Positions 1-64,000 of a DNA stretch of 64,000 nucleotides are shown one piece after another. A program made the translations under genes and the position numbers. The notes under the pieces are model-generated. The model did no database searches and had not been told where the DNA came from. It saw only the letters and a list, made by a program, of their open reading frames with translations. Origin of the DNA: Patescibacteria group bacterium (GTDB taxonomy: Bacteria; Patescibacteriota; UBA1384; DATEAH01); contig DATEAH010000006.1 of the NCBI GenBank assembly GCA_035288465.1, positions 27,770 through 91,769 on the forward strand, read 5' to 3'. Every line of letters starts with the position of its first letter. Positions within the stretch are counted from its first letter, which is position 1.

Positions 1-100
1 AATATTCAATTCGCCCTAAACCTTACACTTATTTCATTTACCACCAAATGATTTTTATTATTATTTAATCATTTTTTATCAGCTTCGGAATAAATTTTGT

Positions 101-931
101 CTATTTATATTTTTTCCATTTGACTTTAGTTTTATTGGGTTTTGATTTTTCTGGAGTTGCTTTTTCTAAGGGCTTTCGCATTATAATTAAGTGTTTAAAA
201 CCTCTAAGAAAAAAATTAAATTTTCGAGCTCGATAATGCCAAACTCCTGTGTTTGAACTTTGTTGTCTTCTTGTGACACAGATTAAGTCCACAGGTTCAA
301 AATATTTATCCATCATCGCATATATTTTAAAACCAACCGGCGTGAATTTTCTTTTAACCCATTGGTCGCCGATTAACCACCCGACCACCTTGCCTGGTTT
401 TAAAACGCGATAAATCTCTTTAGTTGTTTTTTCGAGCTCTTGATAAAATTTCGAATCTTCAGCGGATATTTTACCAATATCTAAAGGGTCAGTACCATAA
501 TTTACGTTATCACCATAAGGCGAATCAATAAAAACCATATCGGCCGAATTATCTTTAAGAGGAATTTTACGGGCATCGTTTTTAATAATATCTTCTCTTT
601 GGGGATGGATGTCATAACCGATTACCTTTCTTCCTTCTTCATTACAAACATCAATGGTTGTACCGCTACCACACATTGGATCAACAACTAAATCTCCTGG
701 TTGGGTATATCTTTGAATCATGTTCCAGATAATAAATGCCGGCGTTACTCCCTGAAATTTATTATTACCTTTTGGGATAGCACCATAGCTTTGTTTAGGA
801 TAATCCCATAAAGTTGTGGTTTCAAAAGGTGGCTTTTCGTCATTTTTAGGATTCGTCAGTTTTTTTTGTTTGATTAGTTTGATGTTTTTAGCCTTAAAAA
901 GCATTCCGTTTTTTAATTTTTCATCGCTCAT
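101..931 (-). CDS. SAM-dependent methyltransferase with motif I DPMCGSGTT followed about 44 aa later by a DPPY-like DSPYG; likely N6-adenine/N4-cytosine DNA methyltransferase, with m2G RNA MTase as the alternative
   Basis: Translation shows VVDPMCGSGTTIDV then FIDSPYGDNVNYG and RVLKPGKVVGW. The ORF overlaps the upstream ORF by 4 nt (ATGA), suggesting an operon. Confidence 0.55.
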   Translation of the reverse strand: MSDEKLKNGMLFKAKNIKLIKQKKLTNPKNDEKPPFETTTLWDYPKQSYGAIPKGNNKFQGVTPAFIIWNMIQRYTQPGDLVVDPMCGSGTTIDVCNEEGRKVIGYDIHPQREDIIKNDARKIPLKDNSADMVFIDSPYGDNVNYGTDPLDIGKISAEDSKFYQELEKTTKEIYRVLKPGKVVGWLIGDQWVKRKFTPVGFKIYAMMDKYFEPVDLICVTRRQQSSNTGVWHYRARKFNFFLRGFKHLIIMRKPLEKATPEKSKPNKTKVKWKKYK

Positions 932-1596
932 TTACAAATCCTCCTTAGATCTTCAATAAATTTATCAAATGATTTCACTTTATCGCTTTCATCAATATTC
1001 TTATCAGACATTACATAACTACCATCAGTATCTACCTCGACGATGGCTCGACCTTTTTTGGTCGGTTTTTTGGAAGTTAAAGTGCCATCTTCGTCCGGAG
1101 TAATAAAGAATACTTTTATATTTTTGGTCACCGGGTCTTGCAAAAATTTAAGTTTCCAATACCCTGTTTGGGCAATTCTTTCTCTTAATGTGACCTTACT
1201 TGAGATAGCGGCTAAAACTTTACAGTTTTTGGGGTTGTAAATAATTAAATCAACATCGGGTAAATGATGACCAAATTCTCCATAATCGATTAAAAGATTC
1301 CTTTTTATTTTACTTACATCTGGGGGTAAATTAGCATTTCCTGTCCTTTCAAATGTACTGCCGGAGATAATTTTTAATCCCAAACTCTCGACTTGATCTT
1401 GAATAATATACATTATCAATTTTTCCAAGTTTTTACCCTTAAACGACCTCCAAGATTGTTCATGATCAGTTAGGGTAAAATCTTTTTTGTGGATTTCTTT
1501 TGCTTTTTTAAAAATGTCGGAAATGTGTTTGTAAATTTCCCGGCCATATTTCTTTTTTTCAATCTCATAAATTTTTATTACCTCGTCAAATTTCAT
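928..1596 (-). CDS. Hypothetical protein co-transcribed with the methyltransferase; candidate restriction endonuclease partner
   Basis: A 222 aa ORF translationally coupled to the downstream MTase. It has a weak PD-(D/E)xK-like stretch (LPDVDLIIY...SSKVTLRE). No strong motif is present. Confidence 0.3.
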   Translation of the reverse strand: MKFDEVIKIYEIEKKKYGREIYKHISDIFKKAKEIHKKDFTLTDHEQSWRSFKGKNLEKLIMYIIQDQVESLGLKIISGSTFERTGNANLPPDVSKIKRNLLIDYGEFGHHLPDVDLIIYNPKNCKVLAAISSKVTLRERIAQTGYWKLKFLQDPVTKNIKVFFITPDEDGTLTSKKPTKKGRAIVEVDTDGSYVMSDKNIDESDKVKSFDKFIEDLRRICK

Positions 1597-1703
1597 AATT
1601 CCCCCATATTAAAACACACCAAATATAATATTGCTTTAATTTTACCGCGAATAAAGCTGAAAGGCAAACTTGTGCAGGGTCAAATCTTAATTTGACTGAG
1701 GAA

Positions 1704-1753
1704 ATAAAAAAACGTGGCTAAAAACCGACTTTTGGGTTGGTTTCGAACCACGC
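1704..1753 (-). terminator. Intrinsic terminator-like hairpin downstream of the 1769..2575 gene
   Basis: On the minus strand, an imperfect hairpin (cgtgg...ccacg with inner aaacc/ggttt pairing) is followed by a T-run (plus-strand A-run 1704-1711). It contains a tRNA T-arm-like GGTTCGAAACC, but no full cloverleaf can be drawn. Confidence 0.4.
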
Positions 1754-1768
1754 TTAGAATTTGAAAAT

Positions 1769-2575
1769 TTAAGTTTCTGCCAACAATTGCGCCCTAAACT
1801 TCTGAAGAATAATTGCTTCTTGCCGTTTTTGATCTTGCAAAGCCTGCGCTTGCTGCTGTTCTTGGGCTTTTTTTTTATCTTCCCTCTTTTGGTAATACTG
1901 TTGGTATACTTCAAGATATCCATATTCTTGGGCGATTTTAGAATTTGAAAAGGAATGGGATAGTCTATATCTGACCCTGATATCTGGGATCTCCCAACAA
2001 ATTGATTCTTCTTCAATCTTGGGTGGCTGGACTTTAGGATTAAAACCAAAATATTGTTGGCGATCAGAATCAGAGTGATAAGTAAGAAGAGACGAATCAA
2101 CATGAATTTCACACCAATCATCCTTGCACAATTGATACCGACCATAGCCGATCTCGCGGGAATCCAAAAATTCTTTCCAGGTTCTGATTCGGGCAACTAC
2201 AGGCAACAAATCATCAGGTATTTCTTCTTCGGGCAAATCAGCCGCTATTTCTAATTTGCCATCAGAATGACTCTCTGATTTTCTTGACACGATGTGGGCA
2301 GTAATTGTCTCAAAAATATCAGGGTAAAGTCGATATTGCGCTCTTAGCTCTTCATTATCAACTAAACACTCACGAACAAAGTAAACCGCAGGTTCAACAG
2401 TTTTCCAAAACAAATCTAATTTAGTTTCAGAAAAGCGTCTTTGAAAGATGTTGATTTGAACCCGAAACAAGCGATTAATTGGGGGAAGAGTTCCTGAATC
2501 AACAACAATAACAAAGCCCAAGACACCAAGTCCTGATACATATGTTGTGTAATGATATCTTTTTCCCTCAACCAT
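1769..2575 (-). CDS. Hypothetical protein
   Basis: A 268 aa ORF with no recognisable motif and a Gln/Lys-rich C-terminus. The overlapping alternate-frame ORF 1687..2196 is judged spurious. Confidence 0.45.
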   Translation of the reverse strand: MVEGKRYHYTTYVSGLGVLGFVIVVDSGTLPPINRLFRVQINIFQRRFSETKLDLFWKTVEPAVYFVRECLVDNEELRAQYRLYPDIFETITAHIVSRKSESHSDGKLEIAADLPEEEIPDDLLPVVARIRTWKEFLDSREIGYGRYQLCKDDWCEIHVDSSLLTYHSDSDRQQYFGFNPKVQPPKIEEESICWEIPDIRVRYRLSHSFSNSKIAQEYGYLEVYQQYYQKREDKKKAQEQQQAQALQDQKRQEAIILQKFRAQLLAET

Positions 2576-2860
2576 TAGGATCTGCCTCCTTGGAAGGAAA
2601 AGTTGTAGGGTGCGATGACTGCGTTTATTTTATTATAAATTGATGCCCAAGTCAACCATACAACTCGAACCCCCTGTCATCACATACGAAACTCTTGCAA
2701 TCTTGGAAAAAATCTGATATCTTATAAAGAGTAAAGATAAAAAAGTCAAAAGCAAAAATGAAGATTAAATTTTAAAATTGAATCTTATATTTTATTTTTT
2801 ATCTTAATTTATAATCTTTTCTCTTTAATTTTTAATCTTGACGAGCGAAAGCGAGGAATC

Positions 2861-3262
2861 GTGCCACAAATAAAATCTGCTAAAAAAGCCAAAAAACAAT
2901 CAGCCAAAAGACGACTTGGCAATGTTGTCACCAAAAACGTAATCAAAAAAGCCAAAAAAGCCGCCTCGGCCGCCTTAGCCAAAAAAGCCGGTGCTGCGGA
3001 AGTGAAAAAATTAGTTTCTGTGGTTGATAAAGCCGCCAAAAATCATGTCATTCATAAGAACAAAGCCGCTCGAATTAAATCAAAATATTTAATTCAATTG
3101 GCAAAATTAAAGCTAGCTTTACCCAAAAAAGAAAAAGTCAAACCGGTGGTAAAAAAACCAGCCGCCAAGAAAGCTACCAAACCAACCGCCAAATCTGCTG
3201 CCAAGAAACCGGCTAAAAAAACTGCGGCAAAAACTGCGAAAAAACCGGCTAAAAAATCATAA
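2861..3262 (+). CDS. rpsT: 30S ribosomal protein bS20 with a Lys/Ala/Pro-rich histone H1-like C-terminal extension
   Basis: GTG start. The N-terminus MPQIKSAKKAKKQSAKRR matches the S20 signature (MANIKSAKKR...). The C-terminal roughly 50 aa are AKKPAKK-type repeats. Confidence 0.8.
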   Translation: MPQIKSAKKAKKQSAKRRLGNVVTKNVIKKAKKAASAALAKKAGAAEVKKLVSVVDKAAKNHVIHKNKAARIKSKYLIQLAKLKLALPKKEKVKPVVKKPAAKKATKPTAKSAAKKPAKKTAAKTAKKPAKKS

Positions 3263-3308
3263 TTTTTATATTTAGATAAAGCCCGACTTAACTTATCATT
3301 CGCCTTTC

Positions 3309-3438
3309 CAGTATTACCGCGCCCCGCCATGCAAAACAGTTTGCTGGCGTTGCGGGCGGGTTCATGCACGACTCATGATGCGTTTGGTCGTCGGGCTGCA
3401 CAACCTATTTTTATATAATTTATGGAGTGCAGGAGGGG
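3309..3438 (+). promoter_or_regulatory. Conserved structured leader element, copy A (candidate cis-regulatory RNA) upstream of lepB
   Basis: About 130 nt, sharing conserved blocks with 16266..16387: cagtattaccgcgcc(c)cgcca, ggcgttgcgggcgggttcat, gggctgcacaacc, an AT-rich spacer, then ggagtgcaggagggg immediately 5' of the start codon. A 6-bp inverted repeat ctgcac/gtgcag flanks the AT-rich spacer. Confidence 0.5.
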
Positions 3439-3439
3439 T

Positions 3440-4051
3440 ATGCGCAATGTGATTCGACCGCGTCTATCATTAGAAAATAAAAGTTCTAAAAGCAAAATTT
3501 TTTATAGGTTAGCGCGGTTTTTTGATTTAAGCAAATGGGTTATTTTAATCGCGATTGTGATTTATTTAGGACATTTGTTTGTGGTGAGCATTTTTGCGGT
3601 TTCTGGGGCGAGCATGGAGCCAAATTTTCACGACAAAGAATATTTAATCGTCAATAAAACCTTTCGAATTATTGACCGAATTCAACGCGGTGATGTGGCG
3701 ATTTTTAAATTCCCCGGCGATCCAAACGAGCTTTATATTAAAAGAATAATTGGTTTGCCGGGCGATACGATTGAAATCAAAGATAAAGCGGTTTGGGTTA
3801 ATGGTCGGAAAATGATTGAAATGTATTTAACTAAAGATATGGTCACGGATAAATTATCAAATCAGCAAAAATGGCATCTGGGTGCCAATGAATATTTTGT
3901 GATGGGTGACAATCGCGAAAATTCGAACGACTCGCGGGTTTGGGGCAGTTTACCCAAAGAAAATATTGTTGGCATTGCTAATTTCGTAATTTTGCCAGCA
4001 GCGATGGCTGGCAAGATTCCTATCCCTGATTATTATACGAGCTCAAAATAA
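3440..4051 (+). CDS. lepB: Signal peptidase I
   Basis: S26 motifs GASMEPNF and GDNRENSNDSRVWG, with an N-terminal TM. The track ORF starts at 3422, but the ATG at 3440 directly follows the GGAGGGG SD and is the more likely start. Confidence 0.85.
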   Translation: MRNVIRPRLSLENKSSKSKIFYRLARFFDLSKWVILIAIVIYLGHLFVVSIFAVSGASMEPNFHDKEYLIVNKTFRIIDRIQRGDVAIFKFPGDPNELYIKRIIGLPGDTIEIKDKAVWVNGRKMIEMYLTKDMVTDKLSNQQKWHLGANEYFVMGDNRENSNDSRVWGSLPKENIVGIANFVILPAAMAGKIPIPDYYTSSK

Positions 4052-4054
4052 AAT

Positions 4055-5671
4055 CTAAATTAATGGTTCTTTGAGGGCCATTAGGGTCTGGGTGATAATT
4101 TCAATCATTGGATAAAGCCTTTGCGTAAATTTTGGCAAAGTGCCAATTTCGTGATAAGACAAATACCATTCAGGTAAATTAAAGGGGATACGGCTAAAAT
4201 GATTAGCCCATTCTTTCTCGCAACCCAAAACCACCGCATATGGTAAATAATTAATGAATTCTTCCCGCTGTGCTTCGGCGGCGGTAGTTTGTTTGGGATA
4301 ACGAATTAAATAACGGCGAAAAGCCAGCCAGTCCGACAAGGCGCGTCGGCCTTTTTTAGTGCGCATCGGCATTTTGCTCGATAAAGCAATGATAAATAAA
4401 GCGGCAATTGCAGATCCCGTGAAAACCAAAACTATATAAGGCGGATTGACAAAAGCTGGAGAGATAAAAACTGCCAGCGCTGACAAGAAAAACAATAAAA
4501 TGCCAAAAATTTGATATCGATAGAGTATCGTTCTGGGGCCTTGGACAAAATAACCTAATTTCGCGATTTGATCATATGCTTTGGCATATATTTTAAAAAC
4601 TGCCTCGGAAAATAAGACTTTTTCGGGTTGCTCCTCAATACCGGCTAAACTTTCTTTAAAATGGCCTTTGAGCAATTCTTCAGATAAGGCGCGATCAAAT
4701 GGCTGGGCATCGTTAAATGATTTTTTTTCACCAATATTATAGCCATCGCCTTTTTCAGAAATAACCAAATAGCCACGATTAGCTAAGTCCAAAATTTGGC
4801 TGGCAATTTCCGCCGGCCCGATTTTTTGCCGAAATAAAACGCCCACTAAAAGCGGGCTCATTTGATTGGGAGGCCGATCTGAAACTCGATCGGAAATTTC
4901 CGGCCCACCAGAACGTCGGCGAATTAAAATCATCGCTAACAAACTTAAGATGATCACGCTCGGCAAAAAGATGGTCGCCGCCAGCCAAAAATCCAAACCA
5001 GCTAATCGGATTTCCGTCATTATCTTGACCATAGTCGCCATTTTGATTAAATTTTTATTAAATTTAACTTGGCAGGTAAAGCTACTATACGGCGAGAGAT
5101 TTTTGGCATAATAATACATAGCGCCATTTTTGACTCGCGCCCCACTCTTGCCTACTCCATGAATTGCATAATGAGATAAATAAACCTGGTTAGCTTTGAC
5201 ATTCTGCGGAAAAACGAGAAAGACCTCAAGGCTATCAATATTAATCCCGGGATTTTTAATCGGCTGAAAGCGCAGTTGATATTGGTTTTCGGTTGGCATA
5301 AATTCGGCGGCTTGTTCATATTCAATGCGCCAAGTATCACCCAAATTTGGGCTTGCTAAATCATAGATTAAAATCTGGTTATCAACTTTTCGAATTTTAT
5401 ATTGATCTTTGGAGATTTTCGTGTCTGAACGATAAATTTGTAAATTTGAAATATTTTTGGCATTAATTGCCCAGGCAAAATCAGCCACAAAGCGATTTGA
5501 AAAGACAAAATTTTCCTGCACTTTTAGCCGGCCATTGTTACCAAGAATGGCATTAATTTTAAGCTGGCTAAGACTAATTGGTACAAAATTTTCTTGAGCC
5601 TGAATAGATCTTGGCCAAAACAAGATCAAACTGGCAAAAATAATTAACAAGCACTTAGACCGGAATTTCAC
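4055..5671 (-). CDS. DUF2207-like membrane protein with signal peptide, large extracytoplasmic domain and three TM segments
   Basis: Topology read from the translation: signal peptide, a roughly 200 aa domain, a TM, a roughly 130 aa loop, a TM pair and a C-terminal domain. The call rests on architecture only. Confidence 0.35.
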   Translation of the reverse strand: MKFRSKCLLIIFASLILFWPRSIQAQENFVPISLSQLKINAILGNNGRLKVQENFVFSNRFVADFAWAINAKNISNLQIYRSDTKISKDQYKIRKVDNQILIYDLASPNLGDTWRIEYEQAAEFMPTENQYQLRFQPIKNPGINIDSLEVFLVFPQNVKANQVYLSHYAIHGVGKSGARVKNGAMYYYAKNLSPYSSFTCQVKFNKNLIKMATMVKIMTEIRLAGLDFWLAATIFLPSVIILSLLAMILIRRRSGGPEISDRVSDRPPNQMSPLLVGVLFRQKIGPAEIASQILDLANRGYLVISEKGDGYNIGEKKSFNDAQPFDRALSEELLKGHFKESLAGIEEQPEKVLFSEAVFKIYAKAYDQIAKLGYFVQGPRTILYRYQIFGILLFFLSALAVFISPAFVNPPYIVLVFTGSAIAALFIIALSSKMPMRTKKGRRALSDWLAFRRYLIRYPKQTTAAEAQREEFINYLPYAVVLGCEKEWANHFSRIPFNLPEWYLSYHEIGTLPKFTQRLYPMIEIITQTLMALKEPLI

Positions 5672-5822
5672 AGCCCCCCTTGTGAGCTCCGATGCGATAT
5701 CGGAGCGAATTATGAATCATGAATCGCCTCCTCGGCGATCCACCGAAGAGGTGGATTGAGAATAATAGAATAATTAGAAATTAGACTAATTAGGTTAATT
5801 AGTTAATTCTGTCCTTATTTTA

Positions 5823-6761
5823 TCATCCCATCAAACCCAAGACAAGCAATTCCAAAGCAAAATCTGGATCAATTTGGCCAGTTTTCATGGCAATTTCCGC
5901 CGACATTAATTTTTGATAAATCAGTTTCAGATTTGATAAAGAAAAATTTCTAATCTGTTGCAAACTTTTTTGAATAACAAAAGGGTGCAATCTGGTTTTT
6001 TCGCGAATTTGGGCTGATCCCAAACCAGATTCGGATAAGGCCTTTATAATAATCAAATTTCGAAACTGGTACACAATCATGGTATGAATATATAAAGCAT
6101 TTTCGCCGGCGACGAGTAAATTTTTTAAAATTTGCTGGCTTTTGGCTAAATTTTTCGCGGCTAACGAATCAATAAGCTCAAAAATGCTGGGTGAAAATTG
6201 CGGTTTGACCAAGTCACGAACATCTTCCACGTGAATTTCTTTCCTATCTTTATATTCTATAAGTTTGTCAATTTCTAAATCTAAACGACCCAAATCATTG
6301 CCAACAAAAAAAGTTAAGGTTTCGGCGGCCTCAAAATCAATTTTGCCACCTTTTTCTTCGACTCTTTTTTTAGCCCAAGTCAAAATCCCTTGGCTTGCGA
6401 GAGGCTCAAATTGCCAGACTTTGCCAATTTCAGTGACTTTTTTAAGCACTGGATTTTTTGGGCTAAGTTCTGATTCAACAAAAACCACTGTCACTTCGGC
6501 TGGAATTTTGACAATAATTTTGGCAATTTCTTTGGCATCAGTTGGGCTGGCTTTCTTAAGGAAATTTTTCACGATGATGAGTTTTTGGGCTGATAAAAAA
6601 TTAGTAACGATAAGTGAGTTTTTAAATTGACTCAGGCTCATATTTTCGTCAAATTTTTCAATATTAAACTCAGAACCGGTTTTTTCGACAAATTTTGCTT
6701 GAACCTGGTTCATTTTTTCTAAAACGCGAAAATTGTCCTTACCATAGATTAAAAAAATCAT
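5823..6761 (-). CDS. holA: DNA polymerase III delta subunit
   Basis: N-terminus MIFLIYGKDNF, a size of 312 aa and a position overlapping the polA start by 4 nt fit HolA. Confidence 0.6.
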   Translation of the reverse strand: MIFLIYGKDNFRVLEKMNQVQAKFVEKTGSEFNIEKFDENMSLSQFKNSLIVTNFLSAQKLIIVKNFLKKASPTDAKEIAKIIVKIPAEVTVVFVESELSPKNPVLKKVTEIGKVWQFEPLASQGILTWAKKRVEEKGGKIDFEAAETLTFFVGNDLGRLDLEIDKLIEYKDRKEIHVEDVRDLVKPQFSPSIFELIDSLAAKNLAKSQQILKNLLVAGENALYIHTMIVYQFRNLIIIKALSESGLGSAQIREKTRLHPFVIQKSLQQIRNFSLSNLKLIYQKLMSAEIAMKTGQIDPDFALELLVLGLMG

Positions 6762-9505
6762 AATTTTATTTTTTTCAGTTCTTGCCAGTTGTCGCCAACC
6801 GAAATATCAACCTTGATTGGCACGTCTAATTTAAAAACATTTTCCATAATTTCGCGAATTTTAACCGCAGCACTGGCAACTTGGTCTTTGGGTACCTCAA
6901 AAACCAATTCATCATGAACCTGTAATAACATTTTTACTTTTGGCTCTTTAATTTTTGATTTTATTTTTATCATCGCCATTTTAATAATTTCCGCGGCTGT
7001 GCCTTGCGCCGGCATATTAATCGCCATTCTTTCGGCGGCTTTTTGAACTTGAGACATGCCTGAATGAATTTCTGGCAAATAGCGCTTATGACCTGATAGG
7101 GTTTCGACAAAACCGGTTTCGCGCGTCTCGGCAATCACTTCCTCAAGATATTTTTTAATGCCAGCAAAGGCTTGAAAATAGCGTTCAATAAAATTCGCGG
7201 CTTCTTTTTGGTTAATGCCCAAGCTTTGTGCTAAACCATAGGCGCTCATACCATATAAAACGCCAAAGTTGACGGTTTTGGCAACCCGTCGTTGTTGCGG
7301 AGTTACTTGATTTAAACCAACTCCAAAAATCTCCGCGGCGGTGGCAGCATGAAAATCTTCACCCTCTTTAAAAGCTTTGATGGCTTTTTGATCATCTGCC
7401 AATGACGCCATCACCCTTAATTCAATTTGGGAATAATCTGCGGAAACAATTTTATTGCCAAGACTAGCGATAAAGGCTTTGCGAATTTCCCGTCCCAACT
7501 CAGTTCGAATCGGGATATTTTGCAAATTTGGCTCAGAAGATGACAATCTGCCCGTGGCTGTAATGGTTTGATTAAAACTGGTATGCAGCCGACCAGTTTC
7601 GGGATTGATTAATTTTGGCAAGGCGTCTAGATAAGTATTTTTAAGTTTGGTCATTTCTCGATAATCGCGGATTAGGTCAATAATTTCGTGCTTGCCTTTG
7701 AGTTTTTCAAGTTCAGAGGCGGCCGTAGAATGACCAGTTTTGGTGCGCTTAACCTGAGTCAAAGGAATTTGTAATTTTTCGAACAAAATTTTTGAAAGCT
7801 GCTGGGTGGAACTAATATTAAATTCCTCACCGGCTAATTTCCAAATTTTAGCTTTAAGTTTTTCAATCTTCAAGCTAGTCTGGCGGGATAATTGCTTAAG
7901 GAATTTAGCATCAACCTTGATGCCGGCTAATTCTATTTCGGCTAAAACTTTAATTAAAGGCATTTCAATTTGATAAAAAAGCTGATCAAGTTTTTCTTCG
8001 CTAATTTTGGGCTTAAAAATATTGACCAATCTGAGCGTAATGTCAGCGTCTTCACCAGAATATTGGGCGATTTTGGCAGTTGGCACCTCGGTTAATGATT
8101 TTAAATTTTTACCTTTGCCGATCAAGTCTTCAATCGGAATCATTTCCACGCCTAATTCCGCAAAAGCGATTTGGTCTAAGTTGTGAGCGCGGGTGTGTGG
8201 ATTTAATAAATAGGACGCAATCATCGTATCAAAACTAAGCGGCGTCAATTCAATGCCATTTCTTTTTAAAACTAGATAATCATATTTTAGATTATGGCCG
8301 AATTTGGCAATTTTCGGATTTTCCAAGATTGGTTTGAGTTTTTTAAGCCAAGCTTGACCATGGTCGTTATCAACCGGAATATAAAAGGCTTTTTTTTCTT
8401 CAAAACTGACCGAGATTCCTAATAATTTGGAGGAGATTGCGTCAAGCCGGTCAGTTTCAGTGTCAATGACAATCCCTTTTTGCTGGGAAAGTTTTTGGCA
8501 GATTTGCTCAAATTGATCATTGGTTACTATTAAAAGATATTCAGCTTCAGTTTTGTGGATTGGGATATTTTTTGGGGTGGTTTTGGTTTTTTCAACGGCG
8601 GCCTCAAACAAGTTTGTTTGGCTGGTTTGTCTGGCGCCGGGAATTCTGGTCATTAAACTTCTAAATTCTAATTCTTGGAATAAATTGGCAATTCGGGTAC
8701 GGTCAAAATCGCCAAAAGCGCATTTTGCTAGTTGAATTTCTAGTGGTACATTTTGATCGATGGTGACTAGTTTTTTGGCTAATTCAGCCTGTTTTTCTGC
8801 GCCGGTTAAGAGCTTTTGGAGTTTAGGCGAAAGTTCGTCGAGGTTTTTGAAAATTTGTTCAATTGAGCCGTATTTTTCAATTAATTCCTGGCCGGTTTTT
8901 TCACCAATCCCCGCCACGCCTGGAATATTATCAGATTGATCGCCTCTCAAGGCTTTAAAATCGATCAGGCTCGTTGGTGGGAGCTGGTAGCGTTCTTGAA
9001 CTAAATCTTCATCATAAATGGCGGTATCAGTTAAACCGCGTTTCATGGTGTAAACTTTGGTTTTAGGGTTAACTAATTGCAAAGTATCAAGATCACCGGT
9101 AACAATAATAACTTCATCAACTAATTTTTGGGTCTTGGCTGCAAAAGTGCCAATAATATCGTCGGCTTCAAAACCAGCCTTTTCGATCACTGGCACACTA
9201 AAAGCTTCAATAATTTCTTTAATTTTGGGAATTTGATCGTATAATTCCTGAGGCGCGGCAACCCGTTTGGCTTTGTACTCTTTAAAAGCTTTATGCCTGA
9301 AAGTTGGTTTTTTAATATCAAAAGCCGTCACTAAAAAATCCGGTTTTAAGTCCCGAATCATATTCAAAAAAATCATGCAGAAACCATAAACCGCATTCAC
9401 CGGCTGACCAGATTTTGTGGTAAGATGCGGAATTGCATGAAAGGCGCGGTGCACAATCGCTGGCGCATCGACTAAAACTAATCTTTTTTTAGTTTTGGAC
9501 ATCAA
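6758..9505 (-). CDS. polA: DNA polymerase I
   Basis: A 915 aa protein with a 5'-3' exonuclease N-terminus (LVLVDAPAIVHRAFHA), a 3'-5' exonuclease region and polymerase motifs (DYSQIELR, KTVNFGVLYG, QVHDELVFE). Confidence 0.95.
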   Translation of the reverse strand: MMSKTKKRLVLVDAPAIVHRAFHAIPHLTTKSGQPVNAVYGFCMIFLNMIRDLKPDFLVTAFDIKKPTFRHKAFKEYKAKRVAAPQELYDQIPKIKEIIEAFSVPVIEKAGFEADDIIGTFAAKTQKLVDEVIIVTGDLDTLQLVNPKTKVYTMKRGLTDTAIYDEDLVQERYQLPPTSLIDFKALRGDQSDNIPGVAGIGEKTGQELIEKYGSIEQIFKNLDELSPKLQKLLTGAEKQAELAKKLVTIDQNVPLEIQLAKCAFGDFDRTRIANLFQELEFRSLMTRIPGARQTSQTNLFEAAVEKTKTTPKNIPIHKTEAEYLLIVTNDQFEQICQKLSQQKGIVIDTETDRLDAISSKLLGISVSFEEKKAFYIPVDNDHGQAWLKKLKPILENPKIAKFGHNLKYDYLVLKRNGIELTPLSFDTMIASYLLNPHTRAHNLDQIAFAELGVEMIPIEDLIGKGKNLKSLTEVPTAKIAQYSGEDADITLRLVNIFKPKISEEKLDQLFYQIEMPLIKVLAEIELAGIKVDAKFLKQLSRQTSLKIEKLKAKIWKLAGEEFNISSTQQLSKILFEKLQIPLTQVKRTKTGHSTAASELEKLKGKHEIIDLIRDYREMTKLKNTYLDALPKLINPETGRLHTSFNQTITATGRLSSSEPNLQNIPIRTELGREIRKAFIASLGNKIVSADYSQIELRVMASLADDQKAIKAFKEGEDFHAATAAEIFGVGLNQVTPQQRRVAKTVNFGVLYGMSAYGLAQSLGINQKEAANFIERYFQAFAGIKKYLEEVIAETRETGFVETLSGHKRYLPEIHSGMSQVQKAAERMAINMPAQGTAAEIIKMAMIKIKSKIKEPKVKMLLQVHDELVFEVPKDQVASAAVKIREIMENVFKLDVPIKVDISVGDNWQELKKIKL

Positions 9506-9510
9506 ACCTC

Positions 9511-9660
9511 TGGAAAATTTCTAATTTCTAATTATTCTAATTTCTAAACAAATCCCAATGTTTAAATTCCCAATAACTAAATTCAGATATTTGAAATTGA
9601 GTAATTGGGTATTCATTAGGTCAATTAGAGTAATTAGGTTAATTGAACTAATTATACCTA
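9511..9660. repeat. AT-rich palindromic MITE-like intergenic repeat, copy R2
   Basis: Contains ctaatttctaaacaaatcccaat plus a taattaggttaatt sub-repeat that is also present at 5781..5810. It is the reverse complement of the ttgtttagaaattag arm seen at 27021, 31738 and 49905. Confidence 0.6.
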
Positions 9661-9723
9661 TTCTATTTTACCAAAAAAAGCCCGCTGAAGCGAGCCCATC
9701 ATCGATTTATTTAAAATTAAGGG

Positions 9724-11058
9724 CTATTTTTTCAAATGCTTTTTGAGTTCATCGCGGACGATTTGGCGTTCGTCCCAAGGGATTTTTTTATCACCCACCG
9801 CCATACACATTTCCGCCCCTTTGCCGGTAATGACCACTAAATCATCTTTTTCAGCCAGTTGAATCGCTTTTTTGATCGCTTTTTGGCGATTTAAAATTTT
9901 GTAATAATCTTGACCCAGCACCATTTTTTGATTTTTTTTGCCACGCGGCACACCGGCGGCGACTTGATCAATAATGTCTTTAGGCCTTTCGTGATAGGGA
10001 TCTTCGTCAGTGACAATCACAATATCAGTCCATTGCGAAGCTAAAGCACCCATAATTGGTCGTTTGGTTTTGTCGCGGTCGCCAGTGGCACCTAAAACTG
10101 AAATAATTTTCCCGGGCACCAAAGGCTTGACGGTTTGGTAAATTTTTTGCAAAGCATCTGGGGTGTGGGCATAATCAACAATCACCCCAAAATCCTGGCC
10201 TTCTTCTATTTTTTCCATTCGCCCTGGTACCTGCACTAATCTTTCCAAGCCTAATTTAATATATTTGAGGTCAATATTTTGAGACAAACCAACGCAAATA
10301 GCAGCTAAGGCATTTTCAATGTTGAATTTGCCAGGCAAAGCTAAAACAAATTCCGCTGAGCCAAAAGGTGTTTCGACCACAAATTGGCTGCCGGCAATAT
10401 CTGAAAAAGTGTGGCGAGCAATAATTTCATGGTCAGCTTTGGCGCGCGGTCCAATTCGATATGAATATTTTTTATCAGCCGGAAATTGCCAAAAATATTC
10501 AAAGGTTGGGTCTTCGGCGTTTATGACCGAGACTTTTTTCACGCCTGGTTTGCGTTCAAATTTCATTAATTTGGCAAATAATTTACCTTTGGAGTCGCGA
10601 TATTCAGTCATAGAGTGGTGATAATCTAAATGGTCGTGCGTTAAATTTGTAAAAGCCAAAATATCATAAGGAATGCCCCAAACCCGATTTTGATCAATGG
10701 CGTGAGAAGTGGTTTCCACAACCACATATTGGCAATCAGCTTTGAGGGCTTTGGCTAAAAAACTCTGCAGATGAAAAGCGGAAATCGTGGTCATCTTGGT
10801 TAAGTTTGGCCAAAGCTCATCGCCGATTCGAAAATTAACCGAACTTATGTGCGCGGTTTTATAACCAGCGCCCTGCAAAATTGAACTAATTAAATTAACA
10901 ACCGTAGTTTTGCCGTTGGTGCCGGTGACGCCGATAATGATCATTTTTTGAGCGGGAAAACCAAAACGGACACAGGCAATCCGGCTCTGCATAAGGTGAT
11001 AAAAATTTATAAAACCTGAGGGGAGAATTTTTTTCAAAAATTGTTTAATTTTATACAT
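9724..11058 (-). CDS. Mur ligase family protein, MurE-like
   Basis: P-loop IIGVTGTNGKTT, Mur ligase motifs TTSHAIDQNR and FTNLTHDHLDYH, and DYAHTPDAL, which is typical of MurE. It lacks the usual N-terminal domain. Confidence 0.6.
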   Translation of the reverse strand: MYKIKQFLKKILPSGFINFYHLMQSRIACVRFGFPAQKMIIIGVTGTNGKTTVVNLISSILQGAGYKTAHISSVNFRIGDELWPNLTKMTTISAFHLQSFLAKALKADCQYVVVETTSHAIDQNRVWGIPYDILAFTNLTHDHLDYHHSMTEYRDSKGKLFAKLMKFERKPGVKKVSVINAEDPTFEYFWQFPADKKYSYRIGPRAKADHEIIARHTFSDIAGSQFVVETPFGSAEFVLALPGKFNIENALAAICVGLSQNIDLKYIKLGLERLVQVPGRMEKIEEGQDFGVIVDYAHTPDALQKIYQTVKPLVPGKIISVLGATGDRDKTKRPIMGALASQWTDIVIVTDEDPYHERPKDIIDQVAAGVPRGKKNQKMVLGQDYYKILNRQKAIKKAIQLAEKDDLVVITGKGAEMCMAVGDKKIPWDERQIVRDELKKHLKK

Positions 11059-11132
11059 TGAAGCTCCAAAAACTCATTATTTTTAGGGTGAAACCTCGGC
11101 GAAATTACGATCGCGATTGGGATTTAGACGGG

Positions 11133-12146
11133 TTAAAACTTTCTCCTCAAAAAACTCAAACCGCGATAAAATTGATATAAAACATGCACAAAAACCAAAT
11201 CAAAACCGCCCAAGTAATTTACTCGCTCGCCACCAAAACCCAATTTAAAACGCGTCAAACCCAACCATTTGTGGTGAGATTGGTCAGCAGGCGCCACGCC
11301 CCAAAAATCATAAAATTTCTGGCCATTTTTTTGAGCGTCTTGAATTGCTTGCCATTGTAATAAATGAGGCGCCATAACCTGGTGGAATTTTGGCAAACTG
11401 CCGCCATGCAAATAACAGGCATCGGAACCGAAAAATGAGACTAGAATTCCCGCCACCACCTCATTTTGATGTTCCGCCAGATATAATTTCGCTCGGCCAT
11501 TTTTACCAAAAACCCTTAATAATTTATCATAATGCTCTTTTTTGAAAATATCGAATTTTTGATTTTGGCTCGTCTCAGATAAAATTTTATAAAATGCCTC
11601 GATGTCTTGACTGAAGTTTTCGGAAACTCGAACCTGAACGCCTCTTTTTTCCGCTAACCGGATATTGTAGCGGGTTTTATGATGCATTTGGGCTAACAAT
11701 TTTTCAGGAGATATTTCCAAAGGTAAAACTAAAGTTGAAGCAGGCTGAATCCCGGGTGATTTTTTAAATTTTTCGGGAATTTGAAGCTGATATGGTTTTT
11801 TGACCTTGGGTTCAATTTTGAGGAAAATCGCTTTTTCTTTTTTGGCAATTTGCGCAATTTTAGCAAAAAGCGCTTGGCCAATTTTTAAATCCCAGTTGCG
11901 AATTCCCAAAACTGGACCGCGCGGACAATATAACCAACTCAAATTGCGAGGCAGTTTATGTTTAATAATAAGTGCTATGGCAATTATTTTATCATTTTCA
12001 ATGATTTTAAGGCGAAAAGCGCGATTGCCTAATGATTCTTGAAAATCACCCCATTCCCAACTTTGCAAAAAACTGCCCAATTCTGAGGTTTGGACAAAAT
12101 TATTCCAATTTTCTTGATCGCAAATTTCAGCTGGTAAAATTTCCAT
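11133..12146 (-). CDS. FemAB-family peptidoglycan interpeptide aminoacyltransferase (FemX-like)
   Basis: Carries the FLQSWEWGDFQ motif characteristic of FemAB (PF02388) at a size of 337 aa. It sits next to the Mur ligase gene. Confidence 0.7.
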   Translation of the reverse strand: MEILPAEICDQENWNNFVQTSELGSFLQSWEWGDFQESLGNRAFRLKIIENDKIIAIALIIKHKLPRNLSWLYCPRGPVLGIRNWDLKIGQALFAKIAQIAKKEKAIFLKIEPKVKKPYQLQIPEKFKKSPGIQPASTLVLPLEISPEKLLAQMHHKTRYNIRLAEKRGVQVRVSENFSQDIEAFYKILSETSQNQKFDIFKKEHYDKLLRVFGKNGRAKLYLAEHQNEVVAGILVSFFGSDACYLHGGSLPKFHQVMAPHLLQWQAIQDAQKNGQKFYDFWGVAPADQSHHKWLGLTRFKLGFGGERVNYLGGFDLVFVHVLYQFYRGLSFLRRKF

Positions 12147-12274
12147 TAATTTCGGCTTTCTCTTTTCTCTAATTTTATCATTTCAAGCTAAAAATGACAA
12201 GAAAAAAGCTGGCAAAAGTTCTGTGAGCAGAATTGTTGCCAGCAATTAGAAAAAAATGTTGAATAATTATTATA

Positions 12275-12727
12275 TTATAGGGAAATTGAAGAAGTACTTT
12301 CAGAGGGCAAAACTGCTGGTGGACGCAACATAAAATGTATATCCCGGGCTATTGTCTGGTCAGTATCTTGATCGGATTGTTTGTCAGAAATGCGCATAAG
12401 CCGTCTTAATCTCACAACCCCAGAACAAAGATTTTGTCTTTCAATATCGGGTAGTTTTTGATACCATCTCCGAATATCAATTACCAATGATGCTGAATGC
12501 ATATTCCTGTTTGGCAAAAGGTCCGGGACTGCCTGGGGTCCGTTCTGATTCCAGCCAAAAATACGTAAAGCCTCTTCCATCATCAATTCAATTTCATTTT
12601 TTGGCAATTGTTTTTCTTGGGCTTGAAGATAAAAAGGTTCAAGTGCTTCCTCAATCGCTTTAAAATCTTTTTGGGCTTGAAGAATTTCTCTGGTTTGGTC
12701 TATATCAGTCGCAGTATTTTCCGACAC
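12275..12727 (-). CDS. Hypothetical protein
   Basis: A 150 aa ORF with no recognisable motif. Confidence 0.4.
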   Translation of the reverse strand: MSENTATDIDQTREILQAQKDFKAIEEALEPFYLQAQEKQLPKNEIELMMEEALRIFGWNQNGPQAVPDLLPNRNMHSASLVIDIRRWYQKLPDIERQNLCSGVVRLRRLMRISDKQSDQDTDQTIARDIHFMLRPPAVLPSESTSSISL

Positions 12728-12825
12728 TTTATCTGCCTCCCTTCCGAGATATTTACATTATATCATTCCAATGTTTAACCGTCTATTTCCTTTTAAATCG
12801 AATGGAAAAATGGTAAAATGGCTTT

Positions 12826-13947
12826 ATGAAAATTTTAGGGATTGAAACCTCTTACGACCCCGCAAAGTCCCGACAAGTCGGAACAGCGGGGCAAGTGAAA
12901 CCGCGACAACTTATTCTTGGCATCGAAACTTCATGTGACGAAACAGCAGCAGCGGTTGTTAAAGTAGGTTCTGAAATTGAGATTCTGTCTAATGTCGTTG
13001 CCTCGCAAATTAAATTACATCGCCAATACGGCGGTGTTTTTCCTGAATTAGCCTCCAGAACTCATTTAGAAAATATTTTACCAACCATTAATTTAGCGTT
13101 AAAAAAGGCTCGGACTAATTTTGCCGAACTCGAGGCGATTGCCGTCACGGTCGGGCCGGGTTTAATTGGCTCACTTTTGATGGGGGTGGAGACTGCTAGA
13201 ACCTTGGCATATAGTTTCAAAAAACCTTTAATCGGCATAAATCACCTAGAGGGGCATCTGGCGGCTAATTTTGTTGATAAAAATTTAAAACAAATTGAAT
13301 TTCCGATTATTTGCTTAATCGTGTCGGGCGGGCATACTAGTTTAGTATTAATGCGTAAATTGGGAAATTATAAAACGATTGGCCAAACCCGAGATGATGC
13401 GGCCGGTGAAGCTTTTGATAAGGTGGCGCAGTTGTTGGGCTTAGAATATCCTGGAGGACCAGCAATTGAAGTCGCAGCTTTAAAAAGTAGAAAATTAGAA
13501 CTTAAAATTAAACTTCCAAGACCGATGATTGACAGCGAAGATTTTGATTTTTCGTTTTCCGGACTTAAGACCGCAGTTTTAAGGCTGACTAAAGAATTAG
13601 GACCTAAAAAAATCCAACAATTTAGAAACGAAATCGCGGCTGAATTTCAACAGGCAATTGTGGATGTTTTGGTCGCAAAAACCTTGAAAGCGGCTCAAAA
13701 ATATCAGGCGAAAACTATTTTGCTCTCTGGCGGCGTCGCGGCAAATTCAGCTTTAAGGAAAAAATTAGAAGCTGAAACCCTTAATTCAAAAGCTAATTTT
13801 TTGATGCCGCCCAAAAATCTCTGCACAGACAATGCGGCGATGATCGCGGTCGCCGCGGCTTTAAAAATTAACACAAAATCCGCCGCTCAAGAATTTAATA
13901 AAGGGTGGCAAAAAATCTCCGCGCAATCTAATTTAGAGTTGAGCTAA
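12826..13947 (+). CDS. tsaD: tRNA N6-adenosine threonylcarbamoyltransferase
   Basis: LILGIETSCDETAAAVV and the HxxGH-type Kae1/TsaD core. The first 33 codons duplicate the ILGIETS motif around a GC-rich hairpin. An in-frame GTG at 12895 preceded by GGGG is an alternative start. Confidence 0.85.
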   Translation: MKILGIETSYDPAKSRQVGTAGQVKPRQLILGIETSCDETAAAVVKVGSEIEILSNVVASQIKLHRQYGGVFPELASRTHLENILPTINLALKKARTNFAELEAIAVTVGPGLIGSLLMGVETARTLAYSFKKPLIGINHLEGHLAANFVDKNLKQIEFPIICLIVSGGHTSLVLMRKLGNYKTIGQTRDDAAGEAFDKVAQLLGLEYPGGPAIEVAALKSRKLELKIKLPRPMIDSEDFDFSFSGLKTAVLRLTKELGPKKIQQFRNEIAAEFQQAIVDVLVAKTLKAAQKYQAKTILLSGGVAANSALRKKLEAETLNSKANFLMPPKNLCTDNAAMIAVAAALKINTKSAAQEFNKGWQKISAQSNLELS

Positions 13948-13978
13948 TTATTAAAATCAGCTATAATAAAATTACATT

Positions 13979-16180
13979 ATGAATAAAGAATTGTCTAAAC
14001 AATACGAGCCGAAAAAAGTTGAGCCTGAAATTTATCAATATTGGGAAAAAGGCAAATTTTTTGAAGCTAATATTGATACCGGCAAAGAACCATTCTGCAT
14101 GATGATTCCGCCTCCAAACGTGACCGGTGAATTGCATATGGGTCATGCTTTAAACAATACGATTATTGACAGCTTGATTCGCTGGCAAAGGATGAAAGGC
14201 AAAAACGCTCTCTATCAGCCAGGTACTGATCATGCCGGCATTGCCACTCAAAACAAAGTTGAGCAAAAATTAGCCAAAGAAGGCAAAACCCGCTTGGATC
14301 TTGGCCGAAAAAATTTTGAGAAAGAGGTTTGGAACTGGAAAAACCAATACGAAAAAAGGATTTTGGGCCAGCTAAAAACTTTGGGCTGTTCGTGTGATTG
14401 GCAACGCAACCGCTTTACGATGGATGCCGAATATACTGAAGCGGTCATGACCGCCTTTAAACATTATTATGATAAGGGTTGGATTTATCAAGGTACGCGC
14501 GTAGTTAACTGGTGCCCGCGTTGCGCAACTTCAATTTCCGATATTGAGGTCAAACACAAACCGCAAAAAACTCTCTTATATTATTTTAAATATGATTTAA
14601 AATTTCCGATTACCATCGCCACCACCAGGCCAGAAACAAAACTTGGCGACACTGGCGTGGCAGTGCATCCCAAGGACAAGAGATATAAAAAATTTATTGG
14701 CAAAACTTTTCAAATTGATTTTGCCGGCCAAAAACGCGAGATCAAAGTGGTCGCCGATTCTTCGATTAATCGCAAATTTGGCACCGGGGCAGTGGGCTTG
14801 ACGCCAGCGCATTCAATAATTGATGAAAAAATCGCGGACAAAAATCACTTGGAAAAAATCAAGATAATTGATGAAAAAATTAGAATGACTGAAGCTGCTG
14901 GCAAGGATTTTGTCGGTTTGCGGCCAAAAGCAGCTCGCGAAAAAGTTGTCGCCTGGTTGCGCGATCAAAAATTAATATCAAGGGAAGTTGAAATCGAGCA
15001 TAATTTATCACTTTGTGATCGCTGTTCAACTACGGTTGAACCTTTGCCGTCTTTGCAATGGTTTTTAAAAATGTCGCAATTGGCTAAACCCGCCATTGAA
15101 GCTGTAAAAACGGGGAAAATTAAATTTCACCCCGCATTTTGGAAAAAAGTGTATTTGGCTTGGATGGAAAATATTGAAGATTGGTGCATTTCCAGACAGC
15201 TTTGGTGGGGACACAGATTGCCGGTATGGCACAAACAGGAAGAAATCCGAAATCCGAAATCCGAAATCCTAAACAAATCCCAATTTCAAAATTCCAAAAG
15301 TTTAGAAATTAGAAATTCGGATTTAGACATTTATGTTGGCGATAATCCGCCTGAAGGTTATGAACAAGTTGAAGATGTTTTAGACACTTGGTTTTCATCA
15401 GCCTTGTGGCCGTTTGCGGCTCTGGGTTGGCCGCAACCATCGCCGGTTTTTCAATATTATTTTCCCACCCAAATTTTGTCAACCGCCCGTGATATTATTT
15501 TCTTATGGGTGGCGAGAATGATTTTTTCCAGCTTGGAGTTAACTGGCGAGATTCCCTTTCGCGATGTTTATATCCATCCGACAATTTTTAATATTGAAGG
15601 CAGGCGCATGTCTAAATCTTTAGGCACTGGTGTTGATCCTTTGGAATTAATTAAAAAATACGGTGCAGATGCGGTTAGATTTGGTTTGCTCGCACAAAAT
15701 ACTGGGGTTCAGGATTTAAAATTTTCCGAAGACACCATCGCGGCTGGTGCAAAATTTGCGAACAAAATTTGGAATGCGGTCAGATTCGTGCGCATGAATT
15801 TGGAAATTTCCGACACCAAACTCCAAAAAATGGACAAAGCCCCAAAAGCGATTACTGACCACGATAAGAAGTTTCTCAACAACTTGAATAATATCATCAA
15901 ATCAACTGATAATAATTTGACGAATTTCCGCTTTGGCCAGACTGCCCAAGAATTATATAACTTTTTCTGGCATACTTTTTGCGATCAATATTTGGAATAT
16001 TCCAAAGAGCAGATGAAAGACGAAAAGCTCAAAAAAAATACCCAAAAAATTTTATATTACACCATTTGCCAAAGTTTGAAATTAATGCATCCGATTATGC
16101 CATTTATTACCGAAGAAATTTGGCGTGAACTCGGTCAAAAAACGCCATTGATAATTTCTGAGTGGCCGAAAAGTCAGTAA
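13979..16180 (+). CDS. valS: Valyl-tRNA synthetase (short form lacking the C-terminal coiled coil) with an in-frame repeat-derived insertion
   Basis: PPPNVTGELHMGHA (HIGH), DWCISRQLWWGHRLP, DTWFSSALWPF and GRRMSKSLG (KMSKS) identify the enzyme. A roughly 30 aa insertion lies between the WCISRQ and DTWFSS blocks. Confidence 0.9.
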   Translation: MNKELSKQYEPKKVEPEIYQYWEKGKFFEANIDTGKEPFCMMIPPPNVTGELHMGHALNNTIIDSLIRWQRMKGKNALYQPGTDHAGIATQNKVEQKLAKEGKTRLDLGRKNFEKEVWNWKNQYEKRILGQLKTLGCSCDWQRNRFTMDAEYTEAVMTAFKHYYDKGWIYQGTRVVNWCPRCATSISDIEVKHKPQKTLLYYFKYDLKFPITIATTRPETKLGDTGVAVHPKDKRYKKFIGKTFQIDFAGQKREIKVVADSSINRKFGTGAVGLTPAHSIIDEKIADKNHLEKIKIIDEKIRMTEAAGKDFVGLRPKAAREKVVAWLRDQKLISREVEIEHNLSLCDRCSTTVEPLPSLQWFLKMSQLAKPAIEAVKTGKIKFHPAFWKKVYLAWMENIEDWCISRQLWWGHRLPVWHKQEEIRNPKSEILNKSQFQNSKSLEIRNSDLDIYVGDNPPEGYEQVEDVLDTWFSSALWPFAALGWPQPSPVFQYYFPTQILSTARDIIFLWVARMIFSSLELTGEIPFRDVYIHPTIFNIEGRRMSKSLGTGVDPLELIKKYGADAVRFGLLAQNTGVQDLKFSEDTIAAGAKFANKIWNAVRFVRMNLEISDTKLQKMDKAPKAITDHDKKFLNNLNNIIKSTDNNLTNFRFGQTAQELYNFFWHTFCDQYLEYSKEQMKDEKLKKNTQKILYYTICQSLKLMHPIMPFITEEIWRELGQKTPLIISEWPKSQ
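15241..15330. repeat. MITE-like palindromic repeat copy R3, inserted in-frame inside valS
   Basis: The DNA agaaatccgaaatccgaaatccgaaatcctaaacaaatcccaatttcaaaattccaaaagtttagaaattagaaattcggatttag matches the intergenic copies at 9537, 27021, 31660 and 49830. It includes the same ctaaacaaatcccaat core and has inverted-repeat ends. It encodes EEIRNPKSEILNKSQFQNSKSLEIRNSDLDI. Confidence 0.65.
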
Positions 16181-16265
16181 ACGGTTAACAATCAACAGTT
16201 AATAACTCTGTGGTCCGAAATAGAGATTGGGGATTATGCCCGCCAAGTCTTAGAACTCACCTTTT

Positions 16266-16387
16266 CAGTATTACCGCGCCCGCCATTACTACGCTCAGGC
16301 GTTGCGGGCGGGTTCATACACGGTTCGTGCTGCGAATATCAGCGGGTTGCACACCAATTATATTAATTTTCTGGAGTGCAGGAGGGG
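16266..16387 (+). promoter_or_regulatory. Conserved structured leader element, copy B, upstream of the TPR gene
   Basis: It shares the same conserved blocks as 3309..3438 at about 85-90% identity. Intervening variable segments could each form their own hairpins. It ends ggagtgcaggagggg. Confidence 0.5.
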
Positions 16388-17314
16388 ATTTTGAAGAAAA
16401 AAATTTTAATAATTTTAGGCATTATTCTAGTTCTCGTGGGAATTTTTTTCGCGACTAAACCATACCGAACTAGTTTAGCTGCAACATATCTTAGTTTGGG
16501 TGATAAATTAATGGAAAACCAAGAATATCCGGAAGCGAAGACCCAATATTTAAAAGCGCGCTTGCTTTTACCTGGTAATTTTGGGGTGACTTTTAAAGTG
16601 GCCGAAACATATGAAAAATTGGGAAATTATCAATTATCCTATTCCTATTATAATAAAGCTAGGAAAATCTTACCAAATGACCCGAAAACATATTTAGCAA
16701 TGGCAAATATCAATTGGCGAAATAATAATTTAGACAAAGCGGTCGAGATTTTAAATAAAGGACTTGACAAAATTTCTAACAACAACGATCGCCAACTTTT
16801 ACAAATTAACCTGGGTAAAATTTATTTAATTAAAAAAGATTCCGCCAAAGCGAAAACTGCTTTTTCTGATACTGGTTCTAATTATTGGCTAGGAATTTAT
16901 TTCGCCTATCTCGGTGATTACCAAAGCGCTAAAAATTATTTTAGAAAAGAAACAACTGATAACGCCAAACTTTTTAACCAAGCGACAGTAAAAATTATTA
17001 ATACCAAAAGCGAGCCAACCCAAAAAGCGATTTTGGCCCAGATGCTAAATCAAACTGGTGAAGCCAGACTTGCGCTTCCAATTCTTAAAGATTTGGTTCA
17101 AAAAAATCCCGAATATCGGGATGCCTGGATATTTTTAGGTTATTCGAATTTAGAATTAGGAAATTCCAGTGAAGCCCTTGCTGCGCTCGAAACTGCCCAA
17201 AAATTAGACCCGATATATCCCCTAACATATGAACTCTTGGCCAAGCTCTACCAAAATAAAGGTAATGAGGCAAAAGCCAAAGAATATTTAGACCGCGCTA
17301 ACGCTCTCAAATAA
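16376..17314 (+). CDS. TPR-repeat protein with N-terminal transmembrane anchor
   Basis: An N-terminal TM (ILIILGIILVLVGIFF) followed by multiple TPR-like 34-aa repeats. The likely true start is the TTG at 16391 after the SD. Confidence 0.65.
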   Translation: MQEGILKKKILIILGIILVLVGIFFATKPYRTSLAATYLSLGDKLMENQEYPEAKTQYLKARLLLPGNFGVTFKVAETYEKLGNYQLSYSYYNKARKILPNDPKTYLAMANINWRNNNLDKAVEILNKGLDKISNNNDRQLLQINLGKIYLIKKDSAKAKTAFSDTGSNYWLGIYFAYLGDYQSAKNYFRKETTDNAKLFNQATVKIINTKSEPTQKAILAQMLNQTGEARLALPILKDLVQKNPEYRDAWIFLGYSNLELGNSSEALAALETAQKLDPIYPLTYELLAKLYQNKGNEAKAKEYLDRANALK

Positions 17315-17327
17315 AACTTATTCGAGT

Positions 17328-19154
17328 TTATGGACTTTTGATGCCAAATAAAATGCTGCGAATTGGCGGATCGGAAACTTCAAGATTGGCATTAATCACT
17401 TTGCGCACAGTTTGACCGGTGACTTCAACCGAACCTGCGGAGCCAGTTAAACGAATTGCAATAACGCGGCCGGAAATACCGCGATTTAAAATTTCAATTT
17501 TTTGTAAAGTGCCGACATTGGTTTCGGCATTATTGGCAAAAATTTTTGATAATTCATCGCGACTAAAAACTTTACTGGACCATTTCCACCAGGGCGAATC
17601 TTCTTCCCATAAACTTGGCACTGCTCTCAAATATGGCCGTGGACTACCACCCCAAACATTTTCATTATTTTCCGTATATCCACCAGAAGTGGAATGATAA
17701 TAAGTGGGAATGACTTCGGCGCCATATACAACAACTTGGCCGCTGGTTTCGTCAACGGCTTTGTCTGTTTCGGTTGATTGATGCTTTTTACCTAAATAAA
17801 CTTGAAAACGCGTCGTGTCATCAACATCAAAAACTGCTTGAGGCTTGATGGCTCGAAAAGCATATGACCTGGCCGCGATAGCTTGCGCTTTTAAGGCTTC
17901 AGCGGGCCAGGAATGCGGCATTTCCGAAGGCACGACGCCTTTGAGATATTGCTCAAAACTGACAATATTAATCGTGTATAGCGAGCCACCAATATTTTTA
18001 ACCTGCATTGCGCCGTAATATTCATTATAACCCGACATTTTATAATCCACCCGCAACACGCCAGCAGCTGTCAAAGGTGCTATGGTGACATCGCCGGGAT
18101 TAGTGATGGTGGCGAGATTTTTACCCGAAGCATCAAAAATTGTAATTTGATTTTGAGAAATATTGGCACAGCCATTTTCGGGTATTGTCCTGGCTAAGAC
18201 CTTGGCCGATCCCGCGAGGCTGCAAATTTTTCCACCCGCCCCACCCAAAACTAAGCCGACACGAATTTTTAAACTGGCAGTATTTTTATTGGCAAGGTGA
18301 GTATTTTGATAATAATAACTCAAAATCTCTTGATAATTTTTACCTAATTTTGCTAAACCGCGCGCGCCATACTGGCTCATGCCAATGCCGTGCTCGGTGC
18401 CGCCGCCGGTAAAAATAAAAGTCTCGCCTGAGGCGGAATTTTGAGAAACAAAATCCCGTTCCAATAAAGAATTAATATGTTGCAATCTTAATAAATACTC
18501 TTGAATTTTGGAAGCGCGCAAATCCAAACTGCTTAAGCCTTGTTGCTTGGCAGATAGTTCCACCGCCAACAAAGCCATTCTGCCGGCAATCTCTTGTTGT
18601 TGAGATTTGAGATCGGAAATTTGGTCATCAAATAATTTCTCCCGCCTTGAAATTAGAGACAAAACTCGATCAATTTGACCGATTTTTCTGATTCGATCTT
18701 CAACCATAATCTGGGTTTCATCTTTGCCTTTTAAAAGATCAAAAAAATGCCCGGCATCGACATAATATGTGATATAAAAAAGCTTATCGTCAAAAACCAA
18801 ATAGAGTTCACGAAGAAGTGCTTTCCGCTGGCTAGCTAATTTAGGGGTAATAATTTTTAGCTTGGCTTTTTTGGTTTGCAGGCTGGTGATATCTTGATCT
18901 ATTTTTTGCTGCTGAGCTTCGAGATCTTTGAGTTTAGTGTCAAAATTGATAAATTTTTCTTCTAAATCCGAGACTTGGCTTTCATAAACTTCGCGGTCAG
19001 ATTTAATTTTTTCAAGCTGTGTTTCGGCTTGGCTTTTTTCGCTATCAACCGTTTGGTTGGCGTGAATTGATTGAGTCAGAAAAATACCTGCAAAGAGAAA
19101 AAGGACGAATAATATTTGAAGAATTTTTTTGAATTGTCGATGCACTTGCCCCAC
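17328..19154 (-). CDS. SpoIID/LytB-domain protein with N-terminal signal/TM and a long coiled-coil
   Basis: The C-terminal half has VPSEMPHSWPAEALKAQAIAARSYA, typical of SpoIID/LytB (PF08486). The N-terminal half is a heptad-rich coiled-coil. Confidence 0.65.
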   Translation of the reverse strand: MGQVHRQFKKILQILFVLFLFAGIFLTQSIHANQTVDSEKSQAETQLEKIKSDREVYESQVSDLEEKFINFDTKLKDLEAQQQKIDQDITSLQTKKAKLKIITPKLASQRKALLRELYLVFDDKLFYITYYVDAGHFFDLLKGKDETQIMVEDRIRKIGQIDRVLSLISRREKLFDDQISDLKSQQQEIAGRMALLAVELSAKQQGLSSLDLRASKIQEYLLRLQHINSLLERDFVSQNSASGETFIFTGGGTEHGIGMSQYGARGLAKLGKNYQEILSYYYQNTHLANKNTASLKIRVGLVLGGAGGKICSLAGSAKVLARTIPENGCANISQNQITIFDASGKNLATITNPGDVTIAPLTAAGVLRVDYKMSGYNEYYGAMQVKNIGGSLYTINIVSFEQYLKGVVPSEMPHSWPAEALKAQAIAARSYAFRAIKPQAVFDVDDTTRFQVYLGKKHQSTETDKAVDETSGQVVVYGAEVIPTYYHSTSGGYTENNENVWGGSPRPYLRAVPSLWEEDSPWWKWSSKVFSRDELSKIFANNAETNVGTLQKIEILNRGISGRVIAIRLTGSAGSVEVTGQTVRKVINANLEVSDPPIRSILFGIKSP

Positions 19155-19286
19155 CTTTTTAATTCAAGATTTATATTCTAATTTGACATTTTTAGTCAAT
19201 TTTATGGTATATTATAAATAGTAAAGAATCAAATTTGCTTAGCCTCGCGACGAGGATTATTTTGAGGTTATATATAAAATTCCAAA

Positions 19287-19673
19287 TTGCAACAACCGAT
19301 GACCAATCAAATTACAAATTCCAATCACCAAATAAAATTTGACTTAGAGGAACGTACCTCAAACTTCGGGAAAGAGATAATTAATTTTTCTAAGGGCATT
19401 AAAATAAATCCAATTAATAATCCAATAATTAACCAACTGGTAAGATCCGGAACAAGCGTTGGAGCAAATTATTGTGAAGCAAATGAATCAAATTCAAAAA
19501 GGGATTTTATCCATAAAATATCTATTGCCAAAAAGGAAGCTAAGGAAACCATGTATTGGCTTGGCCTGATAAGTAGTGCCGAACCAACCAAAGAAAATGA
19601 TGCAAAGCAGTTACGTAAGGAAGCTCACGAATTAGTCTTAATATTTTCATCAATAATTAAAAACAAGAAATAA
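19287..19673 (+). CDS. Four-helix-bundle protein (23S rRNA IVS protein / Avd-like family), paralog 1
   Basis: Motif QLVRSGTSVGANYCEANESNSKRDFIHKISIAKKEAKETMYWL matches the LxRSxxSIxANIxE...DF...E signature. It is paralogous to 25676..26050 and 28908..29273. Confidence 0.7.
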   Translation: MQQPMTNQITNSNHQIKFDLEERTSNFGKEIINFSKGIKINPINNPIINQLVRSGTSVGANYCEANESNSKRDFIHKISIAKKEAKETMYWLGLISSAEPTKENDAKQLRKEAHELVLIFSSIIKNKK

Positions 19674-19736
19674 ATTCGCACCTGAATATTGGACATTGAT
19701 TGGTGATTGAAATTTGATAATTGGAATTTATCCTAA

Positions 19737-20933
19737 TTGGGGGGGGCTTTGAAAAAATCAACGAAAATCATTTTAATCGCTTCTGGAACAGTAATATTAG
19801 TAAGCGTTATTTTGATTGTGATTTTTGCCTATATTTCAAAGGCTAGCCCAAACACACCAGAACCAGGACAGCCGAATTTAAAACTACCACCAAAACCTAC
19901 AAATGTTAAAGCCGAGCTGGTTAATGTCCCGGGTAAGGGAAAAGCCATTTATATAACATGGGAAGCGCCTGAAACATACAATATTACTATTACAACATCT
20001 ACACCGACTCTTCCTTCTCGCCCTGGCGAAGGCACCACGCCTCAACAAACCCCAAAAACATATGATTATCATTTTGAAGTTACCATAAACAAAACTTCGC
20101 TTTTTAATGGAAAACCTCAAATTGTAGATGGAATTGTGCCCAGGGACCAAGAAGGTGCTTTTAAAATTGGGAAAAATCGATTTAGATATCAACATTTTAT
20201 TACTTACTCGGATCGAGAACAAAGTTATGGTGTTACAACTATTGCCTCCGGGCAAATCGCCGGATTATATGATAGACCAAATTCTATACCCGTTTATACA
20301 TCTTATAAACCCACCAACCAATCAGATGATGACCTTGCCCGCAATTTAGCCCAAAAATACAGCCAAGCCTGTTCGGATCTTAACGAATTATATAAACCAA
20401 GCAATCGTTCAAAATATTGGTATGATGTCAGCAAAGCCGAAGCCCGGATTCAAGCATTTATTGGAGGCAGTGGTACTGCAATTACCCCATCTGAATTAAC
20501 CGAAGATGGCATTAAATTATATTATCAATTGCAAAATGAGGTTGCAGACGCGAATGCTAATTTAAACGAGCTAAGCGGACGAGGTTGGGATGATGCACAT
20601 TCATTTCCAAGTATCGCAATGTGCGGACCAAGACAGGTGAATATTACAACTTTTGGCAAGATGAAGGAAGAATTAGCAATTTTATCCAAGTCTGCACCTG
20701 GTGCGGGACCAAGTGCTGGAGTAGTTACGGGCGGCAGTGATTGCACACAAAGCAACTTATTAGAAAAAATTAGCTGCGATATTGTTACGGGAATTCTTAA
20801 TTTTTTAGCCCAATCCTTTGATTTTGCTTTAAATTTGGTCAAAGATTGGTCAGGTATTTCAGATTCTCCGGCAACAACCCCAACAACCTCGCCTATACCA
20901 ACTCCCTCCACAGCCCCATCTACTACTCCCTAA
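19737..20933 (+). CDS. Membrane-anchored secreted protein with Ser/Thr/Pro-rich C-terminus
   Basis: An N-terminal TM, a Pro-rich linker and an STP-rich tail (TTPTTSPIPTPSTAPSTTP). TTG start; an alternative TTG at 19749 would give MKKSTKIIL. Confidence 0.45.
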   Translation: MGGALKKSTKIILIASGTVILVSVILIVIFAYISKASPNTPEPGQPNLKLPPKPTNVKAELVNVPGKGKAIYITWEAPETYNITITTSTPTLPSRPGEGTTPQQTPKTYDYHFEVTINKTSLFNGKPQIVDGIVPRDQEGAFKIGKNRFRYQHFITYSDREQSYGVTTIASGQIAGLYDRPNSIPVYTSYKPTNQSDDDLARNLAQKYSQACSDLNELYKPSNRSKYWYDVSKAEARIQAFIGGSGTAITPSELTEDGIKLYYQLQNEVADANANLNELSGRGWDDAHSFPSIAMCGPRQVNITTFGKMKEELAILSKSAPGAGPSAGVVTGGSDCTQSNLLEKISCDIVTGILNFLAQSFDFALNLVKDWSGISDSPATTPTTSPIPTPSTAPSTTP

Positions 20934-20961
20934 ATTAATAATTTATTTAAATTAATATAAT

Positions 20962-23589
20962 ATGAATAAAACCAAAAAGATTTTTCTAATTTATTTAATT
21001 ATTTTTATGCTTTCTATTTTTATTTTACCGAAAGCAATCTTTGCACAAAGTTCAGCGGATAACCAGCAGAATGCCAACCAAACAAATACCACTAATTCTA
21101 CAAATTCCACCAATCCTCTCCCGGGTACGGTTGTCACTGGATCAAACGACCCAACAGCCGCCGAACATCGCAGCCTTTCGACACAATTAAGGAAAAATAA
21201 TTTTATTAAAGAAGCTTGGAAGTATGTTTTAGCCCTTTTAAATGCTGTCGTAGTTTTAGGTTTAATTTTTATCGCCTTGGCTAATATGTTGAGAATTAAT
21301 GTTGAAACATATGAAATCAGGCGAATGCTACCGGCAATTATTATCGGTGTAATTTTAGCGAACTTTAGCTATTTAATTTGCCGAGTAATGGTTGATTTTA
21401 CCCAGGTGTTAGCTGACTTTTTTATTAAAGGCGTTACCGGCCAAGATCTTTTGGTTGTTTTTGGTTTCGCGGATTTGGCGCCGGGTGATACTGCACCAAC
21501 TGTGGGGACAATGCTTAAAGTTTTAATGGCATTTAACATTGGCGGCGGGGTTATTACAGGTGTTGCGACTGGCGGTTTAGGCGGAGCACTTTTTATCATT
21601 GGTGGCGCTTTTTTAATTATTGGGGTACCATTTTTATTAATTTTGTTTATTGGTTTGTTGTTGGCAGTTCGAATTTATATGATTTGGGCATTAGTAATCT
21701 TGTCGCCAATCGCCTTTTTCGGCTTATTTTTTACGCCAATAACTAAATTCACTTGGCAAACCTGGTGGAGCATGTTTGTACGCTGGATCTTTTTTGCCCC
21801 GTTTTCTTTTGTTTTTATTAAATTAGCAACAATTGTGGCTAAATCCAGCTGGCCTGAGGGCTCTGGCCCAGGTTTTGCAAAATGGTTTTTTGGGGTAGTG
21901 CTTTTTGCTTTAGCAATTTATATTCCCTATATGCTCGGTGGGAAAATCGTTTCCGGCTGGACCGGTTTATGGAAAAGCGCCGCTAGATACGGCGCAATCG
22001 GGTTAGATAAAGGTAGAAAAGGGGTTGGGGCCTGGGTTACTGGCAGATATAAAGACGAAAATAGGTGGCAAAATAAATTTGGAAAGGCTTTAATGTTTAG
22101 CCCATCAGTTGTTTGGGCTGATAGAGTAAAACAGTCGCAAAAAGACGTTGAATTAGCAACGCGCACCGGTCCACTCAGATCCATCGGAGGAAAGAGATCT
22201 TTAACTGAAACAAGAATTGGGTTTGGAGAAGCAATGGCCGGCAAAGATCTTGCATTATCAGAAAGTATTTTTACTGCTGCACCAACGAGAAACCCAAATG
22301 TCAATAGGTCGGGAATTGATGAATACATCCAAAACAAAGCAGCTAACCCCAAATATCAACTTGCCGGCGACGATGCAATATTAATTGCTGGAGAATCATG
22401 GATAGGCGAAGCGAAAAGGCAAGCGCAACAAGGAGAAGCTAATGCTCAAACTTTAATGTGGCGCCATTTTAATAATGCTGGGGTTGATTTAAATAATCCC
22501 CTCACCAAACAACAGGAAAAAAACCAGTTCTTAAAAGAAGCCAAGGAATCCTATGACGCTGGCTATAAACGGACCCAATCGGTTGCGGGAACTGTTATTG
22601 GACAAGTTGAACCACCTCCGGGCGGTGGACCCATAGCTGGTGGTCCGGGTGGTCCCGAAGGTCCATCAACTCTACCAAATTTTAATAAGGAATTAGAAAT
22701 TTCCGAACCATTAAGGGTTCATCTTCAACCTGAGATAGAAAGCGGCAGATTAAAACTAAGTGATGTCAGAGCCGCTATTAGAGAACTGGAAAATCCATTG
22801 GCAGGAGACTCAAGCTTTGTAATGAATAGGGCTTTTAGTTTTGTCCAAAGATATACCCCGACCGAAAAAGTTGAAATCGGACACTTAAAAGGAAATCGAG
22901 AAGAATTGCTTAAACATTTACAAAATATGGAAAGTTTGGGAAGAGCGATTAAAGATAATCCTGGGGTAACCCCGGAAGTCATTAAACAAAAACATTTAAT
23001 AAACTTAACGCAAGACTGGGATGTTGGGCAAATTCATGATACAATTTCGGGTGCAACTCAAGGAAAAACCCCTGAAGGAATCCGGGCTGCTTTAAATGAA
23101 GATACATTAAAAGTACCGTTAAAACAGAAAGTTTTGACATATTTAACTACCTCGGGTGTAGGTGTCGAACAAGCCAAAAAACAACTTGATGCAACTTATG
23201 GTGATCTGGTTGATAATCTAAGCAAGTTACCTGCAGGAAGAACAACTCGTAGCGCAACCTCTGAAATATTATTAAGATATACAAAACCTACTCTAAAAGT
23301 TACTGAAACACCTGGTCCTGCTCCAATTCCCAATAAACCTGCTGCTCCCGCCTCTGCATCAACACAAGCTCCCGGCGCTCCCGGTGGCACTGCTCCTGCC
23401 ACGTCAGCAAAAACCAACCCTACCAATTCTGCGGCTCCTGAAGTTAGCGGCAAAACACCTTTCACCGATAAAGATATTGAGAATTTAACGAACCAGATTA
23501 ATGTTGAGCGTGCATCTGGTAATTTCGAAAAGTCTTATCAGCTAACAGAAACTAGAAATAAAATGATTGAAGAAAGAAAAATGAAATAA
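20962..23589 (+). CDS. Large polytopic membrane protein with Asn-rich signal region and a roughly 550 aa C-terminal domain; VirB6/ConG-like by architecture
   Basis: A signal peptide, at least 6 TM helices between aa 90-330, then a soluble domain ending in a Pro/Ala-rich tail. The call rests on topology and T4SS gene context only. Confidence 0.35.
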   Translation: MNKTKKIFLIYLIIFMLSIFILPKAIFAQSSADNQQNANQTNTTNSTNSTNPLPGTVVTGSNDPTAAEHRSLSTQLRKNNFIKEAWKYVLALLNAVVVLGLIFIALANMLRINVETYEIRRMLPAIIIGVILANFSYLICRVMVDFTQVLADFFIKGVTGQDLLVVFGFADLAPGDTAPTVGTMLKVLMAFNIGGGVITGVATGGLGGALFIIGGAFLIIGVPFLLILFIGLLLAVRIYMIWALVILSPIAFFGLFFTPITKFTWQTWWSMFVRWIFFAPFSFVFIKLATIVAKSSWPEGSGPGFAKWFFGVVLFALAIYIPYMLGGKIVSGWTGLWKSAARYGAIGLDKGRKGVGAWVTGRYKDENRWQNKFGKALMFSPSVVWADRVKQSQKDVELATRTGPLRSIGGKRSLTETRIGFGEAMAGKDLALSESIFTAAPTRNPNVNRSGIDEYIQNKAANPKYQLAGDDAILIAGESWIGEAKRQAQQGEANAQTLMWRHFNNAGVDLNNPLTKQQEKNQFLKEAKESYDAGYKRTQSVAGTVIGQVEPPPGGGPIAGGPGGPEGPSTLPNFNKELEISEPLRVHLQPEIESGRLKLSDVRAAIRELENPLAGDSSFVMNRAFSFVQRYTPTEKVEIGHLKGNREELLKHLQNMESLGRAIKDNPGVTPEVIKQKHLINLTQDWDVGQIHDTISGATQGKTPEGIRAALNEDTLKVPLKQKVLTYLTTSGVGVEQAKKQLDATYGDLVDNLSKLPAGRTTRSATSEILLRYTKPTLKVTETPGPAPIPNKPAAPASASTQAPGAPGGTAPATSAKTNPTNSAAPEVSGKTPFTDKDIENLTNQINVERASGNFEKSYQLTETRNKMIEERKMK

Positions 23590-23619
23590 AATAATACAAT
23601 AAAAAGAAAAGGAATAAAT

Positions 23620-24309
23620 ATGTTTAGATTATTTGGTGGTGGTCGCGGACCAGAGGGTATGCCAGACCATTCAACTGTCGGGCCAGAAGCTGAAAGATCC
23701 AATACGCCACCTCAACCTCCCCAAGATACTCCACAAACCCTAGACCCTTCTGAACCCTCAATAACAAATCAACCAGAAACAGGAGAAAATATTTTTATAG
23801 CTGTTCCCAAAGAATTAGCGCAAGAAGTTTTACCTACCATTCAATATATTTACAAAAATAATATAGATAAATTTATATTAAAAAGAAGCCACGATCCAAT
23901 CGCTACATTATTAAATCCGGAGCGAATTAAATCCGCAGGAGAAGAAAGACGGATCGACCAACTCGCTGAGGAAAAAATTACCAAAGGCGAAGCCGAAAAC
24001 CTCGATGAAGCAAGACAAAAATTACTTTATGAACATATTTATGCACCACCGATGGCTCAGCATCTTGATCAATTAAGACGAGGATTAGGCGCAGAAGAGA
24101 AAATAAATTTAACTTTTTTGACGGACAATTTACAAAGCCGGTTTGATCATGAAGATGGAGTAGCAAAGGGCGATCTAAAACACTGGAGTTACGAAAAACA
24201 CGGAGGAAAGGGTCCATCAAAAGAAACGGTCAAAAAATCCGAAAAAGAACGCGATAAAATGGATCGATTTTTAAAGGAATTGGCTAAGTTAATTCCGCCT
24301 AAATCATAA
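23620..24309 (+). CDS. Hypothetical protein
   Basis: A 229 aa ORF with a Pro-rich N-terminus and no recognisable motif. Confidence 0.4.
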   Translation: MFRLFGGGRGPEGMPDHSTVGPEAERSNTPPQPPQDTPQTLDPSEPSITNQPETGENIFIAVPKELAQEVLPTIQYIYKNNIDKFILKRSHDPIATLLNPERIKSAGEERRIDQLAEEKITKGEAENLDEARQKLLYEHIYAPPMAQHLDQLRRGLGAEEKINLTFLTDNLQSRFDHEDGVAKGDLKHWSYEKHGGKGPSKETVKKSEKERDKMDRFLKELAKLIPPKS

Positions 24310-24319
24310 GAGGAAGAAA

Positions 24320-25090
24320 ATGAATATATCGCCAGAAATGTCGCCAGAATTATTATCCCATGAAGGAAAACCAGTCTTTGCTGATTCACCAGAAACAGGT
24401 GATAATAGGTTAAAGATTGAATTCGCGGGGTTTGACCATGAAAAAGCCCCCATCAACGAATCGGAAATTAAAGATAAAGTTGCATGGCTAAAAGATGGCT
24501 TAGACAAAGAAGATCTCCAACCAGGATTGGTTGAGACTCTAATTAGCAAAATAGAATATAATCCTGTTCAAGTAGAAATTGATGAAAAATATGGTCTTGA
24601 GGGTAATGGGGCGCCTCATAAAGCTGCTGCATATTGTTATTTCATGGAAGGCAAAATTGTTTTTTATGACGCAGTTGCAAGTTGTAAAAGTTTTAATTAT
24701 ATTTTAGCCCACGAATTCGGTCATTTGGTTGCGACCCAAACCATGACCGAACCAGCCCGAGCCACATATTTAGCCAAGCGTGCCGATTTGTTGGCACAAG
24801 GAAAAATCCAAGACACGAGATATGTTGCCGGCATGAACGAAGATCTCAAGGATGGCGAAAGATTGGCTGAAGATTTCGCCTTATTAATGACTGATCAAAA
24901 AATGAATCGGGAATTAAGTCAGGCCCTAAAAGAAGCTATCAGGTCCAATTCGGCCGAACAAACTAAAATTAATTTACAAGCATCAATCGAGCGAGCCAAA
25001 AATATTCCTGACCAAGATAAACGTTTTGAAGATTCAAGTTTGATGGGAAGTTTAGAATATCCACGCAAGAAAAAACCCGGCGAAATATAA
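24320..25090 (+). CDS. Putative zinc metallopeptidase-like protein (HExxH)
   Basis: Contains ILAHEFGHLVATQ. No signal peptide is evident. Confidence 0.35.
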   Translation: MNISPEMSPELLSHEGKPVFADSPETGDNRLKIEFAGFDHEKAPINESEIKDKVAWLKDGLDKEDLQPGLVETLISKIEYNPVQVEIDEKYGLEGNGAPHKAAAYCYFMEGKIVFYDAVASCKSFNYILAHEFGHLVATQTMTEPARATYLAKRADLLAQGKIQDTRYVAGMNEDLKDGERLAEDFALLMTDQKMNRELSQALKEAIRSNSAEQTKINLQASIERAKNIPDQDKRFEDSSLMGSLEYPRKKKPGEI

Positions 25091-25179
25091 AAACAGGTTA
25101 TAGCTTTTAGGTTTCAGTTTCTAGAAAAAACCAAAAACCGACAACTATAAGCTAGCAAATAGAATCTAAAAAGGGAAAT

Positions 25180-25686
25180 ATGCAATTTGAGGTGCCGCAA
25201 AAAATTGATTTAGAAGACAAGGTAATCGGACCACTAACTTTAAAGCAGTTCTTTTATCTTTTGGCAGGTGGGATGCTTGATTATATTTGGTTTCGATTTT
25301 TCAGTTTTGCTATTTTCGTGATTTTGGCTTTGCCCACCACCGCCTTTTTTGTGGCCATGGCTTTGGCTCGAGTTCAAGATCAGCCTTTTCCAAAATTTTT
25401 AGGCAGTTTAGTTTTATATACCCTGCGACCAAAACAAAGAACCTGGGGTCGAGGCGCTCCCCTGCCAAAATTAATGGTGCGAACACCAAAATTAAAACAA
25501 GAGATCCAACCAGAAACTAAAAAAATGTCACCCGGGGAACTTGAAAAATTGGCGACAATCTTAGATACTAAAGGTTGGGACAAGGGTGAACCCGAGATGA
25601 AAGAAAGGGTAGTTTCACAGCCCGAAGCTCGTCCCAAACTTAATGTAGAGACGAATTCAAAATTAAAAAATCAAAATGCAAAATGA
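25180..25686 (+). CDS. Small two-TM membrane protein, possible VirB3/PrgI-like
   Basis: A 168 aa ORF with a hydrophobic hairpin (FFSFAIFVILALPTTAFFVAMALA) located just upstream of the VirB4 homolog. This is inference from context. Confidence 0.3.
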   Translation: MQFEVPQKIDLEDKVIGPLTLKQFFYLLAGGMLDYIWFRFFSFAIFVILALPTTAFFVAMALARVQDQPFPKFLGSLVLYTLRPKQRTWGRGAPLPKLMVRTPKLKQEIQPETKKMSPGELEKLATILDTKGWDKGEPEMKERVVSQPEARPKLNVETNSKLKNQNAK

Positions 25687-26050
25687 TAATGAAAATTTTA
25701 AAAATGAATTCAAAAAAAGACTATACTGTTTTGTCTTAAGGCTAATCAAATTTATAGAAAGTCTGTCAAAAAATGATATAGTTTGTAAAACTATTGGTAG
25801 CCAATTACTTAGAAGCGGAACAAGTATTTTAGCAAATTTTGTAGAGGCTAAATCCGCCAGCTCCAAAAGAGATTTTATTAATTTCTTTACGCATTCATTA
25901 AAATCCGCCAATGAATCAAAAATGTGGTTATGTTTATTAAAAGATACGGACAGAGGAAATAAAAACGAATTAAAATTTCTTCTTAAAGAATTAACTGAAA
26001 TATCAAAAGTAATCGCTTCGAGCATATTAACCCTTAAGGGTAAAAAATAA
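25676..26050 (+). CDS. Four-helix-bundle protein (Avd-like family), paralog 2
   Basis: Contains QLLRSGTSILANFVEAKSASSKRDFINFFTHSLKSANESKMWL. It overlaps the preceding gene by 11 nt. Confidence 0.7.
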   Translation: MQNDNENFKNEFKKRLYCFVLRLIKFIESLSKNDIVCKTIGSQLLRSGTSILANFVEAKSASSKRDFINFFTHSLKSANESKMWLCLLKDTDRGNKNELKFLLKELTEISKVIASSILTLKGKK

Positions 26051-26136
26051 TTTTGAATTTTAAACTGTCACTTTGATTTTTACATTTTGCAGTTTGAATT
26101 ATGGAAGTATAAACAACAATAACATAAAGAGGGGCA

Positions 26137-26916
26137 ATGACTAGTTCTAGTTCTGGATTTGGTTCAAATTCGAAGCAGGCGCAGAAGAAAAAAGAAACTA
26201 CCCAGGCTCATTTGCCGATCGCCGAGATTCGAAATGGCTGCGTGGTTTTAAAAGACGGCAGTTTGCGTTTGGTGCTTTTGGTTTCCACTATTAATTTTGA
26301 CCTGAAAAACGAGGACGAGCAAAACGCCCTGGTTTATGCATATCAGAATTTTTTGAATTCCCTGACTTTCCCAATCCAAATTGTGATGCAATCGCGACGA
26401 ATTGATTTGTCGGGCTATTTATCAGAGTTAAGCGCCAGATTGCCGCAAATCGAAAATCCCCTTTTACAGCTTCAGATTGAAGATTATTCAGCGTTTATTC
26501 AAAAATTAATTACTGTCGCCAATATTATGAATAAAAAGTTTTTTATCGTCATCCCTTTTTTCCCGCCAGCCCTGAAACAAACGGCTGGTTTTTGGGAAAA
26601 AGCTAAATCTGCGATCACGGCGCAAGAACCAGTCATTGACATGACTCATTTTGAAGAATACCGCAAAGAATTGATCCAGCGGGCACAAGCAGCCGCTTCC
26701 GGATTAGCGGCTTTAGGTTTGCGAGCAATTCAACTGACAACTCAAGAATTAATTGAATTATATTACCAAAGTTATAACCCAGAATTGGCGGTCCGTGAAA
26801 AATTAATCCCGATTGAGCAATTATCCGCGGCGGTCAGCCAAAGCCGAGACCAAACGCCACCAAGCTCACCACCAACCAACAATTACGGACAAGGTCCAGC
26901 CGCCAATAAGCAGTAA
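26137..26916 (+). CDS. VirB4/TrbE-like N-terminal domain protein (split VirB4, part 1)
   Basis: LPIAEIRNGCVVLKDGSLRLVLLVSTINFDLKNEDEQNALVYAYQNFLNSL resembles the VirB4 N-terminal region (…vLKDGS…e…g.~fe…). Confidence 0.45.
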   Translation: MTSSSSGFGSNSKQAQKKKETTQAHLPIAEIRNGCVVLKDGSLRLVLLVSTINFDLKNEDEQNALVYAYQNFLNSLTFPIQIVMQSRRIDLSGYLSELSARLPQIENPLLQLQIEDYSAFIQKLITVANIMNKKFFIVIPFFPPALKQTAGFWEKAKSAITAQEPVIDMTHFEEYRKELIQRAQAAASGLAALGLRAIQLTTQELIELYYQSYNPELAVREKLIPIEQLSAAVSQSRDQTPPSSPPTNNYGQGPAANKQ

Positions 26917-26974
26917 ACATCCGCCAGCTGGCGGAAACAGACAGCAATCATCAATTACCAATCAAATCTTAAGT

Positions 26975-27056
26975 ATCAAATTCTAAACCGTTTGGAATTT
27001 GAAAATTTAAATTTTAAAAATTGTTTAGAAATTAGGATTTAGAGATTAGAATTTAA
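26975..27056. repeat. MITE-like palindromic repeat copy R4, between the two VirB4 parts
   Basis: Contains ttgtttagaaattaggatttagagattagaattt. It is flanked by GC-rich palindromes ccgccagctggcgg (26922-26935) and aagcccccatgggctt (27058-27073). Confidence 0.55.
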
Positions 27057-27084
27057 CAAGCCCCCATGGGCTTGAAGGAGCTGA

Positions 27085-28860
27085 ATGCCATTTTTAGGAG
27101 ATTTAAGATCAGGTCAAAAATCAGGCACGGAAAAAACCTATCGAGAAGGCTTGGCTTCGGTATTGGATTTAATTGCACCGGGCGATTTTATTGTCACCCC
27201 AAATTATCTGCAAATTAACCAATATTATGTGAAGACTTTATTTGTCTATACATACCCGCGATATTTATACACTAATTGGCTTTCGCCGGTCATCACTTAT
27301 GACGTCACCATGGATTTAGGCATGTTTGTTTATCCGGTGGAAAGCCGTAAAGCCTTAGAGGATTTAAAAAACCGGATTGGGCAGATGGAATCGGCATACC
27401 GAATGGAAAAAGAAAAAGGCTTGGTATCAGATCCTGAATTAGAAACCGCTATGCAAGATGTCGAGTCGTTACGATTTGCCCTACAAAAAGGCGAAGTTAA
27501 ACTTTTCAAGTTTTCACTTTATTTTACGATTTTTGCCAAAACTCCCGAGGAATTAGAAACCGTCACCCAACAACTCGAGAGCCATTTGGGCGGCAAATTG
27601 ATTTACACCAAGCCGGCATTTTTGCAAATGGAAGAAGGCTTTCACTCCACCTTGGCTTTGGGCTTAGATAATATTATGATTACTCAGAATTTGGACACCG
27701 GTTCGGTTTCTTCTACTTTTCCTTTTACCTCAACTGAATTGACCTCAAATGACGGCATTTTATACGGCATTAACCGCCACAACAATTCGCTGATTTTATT
27801 TGACCGCTTTGCTCTGGAAAACGCCAACATGGTGGTTTTTGGCAAGTCAGGCGGCGGTAAAAGCTACGCGATTAAATTAGAAGCGTTGCGGTCTTTGATG
27901 TGGGGTACGGACGTGATTGTCATTGACCCAGAAGATGAATACCGCAAATTAGCCGAATCCGTGGGCGGCACTTATTTAGAAATTTCGGTTAAATCCAAAC
28001 AGCGCATCAATCCGTTTGATCTGCCGAAAATTTCTGAAAATGAAACCGGCGAAGACGTTTTGCGGGAAGCGGTGGTTTCCGCGCATGGTTTGATTAACTT
28101 GATGGTTGGCGGTTTAACACCGGCCGAAGATGCACTGTTGGATCGCGCTTTGTTTGAAACCTATGCAATTAAGGATATTACCGTAGATCCGGTTTCACAT
28201 AAGAATCCCCCACCACTCTTGACGGATCTGCACAATGTGTTGAAAAATATGCGCGGTGCGGAAAATATTGTTTACAAGTTATCCAAATATACCGAAGGTT
28301 CATTTGCCGGCTTATTCAACCAGCCCACAAATGTGAATTTAGGCTCAGGATTTATTGATTTTTCGATTAAAAACTTGGAAGACCAGCTGCGCCCAGTCGG
28401 AATGTATTTGATTTTGAATTTTATTTGGCAAAAGGTCAAGTCTGAGATGCGTCGCCGAATTCTGATTGTTGATGAGGCGTGGTGGATGATGCAATACGAA
28501 GACTCAGCGCAATTTTTGTCAGGTTTGTGCCGGCGAGCCCGAAAATATTATTTGGGCGTCTCGGTGATTTCTCAAGATGTGGAAGATTTTTTGGCGAATA
28601 AATATGGCAAAGTGATTGTGAGCAACTCTGCTTTGCAGTTATTGTTAAAACAGTCACCGGCATCGATTGATAAAATTTGCGAGGTTTTTAATCTTACCGA
28701 AGGTGAAAAGTTTCTAATTTTAGAAGCCGACGTTGGCGAAGGGTTATTTTTTGCCGGTTTAAATCATGTCGCGATTAAGGTTATTGGTTCATATACCGAA
28801 GACCAAATTATTACTTCTGATCCGAAACAGATTCTGGCGATGCGGGGCAAAGCCGCGTAG
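27085..28860 (+). CDS. VirB4/TrbE-family conjugation-type ATPase (split VirB4, part 2)
   Basis: Walker A VVFGKSGGGKSYAI and Walker B RRILIVDEAWWMM at a size of 591 aa. Preceded by an AAGGAG SD. Confidence 0.7.
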   Translation: MPFLGDLRSGQKSGTEKTYREGLASVLDLIAPGDFIVTPNYLQINQYYVKTLFVYTYPRYLYTNWLSPVITYDVTMDLGMFVYPVESRKALEDLKNRIGQMESAYRMEKEKGLVSDPELETAMQDVESLRFALQKGEVKLFKFSLYFTIFAKTPEELETVTQQLESHLGGKLIYTKPAFLQMEEGFHSTLALGLDNIMITQNLDTGSVSSTFPFTSTELTSNDGILYGINRHNNSLILFDRFALENANMVVFGKSGGGKSYAIKLEALRSLMWGTDVIVIDPEDEYRKLAESVGGTYLEISVKSKQRINPFDLPKISENETGEDVLREAVVSAHGLINLMVGGLTPAEDALLDRALFETYAIKDITVDPVSHKNPPPLLTDLHNVLKNMRGAENIVYKLSKYTEGSFAGLFNQPTNVNLGSGFIDFSIKNLEDQLRPVGMYLILNFIWQKVKSEMRRRILIVDEAWWMMQYEDSAQFLSGLCRRARKYYLGVSVISQDVEDFLANKYGKVIVSNSALQLLLKQSPASIDKICEVFNLTEGEKFLILEADVGEGLFFAGLNHVAIKVIGSYTEDQIITSDPKQILAMRGKAA

Positions 28861-28907
28861 CGACTTCAAACTCTAAGCACGAAACTCTAATTACTAAACA
28901 AACTACA

Positions 28908-29273
28908 ATGACACAAATTTCAAATAACAAACAATACGATTTGGAAGATAGAACACTTAAGTTTGCCAAAACTATTATCCGGTTTATTAACAAATTACCC
29001 AAAACTATTTCTAATATTGAAATTGCCAGACAACTAATTAGATCTGCGGGTTCAATTGGTGCAAACTATATTGAAGCTAACGAGTCGTTAAGCAAAAAAG
29101 ATTTTATTATGAGAATAAAAATTTGTAAAAAAGAAGCGAAGGAAAGTCGTTATTGGCTCAATTTGATTGAAATAATTAAAAACCCCGAATTAGATGAAGA
29201 AAGATTAAACTATCTTCAAGAAACTACTGAATTGATGAAAATTTTTGGTTCAATATTAGAAAAAATAAAATAA
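28908..29273 (+). CDS. Four-helix-bundle protein (Avd-like family), paralog 3
   Basis: Contains QLIRSAGSIGANYIEANESLSKKDFIMRIKICKKEAKESRYWL. Confidence 0.7.
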   Translation: MTQISNNKQYDLEDRTLKFAKTIIRFINKLPKTISNIEIARQLIRSAGSIGANYIEANESLSKKDFIMRIKICKKEAKESRYWLNLIEIIKNPELDEERLNYLQETTELMKIFGSILEKIK

Positions 29274-29280
29274 TTTTTTG

Positions 29281-29345
29281 GGATTTTGGAAAATTAATAT
29301 TTATTATTTGTTTAGAATTTAGATATTATAATTTAGGATTTAACT
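29281..29345. repeat. MITE-like repeat copy R6
   Basis: atttgtttagaatttagatattataatttaggatttaac is similar to the right arm of the other copies. Confidence 0.45.
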
Positions 29346-29349
29346 TACA

Positions 29350-30543
29350 ATGGATTTATCTGAATTTAAAGAAAAACTTAACCATTGGTGGGCTTTCCCG
29401 TGTTGTGGTTGCGCATTAATTTTGGCATTAATTATAATTACCATCGCCGCTCTTGCTAGCACCTATACTAAATCACTTGGCGACCAAACCCCAGCTGGCG
29501 GCGGTGCTGGTGTTTGTAGTAACGTTCCTGCGCCATATGATAAAATTTTTGGTACCGCCGGAGACAAGTGGAAAGTTCAGCCAGGTTTTTTGGCAGCAAT
29601 TTTTGTTGCTGAACATGGACCAGTAATACGATATCGATCAGGATATAGTCCGGTTACTTCAAAAACTGCTGAATTTCCTGAAGCGGGTGGCGATCCCGAA
29701 GCAATAATAAAATGGGAAACATCCAGCGCTGGAGCCTTAGGTCCAATGCAATTTATGCCCGGAACATGGCCTGGTTATGCTCAAGATGCAAACGGAGATG
29801 GAAGCACCGATCCTCAAAATATTGTTGATGCCGCCTTTGCTTCTGCAAAATATTTAGCGATGGCCGGAGCTGGAGGAAATACTACCGACCTTGACAAGTT
29901 AAGAGATGCCGCCTCCCAATATAATAGCGGCCGACCATGGAGTCAGGGACAGAATATTAGAGAAACGAGCAGATATGTACCAAAAGTAATTAATAAGTTT
30001 CAACAATTCTATTGTGACGCAGGCGGCGCCGGTTATGCTGCAATAACAGGTAAAACATATTATCCTGTTAAGCCGCCGATTATTAGCTTTGGCAATAGCC
30101 GGCACCATTGCACACGAAATCGACCCTCTCCATGTAATCCTAATGGAACAGGACACAGTAAATTTCATAAAACTGGAGTTGCTATTGGGGATGCGGTTGA
30201 TTTAAAAAGTGGGGCTGGTAATCAAATTTATGCTATTTTTGACGGAGTGGCTGAAAAAAGATATACGAGGAGTGGTGGATTTAGTCACCTCAGGCTACAT
30301 TCTGCTTCAAATTCCGTAGTATTTGCAAATTATGCCCATATAAACGCAACCAAAACTGGAAGGGTTAATGCTGGAGACATAATTGGTTATTATGGAGTTG
30401 GGGCTGGACATCTCCATTTCGAATTGTGGCCGAATGAAGGCAAATCGATAGAAGGAGACCCCGCACGAGGAAGTGGCGCTGCTTATTGCAAATCAATTTG
30501 GGAAAATATGGCAAAATTCTTAGGATTAAGTCCATACCCATAA
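29350..30543 (+). CDS. Bifunctional cell-wall hydrolase: lytic transglycosylase (SLT-like) plus M23 peptidase (VirB1/CwlT-like)
   Basis: An N-terminal TM, then GALGPMQFMPGTWPGYAQDANGDGSTDPQNIVDAAFASAKYL (an SLT catalytic region), then a C-terminal HLHFELW M23 motif. Confidence 0.7.
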   Translation: MDLSEFKEKLNHWWAFPCCGCALILALIIITIAALASTYTKSLGDQTPAGGGAGVCSNVPAPYDKIFGTAGDKWKVQPGFLAAIFVAEHGPVIRYRSGYSPVTSKTAEFPEAGGDPEAIIKWETSSAGALGPMQFMPGTWPGYAQDANGDGSTDPQNIVDAAFASAKYLAMAGAGGNTTDLDKLRDAASQYNSGRPWSQGQNIRETSRYVPKVINKFQQFYCDAGGAGYAAITGKTYYPVKPPIISFGNSRHHCTRNRPSPCNPNGTGHSKFHKTGVAIGDAVDLKSGAGNQIYAIFDGVAEKRYTRSGGFSHLRLHSASNSVVFANYAHINATKTGRVNAGDIIGYYGVGAGHLHFELWPNEGKSIEGDPARGSGAAYCKSIWENMAKFLGLSPYP

Positions 30544-30553
30544 AGGAGGAAGG

Positions 30554-31639
30554 ATGAATAAAAAAACCATTATTTATATAACACTTGGCGGAATATTATT
30601 AGTTTTGATAATCTTGGCTATAATTTTTTCTAAAAATCAAGGCTATAATAATTTATTAAGCAAAAAAGCCACGACTAACATAAATAGTGAAAAAATTTTA
30701 AACAGAAAAATTTCTTATCCCTCCTTATTGAAAGAAAAAAATAATATATTATTTTTAGACATTGTTGAAGAAAAGTTAGGTGTGATTAATTTAGAAACCA
30801 AAGATTCTGAATTTATTTCACCTGATTTAAAATTGTTTGAATCATTATATGATATTATTTGGTCCCCCGAAGCCAAACAAGTATTTTTTAAGATAATTTA
30901 TAATGATAGTTTTAATAAGTGGGGTGGCTTCTTCTGGGAATCTAAAATTAAAGAAGGGGAAAATACAATCTGGCATTTTGATCTAAATGAAAACAAACCA
31001 AAAATACTTCAAAACAATATTGTAGATTTACTATGGTTGTCTGAATCTCAAATTATGTATATTTATCAAGAAAATAATAAAAGCAAATCCTTGTATAAGA
31101 GTAACCCCCAACTTACCAACCAACAAAAATTGTTCAATTTGCCTAACGAGGCCTTTGAATTGTTAAATTATAATCGACAGACTAATATTTTATACTACTC
31201 CAGATCTATACAATCCATAGGGGGAGGTTTTGACATCTATAAACTCAATCTAAATACAGGAAAAGAAGAAAAAATTCTAGGCGGAATTAGGCAAATATTT
31301 ATTTCGCCTGATCAAAGATTTATTGTTTATGGTAAATATGAAGAAGATGACCAAACTTATTTACTTAAAGTAGATGGAAATCAAATCAATAAAATGGATT
31401 TTATCCCCAATGAATGTATTTTTTACATTAAAGATAATAAGCCCCATGCTCTTCTGTCAGGACTCAAAAAAAATGATCCTTTATTGGGAATGATAGATTT
31501 AAATGAGGGGAAAATAATAAAATATATTTATTCAAATAAAGATATAAAATTTTACGAAAATCTAATACTATCCCGTGACGGCAAAGCTTTGTATTTCACA
31601 TCAGATGATTATTTATATAAAATGGAAATAGCAGAATAA
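30554..31639 (+). CDS. Membrane-anchored hypothetical protein (Asn/Lys-rich, beta-rich)
   Basis: An N-terminal TM (IIYITLGGILLVLIILAIIF). No motif was recognised. Confidence 0.4.
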   Translation: MNKKTIIYITLGGILLVLIILAIIFSKNQGYNNLLSKKATTNINSEKILNRKISYPSLLKEKNNILFLDIVEEKLGVINLETKDSEFISPDLKLFESLYDIIWSPEAKQVFFKIIYNDSFNKWGGFFWESKIKEGENTIWHFDLNENKPKILQNNIVDLLWLSESQIMYIYQENNKSKSLYKSNPQLTNQQKLFNLPNEAFELLNYNRQTNILYYSRSIQSIGGGFDIYKLNLNTGKEEKILGGIRQIFISPDQRFIVYGKYEEDDQTYLLKVDGNQINKMDFIPNECIFYIKDNKPHALLSGLKKNDPLLGMIDLNEGKIIKYIYSNKDIKFYENLILSRDGKALYFTSDDYLYKMEIAE

Positions 31640-31640
31640 A

Positions 31641-31772
31641 AAATTCTAAATCCTGAATCCGAGATCCTAAACAAATTCTAATTTTCCAAATTACAAATTT
31701 CAAACAAGTTTGAGATTTAAAACATTGGAATTTAAATATTGTTTAGAAATTAGTGCTTAGGATTTCGAATTT
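31641..31772. repeat. MITE-like palindromic repeat copy R7 (most complete)
   Basis: Left arm gagatcctaaacaaattctaattttcc and right arm attgtttagaaattagtgcttaggatttcgaattt. It is followed by a ccugcc-UUCG-gcggg tetraloop hairpin (31774-31788) just 5' of the AAGGAGGGG SD. Confidence 0.6.
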
Positions 31773-31803
31773 ATCCTGCCTTCGGCGGGACTAAGGAGGG
31801 GTT

Positions 31804-33759
31804 TTGGCAAACAGCGATAATGACGACAAAAAATCACAACTCTCAGCCAAAGAGCTCGAATTATATTTAAAAGAAAAACACGTTCAAACTCCTGCAGATG
31901 AGGAAACTAAACAAATAGAAGGAAAGGACGAAAAAGAAGGAGAAGAAACTGCGGGAGAAGACAAGCTCGAAGAACAAGGCATTAAAATCGAGTCTGTTTC
32001 TGGTGGACCAAAATTTAACCCGCCAGCCCTAAATAAACCAGTTCAACCTGGCACAGAATTAGGTCCCAAGCCAATTAATGTTAATGAGGATTTTAGGCCA
32101 AAATCACCAACCACGGCCCAACCGCAACCGACTCCTCCTGCTCCAGCAGTAACTGCCCCAACGCCAACGCCCACAACGCCAACTTCAACCACCACTACAC
32201 CGACCACAACACCAAGCCCTAAAGAACCGGTAATGCCAGCAGGTGCACCAGTAGTTGTTCCCGCACCTCAAAAACCTAGCACCCCAGAACCGGTTTCTAA
32301 CTCAAAATATTTAAATATTTCCACGCCTGAATCCAATAAAAAATCAGCTGAAACCAACAAACTTCCGTATACTACCCCCGAGCAAGATTCAAACATAGAT
32401 AAAGAAAAACCCTCGGCATTGGGAAAAGTTTTTAAAATATTTTTAATCATAATTCTTTTGGCAGGATTGGGTGGTGGTACTTGGTGGTATTTTTTGGCAC
32501 CAGGTTATTTGAATTTAACCGTGAATCCACCTGGCGCAACAATTCAGGTTGATAATAATAAAACCTCTGATACAAAAACCAAGCTCAAGCCTGGTTCTCA
32601 CACCCTAACGGTTCAAAAGCAAGGTTATGTTAATTATTCAAAACAAATTAACATTAAAAGGCTCCAAACCATCCAATTATCCGTAGAATTAATGAAAAAT
32701 CCTGCTCCGGCAAAAGTCTCCTCGACACAAATTAGTAATTTTTTTACCGATAAAGACGGCTTAGTGGTTTTAGGCAATAACGGCAAAACATTATACAAAA
32801 TAGAATCCGAAACTACCACGACTAATACTTCGAGCTCAAACAGCGATAGCTCCGAATTGACACAAAAGGCGATCAGTCCTGACAACCTGGGCGGAATCGA
32901 GGATATAATCTGGCACCCCAAAGAAAACCTGGCGATTATGAAAATTAAACAGAATAAGGCGGCCTTGGCAACAACGCTTTTTGCCAATAAAAGTGTGGCT
33001 AACGACCAAATTATGACTTATTTATTTGATTTTAAGCGTTATGATTTGGTTAATCAGGAAGTAACTTTTTGGGGAACCGATATTGGCGATATTGTCTGGT
33101 CACCCAGTGGGGAAAATATTTATTATTCATATGCACCAGCTTCTGGAGAAAAAACGCTGATCTCTGCCTCTAAAAACAATCAAAATTTAGAAAGATTGCT
33201 CAACTTCAAAGAAAGTAAAATTGAAAATCCAAATATTTCAATTTCTGCCGACGGTAAGTATTTATTAATCGTCTCGCATTCTTCGAATTATGATTCTAAT
33301 GAGGTGTATTTATTTGAAATTGTCACCAAGCAATTAACCAAATTAACCACCGGCGGGCATAAAATCAAGGCTAAATTTAGCCCAAATAGCCAGCAAATTT
33401 TATACACTTCTTACGGCGCCAACGACATTGAACCTACCGAATATTCGACCCTTGGAGTTGTTAATGTGACCACCAAAAAAACTAAAGCATTAAACGCACG
33501 TGCCACCACTGATCGAGCTGATTTTACCACAGATTCAAAATATATTTTGGCGGCGGTCTCGGTGGGAACTAATAAAAATGATGTCTTTGTTAAAATTGAT
33601 CCTGAAACTGTGGCTAAAACCGAGTTACCAATAGAAATGTCCTCAACACCACCAGACAACAGCAAACTAATTAAACCCGCTAAAGTGATTTTTATCGAAA
33701 ATAAGGCATATTATATTTATTTAGGGAATTTATATAGTCTTAATTTAGTAAATATATAG
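31804..33759 (+). CDS. Membrane protein with Pro/Thr-rich linker, PEGA domain and TolB-like beta-propeller repeats
   Basis: TTG start after SD. PEGA-like LNLTVNPPGATIQVDNNKTSDTKTKLKPGSHTLTVQKQGYVNYSKQINI. Repeated SPDG/SPSGENIYYS/SADGKYLLIV/FSPNSQQILYTS TolB/PD40-like blades. Confidence 0.5.
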   Translation: MANSDNDDKKSQLSAKELELYLKEKHVQTPADEETKQIEGKDEKEGEETAGEDKLEEQGIKIESVSGGPKFNPPALNKPVQPGTELGPKPINVNEDFRPKSPTTAQPQPTPPAPAVTAPTPTPTTPTSTTTTPTTTPSPKEPVMPAGAPVVVPAPQKPSTPEPVSNSKYLNISTPESNKKSAETNKLPYTTPEQDSNIDKEKPSALGKVFKIFLIIILLAGLGGGTWWYFLAPGYLNLTVNPPGATIQVDNNKTSDTKTKLKPGSHTLTVQKQGYVNYSKQINIKRLQTIQLSVELMKNPAPAKVSSTQISNFFTDKDGLVVLGNNGKTLYKIESETTTTNTSSSNSDSSELTQKAISPDNLGGIEDIIWHPKENLAIMKIKQNKAALATTLFANKSVANDQIMTYLFDFKRYDLVNQEVTFWGTDIGDIVWSPSGENIYYSYAPASGEKTLISASKNNQNLERLLNFKESKIENPNISISADGKYLLIVSHSSNYDSNEVYLFEIVTKQLTKLTTGGHKIKAKFSPNSQQILYTSYGANDIEPTEYSTLGVVNVTTKKTKALNARATTDRADFTTDSKYILAAVSVGTNKNDVFVKIDPETVAKTELPIEMSSTPPDNSKLIKPAKVIFIENKAYYIYLGNLYSLNLVNI

Positions 33760-33766
33760 GGGCAAA

Positions 33767-36466
33767 ATGGCAGATGATGACCAAAATTTATTATCGACGC
33801 CAGGAGCTGATGATTCAGAAGAACCGGCGGGAGGGGAAACAAATCAAGAACCAGAACCGCAAATAGATTCAAACCGAGGTCCAGACGTGCGGGATAGATT
33901 GCAACAATGGGGAAAAAATCGAAAAGAAAAACAAGCAGCTAAAAAAGCCGCCAAAACTGTAGCTAAAACCGGTGAAAAAGCGGTTGAGGGTGCAGCAAAA
34001 AAGGGCGCTGCGACCACAGCCAAGGCTGGCGCTCGTGCGGCGGCACAAGCTGTGGGCACGGCGGTTTTGGATGCTCTTGGCGTGGCCACTTCTGAGGCTT
34101 GGGTGCCAATTTTAATTGGGATAATAATTCTGGTGGTTGGTTTTATTGTTTTAATAATTTTAATCATCGTTATTTTTTGGCTTTTGCGGGGCGGGGCCGG
34201 CCAATCCGCATATATGAGTGCGGGCGATCCAATTAATGGCCCAAATGCGGCAGTTTATGCAGATATGAAAAATTTAATTGATAAAGGCAAAATTGTCGCG
34301 CCCTCAGAATCCCCGGAACCCGATAAGACCGAGGTTCCTTCAGAAAAAGAATTTTTATTAGGGAAAAAACATCCCACGGTTGGCCATGTTGATGTCAGGC
34401 TCTTAAAATCCCTGGTTTATTTGGGCGAAAAACACGAACGTATTTACGTTCGTAATGTTTTATATCCTTATGTTTATATGCCCGTCAATACCATTGAGAC
34501 CAAAAATACCAAAGACAACACCTTTGAAAAATCAATTTCTGCCCATAAAGAGGGTAAAGCCGCAGATATTAGCCAAATTGACAAGGGTTGTAAGAAAAAC
34601 TTAGAGGTCTCATGGCAAGATGATCCGGTCCAAACTGAAACCGAGGATCGCGGTATCCAACGCGACGAGGCAATCAATATTTTAGAAGAATCAATGGGCT
34701 TGGCCCAAAATAGCCTTGAGGGTAAAAACTTTGAAGAGATTTTACAGAACACTGGCCAGGCTGAATTAGAAAGATATTTCAAGCTTGAACCGGGCAGTTT
34801 AGACGGCAAGGATTTAAACGAGGTGATTAGTAACTGGGGACAAAGAGAATTTAATGAAAAGTTGAATTTGCCTTACGAAGTTAACGGTGTAAATTTTGAT
34901 CAATATGTCATTGATCTGGCGCAAACCAAAATTGAGGAGGTTTTCGGCTTACCCAATGAAAGCTTGCGCGGTCAAAATTTACAAGAAATTGCCATTAATC
35001 TGGGACAGACTAAAATTGAAAAAGAACTCGGCTTACCGGCCGGCACCCTTACCAATAAAGACAGCTTAAAATTTTATGCCCAAAATAAATGGGGCGACCA
35101 AGTTGATGAAAATCTGCTTAAAATCGCTGCGGATTTAGACCTTGCTCAATTGGGTTTATCCGAGAGAATTTTAATTGATTTATTCCATAAAGCCGAAGCT
35201 GGACAGGATCTTTCTTTTGAATTAAAAAATATTGGTGGTGCGGTTTTGGCAAATTCTCTTGATTTGCCACAAGGTACTAATATTTTTACAAATTATATGA
35301 TTGCACCGGATCCTGGTGGTTTCTCAATTGATTATCAGCAAACCATTGTCAATCAATTTTGGCAAAGTGTCACCGATGCCGAAATAGGATCTGGACTACC
35401 AGAAGGAAGCATTAAAAATTTCCTAAACGCAATGGCAAAAGGCGAAAATCCCCAAGATTATTTTAGAAATATCGGCAGCGATATTATTGATAATAATATT
35501 GGCTGGAAGGCTCGAACTGCCTATCAGCTGGCGACGGGCGCGATTGGGGTGGAACAAGCCCTGGCCAATACTGATTATTCAATTTCTGATCTGTCAGCCC
35601 GATGGAATGTCTCCGAACAATCGGTGAGAAATTTTTTATCAGGTAATATTAGCGCCGCGATTAAAGAAGAAGGCCAGCTCAGGCTTTCCTCGACCTTTAA
35701 TCTTCCCTATGATTTGGCGGGTGATTTAATTAATGGCAGAATAAATTATCAAACCGCCTTAAGTCTTGCCGGTATCAACTTAAATGATTTAGCCAAACAG
35801 TGGGATGTGCCAATTAATTCCTTAACAAGTTTTATGTCTGGGGATATAAAGGGTGCGGCAACTTCTTATGGAATTCAGATTATGAAGGAGAATTTTAAAA
35901 TGTCTGATGCGCAGATTAATGCCGCCCTTACCCTAATTCAAACCGGCGACATTAAGGGCGCTGCTGAACAATTTGCTAAAAACTATGCTCTAAACGCGAT
36001 TGGCGTTGCCTTCGGTTTGCCGCCTGGCACGATTCAGGCGGTGTTAATGGTGATTGAAAATCCAGAACTACTCTTAAATCCTTTAAAACAATTAGGCTCG
36101 ATGGCAAAAGAAGCGATTAGCGGCATTAGCAAAACCATCAAAAGTATTTTAAGTTTTGGCGGAATTTTCGGCCGAAAAAAATGCAGCACGCGCGACAAGG
36201 TGAGAGCAAAAATTCATCAAGTTACTAAAGAATTATTAGAAATGCCTGCGGCGAATATTCCAAAACTTGGTTTGCCTGACCGGTCCGAAATGAGGGTGAC
36301 GCAACTAATTGTCTGGAGCTATGAACGCGACGTGATGCCACTTGAAATTGGGACCGAGCAACCGACCTTAGATTATGTGTATGGCACCGGTCGGCAACCA
36401 AATTATGGACTTTTTGCGACAAAGGGTAATAATTATTTACTTGATCATATTCACGTTGGTTACTAA
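33767..36466 (+). CDS. Large membrane-anchored protein with LAS/M15-like peptidase motif and about eight internal ~35-aa GQ/GLP repeats
   Basis: An acidic then AKK-rich cytoplasmic N-terminus and one TM. HPTVGHVD...SISAHKEGKAADIS fits the M15 (VanY-like) H...SxHxxGxAxD pattern. Repeats such as NLQEIAINLGQTKIEKELGLPAGTLT recur. Confidence 0.4.
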   Translation: MADDDQNLLSTPGADDSEEPAGGETNQEPEPQIDSNRGPDVRDRLQQWGKNRKEKQAAKKAAKTVAKTGEKAVEGAAKKGAATTAKAGARAAAQAVGTAVLDALGVATSEAWVPILIGIIILVVGFIVLIILIIVIFWLLRGGAGQSAYMSAGDPINGPNAAVYADMKNLIDKGKIVAPSESPEPDKTEVPSEKEFLLGKKHPTVGHVDVRLLKSLVYLGEKHERIYVRNVLYPYVYMPVNTIETKNTKDNTFEKSISAHKEGKAADISQIDKGCKKNLEVSWQDDPVQTETEDRGIQRDEAINILEESMGLAQNSLEGKNFEEILQNTGQAELERYFKLEPGSLDGKDLNEVISNWGQREFNEKLNLPYEVNGVNFDQYVIDLAQTKIEEVFGLPNESLRGQNLQEIAINLGQTKIEKELGLPAGTLTNKDSLKFYAQNKWGDQVDENLLKIAADLDLAQLGLSERILIDLFHKAEAGQDLSFELKNIGGAVLANSLDLPQGTNIFTNYMIAPDPGGFSIDYQQTIVNQFWQSVTDAEIGSGLPEGSIKNFLNAMAKGENPQDYFRNIGSDIIDNNIGWKARTAYQLATGAIGVEQALANTDYSISDLSARWNVSEQSVRNFLSGNISAAIKEEGQLRLSSTFNLPYDLAGDLINGRINYQTALSLAGINLNDLAKQWDVPINSLTSFMSGDIKGAATSYGIQIMKENFKMSDAQINAALTLIQTGDIKGAAEQFAKNYALNAIGVAFGLPPGTIQAVLMVIENPELLLNPLKQLGSMAKEAISGISKTIKSILSFGGIFGRKKCSTRDKVRAKIHQVTKELLEMPAANIPKLGLPDRSEMRVTQLIVWSYERDVMPLEIGTEQPTLDYVYGTGRQPNYGLFATKGNNYLLDHIHVGY

Positions 36467-36557
36467 GATCATTTAATAAACAGCTAACAGTAAATGATTA
36501 ACAATAAATAAATCAAGCGGCAATGTTTAATATTGTTAATTATTAATTGTTGGTTGC

Positions 36558-36845
36558 TTATTGTTTATAGATCTTTGTTCTAATGTGCCGGATGAGATCT
36601 TTTTTTAATTTATGGTTAATTTTTTTAATTAATTCCGCAGACTTAAAACGAATTTCTCCGGCGAGAATTGGATGAGAGGTTTGTAAAACCAAAGTATTAT
36701 TTTTAAAAGATGCGGCGCTAATTTCGTCATTTTTTATTATTTCATCAATGACTTGCTGAGCGCAATAACAAACCCAGGCTGATTCAATCGGAGATTGGCC
36801 TTTTTTCTTTTTGTTTAAAATATTTTCAATTTTATCAAAAGACAT
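36558..36845 (-). CDS. DUF721/DciA-like protein downstream of recF
   Basis: A 95 aa ORF at the canonical position following dnaA-dnaN-recF. The call rests on size and context. Confidence 0.45.
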   Translation of the reverse strand: MSFDKIENILNKKKKGQSPIESAWVCYCAQQVIDEIIKNDEISAASFKNNTLVLQTSHPILAGEIRFKSAELIKKINHKLKKDLIRHIRTKIYKQ

Positions 36846-36855
36846 TTTTGTCCTT

Positions 36856-37938
36856 TTATAATTTAATAATTTTAGCTTTCTTTTTTAAACTTTCTGGGAC
36901 GGTTTTTAAATCGCAGCTGCTAATAATGGTTTGGGCAGATTGGGCAACCTGCACCAAAAAATTACGGCGCTGTTCGTCTAATTCCGAAAAAGCATCATCC
37001 AATAATAATAGCGGGTAATTGTCATCTTCAACCAAAAAATCTACTTCAGCCATTTTTAAAGCCAAAACCGCAGTTCTGATTTCGCCTCTTGAGCCGAAAT
37101 GATTAATATTTTTGTCATCAATTTTAAAAATCAAGTTGTCCCGTTGTGGACCAACAATGGTTTTTTGGAAAATAATTTCCCGCTGTTGGAAGAGCTTAAG
37201 TTTTTCGCTAAATTTAGCTTTGATATCGGCAAGGTTTTTGCCGGTTAATGTATTTTTATATTCAATTTTTAAAGCTTGATTTTTACCGGCAATTTCTTGA
37301 TATTTTTCGGAAAGGTGGCGATTAAATTTAGAAATCAATTCTTGCCTTGATAAAATAATAAAACCGCCATAATCAATTAATTCCTGAGACCAAAAGTCTA
37401 ATTCCCCCACCCTGGCTAATCCCTGATTAATTTTTGCCAAAATAATATTACGGTTTTTTAAAACCCTCATAAAATACAATAAATACTTGGCATATTTGGG
37501 ATCGTGCTGGCAAATCAAAAAATCCAAAAAACGGCGCCTAAAGCTCGGCGCGCCCAAGACTATATCTAAGCTTTCCGGAGAAAACATCACAGTTTTTAAT
37601 TTTCCGATTACAAAAAAGAGTTTTCGGGCTCGATCGTCAATTTTGACGATTTTGGGTAGTTTTCGGTCAGGCCTCAAATCAATCATAAATTCAATTTTAA
37701 GTTTTTTATCATTATCCTTAATTCGAGCTTCAAGTCTGGCAAAATCCTTACCCCACAAAACTAAATCTGAATTTTTAGCGGGACGGAAAGACTTTGTCGA
37801 TGATAATAAATAAATCGCTTCCAAAAGATTAGTTTTGCCACGACCGTTTGGACCAGTAATAATATTAAATTGAGAAAAATCAAGACTGAATTTGGCAAAA
37901 TTGCGAAAATTCGTCAAGTTTAGTTTTTTTAAAAACAT
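36856..37938 (-). CDS. recF: DNA replication/repair protein RecF
   Basis: MFLKKLNLTNFRNF...NIITGPNGRGKTNLLEAIY (Walker A) and LLLDDAFSELD. Confidence 0.9.
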   Translation of the reverse strand: MFLKKLNLTNFRNFAKFSLDFSQFNIITGPNGRGKTNLLEAIYLLSSTKSFRPAKNSDLVLWGKDFARLEARIKDNDKKLKIEFMIDLRPDRKLPKIVKIDDRARKLFFVIGKLKTVMFSPESLDIVLGAPSFRRRFLDFLICQHDPKYAKYLLYFMRVLKNRNIILAKINQGLARVGELDFWSQELIDYGGFIILSRQELISKFNRHLSEKYQEIAGKNQALKIEYKNTLTGKNLADIKAKFSEKLKLFQQREIIFQKTIVGPQRDNLIFKIDDKNINHFGSRGEIRTAVLALKMAEVDFLVEDDNYPLLLLDDAFSELDEQRRNFLVQVAQSAQTIISSCDLKTVPESLKKKAKIIKL

Positions 37939-37942
37939 TTTG

Positions 37943-39055
37943 TTATTCTTCGGTTCTTAGCGGCATAATAATGTAAAAATAGTCTTTTGAATCTTCTAAA
38001 TATAATTTAGCAGGACTCAAGTTTCCCGAAAAATCAAAATTAATTTTGCCTTTTTTAAGCGCTGACATACCATCAAAAATAAATTTTGCGTTAAAAGAAA
38101 CTTCTAAATCACTGCCGGTAATCTCTGCGGCGGCGCTGGCTTTTGAGGTTCCGATCTGTTCAGCACGGGCCGAGATTATCATTTGGTTTGGGGCTTTTAG
38201 TTTGATTTTAATATTATTAGCAGATTCTTTAGCAAATAAGCTGGCAATTTTTAGGGCTGATTGGAGATCTTCAAAATTAATTTTTACTTTAGCGGTGTAT
38301 TTGGTGGGAATAATTTGTTCATAATCTGGAAAGTTACCTTCAATTAATCTTGAAATTACTTCAATATCTTCATTAATGGCAAATCTGATTTGATTTTCCG
38401 AAACTGAAACCTGAACATTTTCAGACGAAACAGCACCTAAGATTCGACCAATTTCTGAAACTGCTTTTAGGGGCACAATTACTGAATAATCTTTACCAAC
38501 AGCTTTTTCTAAAGGAATGGTTTTTTCCGCTAAACGGTAGCTATCTGTGGCGACTAATTTTAATTTATCTTTGATAAATTTAAAACAAACTCCAGATAAA
38601 ACTGGCCTAGTCTCATCCATGGCGGTCGCGCTCACTACTTGTGGGATGGCTTCTTCTAAAATTTTTCCTGAAATGGCGCAAGTTGGTTTTTCGGAAATTT
38701 CCGGAATTAAAGGAAAATCATCAGCCGCAGTGCCTTGTAAAGTAGCGGAGTATTTTTCACTTTTTAAATCAATTTTAAAATCAGTTTGTTCAAGATCTAT
38801 TTTTTTATCATTACAAGATGAGACAAATTCACTAAAAATTTTTGCCGGTAAGGTGATTTTGCCTGGTTTTTCGATTTTGGCGCCAATCCAGATATTAATC
38901 CCAATTTCTAAATCAGTGACTGATAATTTTAACCTACCTTCATCGGTTGATAATAAAACATTACTTAATATAGGAAGAGTAATTTTAGGGGTGACAACTC
39001 GACCAACTAAATTTAAACCGTGATGTAAATTTTCTTGTGTGCATGATAATTTCAT
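37943..39055 (-). CDS. dnaN: DNA polymerase III beta sliding clamp
   Basis: A 370 aa protein in the conserved position between dnaA and recF, with beta-clamp-like three-domain repeats. Confidence 0.85.
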   Translation of the reverse strand: MKLSCTQENLHHGLNLVGRVVTPKITLPILSNVLLSTDEGRLKLSVTDLEIGINIWIGAKIEKPGKITLPAKIFSEFVSSCNDKKIDLEQTDFKIDLKSEKYSATLQGTAADDFPLIPEISEKPTCAISGKILEEAIPQVVSATAMDETRPVLSGVCFKFIKDKLKLVATDSYRLAEKTIPLEKAVGKDYSVIVPLKAVSEIGRILGAVSSENVQVSVSENQIRFAINEDIEVISRLIEGNFPDYEQIIPTKYTAKVKINFEDLQSALKIASLFAKESANNIKIKLKAPNQMIISARAEQIGTSKASAAAEITGSDLEVSFNAKFIFDGMSALKKGKINFDFSGNLSPAKLYLEDSKDYFYIIMPLRTEE

Positions 39056-39357
39056 TTTTTTATTCTCCTTTTTAGGGTTGGTTCTAAATCTTATTTATCC
39101 ACAGGTTTATGTTTAATTTAAAAGTAATTAAATAAATTAGTAGTAATAATAAGGGTTAAAAAAACAGTGGATAACTAGGTTTTTAAATAAGAATTAAGGT
39201 GGATAATATGAGGACAATTTAAACCTAAATTATGGATAAGATGAGGATAATTTGTGGATAAGATTATCCATAATATTTTTTATTTTTTAGAGTTTGATAT
39301 TAATTTTTATTTAAGTGTTAAATCTTCCACAACTTATCCACAAGTTCTGTGGATAAG
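39056..39357. promoter_or_regulatory. DnaA-box cluster (oriC candidate) between dnaN and dnaA
   Basis: Perfect or near-perfect TTATCCACA/TGTGGATAA boxes at 39095-39103, 39166-39175, 39198-39206, 39231-39239, 39253-39261, 39265-39273, 39334-39342 and 39348-39356, in AT-rich DNA. Confidence 0.7.
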
Positions 39358-40704
39358 TTACATATAAAGCTTTTCTTTAATTAAAATGATTTCTTTATGA
39401 ATATTATGACCGGTCCTGATTTGTTTTTCGATTTTTTCACAACCGTACATAATTGTGGTGTGATCTTTTTTGCCGATTTTTATAGCAATCTGTGGATAAG
39501 AGTATTGTAATTCTTGTCTTAATAAATACATGGCGATTTGTCTAGGGATTACAATTTGTTTATTTCTTCTGGCACCGAGCAAATCTTCAACTTGAACATT
39601 ATAAAAACCTGCCACTGTATCCACAATCTTATCAAAAGATAAACTTTTATTTTTTGAAGAAATTGAATTGCCCAAAGCGGCCATGGCCACATCAACCGAG
39701 GGTTTGAGATTGTAAAATTGAACATGGGCAATTAATTTATTAAGCGCGCCTTCAAGTTCTCGGATATTTTGTTGGACATTGCGGGCAATAAAATCTGCGA
39801 CGTCTTCGGTAATTTCGAATTCCTTTTCCTGAGCCTTATTTTGTAAAATTGCTCTTCTCATTTCAAAATCTGGCGCTTGAATGTCGCAGGTCAAACCCCA
39901 TTCAAATCTAGACTTTAACCTATTTCCGAGAGTGGGAATTTCTTTGGGCGGCCGGTCAGAAGTGAGGATAATTTGTTTTTTGGCTTGGTGTAAAGCGTTA
40001 AAAGTATGGAAAAATTCTTCTTGGGTACCTTCTTTGCCAGCAATAAACTGAATATCATCAACTAACAAGGCATCGATTAAACGATATTTATTTTTAAATT
40101 GCTCGGCTTTGCCCCGGCCTTCTCGGACAGCCAAAATAAAATCATTGGTAAATTTTTCACAAGGTACATATAAAATTTTATAATCTGGATATCTTTTGGT
40201 AATTTCATTTTTAACAGCTTGAATTAAATGGGTTTTACCCAAACCAGAACCTCCCCAAATAAATAAAGGATTGTAGGTCAAGCCTGGTTTTTCTGCCACA
40301 GACAACGAGGCAGCATGAGCTAATTTATTACTATTGCCAACCACAAAGTTTCCAAAGGTATGATAATCAGCGCTCATTTTAGTTTCTTTGGCTTGGCTAA
40401 CCGGGCTTGGTTGAATCGCGTCTAATTTGATTTCAGGGATTTGGGTCTCATTCGATCTTTTTGAAGCAACTCTGTAATCTACGGTTTGAATTTGAGGCAT
40501 TAATTTTTTAAGTGCGGATAAAATTTCCAGATTATATTTTTTCTTAAGCCATTCAATGTAGAAATTGCTCGGTACGCCAATTACTGCACGATCATCATCA
40601 ATACTGTAAATAAAAGTATTTTTAAACCAGGTGCTAAAATTGGCCTTGGAAAGGTTTACTTCTAATTCACCGAGAACCGCCCTCCACATTGTATCTGGGT
40701 TCAT
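39358..40704 (-). CDS. dnaA: Chromosomal replication initiator DnaA
   Basis: AAA+ GGSGLGKTHL, a box VII region and the C-terminal DNA-binding domain signature. Confidence 0.95.
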   Translation of the reverse strand: MNPDTMWRAVLGELEVNLSKANFSTWFKNTFIYSIDDDRAVIGVPSNFYIEWLKKKYNLEILSALKKLMPQIQTVDYRVASKRSNETQIPEIKLDAIQPSPVSQAKETKMSADYHTFGNFVVGNSNKLAHAASLSVAEKPGLTYNPLFIWGGSGLGKTHLIQAVKNEITKRYPDYKILYVPCEKFTNDFILAVREGRGKAEQFKNKYRLIDALLVDDIQFIAGKEGTQEEFFHTFNALHQAKKQIILTSDRPPKEIPTLGNRLKSRFEWGLTCDIQAPDFEMRRAILQNKAQEKEFEITEDVADFIARNVQQNIRELEGALNKLIAHVQFYNLKPSVDVAMAALGNSISSKNKSLSFDKIVDTVAGFYNVQVEDLLGARRNKQIVIPRQIAMYLLRQELQYSYPQIAIKIGKKDHTTIMYGCEKIEKQIRTGHNIHKEIILIKEKLYM

Positions 40705-40860
40705 AAGCCTCCAAAAAAGAAATCCACAATTTCCATTTTAATGCTGTTAAATTTAGAGCTTATTGTTTTTGTTTTTGAAATTTATCCACAGGACATTACT
40801 ACTTATACACATCTTAACAAATTTATCCACAGGTGGCAAATTTATAGTCCTAATTATTTA
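40705..40860. promoter_or_regulatory. Second DnaA-box cluster upstream of dnaA (divergent dnaA/rpmH region)
   Basis: TTATCCACA at 40782-40790 and 40823-40831, plus a partial AATCCACAA at 40723-40731. Confidence 0.6.
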
Positions 40861-40898
40861 TTTAATCATTTTTTTGGTGTTTTTTGCAACCTTAAACC

Positions 40899-40927
40899 TT
40901 GACCCTGAATTCAAATCAGAGTATAAT
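40899..40927 (+). promoter_or_regulatory. Sigma70-type promoter for rpmH
   Basis: TTGACC (40899-40904), a 17-nt spacer and TATAAT (40922-40927), 24 nt upstream of the rpmH ATG. Confidence 0.6.
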
Positions 40928-40950
40928 TAAAGAGAAAGGATTGCCAGGCC

Positions 40951-41085
40951 ATGAAAAGAACATATCAGCCGAAAAAACGCAAACGCGCTAAAACCCACGG
41001 TTTCTTAGTTAGAATGAGAACCAGGGCTGGTCAAAATATTTTGAAAAGACGACGCCGCAAACTTCGAAAAAATTTAACCGTTTAA
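40951..41085 (+). CDS. rpmH: 50S ribosomal protein bL34 (44 aa; absent from the ORF track because it is under 60 aa)
   Basis: Translation [44 protein letters not shown] matches the L34 signature. It is followed by rnpA as usual. Confidence 0.85.
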
Positions 41086-41112
41086 AAATGGTAATTTTAA
41101 TTTAACCTAATT

Positions 41113-41457
41113 ATGTTACCCAAAGCAAATCGCCTTCGAAGAAATCGAGATTTTAGAAAAATATATCAAAAAAGTCGGAAATTTCGGGCAGATTTTTTTA
41201 TTATCCGATACTTACCTAATAATTTGCCAGATTCAAGAATCGGAATTGTAATTTCCGCGAAAGCGGTTAAAAAAGCGGTCCGTCGAAATTTACTGAAACG
41301 AAAAATATCTGAAATTATCAGGCTTAATCTTAATAAAATTAAACCTGGTTTAGATATTATTATTTCAGTTTTTCAGATGCCTGAAGATTTATCATCATCA
41401 ACCCTGACCCAGACAGTGATTAAAAATTTGGCATTAGCTAAAATAATTAATGATTAA
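41113..41457 (+). CDS. rnpA: RNase P protein component
   Basis: [24 protein letters not shown] at 114 aa, downstream of rpmH. Confidence 0.85.
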
Positions 41458-41686
41458 AAAAATTGCTTTACAATTAATAATTTGGTATCAAAAAACCCTT
41501 TCTCTGGATCATGGCCCATTCAATATTTTATACTCCGAAGGTTTTTGTCGTTTTAAGCCTACCTGTTCACAATATACATATTCGACAATCGAAAAATATG
41601 GGGTGATTAGGGGTGGCGCTAAAGGTTTGTGGCGGATAATGCGCTGCAACCCATGGAGCAAGGGTGGTTGGGATCCAGTTAAATAG
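41450..41686 (+). CDS. yidD: Membrane protein insertion efficiency factor YidD
   Basis: [45 protein letters not shown]. Confidence 0.85.
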
Positions 41687-41716
41687 TAATAAAATAAATG
41701 AATCAAAAGGAATAAT

Positions 41717-42460
41717 ATGAGTTCAATTTGGCATGAGGTTTTATATCGTCCCTTGTTCAATGTTTTAATATTAATTTATCATTATTTGCCAGACATTGGG
41801 GTGGCGATTATTATTTTAACGATCATTATTCGTTTGATTTTGTATCCTTCCCAATCCAAGGCTTTGCGTGCAGCTAAGAAAATGCGCGATCTCCAGCCTG
41901 AAATTAATAAGATTCAAGAGAAATACAAGCACGACAAACAAAAGCAATCTAAAGCGATGATGGAATTTTGGCAAACCCACCGTGTTAACCCCCTATCAAG
42001 CTGTTTGGGACAAATCATCCAGATTCCAATTTTGATCGCCCTGTATCAAGTTTTTAGTACTGGTTTGGATATTTCAAGGCTAACAGAATTATATTCATTT
42101 ATTCCCAAACCCACCACCATTGATCCAACCCTTTTTGGTTTAATTAATTTGGCTGAGCCAAATCGTTATATTTTACCAGTAATTGCTGGTATTGCCCAAT
42201 TTTTCCAGATGAAAATTATGATGCCGCCTGCCCTGCCCAGCCCAGCAAGTGCGAAAAAATCAAACCTTCCCAACACTCAGGAAATGATATCCAAACAAAT
42301 GATTTATTTTATGCCAGTGATGATTGTTTTCTTTGCCGCCAGCTTGCCGGCCGCCCTGCCTTTATACTGGATTGTGATTTCGATTATTGCCATTATCCAG
42401 CAAGTTTTAATTAATCGTGAAACCACCCAGAAAAAAGTGACAGTAAGGATTAAAAAATAA
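41717..42460 (+). CDS. yidC: Membrane protein insertase YidC (short form)
   Basis: A 247 aa protein with about 5 TM helices, conserved context and a C-terminal basic tail. Confidence 0.75.
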   Translation: MSSIWHEVLYRPLFNVLILIYHYLPDIGVAIIILTIIIRLILYPSQSKALRAAKKMRDLQPEINKIQEKYKHDKQKQSKAMMEFWQTHRVNPLSSCLGQIIQIPILIALYQVFSTGLDISRLTELYSFIPKPTTIDPTLFGLINLAEPNRYILPVIAGIAQFFQMKIMMPPALPSPASAKKSNLPNTQEMISKQMIYFMPVMIVFFAASLPAALPLYWIVISIIAIIQQVLINRETTQKKVTVRIKK

Positions 42461-42928
42461 ATGACTAATAAAGATGATAAATTAGGACAAATTAAACAAA
42501 TTACCTTAGATCTATTTGGTGGCTTGGGTTGGCAGGTTGAACCTGAGATTGAAATTACAGATAAAATAATTTTTGTTAAAATAGAAGCTGATCAACCCTC
42601 GTTATTAATTGGAAAAGAGGGAGAAACCTTAGCTTCTTTACAGCACATTTTGCGGTTAATGGTAAATCGCCAATTAGATGAATTTGTCCATTTAGTACTC
42701 GACATTTCAAATTATAAAAGCCGACAGCAGCTAATATTGGAGCAAGTTGGTGTCGAAAAAGCCAATTTTGTTAAAAAAACCGGCAAAAAAATTGTGTTAT
42801 CACCAATGAATAGCTACGAACGTCGAATTGTTCATTTAGCGATTAAAAAAATTGACGGAATCTCCTCGGAAAGCATCAATGAAGAGGGTGGACGCCGGAT
42901 TGTGATTAAACCGGTTGTTAAAGACTAA
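42461..42928 (+). CDS. Jag/KhpB-like RNA-binding protein (KH + R3H)
   Basis: C-terminal R3H motif NSYERRIVHLAIKK and position after yidC. Confidence 0.7.
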   Translation: MTNKDDKLGQIKQITLDLFGGLGWQVEPEIEITDKIIFVKIEADQPSLLIGKEGETLASLQHILRLMVNRQLDEFVHLVLDISNYKSRQQLILEQVGVEKANFVKKTGKKIVLSPMNSYERRIVHLAIKKIDGISSESINEEGGRRIVIKPVVKD

Positions 42929-42951
42929 TTTACGCTTGTTAATTTGTCGAT

Positions 42952-43041
42952 GGAAGGGTGTCTGAGTGGTTTAAAGAGCTGGTCTCGAAAACCAGTGGGC
43001 TCGTAAGGGTCTCGTGGGTTCGAATCCCACCCCTTCCGCCA
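42952..43041 (+). tRNA. tRNA-Ser (anticodon CGA), CCA encoded
   Basis: Acceptor GGAAGGG/CCCTTCC, anticodon stem CTGGT/ACCAG with loop CTCGAAA, a long variable arm, T-arm TGGGTTCGAATCCCA, discriminator G and CCA. Confidence 0.85.
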
Positions 43042-43181
43042 CAGCGAAGTCTCCAACCATTATTGGGGTTTTCGCTGTGGCGAGGGAGTGTTGAGAACCC
43101 GCAGGCGAAAAATTAATATTAAAAATGAAGTGATATTTGGATAATGACCTTAAAAGCTAAAAACCGAAATTGCATTGAGAC

Positions 43182-43213
43182 GGGCTTTAGCCCTTCGAAT
43201 CCCACCCCTTCCG
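43182..43213 (+). repeat. Partial direct repeat of the tRNA-Ser 3' end (T-arm plus acceptor), att-like
   Basis: gggctttagcccttcgaatcccaccccttccg matches tRNA positions 43008-43038, with 18 nt identical in cgaatcccaccccttccg. It lies about 150 bp downstream of the intact tRNA. Confidence 0.5.
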
Positions 43214-43351
43214 TTTTGTGCGGGACAAATCCTCTCTCCACCGCCAATTGGTGATATAATAAAAATAGTAAACAATTAATATTTATGCGTGTAATTTATT
43301 TATTGTTGGTCGTTATCTGCTAACCGTTAATTGATAAGCCCGCCTAAGTTT

Positions 43352-43450
43352 AGTGTTCGCCTTTTGGGAACTATTCGTTCACGGCTTACGCCGCACTTTA
43401 GCGACGGGCTGCACAACCTATTTGATAATAAATAATAGAGTGCAGGAGGG
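43352..43450 (+). promoter_or_regulatory. Conserved leader element, copy C (shorter and degenerate at the 5' side), upstream of pilB
   Basis: gggctgcacaacctattt, an AT-rich spacer, then agagtgcaggagggg immediately before the GTG start. The upstream gttcacgg...gccgcac block resembles the gttcatgcacg blocks of copies A and B. Confidence 0.4.
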
Positions 43451-45172
43451 GTGTTGGACTCAAAAAATCAAAACAATCAGTTGCCATATGATTCGGCTTC
43501 ATCGTCCCCAAAACCTGCACCCAAGGCTGGGCTTGAGCGGGTTTTTTCTGAATATATTAAAGATCAACAAGAAACCGCCACCGAAAATCGAGCTAAGAGT
43601 TTCGGCCTTTCCTATATTAACCTAATTGGTTATCCGATAAGCAATCAAACTATGCAATTAATTCCCGAAGAAATTGCCCAAAAATATCGAGTCGTCGCCT
43701 TTATGAAAGCTGAGGGGCAATTACGAGTCGCTTGCCAAGATCCAGAAAACGAACAGATGAAAATTGAATTAGCCCAAGTTGCGAAAAATTTAGACTTACA
43801 AATAATTTATACCTTGACTTCAAAAAATAGCCTAGATTATGCTTTAAAAAATTACCAATTTATTCCCAAACTCACGACGAGTGAAATTAAAGTTTCGCAG
43901 GCAGAGGAAAAAGATTTTGCCAAAGAGATTAAAAACCTTTCTGATTTGAAGGAAAAAATTAGCCAGGTGCCGATAACTAAGATTTTTGAAATTATATTAA
44001 CTGGAGCGATTAAATCTAAAGCTTCTGATGTTCATGTTGAGCCTGGGCAAAATGGCATGAAAATGCGTTACCGAATTGATGGAGTTTTGCAGGACGTGGT
44101 GAGTTTGCCTACCGAAGTTTATCGGGCTTTGTTATCTCGAGTAAAATATTTAGCCAAAATGAAGCTGGACATTAATAATAAACCGCAAAATGGCCGTTTT
44201 TCAATTACAGCCCTAGACGTGCCCATTGATTTAAGGGTTTCAACCTTGCCCACGATTTATGGCGAAAATGTGGTGATGAGACTTTTGGAGCACGGGAAAG
44301 GATTTTTGAGTTTGGAACAGCTTGATTTTTCCCCTGAAATTAAAAAGATGGTGGCTGAGGCGATTAAAAAACCATCAGGGATGATATTGAACACTGGGCC
44401 AACCGGTTCTGGCAAAACCACGACGCTTTATGCAATTTTAGAGACCTTGAATAAGCCCGGAGTAAAAATAATTACTTTGGAAGATCCGGTTGAATATCGT
44501 TTGCCGGGAATTAATCAGACTCAAGTGAATGTGGAGTTGGGCTTGGATTTTGCCAGCGGTTTGAAATCAGCTTTAAGGCAAGATCCAGACGTGCTGATGG
44601 TGGGTGAAATTCGCGATTTAGAAACCGCCGAAATCGCTTTGCAAGCGGCAATGACTGGACATTTGGTGCTATCAACCTTGCATACCAATAACGCGCCAAC
44701 CGCGATGCCTCGCTTGATTGATTTGGGCATTAAACCCTTTTTATTGCCCGGATCTGTGGATTTGGTAATGGCGCAGCGCTTGGTGAGAAAAATTTGTAAA
44801 AAATGCAAAGAAGAATATAAACCCACAGCTGAAGTAATGGAAAAGATTAAAAAAGCGCTCACAAGGATTAATCCGTCTCCTGTTAAGGCTGGAGCCGAGA
44901 CAGGTACAAAAATCCCCTCCAAACTTTTCAGGGGGAGGGGATGTCCTGTTTGCAATCAGACTGGTTATATGGGTAGAACGCCGATTGCCGAAGGCTTAAA
45001 ACCTAATGCAAAAATTGAAAAATTAGTGATTAATCGGGCGACCATATCAGAACTATATCGAACCGCAGTTGAATTAGGAATGGTTACTATGGAACAAGAC
45101 GGATTGCGAAAAGCTTTGGCGGGCGTAACTACAATTGAAGAAGTCTGGCGAGTTACCGCGAGTGAGACATAA
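43451..45172 (+). CDS. pilB: Type IV pilus assembly ATPase PilB (GspE family)
   Basis: Walker A GPTGSGKTTTLYA, GEIRDLETAEIALQAAMTGHLVLSTLHTNNA, and a tetracysteine motif CKKCKEE...CPVCNQTG. Confidence 0.9.
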   Translation: MLDSKNQNNQLPYDSASSSPKPAPKAGLERVFSEYIKDQQETATENRAKSFGLSYINLIGYPISNQTMQLIPEEIAQKYRVVAFMKAEGQLRVACQDPENEQMKIELAQVAKNLDLQIIYTLTSKNSLDYALKNYQFIPKLTTSEIKVSQAEEKDFAKEIKNLSDLKEKISQVPITKIFEIILTGAIKSKASDVHVEPGQNGMKMRYRIDGVLQDVVSLPTEVYRALLSRVKYLAKMKLDINNKPQNGRFSITALDVPIDLRVSTLPTIYGENVVMRLLEHGKGFLSLEQLDFSPEIKKMVAEAIKKPSGMILNTGPTGSGKTTTLYAILETLNKPGVKIITLEDPVEYRLPGINQTQVNVELGLDFASGLKSALRQDPDVLMVGEIRDLETAEIALQAAMTGHLVLSTLHTNNAPTAMPRLIDLGIKPFLLPGSVDLVMAQRLVRKICKKCKEEYKPTAEVMEKIKKALTRINPSPVKAGAETGTKIPSKLFRGRGCPVCNQTGYMGRTPIAEGLKPNAKIEKLVINRATISELYRTAVELGMVTMEQDGLRKALAGVTTIEEVWRVTASET

Positions 45173-45176
45173 TCAA

Positions 45177-45563
45177 TTAAGTCAAAAACCTTGAAAAAAC
45201 AAAGGTGATAATTAAATAAGATGCAAAAATTACCACCAAACCGATAATCGCATTTAGTATGCCAGTGCGAGCTTCGGTAGCCGTCTCAGCATTGCCCCCA
45301 GCCGTGATGTACTTGTAACCAGCTAAAATCAAATAGATTAATGCAACTACACCAGCCGCTATCAGAAGGAGACGAATAGCATTACTAACTATACTTTGAA
45401 GGCTTCCTCTGAAAAATTCTCCCCGTGGAACCCAATTTTTCCATGCTTCAGAGGCACCGGAAGTAGGAACTGGAACAATGTCGGCTGAGGCGCTTGCCGG
45501 AGTCAACAACAGCAAAGAGGTGGCGAAAAGATACTGAATGATTTTTGAAAAAAACTTTTTCAT
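45177..45563 (-). CDS. VirB2/TrbC-type (T4SS) pilin-like small membrane protein, paralog a
   Basis: A signal peptide, then two hydrophobic helices flanking the conserved loop AGYKYITAGGNAETATEARTGILNAIIGLVV. Confidence 0.45.
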   Translation of the reverse strand: MKKFFSKIIQYLFATSLLLLTPASASADIVPVPTSGASEAWKNWVPRGEFFRGSLQSIVSNAIRLLLIAAGVVALIYLILAGYKYITAGGNAETATEARTGILNAIIGLVVIFASYLIITFVFSRFLT

Positions 45564-45649
45564 TTTCCTCTCCTTAATTTAAATAATCAGTTATTAATTA
45601 TATTGTAAGATGATTATTTTTTTTGTCAATTTTTAGTCTTAATTAAAAT

Positions 45650-46006
45650 TTACGGCGCCTGTGGCGGTAAACCACCAATAATCGAACCCCAAGCAAAATT
45701 AATAATTGCCAGCGCTGCAAAACAAATCACCAAACCAATTACTGCCCATAAAATGGTGCTTTTCGCCTGAGCGATTGCATCTGGATTGCCGGCAGAAATG
45801 ATATATTTATATCCGCCGATAATAATATAAATAATCGCAATTGCACCAGCGAGGGTTAAAGCAACATTAATGACATTGCCAATCAAATAAACCACATCCC
45901 ATAAATCATATTCAGTACCACTACCGCCAGCATGGGGAGCTTGAAGAATTGGAAACATGGCAATTTTTGTAGATTGAATTGTCGCAAAAGTTATTAAACT
46001 ATTCAT
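45650..46006 (-). CDS. T4SS pilin-like protein, paralog b
   Basis: The same GGYKYIISAGNPDAIAQAKSTILWAVIGLVI motif architecture. Confidence 0.45.
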   Translation of the reverse strand: MNSLITFATIQSTKIAMFPILQAPHAGGSGTEYDLWDVVYLIGNVINVALTLAGAIAIIYIIIGGYKYIISAGNPDAIAQAKSTILWAVIGLVICFAALAIINFAWGSIIGGLPPQAP

Positions 46007-46008
46007 AA

Positions 46009-46602
46009 TTATTTCAAAATAAAATTAACAATTAAATATGACGAAAAAGCAATAATTATTCCGATGACCGCGCCTAAAATGGCATTTTTACCTTTATTGG
46101 CAATTTCGGGATTTCCAGCCGAAGTGATGTATAAATAACCACCATAAATTAAGACCACGGTTGCGACTACGCCAATTAAAACCAAGAGAATTGTAATAAT
46201 ATTCTGTACCACATCCTCCCATCTTCCTGGAGCATAATTGGGAATATTAATTGGCTCTAAGGGCTCTGAGTCTGATTGGGCTTGGGGAACCGTACCTCCA
46301 ACGTTTGGATTTTGTTTGAGCCAATCGTTGAAAACATCTTCAAAATACCAACCAGTTGGCAATTCAGCAGTGCCGCTTGAGCGGTAAAAAACTTTTTTAC
46401 CATCGTACATTCCATATGGAATGGTAGTTTTGTCTGGCTGAGGTTGTTTCCATTGATCGGTTACTTTGGGGTCATTGGCATCGGTTGAAACCGGCACAGG
46501 TTTTATTGCTATATCAGCTAAGGCTGGTGTCGAAATTACAAAAAAGATTCCTAAAATCAAAACCGCCCAAATTGTAAAAATATATTTTTTAAATACCATC
46601 AT
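46009..46602 (-). CDS. T4SS pilin-like protein, paralog c, with an extra roughly 110 aa N-terminal extracytoplasmic region
   Basis: GGYLYITSAGNPEIANKGKNAILGAVIGIIIAF. It has an N-terminal TM. Confidence 0.45.
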   Translation of the reverse strand: MMVFKKYIFTIWAVLILGIFFVISTPALADIAIKPVPVSTDANDPKVTDQWKQPQPDKTTIPYGMYDGKKVFYRSSGTAELPTGWYFEDVFNDWLKQNPNVGGTVPQAQSDSEPLEPINIPNYAPGRWEDVVQNIITILLVLIGVVATVVLIYGGYLYITSAGNPEIANKGKNAILGAVIGIIIAFSSYLIVNFILK

Positions 46603-46609
46603 ATTTTCC

Positions 46610-46915
46610 TTATTGTACCAAGTTCCCGCTTATTGAGGAAAGAATTAAATAACCTAAGCCCAAAACCAACAAACTGATAATTGTCCCGAAAATAATATCT
46701 TTGGCTTCGGTTAAGGCGTCTGGATTACCCTGACTACTCATATATTTATAGCCAGCATAAATTAACATTAAAATTGCCAGTCCGACCGCTAAATAACTCA
46801 CAAATTCATAAATACAGCCAATATATACACTTAAAACCACATCCATGCCTTGTTCGCAAAGACCACCTCGGGTTGGAATGGTGACGCCAATTACAGCTGG
46901 CAAAAAAGTATACAT
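46610..46915 (-). CDS. T4SS pilin-like protein, paralog d
   Basis: AGYKYMSSQGNPDALTEAKDIIFGTIISLLV. Confidence 0.45.
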   Translation of the reverse strand: MYTFLPAVIGVTIPTRGGLCEQGMDVVLSVYIGCIYEFVSYLAVGLAILMLIYAGYKYMSSQGNPDALTEAKDIIFGTIISLLVLGLGYLILSSISGNLVQ

Positions 46916-46939
46916 AATTTTCCTTTGTTGAAAAATTTA

Positions 46940-48346
46940 TTATGGAGCGTCAGTTTCTTTATTGGCCCACAGGGTTTTGATATTTTCCACGGCCGCATCA
47001 ATGGCTTTTTGTGCAGGTTGTGATTTAGCAGTAACCGCGGTAATCATACTATTAAAAATTTGATCAATTTTATTTGGCGCCTGCCCCTTGTACCAGCTCT
47101 GGGCAGTAGAAATTTGGTTTTTAAACACTGAAATATCAACATCGCCAAGATACTCTGAAACCAAATCAAGCCTCGAGGTTGGCCGGCCAGTAATTTCTAG
47201 ATATTTATATTGAATCATATTATCTTTGTCGGTAGCAAATTTTAGAAAATCCCAAGCCACAACCGAATTTTGAGAATTTTTTGAAACCACATTTGGCCAA
47301 TAACTGGCATAATTTATTCTATTATCCGATCCTTTGACTTGTGGGATTGGTGCAAAATCATATTCTAAATCTGGGGCAGAATTTTTGATTTGTTTAATTT
47401 GATAGGAATAATTGATCATCATCGCGGTTTTATTAGCGATAAAAGCTTCAGTGGAAGTAGCTTGGGAAGCATTCCAAGAATATGTTTCTTTAGCGGGTTT
47501 GGCAAAACTGGTGTAAAAATCTAAAGCCGAGGTGCCAGGATAATAGATTTGGTCATTGCTTTTTTCAATTGATAAATTAAGGGTTGGGGTGTTTTTATCT
47601 TCAGAAACCATTTTGGTACCATTTTGGAGCATTAATAACGATAAAATATCTTGTGAAGCCTCAACATTATTTGAGGTACCTAAGGCAATGCCGGACTGGG
47701 CAATATTGGTACCATTTTTTGCGGTTAGTTTTTTAATTTGACCAATTAAATCTGTCCAATTTTCAGCCACCTTATCAATTCTTAATTTGTCGATTTGGTC
47801 TGAGGAAAGGTCTGCTTGTCGGCCCACAGAATAATTATAATTACCAATTAGGGTTTTATTGTAATATAAACCCAGAGTGTCGACATAAAAAGGAATCCCC
47901 CAAATTCGATTATCAGCAATTAAGTCTTGAGCTGCAACTGGCGCAAAGATTTTTTTGTAATCATCTGTAGACATATAATCTTCGGGCATGGGACTAAGTT
48001 TGTCTTCGTGTTTGGTCAGCCAATCATTTTTAATTTGGAATAAATCTGGACCTGAGCCGTTGGCAATAGCATTAATTAATTCGGTTTCATACCCTGAGGG
48101 ATTTTTTTTGACTAAATTAATAGTGGCATTGTCATGAGCTTGTTTATATGCCTGAACAGTTGGCGTGAGAGCAGCTTCGTCGTCGTATAAATACCACCAG
48201 GTTAGCGTGACTGGGCCTGAAGGGTAGGCGGTTTTTGAGGTGTTGGTAGGTTGGTCTGAGCCCTTTTTAAAAACAACCGCGACCACAATTAAAATCACGA
48301 TTAATAAAAAAATAATTATGCCGCCGATAATGAGTCCTTTTTTCAA
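46940..48346 (-). CDS. ABC transporter extracellular solute-binding protein (family 1, sugar-type), membrane-anchored
   Basis: TTG start, an N-terminal TM and a roughly 440 aa SBP-like domain. It is preceded on the minus strand by aaattatggagtgcaggaggggat (minimal copy D of the conserved leader 3' box, 48347-48368). Confidence 0.6.
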   Translation of the reverse strand: MKKGLIIGGIIIFLLIVILIVVAVVFKKGSDQPTNTSKTAYPSGPVTLTWWYLYDDEAALTPTVQAYKQAHDNATINLVKKNPSGYETELINAIANGSGPDLFQIKNDWLTKHEDKLSPMPEDYMSTDDYKKIFAPVAAQDLIADNRIWGIPFYVDTLGLYYNKTLIGNYNYSVGRQADLSSDQIDKLRIDKVAENWTDLIGQIKKLTAKNGTNIAQSGIALGTSNNVEASQDILSLLMLQNGTKMVSEDKNTPTLNLSIEKSNDQIYYPGTSALDFYTSFAKPAKETYSWNASQATSTEAFIANKTAMMINYSYQIKQIKNSAPDLEYDFAPIPQVKGSDNRINYASYWPNVVSKNSQNSVVAWDFLKFATDKDNMIQYKYLEITGRPTSRLDLVSEYLGDVDISVFKNQISTAQSWYKGQAPNKIDQIFNSMITAVTAKSQPAQKAIDAAVENIKTLWANKETDAP

Positions 48347-48368
48347 ATCCCCTCCTGCACTCCATAAT

Positions 48369-49250
48369 TTAATGTTTGTTAATTTTCAACCCTTTTAAAT
48401 AAGCGCGAAAATCACCATTAATTTCGGGTCGCATTAAAGCAAAATCAACCACCGCTTTAAGATATTCGGTTTTATTGCCAGTATCGTAATATTTGCCACC
48501 TTCAATTTCTTTGGCATATATTTTATGATTTGGTCGTAATTTGTTAATCGCATCCACCAGCCAAATTTCACCACCTTTGCCAGGTTTAAGCTCGCGCAAG
48601 GCTTGAAAAATGTCTGGAGTTAAGATATAGGCGCCGTGCACGGCTAAATCTGAAGGGGCTTTATCTGGTTCGGGTTTTTCGATAATTTCTTCAATCTCAT
48701 AAAATTTGTCTTCAACTTCATTAACTTTGCCAATCCCATATTTGGATAAATTCTCTCGATTTTTGATTTTTACGGCCGAAATGATGATGTCTTGATATTT
48801 TTCATAAGCTTCAATCATTTGTTTCAGGCGCGGCTTTTTAGCATAAATAAATTCATCACCCCATAAAACCGCAAATGGTTCATTGCCAATAATCGGCTCA
48901 GCATTTAAAATCGGCGTGCCATTGCCGTAAGGTCCTTTTTGTCGAATATAGATAAAATTGGCTAATCGTGCGATACGTCTAATTTCTTCTAATTGTTCGG
49001 TTTTGCCGGCTTTTTCTAAGCGGTTTTCTAATTCAATACTGTGATCAAAATGATCTTCGATTGCCCGTTTGCTGTAGCCAGTGACAATGACAATATCTTC
49101 AATTCCAGAGTTGACCGCTTCCTCAACTACATACTGAATAATCGGTTTGTCAACTACCGGCAACATTTCTTTGGGAGAGGCCTTGGTCATCGGTAAAAAT
49201 CTTGTGCCAAAACCTGCTGCCGGGATGACAGCTTTTCTAATTTTTTTCAT
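48369..49250 (-). CDS. galU: UTP--glucose-1-phosphate uridylyltransferase
   Basis: AVIPAAGFGTRFLPMTKASPKEMLPVVDKPIIQY. Confidence 0.85.
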   Translation of the reverse strand: MKKIRKAVIPAAGFGTRFLPMTKASPKEMLPVVDKPIIQYVVEEAVNSGIEDIVIVTGYSKRAIEDHFDHSIELENRLEKAGKTEQLEEIRRIARLANFIYIRQKGPYGNGTPILNAEPIIGNEPFAVLWGDEFIYAKKPRLKQMIEAYEKYQDIIISAVKIKNRENLSKYGIGKVNEVEDKFYEIEEIIEKPEPDKAPSDLAVHGAYILTPDIFQALRELKPGKGGEIWLVDAINKLRPNHKIYAKEIEGGKYYDTGNKTEYLKAVVDFALMRPEINGDFRAYLKGLKINKH

Positions 49251-49370
49251 CTAATTTTACTCCGTCTTGATTAAATTATAATCTTTGTATTTTTAATTGT
49301 CAATTTAAATTGTTAGATAACAAAAATATCAACCCTATTGGGTTGATATTTTTAATAAGGAATTTTATGC

Positions 49371-49844
49371 TTATTCAGATTCGGTATCAACTTTAACAAT
49401 TTGGGTTTTACTTTTGGCTTCTTTGGGAACAATGATAGTTAAAACCCCATGTTTAAGAGTAGCTTTAGCTTTTTCTGGATCAACGCCGGTTGGTAAGGAA
49501 ACTTGTCTGGAAAATGTCCCCCAATAACATTCTTGAGCAAAATAATCTTCTGCTTTGACTTCAGCTTCTTGTTGTCGCGAACCTTTAACGGTGACGGTAT
49601 TATCAACGATGGAAACTTCTAAGTTTTCGGGTTTAACACCGGCAATAGGCGCCTTAATCACAATCGATTCCGCGGTTTGGTAAGCATCAAGCGCTAATTG
49701 GCCTTCGATTTCGGCCATCCACTCTTCTTTATTTTCAGGATTATCATCGGCTTTTTCACCGAAAATTTTAGAAACAGTTGGACTTTCTTTCGCCATCTTG
49801 CCCTCCTTTCCTGCCACAGCGGGAAAAATTGAAATCCTAAGCAC
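49371..49844 (-). CDS. Hsp20/alpha-crystallin small heat-shock protein
   Basis: ACD region ...VSLPTGVDPEKAKATLKHGVLTIIVPK at 157 aa. Confidence 0.85.
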   Translation of the reverse strand: MLRISIFPAVAGKEGKMAKESPTVSKIFGEKADDNPENKEEWMAEIEGQLALDAYQTAESIVIKAPIAGVKPENLEVSIVDNTVTVKGSRQQEAEVKAEDYFAQECYWGTFSRQVSLPTGVDPEKAKATLKHGVLTIIVPKEAKSKTQIVKVDTESE

Positions 49845-49946
49845 TAATTTCTAAACAAATCTTAAATCTCAATTTTCCAATTTTTTAAATATGTTTCTAA
49901 TTTCTAATTTGTTTAGGATTTAGAATTCCGATATTCGGATATTGTT
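49809..49946. repeat. MITE-like palindromic repeat copy R8
   Basis: Hairpin cctgcc-acag-cggg, then aaattgaaatcctaagcactaatttctaaacaaatc ... tctaatttgtttaggatttagaattcc plus the tccgatattcgga palindrome. It is the inverse complement of the R7 right arm. Confidence 0.6.
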
Positions 49947-50035
49947 AACTGTGGATAACTATTTTTATTATAAAACATTCAGAGATTTTTGCAAGTCCCG
50001 CCTTAAAGCTTTAAGATAAAAATTGGGCAAATAAA

Positions 50036-50725
50036 ATGTCAAATTTTAAAGAATTGTTTTATGATTTAATTTTTCCCAAAAAATGTATAGGCTGTGGAGC
50101 GGAAGGGAATTGGTTATGTCGGGATTGTTTTGAAAAAATTGTGATCGTGCGCCAGCCCTTTTGTCCCAATTGCCAAAAACTGACAAAATCTGGCCAATAT
50201 TGTTCAAGATGCCGGGTTCGGCAGTCTTTGACCGGAGTAATAATCGCGGCTCATTATGAAAACCCGCTCAAGGAAGCGATCCACAAATTTAAATATGAGA
50301 AATTGACTGAGTTGTCAGATCCTTTTTTGGAGATTCTGATTACTCGACTTGAAGCGGGATTTCCGGTCGGAAAATTGGTTTTGGTGCCGGTGCCGTTAAC
50401 CAAAAAAAGAGAATCGGAAAGAGGGTATAATCAAGCGGAAATTTTGGCAAATTTATTAGCCGAAGCTTTTGAAATTCCCACGATAAATAACTTATTGGTT
50501 AGGATTAAAGAAAAGCCGAGTCAGGTAAGCTTGAGAGGTGAAGAGCGGCGGAAAAATGTATTGGGGATTTTTGCGGTTCGGGGCGAGACGGCGAAAATTA
50601 AAAATAAAACAATTTTGTTGGTTGATGACGTGATGACTACTGGCGCGACCTTAAATGAATGTGCTCAGGTGCTTAAAAGCGCCGAGGCTAAAAATGTTTG
50701 GGGAGTAGTGATTGCTAAAGCCTGA
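50036..50725 (+). CDS. ComF-family phosphoribosyltransferase (competence protein ComFC-like)
   Basis: An N-terminal Cys4 (CIGCG...CRDC...CPNC...CSRC) and a PRTase motif ILLVDDVMTTGATL. Confidence 0.75.
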   Translation: MSNFKELFYDLIFPKKCIGCGAEGNWLCRDCFEKIVIVRQPFCPNCQKLTKSGQYCSRCRVRQSLTGVIIAAHYENPLKEAIHKFKYEKLTELSDPFLEILITRLEAGFPVGKLVLVPVPLTKKRESERGYNQAEILANLLAEAFEIPTINNLLVRIKEKPSQVSLRGEERRKNVLGIFAVRGETAKIKNKTILLVDDVMTTGATLNECAQVLKSAEAKNVWGVVIAKA

Positions 50726-50783
50726 TATTTTATATTTGGATTTTGGTCATAAAAATGGTATAATTATGCTTGAAAAATAAGTT

Positions 50784-51083
50784 TTGAATCCCGCACCGAG
50801 AATGTATTATATTTATATATTAAAAAGTCTAATAAATGGTAAATTATATAAAGGATATACTAGAGATATTAATAAAAGAATTTTAGGTTATAACCAAGGT
50901 AGGGTTAAATCAATAAAATCTGGGTTTCGGTGGAAATTGATTTATTATGAAGGATTTATAAATAAAACCGACGCATTGCGAGAAGAAATATTTTTAAAAT
51001 CAGATAAAGGAAAAGATAGACCTAAATATTTATTAAAAAATTCTACGGAGGAGTGCCAGAGCGGTTTAATGGGCCGGTCTTGA
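50784..51083 (+). CDS. GIY-YIG nuclease-family small protein (YhbQ/UPF0213-like)
   Basis: MYYIYILKSLINGKLYKGYTRDINKRILGYN is a GIY-YIG core. The likely start is the ATG at 50802. The stop lies 37 nt inside the downstream tRNA-Ser. Confidence 0.65.
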   Translation: MNPAPRMYYIYILKSLINGKLYKGYTRDINKRILGYNQGRVKSIKSGFRWKLIYYEGFINKTDALREEIFLKSDKGKDRPKYLLKNSTEECQSGLMGRS

Positions 51084-51133
51084 AAACCGGTGTATCCGCA
51101 AGGGTACCAGAGGTTCGAATCCTCTCTCCTCCG
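51047..51133 (+). tRNA. tRNA-Ser (anticodon TGA), CCA not encoded
   Basis: Acceptor GGAGGAG/CTCCTCC, anticodon stem CCGGT/ACCGG with loop CTTGAAA, a long variable arm and T-arm AGAGGTTCGAATCCTCT. Confidence 0.85.
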
Positions 51134-51143
51134 AATTTTTATT

Positions 51144-51171
51144 AAAAAAGCAGCTAAATAGCTGCTTTTTT
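51144..51171. terminator. Bidirectional intrinsic terminator between tRNA-Ser and the convergent radical SAM gene
   Basis: An A-run, stem agcagc/gctgct with loop taaata, then a T-run. Confidence 0.55.
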
Positions 51172-51195
51172 GAGTCTTAGTTTTTACTCAATATT

Positions 51196-52644
51196 TTATT
51201 TTTCAGCCCAGTCTTTGAAAAAACTAATACCCTGTTTTAAAAATGGCCAAAAATCTTTCGGATTTTTAACAAATTTTTTCATACTATGCAAAATATAGGT
51301 TGGCCTTAAGTAAAATTGTAAATAAGCTTTTTTGCGGAATTTCGCGAGATCTTCAACTGATAACTGCGGAGTCGAAATGATATTTTTTCCTTGTTCATAA
51401 TCCGCCCAGCTTTTAGCGGTGATCCAGCCTTTTTTAGCGGCTTCGTCGTGAAAGCGAGTCCCGGGATATGGAATAGCGGAATAAAATTGGACATAGTCTG
51501 GATTTATTTCCTTAACCAATTTCATGGTTTTTTTAATGGTTTGTTTGGTTTCGCCCGGCAAGCCAAAAATAATATAAGCGGCACTTTCAAGTTTGGCAGC
51601 CCTAGTCCATTTAAAAGCTTGCCTGATTTGCGCCAAAGTGATATTTTTGCCAACGCGGTTTAAAATCTTTTGAACACCTGATTCGACTCCATATGAGACA
51701 ACCTGGCAGCCGGTTTCTTTCATCGCTTTTAACATTTTAGGATTAATTCTGTCCACGCGCGAATTTGCCATCCAGCGAAATTTCAGCTTCCTTTTTTTAA
51801 TACCTTCACATAATCTAAAAACATAATTTCGGTCAAAAGTAAAAGAATCCGCCCAAAAAGTAATATCTTTAATTTTATAAACTTTGAGAATTTCTTCAAC
51901 TTCATCTAAGACATTTTTAACGCTCCTCATCCTAATTTTTGAGCCATAATATAGGCTGGCGGTGCAAAAACTACAATTATTTGGACAGCCGCGGGAGGTA
52001 ATGACTAAGGTATAGGGTCGGTTATAGACCGGCATTTTGTAGCGTCGATTTTTAATTAAGTCTCGAGCAGGAAAGGGTAAAAGATCTAAATTTTCGATAA
52101 AGGGCCGGTCCACATTGCTAATAAATGACGGGTTACTCTTAAAACTGAGCCCCTTAACCTTTTTCAAAGATTTTTTATCACGCAGGGAAAGCGCGAGCTC
52201 GAGCGAAGTCATTTCCGGTTCTCCTCTAATAATCGAATCCAGCGCAGTATCTTTTAGGGTTTTTAAAGGAAGGCTGGTGACATGAATGCCAATGGCGGTT
52301 AAGTGCGTCTTGGGCTGATTTTTTTTGACCTTGGCAATAAAAATTCGATCCCCATAATAGGTAACAGTGGCGAGATTTATAATAATTAAATTCGGTTGAA
52401 ATTTTTTAATCGCTCTAATTGCTTTTTTCGAGTCCAAATCTTCGGCCATTGAGTCTAAAACTTTAACCTCAATCCCATTTTCGCGCAAAAGGCCGGCAAT
52501 CGATGGCAGAGAAATCGGTACCATCAGATATTGAAAAGACGAAGCACGCTGTTCACATCGGCCTTCTCTAACATATTTTTCGTGATTTGGGCTAGGCGGA
52601 TTGACAATCATAACCTTCACATTATCCCCACTTTCAAAGATCAA
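51196..52644 (-). CDS. B12-binding radical SAM protein, paralog 1
   Basis: An N-terminal B12-binding-type domain, CxxxCxxC (RGCPNNCSFCTA) and IIFGLPGETKQT. It is paralogous to 54598..56037 over its full length. Confidence 0.8.
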   Translation of the reverse strand: MIFESGDNVKVMIVNPPSPNHEKYVREGRCEQRASSFQYLMVPISLPSIAGLLRENGIEVKVLDSMAEDLDSKKAIRAIKKFQPNLIIINLATVTYYGDRIFIAKVKKNQPKTHLTAIGIHVTSLPLKTLKDTALDSIIRGEPEMTSLELALSLRDKKSLKKVKGLSFKSNPSFISNVDRPFIENLDLLPFPARDLIKNRRYKMPVYNRPYTLVITSRGCPNNCSFCTASLYYGSKIRMRSVKNVLDEVEEILKVYKIKDITFWADSFTFDRNYVFRLCEGIKKRKLKFRWMANSRVDRINPKMLKAMKETGCQVVSYGVESGVQKILNRVGKNITLAQIRQAFKWTRAAKLESAAYIIFGLPGETKQTIKKTMKLVKEINPDYVQFYSAIPYPGTRFHDEAAKKGWITAKSWADYEQGKNIISTPQLSVEDLAKFRKKAYLQFYLRPTYILHSMKKFVKNPKDFWPFLKQGISFFKDWAEK

Positions 52645-52658
52645 ATCAATAAAATGAT

Positions 52659-53072
52659 TTAGATATGATTAAATTTATCATCTTTCGCCAGAAAAATAAA
52701 CCTTTTTACTAACCAAAAATTAGTGACCGCCGCAGCAAATGTGGCGAATATTTTAGCAAAAAGATACCATAAATGAAAAAACTGTACCAATGACGCCAGA
52801 ATTAATAAATTAATTGCTAAACCAACGCTATGAGAAATAATATATTTTATAAACTGCTGAAAATATTTTTTTTCAGAATTAGCAAAAGTCCAAAATTTAT
52901 TCAAGCTAAAACTAATCCAAACTATCACCACAATTGAAATAATCGCTGCCAGCAAATAATGAAGATGGACAAATTCAACTAAAATATAAAGAAAAATGAA
53001 ATCCAATAAAGTCGCCAAACCCCCGACCATAATGTATTTTAAAAATTGTTTTGACATAATCATTTTTACCAT
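52659..53072 (-). CDS. GtrA-family small membrane protein (polyprenol-P-sugar flippase-like)
   Basis: A 137 aa protein with 4 TM helices, YIMVGGLATLLDFIFLYIL at the start and KRFIFL at the end, typical of the GtrA family. Confidence 0.65.
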   Translation of the reverse strand: MVKMIMSKQFLKYIMVGGLATLLDFIFLYILVEFVHLHYLLAAIISIVVIVWISFSLNKFWTFANSEKKYFQQFIKYIISHSVGLAINLLILASLVQFFHLWYLFAKIFATFAAAVTNFWLVKRFIFLAKDDKFNHI

Positions 53073-53776
53073 TTATTCCTTTGCCGATAAGCACTTATTA
53101 AAATAGCCATAAAAAGAGCAAAAAGCACCACTATAAAATAATAAAATATAATTACAATTTGATTCAAAATCACCCCGATAAAAACAACAATCCAAATGGT
53201 GCCAGAACGATACGATTCGGAAAACAAGAAGGCGATTATTTTTAAAAATTTTGGAAGATTTTTTAGACTTTCCTTTTTAATATTTTCAACATCTTTATTA
53301 AATAAGAGCTGATATCTGGGTAGGGTTCTGCCAAACATTCTTTGCAAAAAAATTACCAAGGCTAAATAAAAAAAGATATGATCATTATGCACTTGCCGAA
53401 AGTTGGCCCAGGCAAGCGCGAAAAAAACCAAACTTTCTTTGATGCTGTCAAGAGAAGTATCAAGTAAGGCGCCAAAGTGGCTGATTTTTTTAAAGCCTCG
53501 GGCAAGCTGGCCGTCAACACAATCAAAAATATAAGAAATAATTAAAATACCCGCCCCCAAAATCCTTTCTGATAAATTCCCGTAAGCGATCAAGCCGATT
53601 CCGATTAGGCCGACCCCAAAACCTAAAAAATTAACAAAAGTTGGTGATAAATTGATGCTGGCAAAACCAGGAGTGATCACGCTGGCAATCGGACGATAAA
53701 AAACCCGTTCGAAAAATGGGTAAAAGGGCTTGTGCATAATTTTAGCATTAAATTTTGGTTTATGATTTTTTTTCAT
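53066..53776 (-). CDS. CDP-alcohol phosphatidyltransferase family protein
   Basis: Motif DCVDGQLARGFKKISHFGALLDTSLDSIKE matches D-G-x2-A-R-x8-G-x3-D-x3-D. Confidence 0.7.
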   Translation of the reverse strand: MKKNHKPKFNAKIMHKPFYPFFERVFYRPIASVITPGFASINLSPTFVNFLGFGVGLIGIGLIAYGNLSERILGAGILIISYIFDCVDGQLARGFKKISHFGALLDTSLDSIKESLVFFALAWANFRQVHNDHIFFYLALVIFLQRMFGRTLPRYQLLFNKDVENIKKESLKNLPKFLKIIAFLFSESYRSGTIWIVVFIGVILNQIVIIFYYFIVVLFALFMAILISAYRQRNKW

Positions 53777-54575
53777 TTAAGCTTTTTGGCTTTTGACAAA
53801 TTACCACAAATTCACGGGTTTTGGCAGTATTTTTAGAAAAATAAACATCTGATAATTTTATTTTGGCAGACTGATAAATTTTTTTCACATAAAGCCAAGA
53901 AAAAACCCTCAGATAGGTTCTGGTTGCCCAGATTTTGATGGTATGCGGTAAATTTGCATAAATAATTCTAATTAATCTTTTCGGGTTCCAGCGGGAATAA
54001 AGTAACAATTTTCGACCACGAACATATTGGCCTAAAATTTTTTGGACCTCAAAATCAGCGAGCATTTTTTTTAAATCTTCTAAATAAAATTCATAAAAAT
54101 GAAAAGGGTAAAAAGGTTTAAAAGTGCCAGGGGAATAAACCGCTTTATTTGGAGTGGAAAGAATCAGTAAGCCCCCAGGTTTTAGAACTCGGTAAATTTC
54201 GTCGATGGCCTTAGAGTAATTTTTAACATGCTCAATGGTTTCAAACATAGATACTAAATCAAAATAATTATTAGGAAAATCAAGATTGGTTAAGTCGGCT
54301 CTTTTAAAAATTAAATTTTTCCGAAGATATTTAGATTGGCAATACTGGATTGATTCGGCGACTATGTCAATTCCATAAACTTTTTTAGCGCCAGACTTAG
54401 CTAAAATATTGGCGCCGTAACCTGCTCCGCAACCAGCGTCTAAGATAATTTTATTTTGAGCATATTTGGTGGCCAATTGATAACGAGAAATGGCTAAACC
54501 ATAAATATCTTGCAAAAACTTTGCCTGGGGCATAATTGAGCCCTCGAGTCTGGGCATTAAATTGTCGGTGGGCAT
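53760..54575 (-). CDS. Class I SAM-dependent methyltransferase
   Basis: ILDAGCGAGYGANIL (motif I) and VLKPGGLLILSTPN. Confidence 0.75.
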   Translation of the reverse strand: MPTDNLMPRLEGSIMPQAKFLQDIYGLAISRYQLATKYAQNKIILDAGCGAGYGANILAKSGAKKVYGIDIVAESIQYCQSKYLRKNLIFKRADLTNLDFPNNYFDLVSMFETIEHVKNYSKAIDEIYRVLKPGGLLILSTPNKAVYSPGTFKPFYPFHFYEFYLEDLKKMLADFEVQKILGQYVRGRKLLLYSRWNPKRLIRIIYANLPHTIKIWATRTYLRVFSWLYVKKIYQSAKIKLSDVYFSKNTAKTREFVVICQKPKSLNEKKS

Positions 54576-54597
54576 AATTGTCCTTTCTGCGGGATTT

Positions 54598-56037
54598 TTA
54601 ACCCCAATTTATCAAAAAACTTGAACCTTTCTGAATAAGATTGAGCAAGTCTCGGAATGATTTAACTTTTTTTAATTGACGGGAGATAAATTTTTTGCGT
54701 AAATAAAAACCAACCATTGCTTTTTTTCGAGCCTTAGCTAAGTCTTTTTGAGACAACTCTGAAGTATTAATTATCGCTCGGTTTAGTTCGTACTGGTTCC
54801 AATCAGAAGCCTTGATCCACCCCCTTTTGACGGCTAACTTGCGAAACTCAGTGCCGGGGAATGGAATGGCACAATAAAATTGGACATAATCTGGATCGAT
54901 TTTGCGAATAAATTTAATGGTTTGATTTATGGTTTTTTTTGTTTCACCGGGAAGACCAAAAATAACATGGGCTAAAGAATCTATATTCGCTTTTCGGGTT
55001 AGCTTAAAAGCTCTTTCAATCTGTTTTAAGGTGGTGCCCTTTTTGACATTATTTAATATTTTTTGAACGCCTGACTCAACTCCATATGCCACGCCCATAC
55101 AACCAGCCTTTTTCATGGCTTTGAGCATTTCCAGATCAACCGTATTGACTCGGGCATTGCACATCCAGTTAAATTTTATTTTTTTATCAATAATTTGTTG
55201 GCAAAGTTCAAGGACAAATTTTTTATCAAAAGTAAAAGTATCAGCCCACATGGTAATATCTTTGATCTGGTCGTGATTGACAATTTGCTCAATTTCCTCA
55301 ATCACTTTTTCGACTCGGCGGACTCTAAATTTATTCCCATAATATTGTTTGGCAGTACAAAAAGTACATTTATTGGGGCATCCACGAGCCGTAATTAGCA
55401 GTGTATAGGGTCGGTTGTAAACTGGCATAAAATAGCGGTCGTTTTTAAGGAGGTGGCGGGCGGCAAAAGGTAAAGAGTCTAAATCTTTAAAATGCGGCCT
55501 CGCCGGATTATTAATAATTTGCCCATCTTTTTTATAAGATAAACCGCGAATATTATCGAGTAATTTTTTATTTTTTAGGGCCGTGGCGAGTTTTAAAACC
55601 GTTATTTCCGGTTCGCCCCGTACCACTGAATCTAATCGGGTTTCTCGAAGCACTTTTTTAGGCAGGGTCGTGACATGGACGCCAATAGCGACCAGATGAG
55701 CATTGGGCAGTTTTTTCTTCAAGCGCATCACAAATTCTGCATCTGATTTATAAGTTAAGGTTGAAAAATTTATAATCACCAAATCAGGCTTAAATCTTGC
55801 CGAGGCCGAGATCGCACCGGAAAAATCAAAATCTTCGACCATAAAATCATAAATTTTAACTTCAAAATTATTCTGTAAAAGTAAACCGGCAGTCATAGGT
55901 AAAGAAATCGGCACCATCACATATTGAAATGAGGATAGGCGCTGCTCACACCTGCCTTCTCTAATTACTTTTGGGCCATTTAATGGGGGCGGATTGATAA
56001 GTAAAATTTTCAAGATCTTCTCCATAATATTTGCCAA
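54598..56037 (-). CDS. B12-binding radical SAM protein, paralog 2
   Basis: RGCPNKCTFCTA and VIFGLPGETKKT. The N-terminus LINPPPLNGPKVIREGRCEQRLSSFQYVMVPISLP parallels paralog 1. Confidence 0.8.
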   Translation of the reverse strand: MANIMEKILKILLINPPPLNGPKVIREGRCEQRLSSFQYVMVPISLPMTAGLLLQNNFEVKIYDFMVEDFDFSGAISASARFKPDLVIINFSTLTYKSDAEFVMRLKKKLPNAHLVAIGVHVTTLPKKVLRETRLDSVVRGEPEITVLKLATALKNKKLLDNIRGLSYKKDGQIINNPARPHFKDLDSLPFAARHLLKNDRYFMPVYNRPYTLLITARGCPNKCTFCTAKQYYGNKFRVRRVEKVIEEIEQIVNHDQIKDITMWADTFTFDKKFVLELCQQIIDKKIKFNWMCNARVNTVDLEMLKAMKKAGCMGVAYGVESGVQKILNNVKKGTTLKQIERAFKLTRKANIDSLAHVIFGLPGETKKTINQTIKFIRKIDPDYVQFYCAIPFPGTEFRKLAVKRGWIKASDWNQYELNRAIINTSELSQKDLAKARKKAMVGFYLRKKFISRQLKKVKSFRDLLNLIQKGSSFLINWG

Positions 56038-56699
56038 CGTTTTTTAAATAAAAACAATAAATTTGGGATGCCATCGCGCATACGACGGAGTTTGGAATTA
56101 CCAATGCGATCTCGATAATTGATATGATACTCTCCGTATTTAATTTTAGGGTGTAATAAAGCTTCCATTTTGATTTCTTCAGAAAAAGACATTTTATTGG
56201 AAAAGGGGTGAATTTTTTTTAAAATTGAGCGTCGAAATACCCACATGCCGGTTTGGGAATCTTCGACCGGTTTTAGGGTTAGTGAATTCATCGTGAGGGT
56301 TAATATTAGATTACCTAAACGGTTTGGCCAAGGCATGGCGGATTTATATTTTAAGGGAAAACGATTTCCAGCTACAAAATCAAGATTATTTTTGAGCAAA
56401 TAATCAATCATTCGCCCAATTTCTTGCAAAGGATATGTGCAGTCAGCATCACTGGTAATAATAATGTTGCCCTTGGCTGACTTGATGCCTTTTTGGCAAG
56501 CGGCGCCATAACCTTGTTTTTTTTCGCGAATTACGGTCGCGCCGAGTTTGCGGGCAATGGGGGCGGTTTTATCAAAGGAATTATTATCAACCACCATAAT
56601 TTCATCAACCCATTTTGGGATGCTTTTGATAGTAAGGGGAATCGCTTTTTCCTCATTATAGCATGGAATCACCACAGAAATTTTATATTTTTTATACAT
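56010..56699 (-). CDS. Family 2 glycosyltransferase (polyprenol-phosphate sugar synthase / GtrB-like)
   Basis: ISVVIPCYNEEKAI, a DxD-type TSDAD and a size of 229 aa. Confidence 0.7.
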   Translation of the reverse strand: MYKKYKISVVIPCYNEEKAIPLTIKSIPKWVDEIMVVDNNSFDKTAPIARKLGATVIREKKQGYGAACQKGIKSAKGNIIITSDADCTYPLQEIGRMIDYLLKNNLDFVAGNRFPLKYKSAMPWPNRLGNLILTLTMNSLTLKPVEDSQTGMWVFRRSILKKIHPFSNKMSFSEEIKMEALLHPKIKYGEYHINYRDRIGNSKLRRMRDGIPNLLFLFKKRWQILWRRS

Positions 56700-59322
56700 T
56701 TTCTTTGCCCCCCTTTTTGGAGAGATAAAAAATAGTCCCTAATAAAATCAGCGTTACAATCGAAATAATCTTGGCAAAGTTGTGATTGGGAAGATTTTCG
56801 TATTTTAGTTTAACATTGTTATTGCCGGCGGGCAAATTGAGGGCCATCATACTATCTATATTATAAATTTTTAGAGGCTGACCATTTAAATAAGCTTTCC
56901 AGTGAGGTGAAATCGTATATGAAACAAGGACTGGGGTATTTTTTTCGGCCGTATAATTAAATTCTAAAATACCAGCCTCGGGATCTAAATTCTGGGAAGT
57001 AAATTCAATCTCCGAAATAATTTCAGAGGCAGGATTTAGACTGCCGGTCGTGATACCAGTGAGAAATTTTTGCTCTTTTTGATCGTGAGTTAAGTAGGCA
57101 TGATAAAATAAATTTCCGCCAATAAACCAGACCTTGTGGCCCTCAACATTTTTATAGCCAATTAAATTATATAAACCGCTGTCTTCATTGGTTTGATTTT
57201 TCCAGCGCGCCAGGGTACTATCCAAATTTAAATATTGAGGAAAGCGCCATTCTTTAAGCGGTGTATATTTAGCTTTCCCCAAATCAGTACCGCCAAAATC
57301 TTTGAGTGAAGGAATTTCCAAGGTTTTAGGGAGGGTATCTGCCGGAATATTTTCAGCTAATTCTAATTGCATGGTGGTAGTAGTTTTTTCGAGTGAACTT
57401 TGGACACCCAAAAAAGTTGGTTCGCCCTCAAGTTTTGAATTTTCGATATTGAGCATATCAATCGTGACATTGCCACCGTTTTTCGCATAATCTTGAATTA
57501 ATTTTTCCGCTTTCTGTTTGTTGTGGTATCCAAAACCATATAAAACTAAATTATCAAAATTGCTTAAAAATTCTAAATCATAATCATCAATATAATTTGA
57601 GCCAGCTAAATTTGAATGTGATTGAAAGGCAGCATAGTTATAACCATGCTTGCCAACGACGAGCGTTTTTTGATTTATGGGAATAAGACCATTTGACGGT
57701 TTGTCTTGGTAATATAAGGCGGTAACTGATTCGCCCGGAGCCTCAAAAACCGGTTGATAACCATTTTCTTTGAGCTTGGCCATAAAATTAGGTTTAAGCT
57801 CGGGATTGTTTTGAAAAAAGTTTTCAATATACGATGTCATCACAAAATAACGATCATTAAACAGCGCCATTTTGGAGAAGAAATAATCATAATAATCATT
57901 GTTAAAAGCGTCATTCATCCAAGCAATTTCTTTGTTTAAGCGGGTGATTGAAAAATAATGTCCTTCAGAGTAATACTTGTGATTAACGCTGGGAATTACC
58001 CAGTCAATTTTCCCAATGTTTTTAACGGTGAAAACTCGTCCCTGATTATCAATTTTCTCAAATGCTTGATTGAGTTTGGGGAAAATATTTTCAAATGGTT
58101 GTACCCAAATTCGATTAATAAAAGGATGTTGGTAGTGGAAATTTAAAATGCTAAGACCGGCAACCAAAGGGATAGCAAGAATCGAAATAGAAATTCTTAG
58201 CCAGGGTTTTAGTTTGGGAAATTCGAAAAAGGTAGTTCCCCAATAAAGCATCACCACGCAAATCCAGGTTAAAGCCGCATAAGGAAAGACCCAAGTTAAT
58301 AATTTATAGATTGGCAAACTCCAAGGGGTAGTGAGATAAAAAGCAAATAGGACCGAAGCCAGAAGCGCCCAATCTTTCGGAGTGCGCCGGCGTAAAAATA
58401 CAAATAAACCTGAAATTATGACCAAAGCGCCGCCGCTTAAAACGATTAATTCTAGAAATGACCCTGCCCCAATTTCAGAGTGGAAGGTAACGGTGGTAAT
58501 GGCCGGATAAGTATAATTTGCAGGTTCAGCAAGGAAAGGGATCGCCCACCAGGCAATTAATCCACAAGCAGTCAGAAAAGCCATCCCCCATATTTCTAAT
58601 TTTCTAAAAGTAATTTCGGAATCGAACAAGACGCGTGCTACCACATAAATAATTAAAAAAGCGAGTGAGTTGATGGCAGTAATTGGATGAGCCACAATCA
58701 TGGAGGCGATAATTATGGTCAAAATCAGGAAATTTCGAAAGCGGAACTTCTGTTCTAAGATTAGATCTGTGTAATAGAAAGCTAGGGGCAGGAGGATAAA
58801 AGGGGTGACGCGAGTGACTGAAGTTCGGGCGAGGTAAAAAATTCCCGGTACAAAAGGATAAATTATACCACCGATAATCGCCGCCCTAATATTATTTTTT
58901 TTATATAGGAAGAAAAACATTGACAGACCGGCTGATAATAAAAGTAGCAAAGAAAAAATTCGGTTAGTATAATAAATATCTTTGACTAAGTGATAGATGA
59001 TGGCGATCGGAATATAGTCTAAAAATGGGGTATGGTGTAAAGTTTCAATACCATTATACCAATAAGGATTAATGACCGGAAAACGATGATTAATTTTATA
59101 ATATTCATAAACATATTTTGGAATAAACATATGAGCGGCTTCGTCGCCACCTCGCATCATTCCCTCGGCAAAGAAGTTGGGAGAAAAAAGATAAAAAATC
59201 ACTCCCAAAACAAGCGCAACTGCCCCAATTAATACTATCCAGTGCCAAAAAGTTTTTTTAAACATTATATTTCTCCATCTATTTTTGTTCTTTAAGATTA
59301 TAATCCTGATTAATTCCGTCAA
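56692..59322 (-). CDS. Large polytopic GT-C-like membrane protein (YfhO/ArnT-like)
   Basis: An 876 aa protein with more than 12 TM helices in the N-terminal 450 aa, then a large extracytoplasmic domain and a C-terminal TM. The call rests on topology and context. Confidence 0.4.
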   Translation of the reverse strand: MTELIRIIILKNKNRWRNIMFKKTFWHWIVLIGAVALVLGVIFYLFSPNFFAEGMMRGGDEAAHMFIPKYVYEYYKINHRFPVINPYWYNGIETLHHTPFLDYIPIAIIYHLVKDIYYTNRIFSLLLLLSAGLSMFFFLYKKNNIRAAIIGGIIYPFVPGIFYLARTSVTRVTPFILLPLAFYYTDLILEQKFRFRNFLILTIIIASMIVAHPITAINSLAFLIIYVVARVLFDSEITFRKLEIWGMAFLTACGLIAWWAIPFLAEPANYTYPAITTVTFHSEIGAGSFLELIVLSGGALVIISGLFVFLRRRTPKDWALLASVLFAFYLTTPWSLPIYKLLTWVFPYAALTWICVVMLYWGTTFFEFPKLKPWLRISISILAIPLVAGLSILNFHYQHPFINRIWVQPFENIFPKLNQAFEKIDNQGRVFTVKNIGKIDWVIPSVNHKYYSEGHYFSITRLNKEIAWMNDAFNNDYYDYFFSKMALFNDRYFVMTSYIENFFQNNPELKPNFMAKLKENGYQPVFEAPGESVTALYYQDKPSNGLIPINQKTLVVGKHGYNYAAFQSHSNLAGSNYIDDYDLEFLSNFDNLVLYGFGYHNKQKAEKLIQDYAKNGGNVTIDMLNIENSKLEGEPTFLGVQSSLEKTTTTMQLELAENIPADTLPKTLEIPSLKDFGGTDLGKAKYTPLKEWRFPQYLNLDSTLARWKNQTNEDSGLYNLIGYKNVEGHKVWFIGGNLFYHAYLTHDQKEQKFLTGITTGSLNPASEIISEIEFTSQNLDPEAGILEFNYTAEKNTPVLVSYTISPHWKAYLNGQPLKIYNIDSMMALNLPAGNNNVKLKYENLPNHNFAKIISIVTLILLGTIFYLSKKGGKENV

Positions 59323-61006
59323 GCCTTAAGGCTTCTTTTTTGAAGTTAATGGCATTATTTTTATTATTATTTTGTGCGGTTGGGTTTCCAAAATTCGCTT
59401 CGGCGCCGAAACTATCTAATTCAGGGATTTTTTCCTCATATACGATATCAGAAGATGGTTTTTGGCCAGTCACAAATTGAAGAAGATTGCTGCCAAGGGC
59501 GGAAATCTTTTGTTGGCCGGTACTAATGGTGCCTTGATAATCTTTTATGGACTTAACCGGATTAACTGGTGTGGTCCAAGCCTGAGGTTCTTTTAAGACT
59601 TCCAAATATCCCGCAAAGCGGAAGAAGAAAGTAATGATTCTGAACAAGGGCATGACAAGATTATAGTGATAGCTTTTTTTAATTTTTTTCCGAGTTTCTG
59701 AATCAGCCACCACATAACAATATAAAGAATTGAAACAATCCATCACAATATAAAAAATATACATTAACAAAATGGCTTTAATGATTAATGTGGTGGAATA
59801 ACCGAAAAGGAAGAAAAGCGGCAGTAAAAACATCCAAATAATACGAGGGAAACCAAAGGTGTGGTCGATCATCAACTGCAAGCCTAACCAGAAATTACGC
59901 CAAAAACCCTTGGTTAAGTTGGCATACCAATCAAGGTGAGTACCAACCACTTCAATTTGGCCGCGATGCCAGCGCGCGCGTTGGGCATAAAATCGTTCGT
60001 AGGAAATAACTGGCTTTAAAAAGGCTTTGGCTTCTTCGGCAAAACCTAAGCGGACATTTTGCCGTTGCAGATCAAGGGTTAAATCCGTATCTTCGGAAAC
60101 GGTTCGGCTACTATAAAGGTTAGTTTTCATTAAAACCTCGCGCCTAAAAGCGGAAAAAGCCCCGGAAAAAGTATACATTGAGCCGGTAATATCTTGAAAT
60201 TGTCGTCCCAGCCTAAATGAGGTTAAGTATTCTAAAAATTGGCACTTGGCTAAAACTTTTTCTTTAAGGGTTAATTTTCTGGAGACATAATGGCCGTTTT
60301 CATCTAAAATATATTGACCTTGTGCATTCTTGCGGTAAATTAAATTCCAATCAATTTCAATATTGCCGGTGGCAGCGCCATATTTGGGATTTTCGACAAA
60401 TTTTGCCACCATATTATAAATCGCGTCTGGCGCCAAAAAGGAACGACAATCGATATTGATAATAATTCCGCCCTGAGACAATTTAATGCCGGCGTTTAAA
60501 GCCCTGGCTTTGCCTTTTTCGTATCTGACAACCAACCTAAGTAAGCCGCCAAAACCATCTGCCTGATATGTTTTGCCATTTACTTTGATCTTGCCGTTAA
60601 GATGATGGTTGAGGTTTTTAAAAGTGACGGCTTGATGTAATTTATTATGGCCGTTTTTATTCAACCAAATCTCGCGCATATGGTCTTTGACAATTTCCGA
60701 GGTTTGGTCGGTCGAGCCATTATCAACCACAATAATTTCCATTTTTTCTTGGGGATAAGTTTGAATTTTAAGGTAATTGAGGCATTCGTTGATGTTGTCT
60801 TCTTCGTTATAAGTTGGAATAATAATTGAGACCTTTGGCAGAGTCGCGGGATCAATAGGACGAATGATTCGTTTTGCTCTTTTGGTAATAATGTGAATCA
60901 TATAAATTAAAGCTAAAAATCCATCAAAAATGATCGGAATGATGATCCAGACTCCCCAAAAGATGGCCAAAATAAAGAGATTATTATTCATTCGTTTTGT
61001 CCTCAA
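59279..61006 (-). CDS. Processive family 2 glycosyltransferase (cellulose/chitin/PNAG synthase-like) with TM segments
   Basis: VSIIIPTYNEEDNI, D,D,D motifs and QRARWHRGQ (QxxRW), with N- and C-terminal TM helices. Confidence 0.75.
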   Translation of the reverse strand: MRTKRMNNNLFILAIFWGVWIIIPIIFDGFLALIYMIHIITKRAKRIIRPIDPATLPKVSIIIPTYNEEDNINECLNYLKIQTYPQEKMEIIVVDNGSTDQTSEIVKDHMREIWLNKNGHNKLHQAVTFKNLNHHLNGKIKVNGKTYQADGFGGLLRLVVRYEKGKARALNAGIKLSQGGIIINIDCRSFLAPDAIYNMVAKFVENPKYGAATGNIEIDWNLIYRKNAQGQYILDENGHYVSRKLTLKEKVLAKCQFLEYLTSFRLGRQFQDITGSMYTFSGAFSAFRREVLMKTNLYSSRTVSEDTDLTLDLQRQNVRLGFAEEAKAFLKPVISYERFYAQRARWHRGQIEVVGTHLDWYANLTKGFWRNFWLGLQLMIDHTFGFPRIIWMFLLPLFFLFGYSTTLIIKAILLMYIFYIVMDCFNSLYCYVVADSETRKKIKKSYHYNLVMPLFRIITFFFRFAGYLEVLKEPQAWTTPVNPVKSIKDYQGTISTGQQKISALGSNLLQFVTGQKPSSDIVYEEKIPELDSFGAEANFGNPTAQNNNKNNAINFKKEALRLDGINQDYNLKEQK

Positions 61007-62162
61007 TTATATTGATGGTGTAATTTGCCCGATGGCCAGAAAGATTTTTATATCTGATGGTGATAATATCGTCTGGTTGAACCTTAAGCGGTTTTTCAAA
61101 AACATTTTGATTATTTATCAATTCGCTTTCTGAACTCGTTGAAAGAGAAGTGAATTTTTGCAGAATGCCATTTTTGTATAACTCAATCCGAATCGGCTGG
61201 TCGCCGTGGATAATTTGCAGATTGATTTTGGTAGTTGATCCGGCCATAAAGCCGAAATCAATGGCTTTCCAAGCGCGCAATCTTTCGATGACAAATTGAT
61301 CTAATATAATAGGTGCTTTTTCACCTAAAATATCCCCTTGATTCTGGTTTGATGGCAGTGGCGTTGGAGTTTCAATTCCAGTTTCATCTTTATATATGAT
61401 AGGTCTATTGACGCGGGCAACTGGGGCAAAGGCTTTTTGCCAATCTTTTGAGGCAATAAAGCTATAAACGCCGGCTAAAACAACCACGACAATGACTGCT
61501 ATTTGAGTATACGCATGTCGAAGCTGTAAAGATCGGCCTGGCTGGGCGGTTTTATTGATGGGAACATCATTTTCAATACTATCACCAACAGATTTAACTG
61601 TGGTTTTGGTGATAATATACCAATAGAGAAGCAGTTCGCAGATAAAGAAGAAAATACGAGCCACGCCAGCATGAGCTAAGAAAATATAGTTTGATCCAAA
61701 CCGGTAAGCGATGATGACGATAATCATCAAGCGAAGAATATTAATCACATAAGTGACGACGAGGGCAAAAACAGATCTAAGGATTTTTTGTTTCCAGTCA
61801 AAAAGTGGATAAAAGATAATTAAGGCAAAAGCAATTGATGATTCCAAAATTGCCGAACATTCAATGCCCAACTTGAGAATGTCGGATCCTCCCACTGGCC
61901 GGATTAGCTGGAATCGGCCTGAAGAAAGCAGTTCAGTTTGGAATTTAAAGAGGTTTTTGGAAATTAGTTCCACATGGAAACTTGCCATATTAACTAAGGT
62001 TTGGTCAAAGCCGAAATATTCAGCTAACAGCACGATCATGATCGTCAAGCCAAAAGCGGCGATAAGGTAATAGAAAAGCCACTGACGATGCTGTCTAAAC
62101 AACAGCACTAAAGTCAGCCAGATGGGGAAGATGATGATTGTGGCTAACAATCGACTTTCCAT
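60984..62162 (-). CDS. Exosortase/archaeosortase-family protein with a roughly 190 aa C-terminal extracytoplasmic domain
   Basis: A multi-TM N-terminal half with a Cys motif GIECSAILES and NILRLMIIVIIAYR, resembling exosortase catalytic Cys/Arg/Asn motifs. Confidence 0.4.
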   Translation of the reverse strand: MESRLLATIIIFPIWLTLVLLFRQHRQWLFYYLIAAFGLTIMIVLLAEYFGFDQTLVNMASFHVELISKNLFKFQTELLSSGRFQLIRPVGGSDILKLGIECSAILESSIAFALIIFYPLFDWKQKILRSVFALVVTYVINILRLMIIVIIAYRFGSNYIFLAHAGVARIFFFICELLLYWYIITKTTVKSVGDSIENDVPINKTAQPGRSLQLRHAYTQIAVIVVVVLAGVYSFIASKDWQKAFAPVARVNRPIIYKDETGIETPTPLPSNQNQGDILGEKAPIILDQFVIERLRAWKAIDFGFMAGSTTKINLQIIHGDQPIRIELYKNGILQKFTSLSTSSESELINNQNVFEKPLKVQPDDIITIRYKNLSGHRANYTINIIEDKTNE

Positions 62163-63935
62163 TTATTTCCTTTTTTCTCGAGATGTAATCCCATCAATCG
62201 ACCTTCGGGGTAAATTTTGATGGGTTTTGTCTGGGGCAAGCGGGGCAGAATTTTTAGGCGGAATCAGGGTATTTTTTGGATCAGATTTTTTCTCTTTTTT
62301 AAGTTTAATTACACCCATTTTTACTCCTAGAAAAACGGCTGAACCAACCAAGATTAGGAATAATATTTCAGTTAAAGTCGGGATTGAAGTGAAAGTCACC
62401 GATTTTTCATAATAGATGTTATAGGCATAACTCGTGCTATCCCACCAGCGTGTCCATATCGTATAAGTCGTGTTTGAGGGGAAATTAGTATTAACACAGG
62501 TCCAGTTGTCATTGGCGCTGCCGCTGGCGGCCGTATCAACATTGGTATTTTGATGGGTATAATTGCCTGAAGCCCAAGACGCAGAACCAGCGCAGCCATT
62601 GGTAATGTAGGTTTCGCCGGCGTCAGGTTGGCCGTCCGCGTCGCCATCTATAAAGATGACCGCATCAATATATTTATCGTTTAAAGCGGTGCTGGCATGA
62701 TAATTGTTAACCGTGGTGGAGACAGAAATGGTTTCGCCCAGAGTCGGATAGCTTCCGGCGTCAGTGGATAAAGTCGTGGTGACGGTTTGCTTTTTAGCGA
62801 TGACAACATTGGTGTAAGGAGGAAGATTAGTGTTGGTGCCGTCGGCTAAAGTGAGCGTTGTCGGGTGTGCGTGGCCGGGAATAGTGCCCGAGCCAGAGCC
62901 GCCGACATCACTGGCGCTGGTAGAAGAAGTAGCGTTTATGTCGATATGCGAGTGTTGGTTGGCGCCACCGGTGCTACCATATGAGCCGGTAGGGCTTAAT
63001 AATTTCTGATAAAATGGTCCGCCTGAATCCGAGAGCCGCGTCCAGCCGGCAACAGAAAAACCAACTGAACTATCAGTATCGTCGAACATTGCAATCATCC
63101 CGTTGGGAATGGCGGTGTTGGCGGTGGCTTTGCCCAGGATAATGGTGATGTACGGCGGTTGAGTACCGGGCGCACTAGAAGTGCCCGAGGCGGTATGAGT
63201 GTGATTAGCTAAAGAAGAGCGGTTGGCGGTTGATCCTGATGCGGCAATGGTGCCGGCCACACCGGTTAAAGTTGCCGAAACTGAATGGCTGGTGCCTTGA
63301 TGAGCATCGCTCCCCCCAACGCCACCAGCGCTGGAGTTGCCTCGAATATAACGAAAGCCACCAGTAAAATAACCGGAAACATCCGACCAATTGGCACCGG
63401 GCACCGCGGCGTCAAAAATGGCAATTGCACCCGAAGGAATTGCCGAGTTGCCATTGGGGATGCCAGTGTTTTTAATGACGCAGAGATTTCTATAGGTGGG
63501 CAAATTGCTGATATTGCTGACACTATCAACTGTCACCGGATGGGTATGAGTATCGCTGTTATGGGTACTGCCCGCCGCGGTCTTTCGGTCAGTAGCGGTG
63601 GCGGCGGTACTGCTTCCTGTTCCGCTGTGGGTATGGGTTAAGGCACCGCCGGCGTTTCTGGCATAGCTTGAATTGCCTCTGGGGAAAAGACCGCCATTGG
63701 TTGCATCATAAAATTCTTCACCATCAGCATCAGAAACAACTGACCAGCCAGTTGGTGGAGAGGTACAATCGTCATTCCAGAAAAGCAGCATGTGGTCTGA
63801 GGCATCAACCGCTTTGGCAGGCTTTACAAAAGTGAAAAGATTTAAAATATTGGCAAAAATTGTTATGACCAAAAACACGGCAATTATTTTAGTAATTCTG
63901 ATGGCTCGAATTTTATTGGTAATATTTTTAGCCAT
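62163..63935 (-). CDS. Thr/Ser/Gly-rich cell-surface protein with signal peptide and an IPTL-type C-terminal TM anchor
   Basis: A signal peptide, a long T/S/G/A-rich region with HTH/HxH repeats, then FTSIPTLTEILFLILVGSAVFLGVKMGVIKLKKEKK (IPTL + TM + basic cluster), followed by a roughly 40 aa tail. Confidence 0.45.
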   Translation of the reverse strand: MAKNITNKIRAIRITKIIAVFLVITIFANILNLFTFVKPAKAVDASDHMLLFWNDDCTSPPTGWSVVSDADGEEFYDATNGGLFPRGNSSYARNAGGALTHTHSGTGSSTAATATDRKTAAGSTHNSDTHTHPVTVDSVSNISNLPTYRNLCVIKNTGIPNGNSAIPSGAIAIFDAAVPGANWSDVSGYFTGGFRYIRGNSSAGGVGGSDAHQGTSHSVSATLTGVAGTIAASGSTANRSSLANHTHTASGTSSAPGTQPPYITIILGKATANTAIPNGMIAMFDDTDSSVGFSVAGWTRLSDSGGPFYQKLLSPTGSYGSTGGANQHSHIDINATSSTSASDVGGSGSGTIPGHAHPTTLTLADGTNTNLPPYTNVVIAKKQTVTTTLSTDAGSYPTLGETISVSTTVNNYHASTALNDKYIDAVIFIDGDADGQPDAGETYITNGCAGSASWASGNYTHQNTNVDTAASGSANDNWTCVNTNFPSNTTYTIWTRWWDSTSYAYNIYYEKSVTFTSIPTLTEILFLILVGSAVFLGVKMGVIKLKKEKKSDPKNTLIPPKNSAPLAPDKTHQNLPRRSIDGITSREKRK

Positions 63936-64000
63936 ATCTAAACCTCGCTCTTTCTGAGAAAGTCTTCAAAATCTTTTTCTCTAACACGATAAAACTTACC

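Follow-up and report, generated by a model that had tools for sequence, protein, structure and literature searches.

The window analysed here, a 64,000-nt stretch of a contig from an uncultured Patescibacteria (CPR) bacterium, contains a repeated leader at four sites, each directly in front of a gene (Table 1). Long copies precede lepB, a TPR protein gene and pilB; they are rich in hairpins and end in a ribosome-binding box. The fourth site, before the gene for a solute-binding protein (SBP), has the 3′ box only. The annotation agrees with the gene identities given in a preliminary description of this DNA, and the four genes form a functionally coherent set (envelope/pilus). The conserved leader that it had placed before four secretion and envelope genes is real, with sequences as described; the copies themselves stand, but the three long ones start about 30 nt further upstream, at ~3275, 16232 and 43332 (given earlier as 3309, 16266 and 43352).

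The most constant part of the leader is the box. The 15-mer GGAGTGCAGGAGGGG has four matches in the window against 0.01 expected, and at least four were obtained in none of 100 shuffles. Only four of ~54 gene starts carry it, so a generic Shine-Dalgarno (SD) consensus does not explain the motif. All four copies point in the direction of their gene, whose SD sequence is provided by the box, 1–3 nt 5′ of the start codon.

Table 1. Leader copies, simple hairpin modules, promoters and associated genes in the window
Feature	Position	Strand	Remarks
Copy 1, full	3275..3438	+	Between rpsT (S20, 2861-3262) and lepB; R1 179.9 bits
Copy 1 rod, P1-P6	3281..3396	+	RNAalifold consensus and pair counts; rod-alone MFE is the same fold
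Copy 1 P1	3281-3287 with 3390-3396	+	GCCCGAC with GTCGGGC
Copy 1 rod blocks	3303-3309; 3309-3324; 3346-3365	+	CCTTTCC; CAGTATTACCGCGCCC; GGCGTTGCGGGCGGGTTCAT; conserved
Copy 1 hairpin 2	3397..3432	+	TGCAC 3397-3401 with GTGCA 3428-3432; AT-rich loop with TATAAT 3414-3419
Copy 1 box	3424-3438	+	GGAGTGCAGGAGGGG; purine-rich, contains SD AGGAGG; 1 nt before lepB ATG
lepB (Peptidase_S26 LepB)	3440-4051	+	ATG at 3440
Simple module, DUF2207 gene	5686..5706	-	ATTCATAATTC + hairpin GCTCCGAT/ATCGGAGC + TCACAAGGGGGG + GTG
Copy 2, full	16232..16387	+	Between class-I aminoacyl-tRNA synthetase gene (13979-16180) and TPR gene; R1 175.2 bits
Copy 2 rod	16238-16347	+	P1: GCCCGCC 16238-16244 with GCGGGT 16342-16347
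Copy 2 hairpin 2	16348-16380	+	
Copy 2 box	16373-16387	+	Match to GGAGTGCAGGAGGGG
TPR protein gene	16391-17314	+	TTG at 16391
Simple hairpin, TraG/VirB4-like ATPase gene (27085)	27057..27074	+	CAAGCCC/GGGCTTG + AAGGAG
Simple hairpin, PEGA-domain surface protein gene (31804)	31774..31790	+	TCCTGCC/GGCGGGA + AAGGAGGGG
Extended -10 promoter, pilB	43252..43260	+	TGATATAAT; after tRNA gene, ~75 nt upstream of copy 3
Copy 3, full, short form without P6	43332..43451	+	pilB leader; R1 129.3 bits
Copy 3 rod	43338-43409	+	P1: GCCCGCC 43338-43344 with GACGGGC 43403-43409
Copy 3 hairpin 2	43410-43445	+	
Copy 3 box	43437-43451	+	AGAGTGCAGGAGGGG; 1 mismatch to GGAGTGCAGGAGGGG
pilB (T2SSE/PilB)	43454-45172	+	TTG at 43454
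SBP gene (SBP_bac_1)	46940-48346	-	TTG at 48346
Copy 4, 3′ box only	48347..48368	-	aaattatGGAGTGCAGGAGGGG; fills 22-nt gap between NTP_transferase gene (48369-49250) and SBP gene
Copy 4 box	48349-48363	-	Match to GGAGTGCAGGAGGGG
Promoter, NTP_transferase-SBP-pilin operon	49275..49303	-	Perfect TTGACA-17-TATAAT

From 5′ to 3′, the long leader consists of a rod (P1–P6), a second hairpin (hairpin 2, UGCAC/GUGCA) and the box, for a total of ~120–165 nt; in the pilB copy P6 is missing, as are half of the conserved blocks. The variable segments had been taken for separate local hairpins. Instead they mostly pair across the element, and base pairing between the additional ~30-nt 5′ arm and the 3′ side gives one long rod. 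The consensus fold of rod and hairpin 2 also emerges as the MFE structure of every copy once 20 nt of coding sequence are added. Across the three copies 93.1% of pairing cells are paired (26–40% in controls with the partners slid), and 10 pairs are changed on both sides (0–2 in the slid controls; reached in 0 of 500 shuffles), the consensus structure having come from the same three sequences in which pairs were then counted. Cognate arms beat non-cognate arms in every row of a duplex test. Between the lepB and TPR copies, the blocks match at 22/24 and 17/20 positions, whereas the stem arms match at just 6/13 and 10/16. Hairpin 2 has almost no covariation support because its main stem (helix 4) is invariant; one pair of the small inner helix 5 is changed on both sides. 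The inverted repeat ctgcac/gtgcag that had been assigned to the end of each copy is present in the three long copies, but the SBP copy has the right half-site only.

Several properties limit how far the fold can be attributed to RNA. Single-copy MFE z-scores are unremarkable (-1.05, -0.84 and +0.23), and the reverse complement of the rod folds 2–5 kcal/mol better; given the lack of strand asymmetry, a palindrome maintained in DNA or ssDNA would give the same picture. The strand signal in the consensus amounts to 7 G-U cells versus 5 C-A cells. All long copies belong to one clonal population (12 contigs with a single SNP in 1,180 nt), and the covariation among the three is therefore paralogous, not phylogenetic. 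Similarity among them is mosaic, the lepB copy resembling the TPR copy in its centre and the pilB copy in its 3′ part. R1, a covariance model trained on the three long copies, found in the window only those copies (129–180 bits) and the SBP remnant, a weak match of 18.9 bits over 48344-48438 (-), with no further match in 81 kb of this genome. Searches returned no homologue of the elaborated element from other organisms and no copy elsewhere in public DNA, so the compensatory changes in it that the preliminary description had proposed to look for are seen among the paralogues and not across homologues. That description could not match the element to a riboswitch class, and an Rfam scan gave no match among 4,227 families, even at E ≤ 10.

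The nearest relatives, at 55–67% protein identity, lack the element in the orthologous S20-lepB and synthetase-TPR spacers. Their S20-lepB spacers are 57–137 nt long, and the synthetase-TPR spacer is 35 nt in L059 versus 210 nt here, so that the element looks like a 120–175-nt insertion; its absence from these spacers points to spread between loci. Before pilB and the SBP gene, the relatives have an AT-rich leader, a short GC-rich hairpin and GGAGG. The GC-rich hairpins by the SD before pilB, the SBP gene and the DUF2207 gene differ in sequence between genomes and keep their pairing: GCCCCGCAC/GTGCGGGGC versus CCCCGCC/GGCGGGG in one compensated set, GCCCCGAT/ATCGGGGC versus GCCCGCCG/CGGCGGGC versus CCCACC/GGTGGG in another, and GCTCCGAT/ATCGGAGC versus CCCCCGAT/ATCGGGGG in a third. 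R1 places its own P1 and SD onto these simple modules (E = 0.005–0.17). The window itself has simple hairpins before three further genes (Table 1); the scan for them limited the hairpin-to-SD gap to ≤9 nt. Common to the simple module of related Patescibacteria and the long element are the position (before pilB and the SBP gene), a P1 of the type GCCCGCC/GGCGGGC and the SD arrangement AGGAGGG + N3-4 + TTG, but the simple module is only 17–32 nt long and lacks P2–P6, hairpin 2 and the GGAGTGC extension. Literature searches found no prior description of it. To judge from its sequence, P1 looks like the relatives’ simple hairpin, enlarged, and the long leader is probably a species-specific enlargement of their simple stem-loop at some of the same sites.

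With a probability of about 0.5, the four sites are best explained as paralogous copies of a 5′ leader that is transcribed, acts in cis and influences how stable envelope-gene mRNAs are or how well they are translated. The pilB promoter is kept as TGnTATAAT in relatives L056, L057 and L058 (four genomes including this one), and its position upstream of copy 3 suggests that the element lies inside the pilB 5′ UTR; given the operon promoter ahead of the NTP_transferase gene, box copy 4 would be part of a transcript, as intercistronic sequence. Co-orientation, abutment on the start codon, the inferred transcription and the stems that covary between copies favour RNA as the level of action. Support is only partial because there are three paralogous copies in one genome, no homologue was found elsewhere and the opposite strand folds equally well. 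Three interpretations had been offered earlier; a lineage-specific cis-regulatory RNA fits best, and the scans lent no support to an attenuator or a shared promoter and operator.

It is possible, although we consider it unlikely, that the element is instead a dispersed DNA repeat inserted before genes, a MITE-, REPIN- or RPE-like palindrome that happens to carry an outward-facing SD, is conserved as DNA or ssDNA and has any regulatory effect only incidentally. Palindromic dispersed repeats include REP/BIME/REPIN sequences, MITEs (Correia, ERIC) and the RPE of Rickettsia. Like them, the element is an imperfect palindrome of ~100 nt at several intergenic sites and is missing at relatives’ orthologous sites (the S20-lepB and L059 synthetase-TPR spacers); a rod that folds as well on either strand and the mosaic similarity of the copies also suit this explanation, and the genome has another dispersed AT-rich repeat family with one copy in frame inside a gene. 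Unlike such repeats, however, all four copies are strictly co-oriented with their gene and have the box in a fixed place as SD, copy number is very low (3 long copies in 81 kb), apart from P1 the long copies have no visible terminal inverted repeats, a target-site duplication is likewise lacking, and the annotation of the window and of the contig extension shows no transposase. At pilB, moreover, the element replaces an older hairpin in place rather than occupying a new site, and neutral decay would not give strongly patchy conservation together with compensated stems. Integron attC sites (RYYYAAC/GTTRRRY, with an essential GTT, in cassette arrays) also keep their structure while central sequence and length vary, and P1 of the lepB copy resembles their motif at 6/7 positions. 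In other respects the copies differ from attC sites: the essential GTT is missing in all three copies (GTC, AGC, GAC), which lie between housekeeping genes and not in a cassette array, and no integrase is among the annotated genes.

Alternatively, the coherent gene set might share a promoter and operator, with a -10 in the AT-rich spacer of hairpin 2, CTGCAC/GTGCAG as the site of a dimeric regulator and the rod as upstream regulatory DNA. The -10-like hexamers reported earlier in the spacer do exist (TATAAT before lepB, GATAAT before pilB, TATATT before the TPR gene), and an invariant 5–6-bp inverted repeat lies on either side of it, but sigma-70 scans detected a -35/-10 pair in none of the spacers, the distance from hexamer to box varies from 5 to 9 nt, and the half-sites are ~29 bp apart, centre to centre. 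The SBP half-site lies 22 nt after a stop codon in an operon with its own consensus promoter, the pilB promoter upstream is conserved, and the simple-module hairpins vary in sequence while keeping their pairing, a pattern characteristic of RNA structure and not of protein-DNA recognition; this arrangement is improbable. We are about as doubtful of a riboswitch-like sensor, in which conserved internal loops of the rod bind a small molecule or signal and the RNA alternates between a rod with an accessible SD and a form whose CCUUU(C/U) pairs with GGAGGGG to mask the SD. Riboswitches, T-boxes and ribosomal-protein leaders likewise occur as paralogous copies before related genes, with loop blocks alternating with co-varying stems and a 3′ SD, and forced SD-free and anti-SD folds are nearly isoenergetic in two copies (-53.9 versus -53.7 and -45.9 versus -45.8 kcal/mol). 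The pilB copy, in contrast, has no P6 and only half of the blocks, and there the anti-SD form comes out less favourable by 3.5 kcal/mol; the anti-SD pairing has no covariation support, the rod is unbranched and without a multi-helix junction, and Rfam matches and conservation outside a single species are both lacking. Very improbable, finally, is an attenuator, or an ‘I-shaped’ terminator without a U-tract, that adjusts how much transcription from the preceding gene or leader continues into the envelope gene. Stable GC-rich hairpins do lie in intergenic spacers and a long 5′ UTR, and lepB and the TPR gene follow co-directional genes with no convincing promoter of their own in the scans. Against this, neither the rod nor the simple hairpins are followed by a T-run, scanning for terminators gave nothing at any of the elements, no alternative antiterminator pairing is evident, and the hairpins mostly lie a few nt from the downstream SD rather than by the upstream stop codon, a point that is partly by design because of the gap allowed in the scan.

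Under the preferred reading as a cis-acting RNA leader, the element would be transcribed with lepB, the TPR gene, pilB and, as the 3′ box alone, the SBP-pilin operon, directly before the ribosome-binding site. It would be an enlarged form of the module that is common in the clade, an AT-rich leader followed by a short GC-rich stem-loop and, a few (once ~21) nt on, a strong GGAGG(G) SD. Three additions in this genome would have produced the long form: (i) extension of the stem-loop P1 (GCCCGNC/GNCGGGC) to a 72–116-nt rod with co-varying arms; (ii) the second hairpin; and (iii) absorption of the SD into the invariant purine-rich 15-nt box.

Such a leader would most likely act post-transcriptionally. 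In Bacillus, stabilisation by 5′ stem-loops, by SD-like sequences and by polypurine sequences at the 5′ end is established, as is the blocking of RNase J1 by ribosomes (PMC3997798; PMC5737220). Stabilisers described there for Firmicutes include the aprE leader stem-loop with ribosome binding, the cryIIIA STAB-SD, the SP82 polypurine sequence and hbs (PMC3997798, refs 106, 109, 179, 180; PMC5737220). Like the leader here, these have a stable 5′ hairpin and a strong purine-rich ribosome-binding sequence near the start codon, and this organism encodes RNase J; its RNase J gene (17 kb away) and PNPase gene lie on the same contig. The leader differs in its far longer rod and in blocks repeated nearly verbatim in several genes; the resemblance concerns a possible mode of action and not family membership.

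We infer that the leader acts at the RNA level, where the stable structure and the purine box, by binding ribosomes, would shield the 5′ region of the mRNA against 5′-to-3′ decay, possibly after cleavage in the AU-rich leader, and where the structure would also determine how often translation initiates. Finally, the invariance of the box and the conservation of blocks in the internal loops suggest co-regulation of these envelope genes by a common trans-acting factor.

The feature is genuine: it is specific, structured and not random. Its best-supported reading is a cis-acting RNA leader, to which we give a probability of about 0.5. The four sites are as the preliminary description wrote them: the sequences were re-read, and the purine-rich box that closes each site (GGAGTGCAGGAGGGG, up to two mismatches) matches the window four times where 0.01 matches are expected, a count that none of 100 shuffles reached. 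The box (GGAGUGCAGGAGGGG) is nearly invariant, with 59 of 60 bases identical across the four copies; it has purines at 13 of 15 positions and contains AGGAGG 1-3 nt ahead of the start codon. Pfam agrees with the genes named earlier, which encode a signal peptidase (lepB, Peptidase_S26), a TPR protein that has a membrane segment at its N terminus, a PilB-type ATPase (T2SSE/MshEN) and a solute-binding protein (SBP_bac_1), the last being the first gene of an operon with four T4SS-pilin-like genes. It had been allowed that a genome-wide SD or promoter consensus might account for the conservation. When the 40 nt upstream of each listed gene start were inspected, GGAGG(G)-type SDs were common and the box preceded only 4 of about 54 starts, and such a consensus therefore does not explain it. 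Two further candidates were rejected: an upstream ORF in the box (ATG GAG TGC...), which exists in only two of the four copies and in differing frames relative to the gene, and a palindrome upstream of two copies (TAACNGTTA) as an operator, with one match against 0.69 expected.

Positions of features in the window, or in another locus where one is named
Feature	Position	Strand	Sequence or remark
Box before lepB	3424-3438	+	pattern search of window
Box before TPR gene	16373-16387	+	pattern search of window
Box before pilB	43437-43451	+	pattern search of window; 1 mismatch
Box before SBP gene	48349-48363	-	pattern search of window
Simple module before DUF2207 gene	5686-5706	-	
Simple module before TraG/VirB4-like ATPase gene	27057-27074	+	
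Simple module before PEGA surface-protein gene	31774-31790	+	
Consensus sigma-70 promoter	49275-49303	-	TTGACA-17-TATAAT
Extended -10 upstream of pilB	43252-43260		TGATATAAT
Extended -10 context (D17), upstream of rpsT	2715-2742		
Extended -10 context (D17), upstream of gene at 19287	19205-19232		
Extended -10 context (D17), upstream of pilB	43252-43279		
Heptamer array	9516-9547		(AATTTCT)
Heptamer array	15242-15273		(GAAATCC)
Heptamer array	25654-25684		(AATTCAA)
Heptamer array, L056	~14320-14390	-	(TTCATAA)
Heptamer array, L057	~9880-9932	-	(TTCATAA)
Heptamer array, L057	~5180-5240	+	(TTCATAA)
Heptamer array, L205	1-28		(TTACGAT)
Second repeat family	9534-9573		
Second repeat family	26971-27062		
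Second repeat family	28884-28923		
Second repeat family	29258-29349		
Second repeat family	31638-31780		
Second repeat family	49822-49940		
Repeat inside synthetase ORF (13979-16180)	15240-15318		(GAAATCC)x4.6, in frame
Restriction-modification pair	101-1596	-	
TraG/VirB4-like ATPase and SLT/M23 hydrolase cluster	19287-36466	+	
Four T4SS_pilin genes	45177-46915	-	
RNase J gene, L054	15748-17475		

Alignment (repeat family D19) places the starts of the long copies near 3275, 16232 and 43332, about 30 nt upstream of the 5' ends first proposed. In the RNAalifold consensus of the three copies, this additional 5' part pairs with the 3' side to give one long rod, in which P1 (GCCCGNC with GNCGGGC) is followed by P2-P5 and by P6, a GC-rich distal hairpin that is missing in the pilB copy. 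To the 3' side of the rod lies hairpin 2 (UGCAC/GUGCA, closing an AU-rich loop), followed by the SD-containing box. The consensus fold is also the minimum free energy (MFE) structure of each copy, with 20 nt of coding sequence included, and of the rods alone. The patchy conservation noted earlier holds, with the lepB and TPR copies matching at 22/24 and 17/20 positions in the central blocks versus 6/13 and 10/16 in the stem arms; the variable segments, taken at that time for separate hairpins, pair with each other.

Counted over three paralogous sequences, from which the structure itself was derived, standard pairs occupy 93.1% of cells, versus 26-40% in slid controls, and 10 pairs are changed on both sides, versus 0-2; none of 500 shuffles reaches either observed value. 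In the P2-P4 helix, 6 of 13 pairs are compensated. The 5' and 3' arms pair best with their own partners (-20.4, -17.0 and -22.7 kcal/mol, versus -11.9 to -19.6 for non-cognate combinations), with the one exception that the pilB 5' arm and the TPR 3' arm (-19.6 kcal/mol) surpass the cognate TPR pair; for the variable part alone, two of the three copies clearly prefer their own arm. Single-sequence MFE z-scores are unremarkable (-1.05, -0.84 and +0.23), and hairpin 2 has almost no covariation support because its main stem is invariant. There is no micro-covariation in the population, where 12 contigs show a single SNP (3439) in 1,180 nt. The reverse complement of the copies folds 2-5 kcal/mol better, and the strand-asymmetry count is balanced, with 7 G-U and 5 C-A cells. 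These data show a palindromic structure under selection, which could act on either strand and as RNA or as DNA.

The distribution of the element is narrow. A covariance model built from the three long copies (R1) detects in the window those copies and the SBP remnant, and nothing else; it finds no further copy in L054 and L055, which extend the same contig by 17 kb, and no full copy at nine loci from relatives. The 81 kb of genome examined contain three long copies and one remnant, all co-oriented with the downstream gene. The pattern TGCACA-N-GAGTGCAGGAGGGG has 22 matches in genome_contigs, all in unrelated taxa, where we estimate about 17 by chance, and the same type of pattern has 18 in metagenome_contigs, among which only L041 is real, a contig with the same lepB copy; by our own estimate, chance would give roughly 12-17 matches in these scans, and the counts are close to that. 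Two pattern scans of viral_contigs returned chance matches only, blastn against phage genomes gave no match, and our literature search turned up no relevant account of structured RNAs or of hairpin-SD modules in Patescibacteria. The Rfam scan that had been suggested assigns the element to no family: with Rfam 15, the whole window yields two tRNAs only at the gathering threshold, and at E <= 10 the surroundings of each long copy yield noise of 10-15 bits against thresholds of 38-80 bits. A candidate variant locus (P0246/L060), on a 2-kb contig from another metagenome (ENA ERZ28563641 scaffold_199722; relevant parts 421-560 and 735-1142), was rejected, as all that it shares with the TPR locus is a 140-nt stretch of coding sequence, without the leader. 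That piece is nearly identical to window ~16404-16547, the 5' part of the TPR coding region, and lies amid unrelated sequence, followed by an IS200/IS605 transposase gene (Y1_Tnp); this reflects either a chimeric assembly or the capture of a fragment.

NCBI names the source of the exact LepB protein as a 'Patescibacteria group bacterium' MAG, and many metagenome assemblies contain the same clonal sequence. Beyond this clone, relatives are distant, reaching identities of at most 61% for LepB, 67% for PilB and 53% for the TPR protein. Their gene order is conserved at three places: S20-lepB-DUF2207-holA-polA, synthetase-TPR-SpoIID, and tRNA-pilB facing pilins-SBP-NTP_transferase. The spacer upstream of lepB in relatives (57-137 nt) has neither a hairpin nor the element, and the one upstream of the TPR gene is 35 nt in the relative L059 versus 210 nt here. 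The restriction-modification pair in the window, an N6_N4 methyltransferase and a BsaWI-family endonuclease, is not at the matching place in the relatives L034 and L035. GTGCAG, which we take to be the BsgI restriction site, occurs 22 times in the window versus about 14 expected from composition (our own estimate), indicating neither avoidance nor meaningful enrichment. The four tandem TrbC/VirB2-like pilin genes lie downstream of the SBP gene, convergent with pilB; the cluster of TraG/VirB4-like ATPase and hydrolase genes has a counterpart in a relative (L059 11482-14325) that adds PrgI and TraC-like genes. Taken together, the pilin genes and this cluster resemble an apparatus of the conjugation or T4SS type that is conserved across these Patescibacteria.

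Before pilB and the SBP gene, relatives carry a simpler arrangement: an AT-rich leader, often with heptamer repeats, then a GC hairpin of 6-9 bp, UCA(A/C)AA, AGGAGGG, 3-4 nt and UUG. In L205 the hairpin and the SD are 21 nt apart. Across genomes, the hairpin changes in sequence with perfect pairing kept, at pilB (GCCCCGCAC/GTGCGGGGC versus CCCCGCC/GGCGGGG), at the SBP gene (GCCCCGAT/ATCGGGGC versus GCCCGCCG/CGGCGGGC versus CCCACC/GGTGGG) and at DUF2207 (GCTCCGAT/ATCGGAGC here versus CCCCCGAT/ATCGGGGG in L035), which argues for a nucleic-acid structure rather than a protein-binding DNA word. Promoter scans ahead of the simple modules were at background level. P1 and the SD of R1 align to the relatives' modules (E = 0.005-0.17). 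Because such modules stand at orthologous sites, align to R1 and also occur in the window, we read the long element as a clade-wide pre-SD hairpin that was enlarged in one lineage. The rod would have been inserted into the loop of the pre-SD hairpin, and a further hairpin added 3' of P1, ahead of the SD. The long element is also found at two loci, lepB and TPR, where relatives have nothing, and the SBP copy here retains the 3' 22 nt only, having lost the hairpin that relatives keep. The combination of an AT-rich leader that often contains heptamer repeats specific to the species, a co-varying GC hairpin and a strong SD is apparently an undescribed design of the clade.

Two other kinds of repeat occur in this genome. 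Short arrays of direct heptamer repeats lie in AT-rich leaders, immediately ahead of a hairpin/SD module or a start codon, and each genome has its own heptamer. A second dispersed intergenic family (D1, D3, D6 and I1-I11) is AT-rich, about 40-90 nt long, present in both orientations around the core TTGTTTAGAAATTAGGATTTAGA, and often directly upstream of simple hairpin and SD modules; in the relative L058, a similar sequence stands ahead of both the pilB and the SBP hairpin. One copy of the AT-rich repeat lies in frame inside the ORF of a class-I aminoacyl-tRNA synthetase, where its translation, ...KQEEIRNPKSEILNKSQFQNSKSLEIRNS..., is flanked by conserved motifs, an insertion reminiscent of Rickettsia palindromic elements.

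We infer that the element is transcribed. The SBP box falls within the 22-nt gap after the NTP_transferase stop codon, in an operon (NTP_transferase-SBP-4x T4SS_pilin) preceded by a perfect consensus sigma-70 promoter. Upstream of pilB and after the tRNA gene there is an extended -10 sequence whose TGnTATAAT is conserved in three relatives (L056, L057 and L058), which places the element inside a 5' UTR of about 190 nt. The wider context of this site, TG(A/G)TAT(A/C)(A/T)TA(T/A)AAA(T/G)AGTAAA(G/C)A, is repeated in the window and may be a typical strong promoter of the organism.

There are several other explanations to consider. The element could be a dispersed palindromic DNA repeat, which is unlikely: the palindromic part is the inner rod only, and against a MITE/REP-like repeat, the sequence at one outer end (GATAAAGCCC...) is not repeated in inverted form at the other (...GGAGGGG), and the flanks show no direct repeat. 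That it is a promoter or operator is very doubtful. The preliminary description saw a -10-like sequence in the AT-rich spacer of hairpin 2, and such hexamers do exist there; as read from the sequence they lack TG and a -35 partner, and promoter scans detected no -35/-10 pair at 16-18-nt spacing and no extended TGn -10 in that spacer in any copy. A sigma-54 promoter, thought of because of pilB, was dismissed, there being no GG-N10-GC arrangement after CTGCAC. An attenuator, also proposed initially, would have to function without a U-tract and is highly improbable: the terminator scan has no terminator-like site at any element, and P1 is followed by UGCACAACC. Integron attC sites are recognized by their R'' (RYYYAAC) and R' (GTTRRRY) core sites and come with an integrase and an array of cassettes; here the R' equivalents are GTCGGGC, AGCGGGT or GACGGGC, with no conserved GTT, and the neighbors are housekeeping genes. 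By the tests applied, the element does not qualify as a MITE (TIR and TSD), an attC site, a sigma-70 promoter or an intrinsic terminator, and it belongs to no Rfam family.

Ligand-dependent or factor-dependent RNAs must also be weighed. Pairing of CCUUU(C/U) with GGAGGGG, which has no comparative support, differs very little in energy from the SD-free form in two of the three copies, and a switch between SD-free and SD-masked forms is possible in these predicted folds. This is a thermodynamic hint of a riboswitch; however, no copy was found outside the species in genome, metagenome and viral scans or at the nine relatives' loci, and the covariation is among three paralogous copies only, so that a riboswitch has a very low probability. 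Also improbable, if a little less so, is a novel regulatory RNA class that spread by self-copying to the leaders of lepB, the TPR gene, pilB and the SBP-pilin operon, with the conserved internal-loop blocks and the invariant box binding either a small molecule or a dedicated protein. Of the three options originally offered, a lineage-specific cis-regulatory RNA is the best; the feature is confined to one species, with three copies and covariation among paralogues only.

Under the preferred reading of a cis-acting leader, a stable structure beside a purine-rich, strongly ribosome-binding box would protect the 5' region of the mRNA against 5'-to-3' decay and would set translation initiation. Established analogues in Bacillus (PMC3997798; PMC5737220) are the aprE 5' stem-loop with ribosome binding, STAB-SD, the SP82 polypurine stabilizer and ribosomes that block RNase J1 on hbs. 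As with the 5' stem-loop/SD stabilizers, a strong SD/polypurine tract and RNase J are both present here; the RNase J gene (Lactamase_B, RNase_J_b_CASP, RMMBL and RNase_J_C domains) is on the same contig, as is a PNPase gene. By analogy, the working of the element is probably most like that of these 5' hairpin/SD stabilizers, and its organization is like that of a multi-copy cis-regulatory leader family. The invariant box and the conserved internal-loop blocks hint at a common trans-acting factor that might, purely speculatively, serve an envelope regulon. We file the element as a lineage-specific structured 5' leader, putative as to any named family.

Finally, to our knowledge almost nothing is known of gene regulation in Patescibacteria/CPR, which have tiny genomes and very few regulators and attach to hosts through pili and surface proteins. 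If the element is an inert repeat, the finding is of local interest only. If the rod is functional, it would show how a simple stabilizing hairpin can be enlarged into a bigger RNA domain and reach further genes. Were the element a new regulatory RNA class, it would define a post-transcriptional regulon for the cell-surface machinery on which episymbionts depend, and would exemplify a leader cassette spreading between genes. A leader common to a signal peptidase, a pilus ATPase, a TPR envelope protein and an SBP-pilin operon would offer a concrete, testable handle on envelope coordination; the genes that it targets, for the pilus and for secretion, are central to CPR biology, and it points to a hairpin-SD leader design in the clade that has apparently gone undescribed.

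Follow-up and report, generated by a model that had tools for sequence, protein, structure and literature searches.

The AT-rich palindromic repeats in the window, by which we mean the whole 64,000-nt stretch of DNA analyzed, are a genuine dispersed family. Judged by their sequence, they are of the short, ORF-less type of rRNA intervening sequence (IVS) known from bacteria of the candidate phyla radiation (CPR). That the family equals, on sequence grounds, the short 16S and 23S inserts of related Patescibacteria is the main point of this analysis, and it had gone unseen in the original prediction. Of the copies in this Patescibacteria genome window, A, C, E and F are short and intergenic, B is translated as part of the essential valS gene, and G-IVP-D is a long form.

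A dispersed family of heptad-periodic palindromes

Searches with nhmmer matched 11 arms in the window, two each in B, C, E and F and one each in A, D and G. Seven copies had been listed in the original prediction. Six were recovered with coordinates essentially as given, the weak copy at 5755-5815 was not, and the arm at 28867-28926 had been overlooked.

Copy A, 9512-9660, unstranded: canonical arm 9512-9575 plus a divergent right half of TAATTAG-type heptamers
Copy B, 15242-15333, plus strand: full element within valS (ORF 13979-16180), arms 15242-15303 and 15274-15333
Copy C, 26962-27057, unstranded: full palindrome, arms 26962-27021 and 26994-27057
Long form G-IVP-D, 28867-29344, plus strand: left arm 28867-28926, ORF 28908-29273, inverted right arm 29282-29344
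Copy E, 31640-31775, unstranded: full palindrome, arms 31640-31701 and 31712-31775
Copy F, 49822-49942, unstranded: full palindrome, arms 49822-49883 and 49893-49942
Candidate copy, membership not established, 5755-5815, unstranded: TAATTAG-type heptamers only

We take the family to be real because of leave-one-out HMMs, composition-matched nulls and heptad periodicity. When nucleotide HMMs were built with one element left out, each omitted element was found again, its better arm at an E-value between 4e-10 and 0.011; the exception at the level of single arms was the weak left arm of copy C, which was lost (E 0.72). The null consisted of two 640-kb Markov-1 backgrounds, one with the composition of the window and one with that of the elements themselves, and nothing in these 1.28 Mb of random sequence scored above 9.6 bits. 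The copies thus align better than AT-rich sequence of matched composition. The inverted-arm consensus proposed earlier proved correct when checked against 137 unique arms from many genomes, which give gAAATTCTAAATCCTAAtTTCTAAATyCTAAAC AAaTTCnA AAtTCCAAA. An arm consists of a 7-nt-periodic array, (C[TG]AAAT[CT])3-4, followed by CTAAACAAATTC..AAATTCCAAA. The self-identity of the elements at lag 7 is 0.53, compared with 0.326 ± 0.018 for shuffles, and all six heptad-phased runs of at least three C[TG]AA in the window lie within elements (0.13 expected). The descriptive part of the earlier MITE-like label is apt, as the family is dispersed, AT-rich, palindromic and non-autonomous. At 5755-5815 the model gives no match at E ≤ 10. 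The sole overlap of this segment with the family is an exact 14-mer, TAATTAGGTTAATT, that also occurs at 9631-9644 in the divergent right half of copy A, and its folding z-score is -0.74.

Copy A (nhmmer E 1.3e-9; E 5e-7 when left out) has the terminator of a minus-strand Mur-ligase gene (stop 9724) on one side and the start of polA (~9497-9505, minus strand) on the other; it is unchanged in L087, L088 and L092. Copy C (arms at E 6e-5 and 1.9e-10) occupies the spacer between ORF 26137-26916 and a VirB4/TraG-like gene (27085-28860). The whole spacer between ORF 30554-31639 and a PEGA-domain gene (TTG 31804) is filled by copy E (1.2e-11 and 1.7e-12). Copy F (3.8e-12 and 4.8e-9) lies in the spacer separating two divergent genes, hsp20 (minus strand, ATG 49797) and one for a ComF-like phosphoribosyltransferase (50036, plus strand). 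Across 52 nt, the left arm of F and the right arm of copy E are 85% complementary. Signs of mobility or population polymorphism were looked for in metagenome assemblies of the organism: copy E was identical in 10 of 10 and the long form in six of six, the valS insert was fixed, and no polymorphism was found.

Predicted folding was clearly more stable than that of shuffles only for C (z -5.1, with none of 200 shuffles equally stable), E (-4.76), F (-3.0) and A (-2.97). It was not clearly better than shuffles for copy B (z -1.5) or the half copies, of which 28867-28926 and 29282-29344 form the long form.

Relatives within rRNA genes

An HMM built from 18 arms embedded in 16S and 23S genes of other metagenomic contigs recovered 10 of the 11 window arms at E-values from 2.9e-12 to 4.6e-5 (copy A at 3.9e-8); nothing further in the window fell below E 0.5, and the 1.28-Mb background gave no match. 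By this sequence criterion, the repeats of the window are thus rRNA IVSs of the short type that has no ORF. The window-derived HMM in turn matches arms within Rfam-defined rRNA genes. Of the three full elements in the 23S gene of L208, one lies at about model position 583 and another takes the place of the loop at ~161-170; the 23S gene of L176 contains one. Two elements are present in the 16S gene of L229, one of them a 161-nt insert in the helix-6 loop, two in that of L210 and one in that of L156. These relatives are placed at helix tips of 16S and 23S. The window has no rRNA gene, hence no window copy lies inside one. Among the 128 elements counted in a census of 120 foreign loci, 100 (~80%) lie in intergenic spacers, 10 in coding sequence and 8 in rRNA, with another 10 at contig edges. 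At the flanks of rRNA copies, repeats of at least 8 nt were direct in three of nine and inverted in four of nine cases, compared with 1.6% in controls. No target-site duplication was found at the flanks of non-rRNA copies.

GC-rich hairpins at the junctions

All four GC-rich hairpins reported earlier are present, and their association with the repeats was borne out.

GC hairpin ccgccagctggcgg, 26922-26935, plus strand: 27 nt upstream of copy C, predicted from the sequence
GC hairpin aagcccccatgggctt, 27058-27073, plus strand: predicted stem of -11.4 kcal/mol
GC hairpin cctgccttcggcggg, 31774-31788, plus strand: one U-G pair, predicted -10.6 kcal/mol
GC hairpin cctgccacagcggg, 49808-49821, plus strand: abuts copy F, predicted -8.6 kcal/mol

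The hairpin at 27058-27073 directly separates copy C from an SD sequence (gaaggag) and the ATG at 27085, and that at 31774-31788 stands between copy E and the SD aaggagg. The one at 49808-49821 adjoins the hsp20 SD and resembles the hairpin beside copy E. None of the four is followed by a U run. The rRNA-embedded copies are flanked by a pair of similar GC hairpins. Outside rRNA, junction hairpins were not clearly enriched, with 10 of 68 flanks in the lowest control decile. The flanking hairpins are real but not universal.

In-frame copies in protein genes

Copy B (arms at E 8.7e-12 and 2.7e-9) is the top match of the rRNA-arm HMM, at E 2.9e-12. It is translated in frame and without stops as EEIRNPKSEILNKSQFQNSKSLEIRNSDL, and the heptamer at which a TAG would be in frame reads TTCG. 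The predicted peptide of the insert includes EEIRNPKSEILNK. Between the same anchors, relatives have 17 to 172 residues; other heptamers found at this valS site in relatives are (GATCAAA)4 in L001 and (AGTCAAA)n, the latter inferred from SQKSKVK peptides. Stop-free in-frame relatives occur elsewhere in lepA and in tsaD, pgk, carB and the genes for a CCA-adding enzyme and a 5'-3' exonuclease, the last five assignments being confirmed by Pfam. The inserts in valS, lepA and tsaD are at identical sites in different genomes, which either ancient vertical inheritance or repeated insertion could explain. In all seven coding full copies, six of them independent because L115 and L129 have identical sequences, folding is worse for the sense than for the antisense RNA, by a mean of +8.3 kcal/mol.

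IVS-protein genes between inverted repeats

The ORF of the long form encodes a four-helix-bundle IVS protein (PF05635, E 1.9e-15; TIGR02436, E 2.4e-22; PDB 2rld, E 4e-13). The element lies between the VirB4-like gene and an SLT/M23 gene (ATG 29350). Its arms G and D match at E 4.6e-8 and 4.1e-8, and the inverted repeat 28886-28902/29307-29323 is 88% complementary. A PF05635/TIGR02436 gene with a plus arm on its left and a minus arm on its right was found here and at five foreign loci (L094, L132, L150, L194 and L201). This bracket is the classic architecture of ORF-carrying IVSs, yet it stands outside rRNA. The window has two further cassettes, whose arms belong to a different family.

Second IVS-protein cassette, 19277-19729, plus strand: ORF 19287-19673, TIGR02436 E 2.6e-24
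Third IVS-protein cassette, 25654-26100, plus strand: ORF 25676-26050, TIGR02436 E 8.9e-22

The AT-rich inverted repeat of the second (19277-19317/19689-19729) spans 41 nt at 71% and includes a core of 18 nt at 89%; the inverted repeat of the third (25654-25703/26051-26100) spans 50 nt at 70%. Inverted repeats thus enclose all three IVS-protein genes of the window, and their ORFs are intact. No tracking of arm type by IVS-protein lineage was seen.

Discussion

Tsurumaki et al. (2024, PMC11270868) described short (<200 bp), unclassified inserts that occupy classical IVS sites in CPR rRNA genes, and found 23S_rRNA_IVP ORFs in 16S as well as 23S inserts. As characterized in the relevant parts of that paper, these inserts share with our elements the host group, the size class, the lack of an ORF, their distinctness from introns and the IVS sites, and the rRNA-embedded relatives in L156, L176, L208, L210 and L229 are the same kind. 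Those parts deal with rRNA inserts only and do not describe the heptad-palindrome consensus or the intergenic, in-ORF and free-standing IVP copies. Like the rRNA IVSs of Salmonella, Leptospira and Coxiella burnetii, with or without an S23p/23S_rRNA_IVP ORF, the present family forms a long stem from inverted ends, optionally has a PF05635 four-helix-bundle ORF in the loop and has members that interrupt 16S and 23S genes at helix tips. The Coxiella IVS also shares tandem heptamers beside its ORF: GACAGAT, two to three times, adjoins the S23p ORF on its upstream side, RNase III excises the IVS and the cleavage site is at the first repeat (PMC4990558). Unlike these IVSs, the window copies are in intergenic spacers and a protein gene, and the family is highly multicopy and dispersed, with intact ORFs. 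Rickettsia palindromic elements (Ogata et al. 2000, 2002, as summarized in PMC10969869) are likewise palindromes of ~100-150 bp, found between genes and also, in frame, within unrelated housekeeping genes, whose products gain a peptide segment; neither a transposase nor a target-site duplication is evident. They differ in phylum and sequence, a far greater fraction of their copies is in genes, and they are not known as rRNA intervening sequences or as S23p carriers.

We consider it fairly likely that the repeats represent palindromic insertion elements of the rRNA IVS type, from an AT-rich, heptad-periodic family that is widespread in Patescibacteria, selfish and subject to RNase III cleavage. 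The element is probably selfish and, by analogy with characterized IVSs, its transcribed hairpin is probably cut by RNase III without religation. Such insertions would persist at places that the host tolerates. These may be sites where the transcribed AU-rich hairpin can be excised or cut harmlessly, namely rRNA helix tips and inter-cistron spacers, or sites where translation can run through the insert and yield a protein surface loop. The GC-rich junction hairpins would stay behind and cap the newly formed RNA ends; in an mRNA, the gene downstream would then have a 5' stem-loop immediately ahead of its SD.

A role in punctuation had been suggested in the original prediction. Intergenic copies would then be host-selected cis elements for the processing, stability or translation of the downstream mRNA; the AU-rich hairpin would provide the site of cleavage or standby, and its GC-rich neighbor would act as a 5' stabilizer beside the SD. 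Proximity to starts fits: copies end at most ~35 nt upstream of a start codon in five of seven window loci, and the order of arm, GC hairpin, SD and start recurs in C, E and F. Among foreign loci, 16 spacers are divergent and 6 convergent, single arms are more often in GTTTAG-sense orientation (22 vs 10), and the phage-like contig L124 has two near-identical arm-plus-hairpin modules whose hairpin, CUCCGNAGGAG, hides the SD. However, very short spacers in this genome make closeness to start codons expected, and the orthologous spacer between the Mur-ligase and 5'-3'-exonuclease genes in L095 is 89 nt without an arm match. Punctuation makes no sense for the same element inside rRNA and ORFs. Arm covariation is absent, arms of the same element being 0.655 alike and those of different elements 0.695, as is strand asymmetry, with no difference between sense and antisense folds among rRNA copies (5 of 9) and among co-directional ones (6 vs 6). 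No trace of selection at the RNA level was seen in the stem. A regulatory role is a possibility for the intergenic copies; as an account of the family we hold it to be unlikely.

We similarly doubt that the family is a classical MITE or an array bound by protein at the DNA level, in which CTAA every 7 bp would mark sites for a transposase, recombinase or nucleoid protein and the palindrome would be two inverted arrays. Every arm independently matches the common consensus without covarying with its partner, the arrangement is symmetric with both strands folding equally, and arms are strongly conserved even between genomes with a ValRS identity of 54-66%, as such a reading would have it. Correia elements (nemis) of Neisseria are co-transcribed, MITE-like repeats cut by RNase III. 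Together with ERIC, BOX and RUP, they are small non-autonomous inverted-repeat elements that are transcribed with their neighbors and fold into long hairpins, which may be processed and can change mRNA stability. Defined terminal inverted repeats and a TA duplication characterize Correia elements, whereas the present arms are heptad arrays, copies lie within rRNA and ORFs, and no target-site duplication was found. Its absence from the flanks of non-rRNA copies, together with the failure to identify any transposase gene adjoining copies, speaks against a classical MITE; the four-helix-bundle gene is the only recurrent cargo, and its lineages do not track arm type.

Local origin as heptanucleotide microsatellites, by slippage and palindrome formation without dispersal of an element, is already disfavored and appears very improbable. 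The differing heptamers at the valS site of relatives, the variation of heptamer number among Coxiella strains and the arbitrary tandem heptamers common in viral contigs would suit it, but a consensus of ~55 nt, including the non-repetitive core CTAAACAAATTC..AAATTCCAAA, is common to the 137 unique arms from over 100 unrelated loci and contexts. Chance likeness of low-complexity DNA, which the AT-rich, repetitive character of the elements and the segment at 5755-5815 might suggest, has a negligible probability and is refuted by the leave-one-out matches (E down to ~4e-10), the silent background and the recovery of window copies by the reciprocal rRNA-arm HMM.

A repeat family with heptad-periodic arms

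All seven copies of the AT-rich, palindromic repeat named by the original prediction were read directly, and the window was also examined by a general repeat search. Anchoring on the common core CTAAAC revealed eleven arms at seven loci (anchor positions in brackets):

9512-9660, copy A; plus-strand arm (9544)
15242-15333, copy B, inside valS; plus-strand arm (15269) and minus-strand arm (15300)
26962-27057, copy C; plus-strand arm (26983) and minus-strand arm (27023)
28867-28926, half copy G; plus-strand arm (28894)
29282-29344, half copy D; minus-strand arm (29310)
31640-31775, copy E; plus-strand arm (31667) and minus-strand arm (31741)
49822-49942, copy F; plus-strand arm (49851) and minus-strand arm (49911)

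The listing of copies was thus largely sustained. The arm at 28867-28926 had been missed, and the weak copy proposed at 5755-5815 gave no match to the arm model, its only tie to the family being a 14-mer that also occurs in copy A, within the aberrant right half.

An arm consists of three to four tandem heptamers C[TG]AAAT[CT], after which come CTAAACAAAT and a centre rich in A/T (cccaatttcaaaattccaaa). The periodicity is strong, with a self-identity at lag 7 of 0.53 compared to 0.326 ± 0.018 in shuffled sequences. The window has six heptad-phased C[TG]AA runs of three or more, compared to 0.13 expected, and all six lie within the elements. An nhmmer profile of the arms matched the arm sites and nothing else in the window. 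When each element was left out in turn, the better arm of every element was recovered with E values from 4e-10 to 0.011, and the weak left arm of copy C was the sole arm lost (E 0.72). Two 640-kb Markov-1 backgrounds, one with the composition of the window and one with that of the elements themselves, gave no match above 9.6 bits. Because of this recovery and the empty backgrounds, the copies are more alike than AT-rich sequence of the same composition, the comparison by which the prediction was to stand or fall.

A test for RNA structure had also been proposed, and structure was seen in part of the family. Copies C, E, A and F folded more stably than their shuffles (z of -5.1, -4.8, -3.0 and -3.0, respectively); no such difference was seen for the valS copy (z -1.5) or for either half copy. 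At the gathering threshold, Rfam found only two tRNAs across the window, and the elements matched no covariance model.

The same organism, with identical proteins, is present in many metagenome assemblies, and aquifer samples are among its sources (JGI 3300025164, 3300025313/14 and 3300025289; ENA ERZ272547xx-548xx). Copy E and the G-D long form described below were identical in every assembly of the organism in which they were compared (10 of 10 and 6 of 6, respectively), and no polymorphism in the presence of copies or the number of heptamers was found in this population. A single cluster of co-directional genes (25180-36466) contains copies C, G/D and E; it resembles a type IV secretion or conjugation-like module, with PrgI, a VirB4/TraG P-loop ATPase, SLT and M23 peptidase domains and a PEGA-domain protein.

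The family in other genomes and in rRNA genes

A metagenome scan with TCTAAATCYKAATTTCTAAW returned at least 120 loci. None of the 80 listed loci that were checked came from this organism, and their GC content ranged from 0.30 to 0.63. The 120 loci listed (731 kb) held 178 arms, which combine into 128 elements; 100 of these are intergenic, 10 lie in frame in ORFs, 8 are in rRNA genes and 10 are at contig edges. No copies were found in 80 ValRS loci from other species or in the 17 kb past the window ends. The absence from the ValRS loci says little, since the genomes concerned are mostly distant. By its ValRS relatives, the window is placed in Patescibacteria (the candidate phyla radiation, CPR), with 56-64% identity to the nearest species representatives and 66% to the nearest proteins in a large collection.

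The window contains no rRNA gene, and hence its own copies do not interrupt 16S or 23S rRNA at a helix tip as intervening sequences (IVSs) do. Other members of the family do so, with eight elements in Rfam-defined rRNA genes on contigs of other genomes:

L208, 23S rRNA gene; three full palindromes, one near model position 583 and another in place of the loop at about 161-170
L229, 16S rRNA gene; two elements, one of them inserting 161 nt into the helix-6 loop
L210; two elements, adjoining a group I intron
L156 and L176; one element each, in an rRNA gene

An HMM built solely from 18 rRNA-embedded arms recovered 10 of the 11 window arms with E values from 2.9e-12 to 4.6e-5. It gave no other window match below E 0.5, and the backgrounds were empty. 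The inverted arms and the folds of copies C, E, A and F likewise agree with the inverted-repeat ends and long stem of an IVS. The repeats in the window are therefore members of the family that forms short intervening sequences in the rRNA genes of Patescibacteria, a family that is also scattered through spacers and, in frame, through ORFs. Two more large inserts, which the arm model does not recognise, lie in the L208 23S gene (1-2272), measuring about 100 nt at model position 225 and about 247 nt at 277; the first 1280 model positions of this gene hold about 990 extra nucleotides in total.

Short unclassified inserts (<200 bp) at classical IVS sites, and 23S_rRNA_IVP ORFs in 16S as well as 23S inserts, have been described for CPR rRNA genes; the available portion of that study makes no mention of copies outside rRNA (PMC11270868). 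A literature search on Patescibacteria and palindromic elements found no paper. IVSs, CPR rRNA inserts and in-frame repeats like those of Rickettsia are each already known; as far as the literature was searched, their union in one dispersed family is undescribed.

The window HMM also recognised AT-rich palindromes with (AAATCCG)n arms in IMG/VR contigs (E 4e-7 to 8e-3), which are GC-rich (0.54-0.65):

L115, 3531-3673 (L129 carries the same sequence)
L121, 9821-9931
L124, 1194-1246 and 4700-4752
L125

The two modules of L124 are near-identical arms, each terminating in a CUCCGNAGGAG hairpin that conceals the SD. Directly upstream of an ATG, (AAATCCG)3-4 occurs in many other GC-rich viral contigs. 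No viral enrichment is claimed, since control heptamers were nearly as frequent: (GAAATCCK)3 had 25 matches, compared to 17 and 4 for two permuted or reversed controls. Nine viral stretches matched the pattern AAATCCKAAGCAC..TAAACAA. None of the nine had an arm match, and the one inspected was coding sequence.

A long form carrying an IVS-protein gene

Half copies G (plus) and D (minus) bracket an ORF at 28908-29273 that matches the IVS-protein (IVP) families PF05635 (E 1.9e-15) and TIGR02436 (E 2.4e-22) as well as PDB 2rld. Homologous genes are bracketed alike at five further loci (L094, L132, L150, L194 and L201), regardless of gene strand; the right-hand arm in L132 and L201 was seen as an exact minus-strand pattern match, with no HMM match. 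The family thus has a long form with an S23p/IVP gene in its loop, the same architecture as that of ORF-carrying IVSs. The Coxiella IVS similarly has tandem heptamers (GACAGAT, two to three times) near its S23p ORF (PMC4990558).

Two other TIGR02436/PF05635 four-helix-bundle genes in the window, at 19287-19673 and 25676-26050, are enclosed by AT-rich inverted repeats (19277-19729 and 25654-26100), each of a different sequence family. None of the three cassettes is in rRNA. Co-evolution of the IVS-protein lineage with arm type was not seen, as two subgroups with 41-46% mutual identity both have main-family arms.

Copies translated in frame

The placement of a copy inside valS was borne out. Copy B is translated straight through the valS ORF (13979-16180) as EEIRNPKSEILNKSQFQNSKSLEIRNSDL (residues 417-445 of ValRS) without a stop, and TTCG stands in the heptamer whose TAG would be in frame. 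The insert is fixed in the population, with all four cluster members at 730-733 aa. In ValRS relatives, 17 to 172 residues separate the conserved anchors LWWGH...DVLD, and several carry the same insert at the same site (P0015, EEILNPKSEILNKSQ...NLEIRNSDLE; P0017 and P0032, ...NLEIRNSDLE). The right arm TTAGAAATTAGAAATTCGGATTTAGA is nearly identical in nucleotides between the window and the contigs L093 and L094, although the ValRS proteins of all three share less than 60% identity.

Many relatives (P0002, P0009, P0016, P0018, P0043 and others) have different in-frame tandem heptamers at this site. In L001 (5138-5175), (GATCAAA)4 encodes EIKDQRSKIKN, and SQKSKVK-type peptides fit (AGTCAAA)n. 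The site may be a hotspot, an old insert under continual remodelling or a structural hairpin. The ValRS loop in L064 (10001-12328), P0007 and P0011 holds an insert of about 130 residues that resembles a folded domain (…IELRAGKPKDAEKYWGDF…) and is preceded by a heptamer-like KLKIKNQKTK stretch.

On contigs of relatives, the window HMM matched within tsaD, valS (twice) and a 5'-3' exonuclease gene (L095). Host ORFs by Pfam were class-I tRNA synthetase (twice), LepA/GTP_EFTU (twice), TsaD (twice), PGK, the large chain of carbamoyl-phosphate synthase (carB), PolyA_pol/HD of the CCA-adding type and the exonuclease; in several of them the insert breaks the domain into two parts. A peptide search with concatenated valS inserts gave only three weak matches, two of which were lepA fragments. 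The tsaD gene of L094 (1720-1900 and 2154-2195) has three in-frame inserts, namely a family arm, about 100 nt of GC-rich sequence and (GGAAATT)3.

The sense RNA was the less stable strand in all seven full coding copies, the mean difference being 8.3 kcal/mol; six of the seven are independent, as L129 repeats the sequence of L115. Only coding copies show this bias, which fits selection against mRNA structure.

GC-rich hairpins and the position of copies

The original prediction had several copies bounded by GC-rich hairpins, and some copies directly upstream of SD sequences. All four hairpins that it named are present, and copies C, E and F have the order arm, hairpin, SD and start codon. No T/U run follows any of the four hairpins or any right arm, and the hairpins are therefore not intrinsic terminators. 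Near copy A, the real terminator-like site lies outside the element, at 9676-9695 on the minus strand.

With strict stems, a hairpin was found in 13 of the 128 elements compared to 4.7 expected from random placement. By flank energy, enrichment was clear in rRNA copies only and weak elsewhere (10 of 68 flanks in the lowest control decile). These results indicate that the hairpins are real and associated with the family without being a constant part of the element, so that a universal terminal hairpin is rejected.

In rRNA, the AT palindrome is enclosed by a pair of GC hairpins that resemble each other, as if a host helix had been duplicated:

L229; ccttgtcc-ttcg-gacaagg ... cctcgtcc-ggag-ggcgagg
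L208; ccgctcaaaaatc-acaa-gatttttgagcgg ... ccgctcaaagctc-atga-gctttgagcgg

An rRNA copy in L210 has a 15-nt direct repeat on its flanks. In some coding copies (lepA in L152, carB in L155, valS in L093), the junction hairpin repeats the neighbouring host codons in inverted form.

In the first 80 foreign loci, intergenic elements were in co-directional (42), divergent (16) and convergent (6) spacers, and single arms were GTTTAG-sense in 22 cases and CTAAAC-sense in 10. By these counts the 5' side of genes is mildly favoured, which is compatible with either tolerance or a role in expression. The function as transcriptional or translational punctuation that had been suggested for the repeats is unproven.

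Comparison with known element classes

The family behaves as described for Rickettsia palindromic elements (RPEs). Those are palindromic repeats in frame in unrelated protein genes, as the present family is in valS in the window and in valS, lepA, tsaD, pgk, carB, the PolyA_pol/CCA-adding enzyme and the 5'-3' exonuclease in relatives. The likeness to RPE-1 to RPE-10 is one of behaviour only, and homology is unlikely because the host is a Patescibacteria bacterium.

The term MITE-like is acceptable as a description, since the short forms are small (90-150 nt), AT-rich and without coding capacity, with terminal inverted repeats; it fails on target-site duplication. The longest direct match between the flanks of non-rRNA copies averaged 5.15 nt compared to 4.87 nt in controls, and an 8-nt match occurred in 2 of 33 copies compared to 2.4% of controls. 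No transposase was seen beside any copy examined, the only recurrent cargo being the IVS-protein gene. REP/BIME elements are GC-rich imperfect palindromes of 20-40 bp with GTAG/CGTC heads and a RAYT transposase, whereas these elements are 90-150 nt, AT-rich and without such heads. PARCEL repeats are a different thing, as they are 25-residue tandem coding repeats of membrane proteins (PMC2996958).

The arms of one element were no more alike than those of different elements (0.655 vs 0.695 in an unbiased set). Compensatory evolution between the two arms is therefore absent, also once the bias of the search pattern is removed, and the palindrome consists of two arms each held to a consensus. Folds of the sense and antisense strands did not differ in rRNA copies (5 of 9) or co-directional copies (6 vs 6), and so G-U asymmetry gave no sign of RNA-level selection in either group.

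Possible mode of action and significance

To our knowledge, the origin, mobility and purpose of rRNA IVSs and of S23p/IVP proteins have been an open question since about 1990, and nearly all IVS studies known to us concern single inserts in rRNA. A multicopy lineage makes the question testable, as it offers many independent junctions, free-standing IVP cassettes and translated copies, and the conserved heptad motif could serve as bait when binding and cleavage are assayed. Patescibacteria have longer rRNA genes, essential proteins and spacers on account of these elements, which can lead gene callers, domain annotation, 16S surveys and assemblers astray.

By analogy with characterised IVSs, the transcribed hairpin would be cut by RNase III. 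The Coxiella IVS is cut by this enzyme at the first heptamer repeat, where GACAGAT stands two to three times upstream of the S23p ORF, and IVSs of both Coxiella and Salmonella are known to be excised by RNase III with no religation afterwards (PMC4990558). The junction hairpins may then cap the resulting RNA ends, and the elements themselves are probably selfish. A broader and, in our estimation, rather improbable proposal is that IVSs are not peculiar to rRNA and form a true superfamily of palindromic elements, mobile and able to settle in rRNA helices, in spacers between cistrons and in loops of proteins. In that case, the pentameric four-helix-bundle S23p/IVP protein encoded by the long forms would bind specifically to the heptad (CTAAATC)n arms, with a part in spread or processing, and insertion via hairpin intermediates would duplicate or invert the host flank. 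The twin GC hairpins around rRNA copies and the inverted host codons at lepA, carB and valS junctions would be possible traces of such insertion.

An unrelated leader repeat

A second, GC-richer repeat of about 125-170 nt, unrelated to the palindromes, forms a leader in the window:

3268-3440; leader copy
16225-16389; leader copy
43330-43453; leader copy
48338-48392, minus strand; 3' part only

The genes downstream encode signal peptidase I, a TPR protein, a PilB/T2SSE ATPase and a solute-binding protein. The leader had no Rfam match at the gathering threshold or at E<=1. The invariant GGAGTGCAGGAGGGG closes the leader, and pairing beside the SD is possible for an upstream GCTGCAC. RNAalifold predicted 41 pairs from three copies, 9 of them with compensatory double changes, and the leader may be an undescribed cis-regulatory element of envelope and secretion genes.

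Follow-up and report, generated by a model that had tools for sequence, protein, structure and literature searches.

Short palindromic repeats that occur both between genes and in frame inside unrelated essential genes are best known from Rickettsia, where the Rickettsia palindromic elements (RPEs) each carry a conserved ORF and nearly half of the copies lie in genes (Ogata et al. 2000, as summarised in PMC10969869). A second class of small palindromic insertions, the intervening sequences (IVSs) of 23S rRNA, has been described in Leptospira, Coxiella and Xanthomonas. These have terminal inverted repeats that form a long stem cut by RNase III, usually sit in helices 9, 25 and 45, and can carry an S23p/PF05635 four-helix-bundle ORF in the loop, although short ORF-less versions exist (PMC4990558). 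In the Coxiella IVS, tandem heptameric repeats are present in variable number (PMC4990558). In CPR bacteria, a survey reported many short (<200 bp) insertions without intron features at known IVS sites of 23S rRNA, as well as 23S_rRNA_IVP ORFs in 16S and 23S insertions (Tsurumaki et al. 2024, PMC11270868). Lastly, MITEs such as ERIC, Coxiella QMITE1 and the Anabaena MITEs are small non-autonomous repeats with inverted ends that make occasional in-frame fusions (PMC10969869, PMC5896051). Here, we describe a palindromic repeat of roughly 90 bases that sits in frame inside the essential valyl-tRNA synthetase (ValRS) gene of a CPR (Patescibacteria) bacterium, and that belongs to a family of the rRNA IVS type.

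The analysed stretch of DNA, hereafter the window, comprises 64,000 nucleotides of contig DATEAH010000006.1 (assembly GCA_035288465.1, positions 27,770 to 91,769 of the forward strand). A sequence-only reading had proposed that a segment of valS is a copy of an AT-rich palindromic repeat family found between genes, that it is read in frame, that it lies in a variable surface region between the WCISRQ and DTWFSS blocks, and that it resembles RPEs in its behaviour. All four parts of this reading hold. The family has five other copies in the window, four of them intergenic and one split into a pair at 28862-28921 and 29288-29347 that flanks an ORF (see the table).

Features of the palindromic repeat family and its valS host gene in the window (positions in nucleotides of the window; L-numbered labels denote compared sequences, L002 being the closest relative).
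Position	Strand	Feature	Evidence and remarks
13979..16180	+	valS (valyl-tRNA synthetase), 733 aa, host gene	1GAX ValRS match at E=3.9e-178; homologues are named valine--tRNA ligase
15242..15331	+	In-frame copy of the palindromic element, encoding E422-I451 (EIRNPKSEILNKSQFQNSKSLEIRNSDLDI)	Profile search, frame analysis and predicted structure (see text)
15242..15269	+	Left arm: four tandem GAAATCC heptamers	The only strict period-7 run in the window (0 in Markov-shuffled controls)
15269..15274	+	Left core CTAAAC	The next 10 nt, AAATCCCAAT, are shared exactly with the 9.5-kb copy
15275..15299	+	Loop of 25 nt	CCCAATT lies where other copies, and the PF05635 cassette, have ...AATG (the ORF start)
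15300..15331	+	Right core GTTTAG (15300-15305) plus right arm AAATTAGAAATTCGGATTTAGACATT	Differs at 1 position from GTTTAGAAATTAGAAATTCGGATTTAGAAATT, found in valS of L001, L005 and L006 and in lepA of L061
9510..9645		Intergenic copy upstream of polA	Absent from the syntenic spacer of L002
26951..27060		Intergenic copy upstream of a TraG-like ATPase gene	
28862..28907	+	Left arm of the ORF-carrying copy	CTAAAC at 28894
28908..29273	+	PF05635/TIGR02436 four-helix-bundle ('23S rRNA intervening sequence') protein gene, in the loop of the element	Pfam E=1.9e-15; TIGR02436 E=2.4e-22
29288..29347	+	Right arm of the ORF-carrying copy	GTTTAG at 29310-29315
31635..31778		Intergenic copy	Best hairpin in the window (MFE -31 kcal/mol, z -5.1)
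49819..49948		Intergenic copy between the divergent hsp20 and a phosphoribosyltransferase-domain gene	

Membership of the valS segment in this family is statistically secure. An nhmmer profile built from the 9 non-valS half-sites hits the left half of the segment (15242-15294) at E=2.2e-8 and the right half (15333-15283, reverse strand) at E=5.4e-5, while the next hit is noise at E=1.7. The 16-mer CTAAACAAATCCCAAT is exact at 9544 and at 15269, and with up to 2 mismatches it has 4 matches against 0.2 expected. The segment also follows the family architecture of arm, TYCTAAAC, loop, GTTTAGRA and arm, with TCCTAAAC ending at 15274 and GTTTAGAA starting at 15300. An assembly artefact is rejected, as four ValRS variants about 99.7-100% identical to one another, one of them seen on 11 contigs, come from NCBI, JGI, ENA and a read-derived source, and all carry the insert. 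No presence/absence polymorphism was seen among these 4 cluster members.

Relative to the shortest orthologous form, the insert adds about 29 residues (E421-D450) to ValRS. The region between WCISRQ and DTWFSS is hypervariable, ranging from 26 to 195 aa among 120 homologues. In the AlphaFold model (mean pLDDT 89.9), the only segment below 50 is residues 423-448, located between strands 416-419 and 451-453. The insert is predicted to be a hydrophilic, disordered loop at the tip of a β-hairpin in the catalytic-domain insertion, at a position where Thermus ValRS has a Cys-rich knuckle. Its predicted tryptic peptides, SEILNK, SQFQNSK, SLEIR and NSDLDIYVGDNPPEGYEQVEDVLDTWFSSALWPFAALGWPQPSPVFQYYFPTQILSTAR, are short or very long.

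Two corrections to the sequence-only reading are needed. First, the insert is not specific to this lineage: six other CPR ValRS, 54-61% identical in protein, carry the same element at the same site, whereas the closest relatives (66-70% identical) and one other clade (P0110-P0120) lack it. This does not count against the reading, because those genomes also carry the repeat family. In the seven lineages, the extra length at the valS site relative to the shortest form is 87, 93, 93, 96, 81, 63 and 63 nt, always a multiple of 3. Second, unlike RPEs, the family is essentially non-coding. In 109 non-coding copies there are on average about 3 stops per frame and only 0.9% of frames are open, and all four intergenic copies in the window are closed in all six frames. 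The valS copy, in contrast, is open only in the frame in use. One of 6 copies in the window, and about 1 of 110 exact-core copies elsewhere, is coding.

Several lines of evidence identify the family as being of the rRNA IVS type. In a relative (L009), the same profile hits four hairpins inside the 23S rRNA gene, at E. coli positions 130-177, 538-555, 1143-1177 and 1704-1770, which appear to correspond to helices 9, 25, 45 and 63; the first three are the usual IVS sites (PMC4990558). Further copies lie in 23S helix 45 of L011, L026 and L097 and in a 16S gene of L062. Besides the window, the arms bracket a PF05635/TIGR02436 gene in L004, L031 and L094, with related arms in L124. Interestingly, 30 of 111 hairpin-only loops keep ATGA[CT]NAAA, the start of that ORF, in the forward orientation, against 1 in the reverse-complement control, so that hairpin-only copies look like internal deletions of the PF05635 cassette. 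The arms are built of heptamers, and a 7-nt periodicity of pairing is seen in 108 elements. The rRNA copies form long stems (MFE -29 to -47 kcal/mol, z -4.8 to -7.8) and intergenic copies have z -2 to -4.6, while the valS copy is weak (MFE -14 kcal/mol, z -1.5 to -2.7). However, the arms of 108 elements show no compensatory covariation beyond the family consensus (own-partner complementarity of 0.562 against 0.553 for permuted partners), so selection for a hairpin as such is not demonstrated. The gathering-threshold Rfam scan of the whole window found only two tRNAs, and a permissive scan of 26900-31900 gave only chance-level hits, so no described RNA family fits. The family also occurs outside CPR. 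Contamination of non-CPR MAGs by CPR contigs was rejected as an explanation for these hits, because the host loci have 50-63% GC and the hits include complete chromosomes.

Other observations point to mobility or ongoing exchange. The same element, with the same right arm (30 of 31 nt), lies in frame in lepA of a Saccharibacterium and in the LepA fragment P0124, and related heptamer arrays lie in TsaD; a search with a 65-aa concatenated query gave only one hit, a LepA fragment. Copies are absent from both the syntenic polA spacer and valS of L002. Moreover, the insert DNA is 87-91% identical between lineages whose valS four-fold sites are 28-40% identical, which is saturation. On the other hand, no transposase was found, although the window was not fully screened for these, and no target-site duplication or clean empty site was seen when filled valS alleles were compared with the shortest allele, that of L009. 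This only 'empty' allele still holds AATTTAGAAATT, which matches the element's tail and may be a deletion remnant. A scan of IMG/VR with the core pattern gave 0 hits and therefore no sign of a phage vehicle. Identical junctions in seven lineages fit one ancient insertion better than repeated transposition, in which case the high DNA conservation needs another cause, such as gene conversion or selection on the nucleotides. A neighbour-joining tree of 120 ValRS did not decide between one insertion and many: carriers fall in at least 4 places, but the tree is poorly resolved and the surrounding subdomain is itself gained and lost repeatedly (MIN28, ZN and YVG forms are interleaved).

Taken together, we are reasonably confident that the valS segment is a stop-free copy of a palindromic, probably mobile element of the 23S rRNA IVS type that has become part of the valS reading frame. 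It is transcribed with the gene; its translation is inferred from frame and stop purging only, and tolerance of the loop by the enzyme is likewise inferred. Because ordinary family members are closed (about 99% of frames), only rare variants that are stop-free and a multiple of 3 nt long can survive in an essential gene, which is what is seen here and in other lineages. At the RNA level, the coding copy has lost much of the long stem that RNase III cuts in rRNA IVSs, so the mRNA probably escapes cleavage.

Alternative explanations appear unlikely. The loop could be a slippage-prone tract of heptanucleotide repeats that expands and contracts in situ, resembling the intergenic repeats only because both are built from the same favoured heptamers. 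The strict (GAAATCC)x4 run agrees with this, as do the GAAG(TYAAAAG)x4 that is all L002 has at the site, the arrays without a loop in L007 and L008 (whose extra length of 63 nt is 9 heptamers), and the variation in heptamer copy number between Coxiella strains (PMC4990558). However, the non-repetitive core and loop, including the 16-mer and GTTTAG, are shared with other copies, the leave-one-out E-values are secure, and an almost identical element sits in the unrelated gene lepA; the presence of the core and loop in lepA and in rRNA copies also argues against this view. Slippage probably does remodel the arms after insertion, and is thereby a contributing process rather than an alternative origin.

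It is similarly doubtful that the extra peptide (…LEIRNSDLEIYVG) is a functional extension of CPR ValRS, for example a tRNA or partner contact, kept by selection on the protein. The peptide is near-identical in seven ValRS lineages, many CPR ValRS carry Lys/Ser-rich hairpin extensions at this site, and the insert is fixed within the species. Yet synonymous positions of the insert are conserved too (30-34 of 33-36 nt) while four-fold sites elsewhere are saturated, pointing to constraint or exchange at the DNA level. Furthermore, the insert is predicted to be disordered, the nearest relatives and the P0110-P0120 clade lack it, the same peptide appears in LepA, and the frame is forced by stop codons. 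Equally unlikely is a cis-acting RNA element, in which the hairpin would be an RNase III or other processing site that tunes ValRS expression. This would explain the nucleotide-level conservation of the insert, which exceeds that of the host gene, and family members in rRNA do lie at sites where IVSs are cut by RNase III (PMC4990558), while L006 keeps a good stem (z -5.0). Nevertheless, four of the seven valS copies have no significant structure (z +0.7 to -0.3), the window copy pairs only 9 + 6 bp across large internal loops, and there is no covariation. Very unlikely, finally, is that the segment is removed from the RNA or bypassed by the ribosome, like an intron, an IVS or a translational hop: although relatives of the element in rRNA are excised post-transcriptionally in other bacteria (PMC4990558), excision by RNase III does not religate the RNA, stop purging in the valS frame and lengths that are multiples of 3 are expected only if ribosomes read through, and the Rfam scans (whole window at the gathering threshold, 26900-31900 permissively) gave no intron. 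Nor can a 29-aa low-complexity peptide be an intein.

It is tempting to speculate, albeit tentatively, that the valS insert is one visible tip of a single family of heptamer-armed palindromes, with or without a PF05635 (Avd-like four-helix-bundle) gene, that is conserved in sequence across phyla. Such a family would supply the classical 23S and 16S rRNA IVSs, litter intergenic spacers and, as stop-purged copies, colonise β-hairpin loops of essential translation proteins (ValRS, LepA, TsaD) in CPR bacteria. The conservation of its DNA where host synonymous sites are saturated, together with its 23-34% GC in hosts of 50-63% GC, would imply an active, sequence-specific homing or gene-conversion mechanism, possibly mediated by the PF05635 protein binding the heptamer arms. 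This would also give a first functional handle on this protein family and on rRNA IVSs, whose origin has been open since 1990. In any case, the element connects the origin and mobility of bacterial rRNA IVSs, the function of the very widespread four-helix-bundle proteins, and the many unexplained short insertions in CPR rRNAs and proteins. In practice, such inserts inflate and distort CPR protein alignments, and their low-complexity peptides (EIRNSK and KSQIPN types) may appear in gene calls from metagenomes.

Compared with MITEs, the family shares small size, inverted ends, the appearance of an internal-deletion derivative of a longer ORF-carrying element and occasional in-frame fusions, but the cargo is not a known transposase, no target-site duplication was seen for the valS copy, and the sequence is conserved across phyla and does not track host GC content. 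The rRNA copies in L009, L011, L026, L097 and L062 are evidently of the kind surveyed by Tsurumaki et al. (PMC11270868), where, in the sections considered here, we found no mention of a shared palindromic or heptamer sequence family, of copies outside rRNA, or of in-frame copies in proteins. As with RPEs, the element is found between genes and in frame in unrelated essential genes of a bacterium with a reduced genome, adding a surface peptide without destroying the protein. We consider it to work like an RPE, without claiming membership; its hosts are CPR and other phyla, and it is tied to rRNA IVSs and a PF05635 gene, which RPEs are not. With the 23S rRNA IVSs, the family shares the terminal inverted repeats, the helix 9, 25 and 45 sites, the optional four-helix-bundle ORF, the tandem heptamers and the ORF-less versions. 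Here, however, the copy in question lies in a protein-coding gene and is presumably translated rather than excised, most family copies lie outside rRNA, and the heptamers are RAAATYC-like instead of the GACAGAT of Coxiella.

The region 15000-15600 of the window reads as described in the sequence-only reading, which had seen a copy of an AT-rich palindromic repeat family placed in frame within valS. The valS open reading frame encodes 733 aa and is a full-length match to Thermus thermophilus ValRS 1GAX (E=3.9e-178). Within it, the segment starts with GAAG followed by four tandem GAAATCC heptamers, and continues with CTAAAC, a 25-nt loop, GTTTAG and a right arm. The heptamer run is the only strict period-7 tract in the 64 kb, and Markov-shuffled controls gave none. 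The 16-mer CTAAACAAATCCCAAT recurs exactly near 9.5 kb, and when up to 2 mismatches are allowed there are 4 matches against 0.2 expected.

Coordinates of the features in the window and in the loci compared with it
Locus	Feature	Coordinates	Strand
Window	valS open reading frame	13979-16180	+
Window	GAAG followed by (GAAATCC)x4	15242-15269	
Window	CTAAAC of the valS copy	15269-15274	
Window	GTTTAG of the valS copy	15300-15305	
Window	Right arm of the valS copy, AAATTAGAAATTCGGATTTAGACATT	running to 15331	
Window	Exact recurrence of the 16-mer CTAAACAAATCCCAAT	9544	
Window	Other elements of the family	9.5 kb; 27.0 kb; 28.9/29.3 kb; 31.7 kb; 49.9 kb	
Window	CTAAAC of the left arm of the ORF-carrying copy	28894	
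Window	PF05635/TIGR02436 ORF, 121 aa	28908-29273	
Window	GTTTAG of the right arm of the ORF-carrying copy	29310	
Window	In-frame N-terminal insert region of TsaD	12826-12920	
Window	Second repeat family, 5′ of start codons	3275-3439, 16232-16387, 43374-43452 (+) and 48337-48392 (-)	
Window	Short GC-rich hairpins	27055-27075; 31775-31795; 49803-49822	
L061 (Saccharibacterium)	Element in frame in lepA	3557-3660	-
L005 (relative with the valS insert)	Second insert in valS	7202-7250	
L004 (relative with the valS insert)	PF05635 gene immediately downstream of valS	8549-8920	
L005	PF05635 gene immediately downstream of valS	7617-7973	
L009 (relative)	Region of the interrupted 23S rRNA gene, with a group I intron upstream at 770-1002	750-8750	

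Convergent TYCTAAAC...GTTTAGRA pairs define six elements in the window, of which the one in valS is the only coding copy. To determine whether their similarity exceeds chance, the 11 half-sites were anchored on CTAAAC, and an nhmmer profile was built from the 9 that are not in valS and searched against the window. The valS left half scored E=2.2e-8 and the right half E=5.4e-5, all other true copies scored between 3e-10 and 3e-5, and the next hit had E=1.7. Family membership is therefore secure. The protein cluster of this ValRS has four variants that are about 99.7-100% identical, one of which was seen on 11 contigs, with NCBI, JGI, ENA and a read-derived set as sources. All four variants carry the insert; it is not an assembly artefact, and no allele lacking it was found. 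At three of the intergenic copies, short GC-rich hairpins (e.g. cctgccttcggcggga) lie between the AT-rich element and the Shine-Dalgarno sequence of the downstream gene.

Among 120 CPR homologues, the stretch between WCISRQ and DTWFSS ranges from 26 to 195 residues and occurs in three basic forms: a minimal form, a Cys-rich knuckle as in Thermus, and a ...PVW-[variable]-IYVGDNPP... hairpin. The insert lies in the variable turn of the third form. An AlphaFold model built with 73 homologues has a mean pLDDT of 89.9, and its only segment below 50 is residues 423-448, between strands 416-419 and 451-453, so the extra roughly 29 residues are predicted to be a disordered surface loop. In some CPR lineages, the same loop hosts whole extra domains of about 130-150 aa (ValRS homologues P0007, P0011, P0105 and P0111), which in P0007 and P0011 are flanked by KIKNQKSK-type heptamer peptides, while homologues P0019 and P0021 have nested inserts.

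Three results identify the family as an element of the rRNA intervening-sequence (IVS) type. First, a 121-aa ORF in the window lies exactly between a left and a right arm of the element and is a PF05635 '23S rRNA-intervening sequence protein' (E=1.9e-15) and a TIGR02436 four-helix-bundle protein (E=2.4e-22). Second, in locus L009, a relative whose ValRS is one of a set that includes a protein named Candidatus Wolfebacteria, the same profile hits four hairpins of about 130 nt inside the 23S rRNA gene. Aligned to E. coli rrlH, these replace positions 130-177, 538-555, 1143-1177 and 1704-1770, which most likely correspond to helices 9, 25, 45 and 63, and each forms a long AT-rich stem on a GC-rich base. 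Helices 9, 25 and 45 are the usual IVS sites (PMC4990558). The same 23S rRNA gene is also interrupted by several insertions encoding LAGLIDADG endonucleases. Third, the Coxiella IVS, which carries a PF05635 ORF, has a 28-bp terminal stem cut by RNase III, as well as tandem heptameric repeats whose number varies between strains (PMC4990558); the arms here are likewise heptamer-based.

To assess the wider distribution of the family, one genome per GTDB species was scanned with CTAATTTCTAAACN{25,55}GTTTAGRA, giving about 110 obvious family members with the same arms and loops. Hosts include many Patescibacteria, but also Nitrospirae, Dehalococcoidia, Desulfobacterota/Syntrophobacterales (among them a complete chromosome), Pirellulales, Bacteroidetes, Gammaproteobacteria, Akkermansiaceae, WOR-3 and ANME-1 archaea; the family is conserved in sequence across phyla, Planctomycetes and Verrucomicrobia included. 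The element stays at 23-34% GC inside loci of 50-63% GC, so these are not mis-binned CPR contigs. No hit was obtained in the 2.9 million viral contigs of IMG/VR. Five of the hits are inside rRNA genes, namely 23S helix 45 in loci L011, L026 and L097, about position 1860 in L108, and a 16S gene in L062, and one more (L096) lies just upstream of a 23S gene. Five loci also hold a PF05635 gene, and where those genes are complete, they are flanked by heptamer-type arms. Furthermore, 30 of 111 hairpin-only loops contain ATGA[CT]NAAA, the start of the PF05635 ORF (Met-Thr-Lys/Asn/Gln), in the forward orientation, while the reverse-complement control gives 1. The short elements therefore look like internal-deletion derivatives of the ORF-carrying cassette. 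The window's own copies keep CTAAAC + 8 nt + ATG (the 9.5-kb copy and the cassette) or ATT (valS).

Coding copies are exceptional. In 109 non-coding copies of about 98 nt, each frame holds about 3 stop codons, only 0.9% of frames are open, and only 5% of elements have any open frame. All four intergenic copies in the window are closed in all six frames, whereas the valS copy is open in exactly one frame, the frame of valS. In L001, one of the homologous valS loci examined, the heptamer whose TAA would fall in frame reads GAA instead. The right arm GTTTAGAAATTAGAAATTCGGATTTAGAAATT has only one open frame on its strand, which explains why it always reads LEIRNSDLEI.

Of eight homologous valS genes for which the DNA was retrieved, six (L001, L004, L005, L006, L007 and L008) carry the element at the same codon position with nearly the same junctions; their ValRS proteins are 54-61% identical to that of the window. 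Counting the window, the extra length relative to the shortest form is 87, 93, 93, 96, 81, 63 and 63 nt in the seven carriers. L009 has the short form TAT AAA AAT TTA GAA ATT TAC, which still contains AATTTAGAAATT and may be a deletion remnant. The closest relative, L002, is syntenic and 70% identical over aligned columns, but has only GAAG(TYAAAAG)x4 at the valS site, and has no element upstream of polA either. Four-fold degenerate sites of these valS genes are 28-40% identical, which is saturation. In contrast, the inserts are 87-91% identical, with ungapped arms matching at 28-34 of 33-36 positions. The insert is therefore far better conserved at the DNA level than the essential gene around it.

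The same element also lies in frame in lepA, in the beta-hairpin before the LNLIDTPGH motif. In the Saccharibacterium locus L061 (TIGR01393 at 694 bits, with the match split by the insert), the right arm matches the valS copy at 30 of 31 nt, and a LepA fragment from another sample (P0124) reads HQILNPKSEILNKSKIQNSNFSKSLEIRNSDLEI, a peptide nearly identical to the valS insert. TsaD proteins of the related CPR loci (L001, L002 and L004-L007) hold up to four heptamer-array or hairpin-derived inserts, for example KFEIRNSKFEI three times in L007, and these tend to lie at the same loops in different lineages, notably just before LPRPM. The second insert in L005 is in the anticodon-binding part of ValRS.

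TsaD of the window begins MKILGIETS-YDPAKSRQVGTAGQVKPRQL-ILGIETSCDE, an 81-nt in-frame N-terminal insert containing a GC-rich palindrome (CCCCGC...GCGGGG) between two diverged copies (15 of 21 nt) of the ILGIETS-coding segment. It looks like a second, different in-frame palindromic insertion with a target-like duplication, and is absent from TsaD of L002. In addition, a second repeat family ends in an invariant GAGTGCAGGAGGGG immediately 5′ of four start codons (4 exact copies, 0 expected). Upstream lies CTGCAC, which can pair with GTGCAG, and two copies share about 150 nt. This family has no Rfam match and may be a leader or RBS-sequestering motif.

At the RNA level, the rRNA copies fold best (z-scores of -4.8 to -7.8), compared with -2 to -4.6 for intergenic copies and +0.7 to -5.0 for valS copies. 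Four of the seven valS copies are indistinguishable from shuffled sequence, and the window copy pairs only 9 + 6 bp (MFE -14 kcal/mol; z -1.5 with dinucleotide shuffles and -2.7 with mononucleotide shuffles). Across 108 elements, an arm is no more complementary to its own partner than to the arms of other elements (0.562 against 0.553). What is conserved is the sequence of the arms, and no compensatory change is detectable.

The best-supported account is that the valS segment is an in-frame, stop-free copy of an IVS-type palindromic element and that, as inferred only from its frame and the purging of stops, it is translated as a tolerated loop that is predicted to be disordered. No transposase was seen, although the window was not fully screened for one, nor was a target duplication found when the valS copy was compared with the shortest allele. 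The shared valS site might reflect either one old insertion kept similar to the family by gene conversion or repeated site-preferring insertion; the NJ tree places carriers in at least 4 places but is poorly resolved. Among the alternatives, pure in-situ heptamer slippage cannot explain the shared non-repetitive core or the lepA copy, and protein-level selection cannot explain the conserved synonymous sites. A regulatory RNA hairpin is weakened by the poor folding of most valS copies. Removal from the mRNA is contradicted by the purging of stops.

A survey of CPR rRNA insertions noted many short non-intron insertions at IVS sites and 23S_rRNA_IVP ORFs, but in the sections consulted described no shared repeat family and no copies outside rRNA (PMC11270868). 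What is added here is the identification of the family as IVS/PF05635-type, its cross-phylum conservation, and the recurrence of the same insert in ValRS and LepA of several CPR lineages, of which we found no description in the searchable literature. In-frame insertion itself is already known from Rickettsia palindromic elements (PMC10969869), to which the sequence-only reading had likened the valS segment. That interpretation is supported, as the behaviour of the segment matches that of Rickettsia palindromic elements. The element itself, however, is of a different kind: it is basically non-coding, it is related to rRNA IVSs, and it is linked to PF05635.
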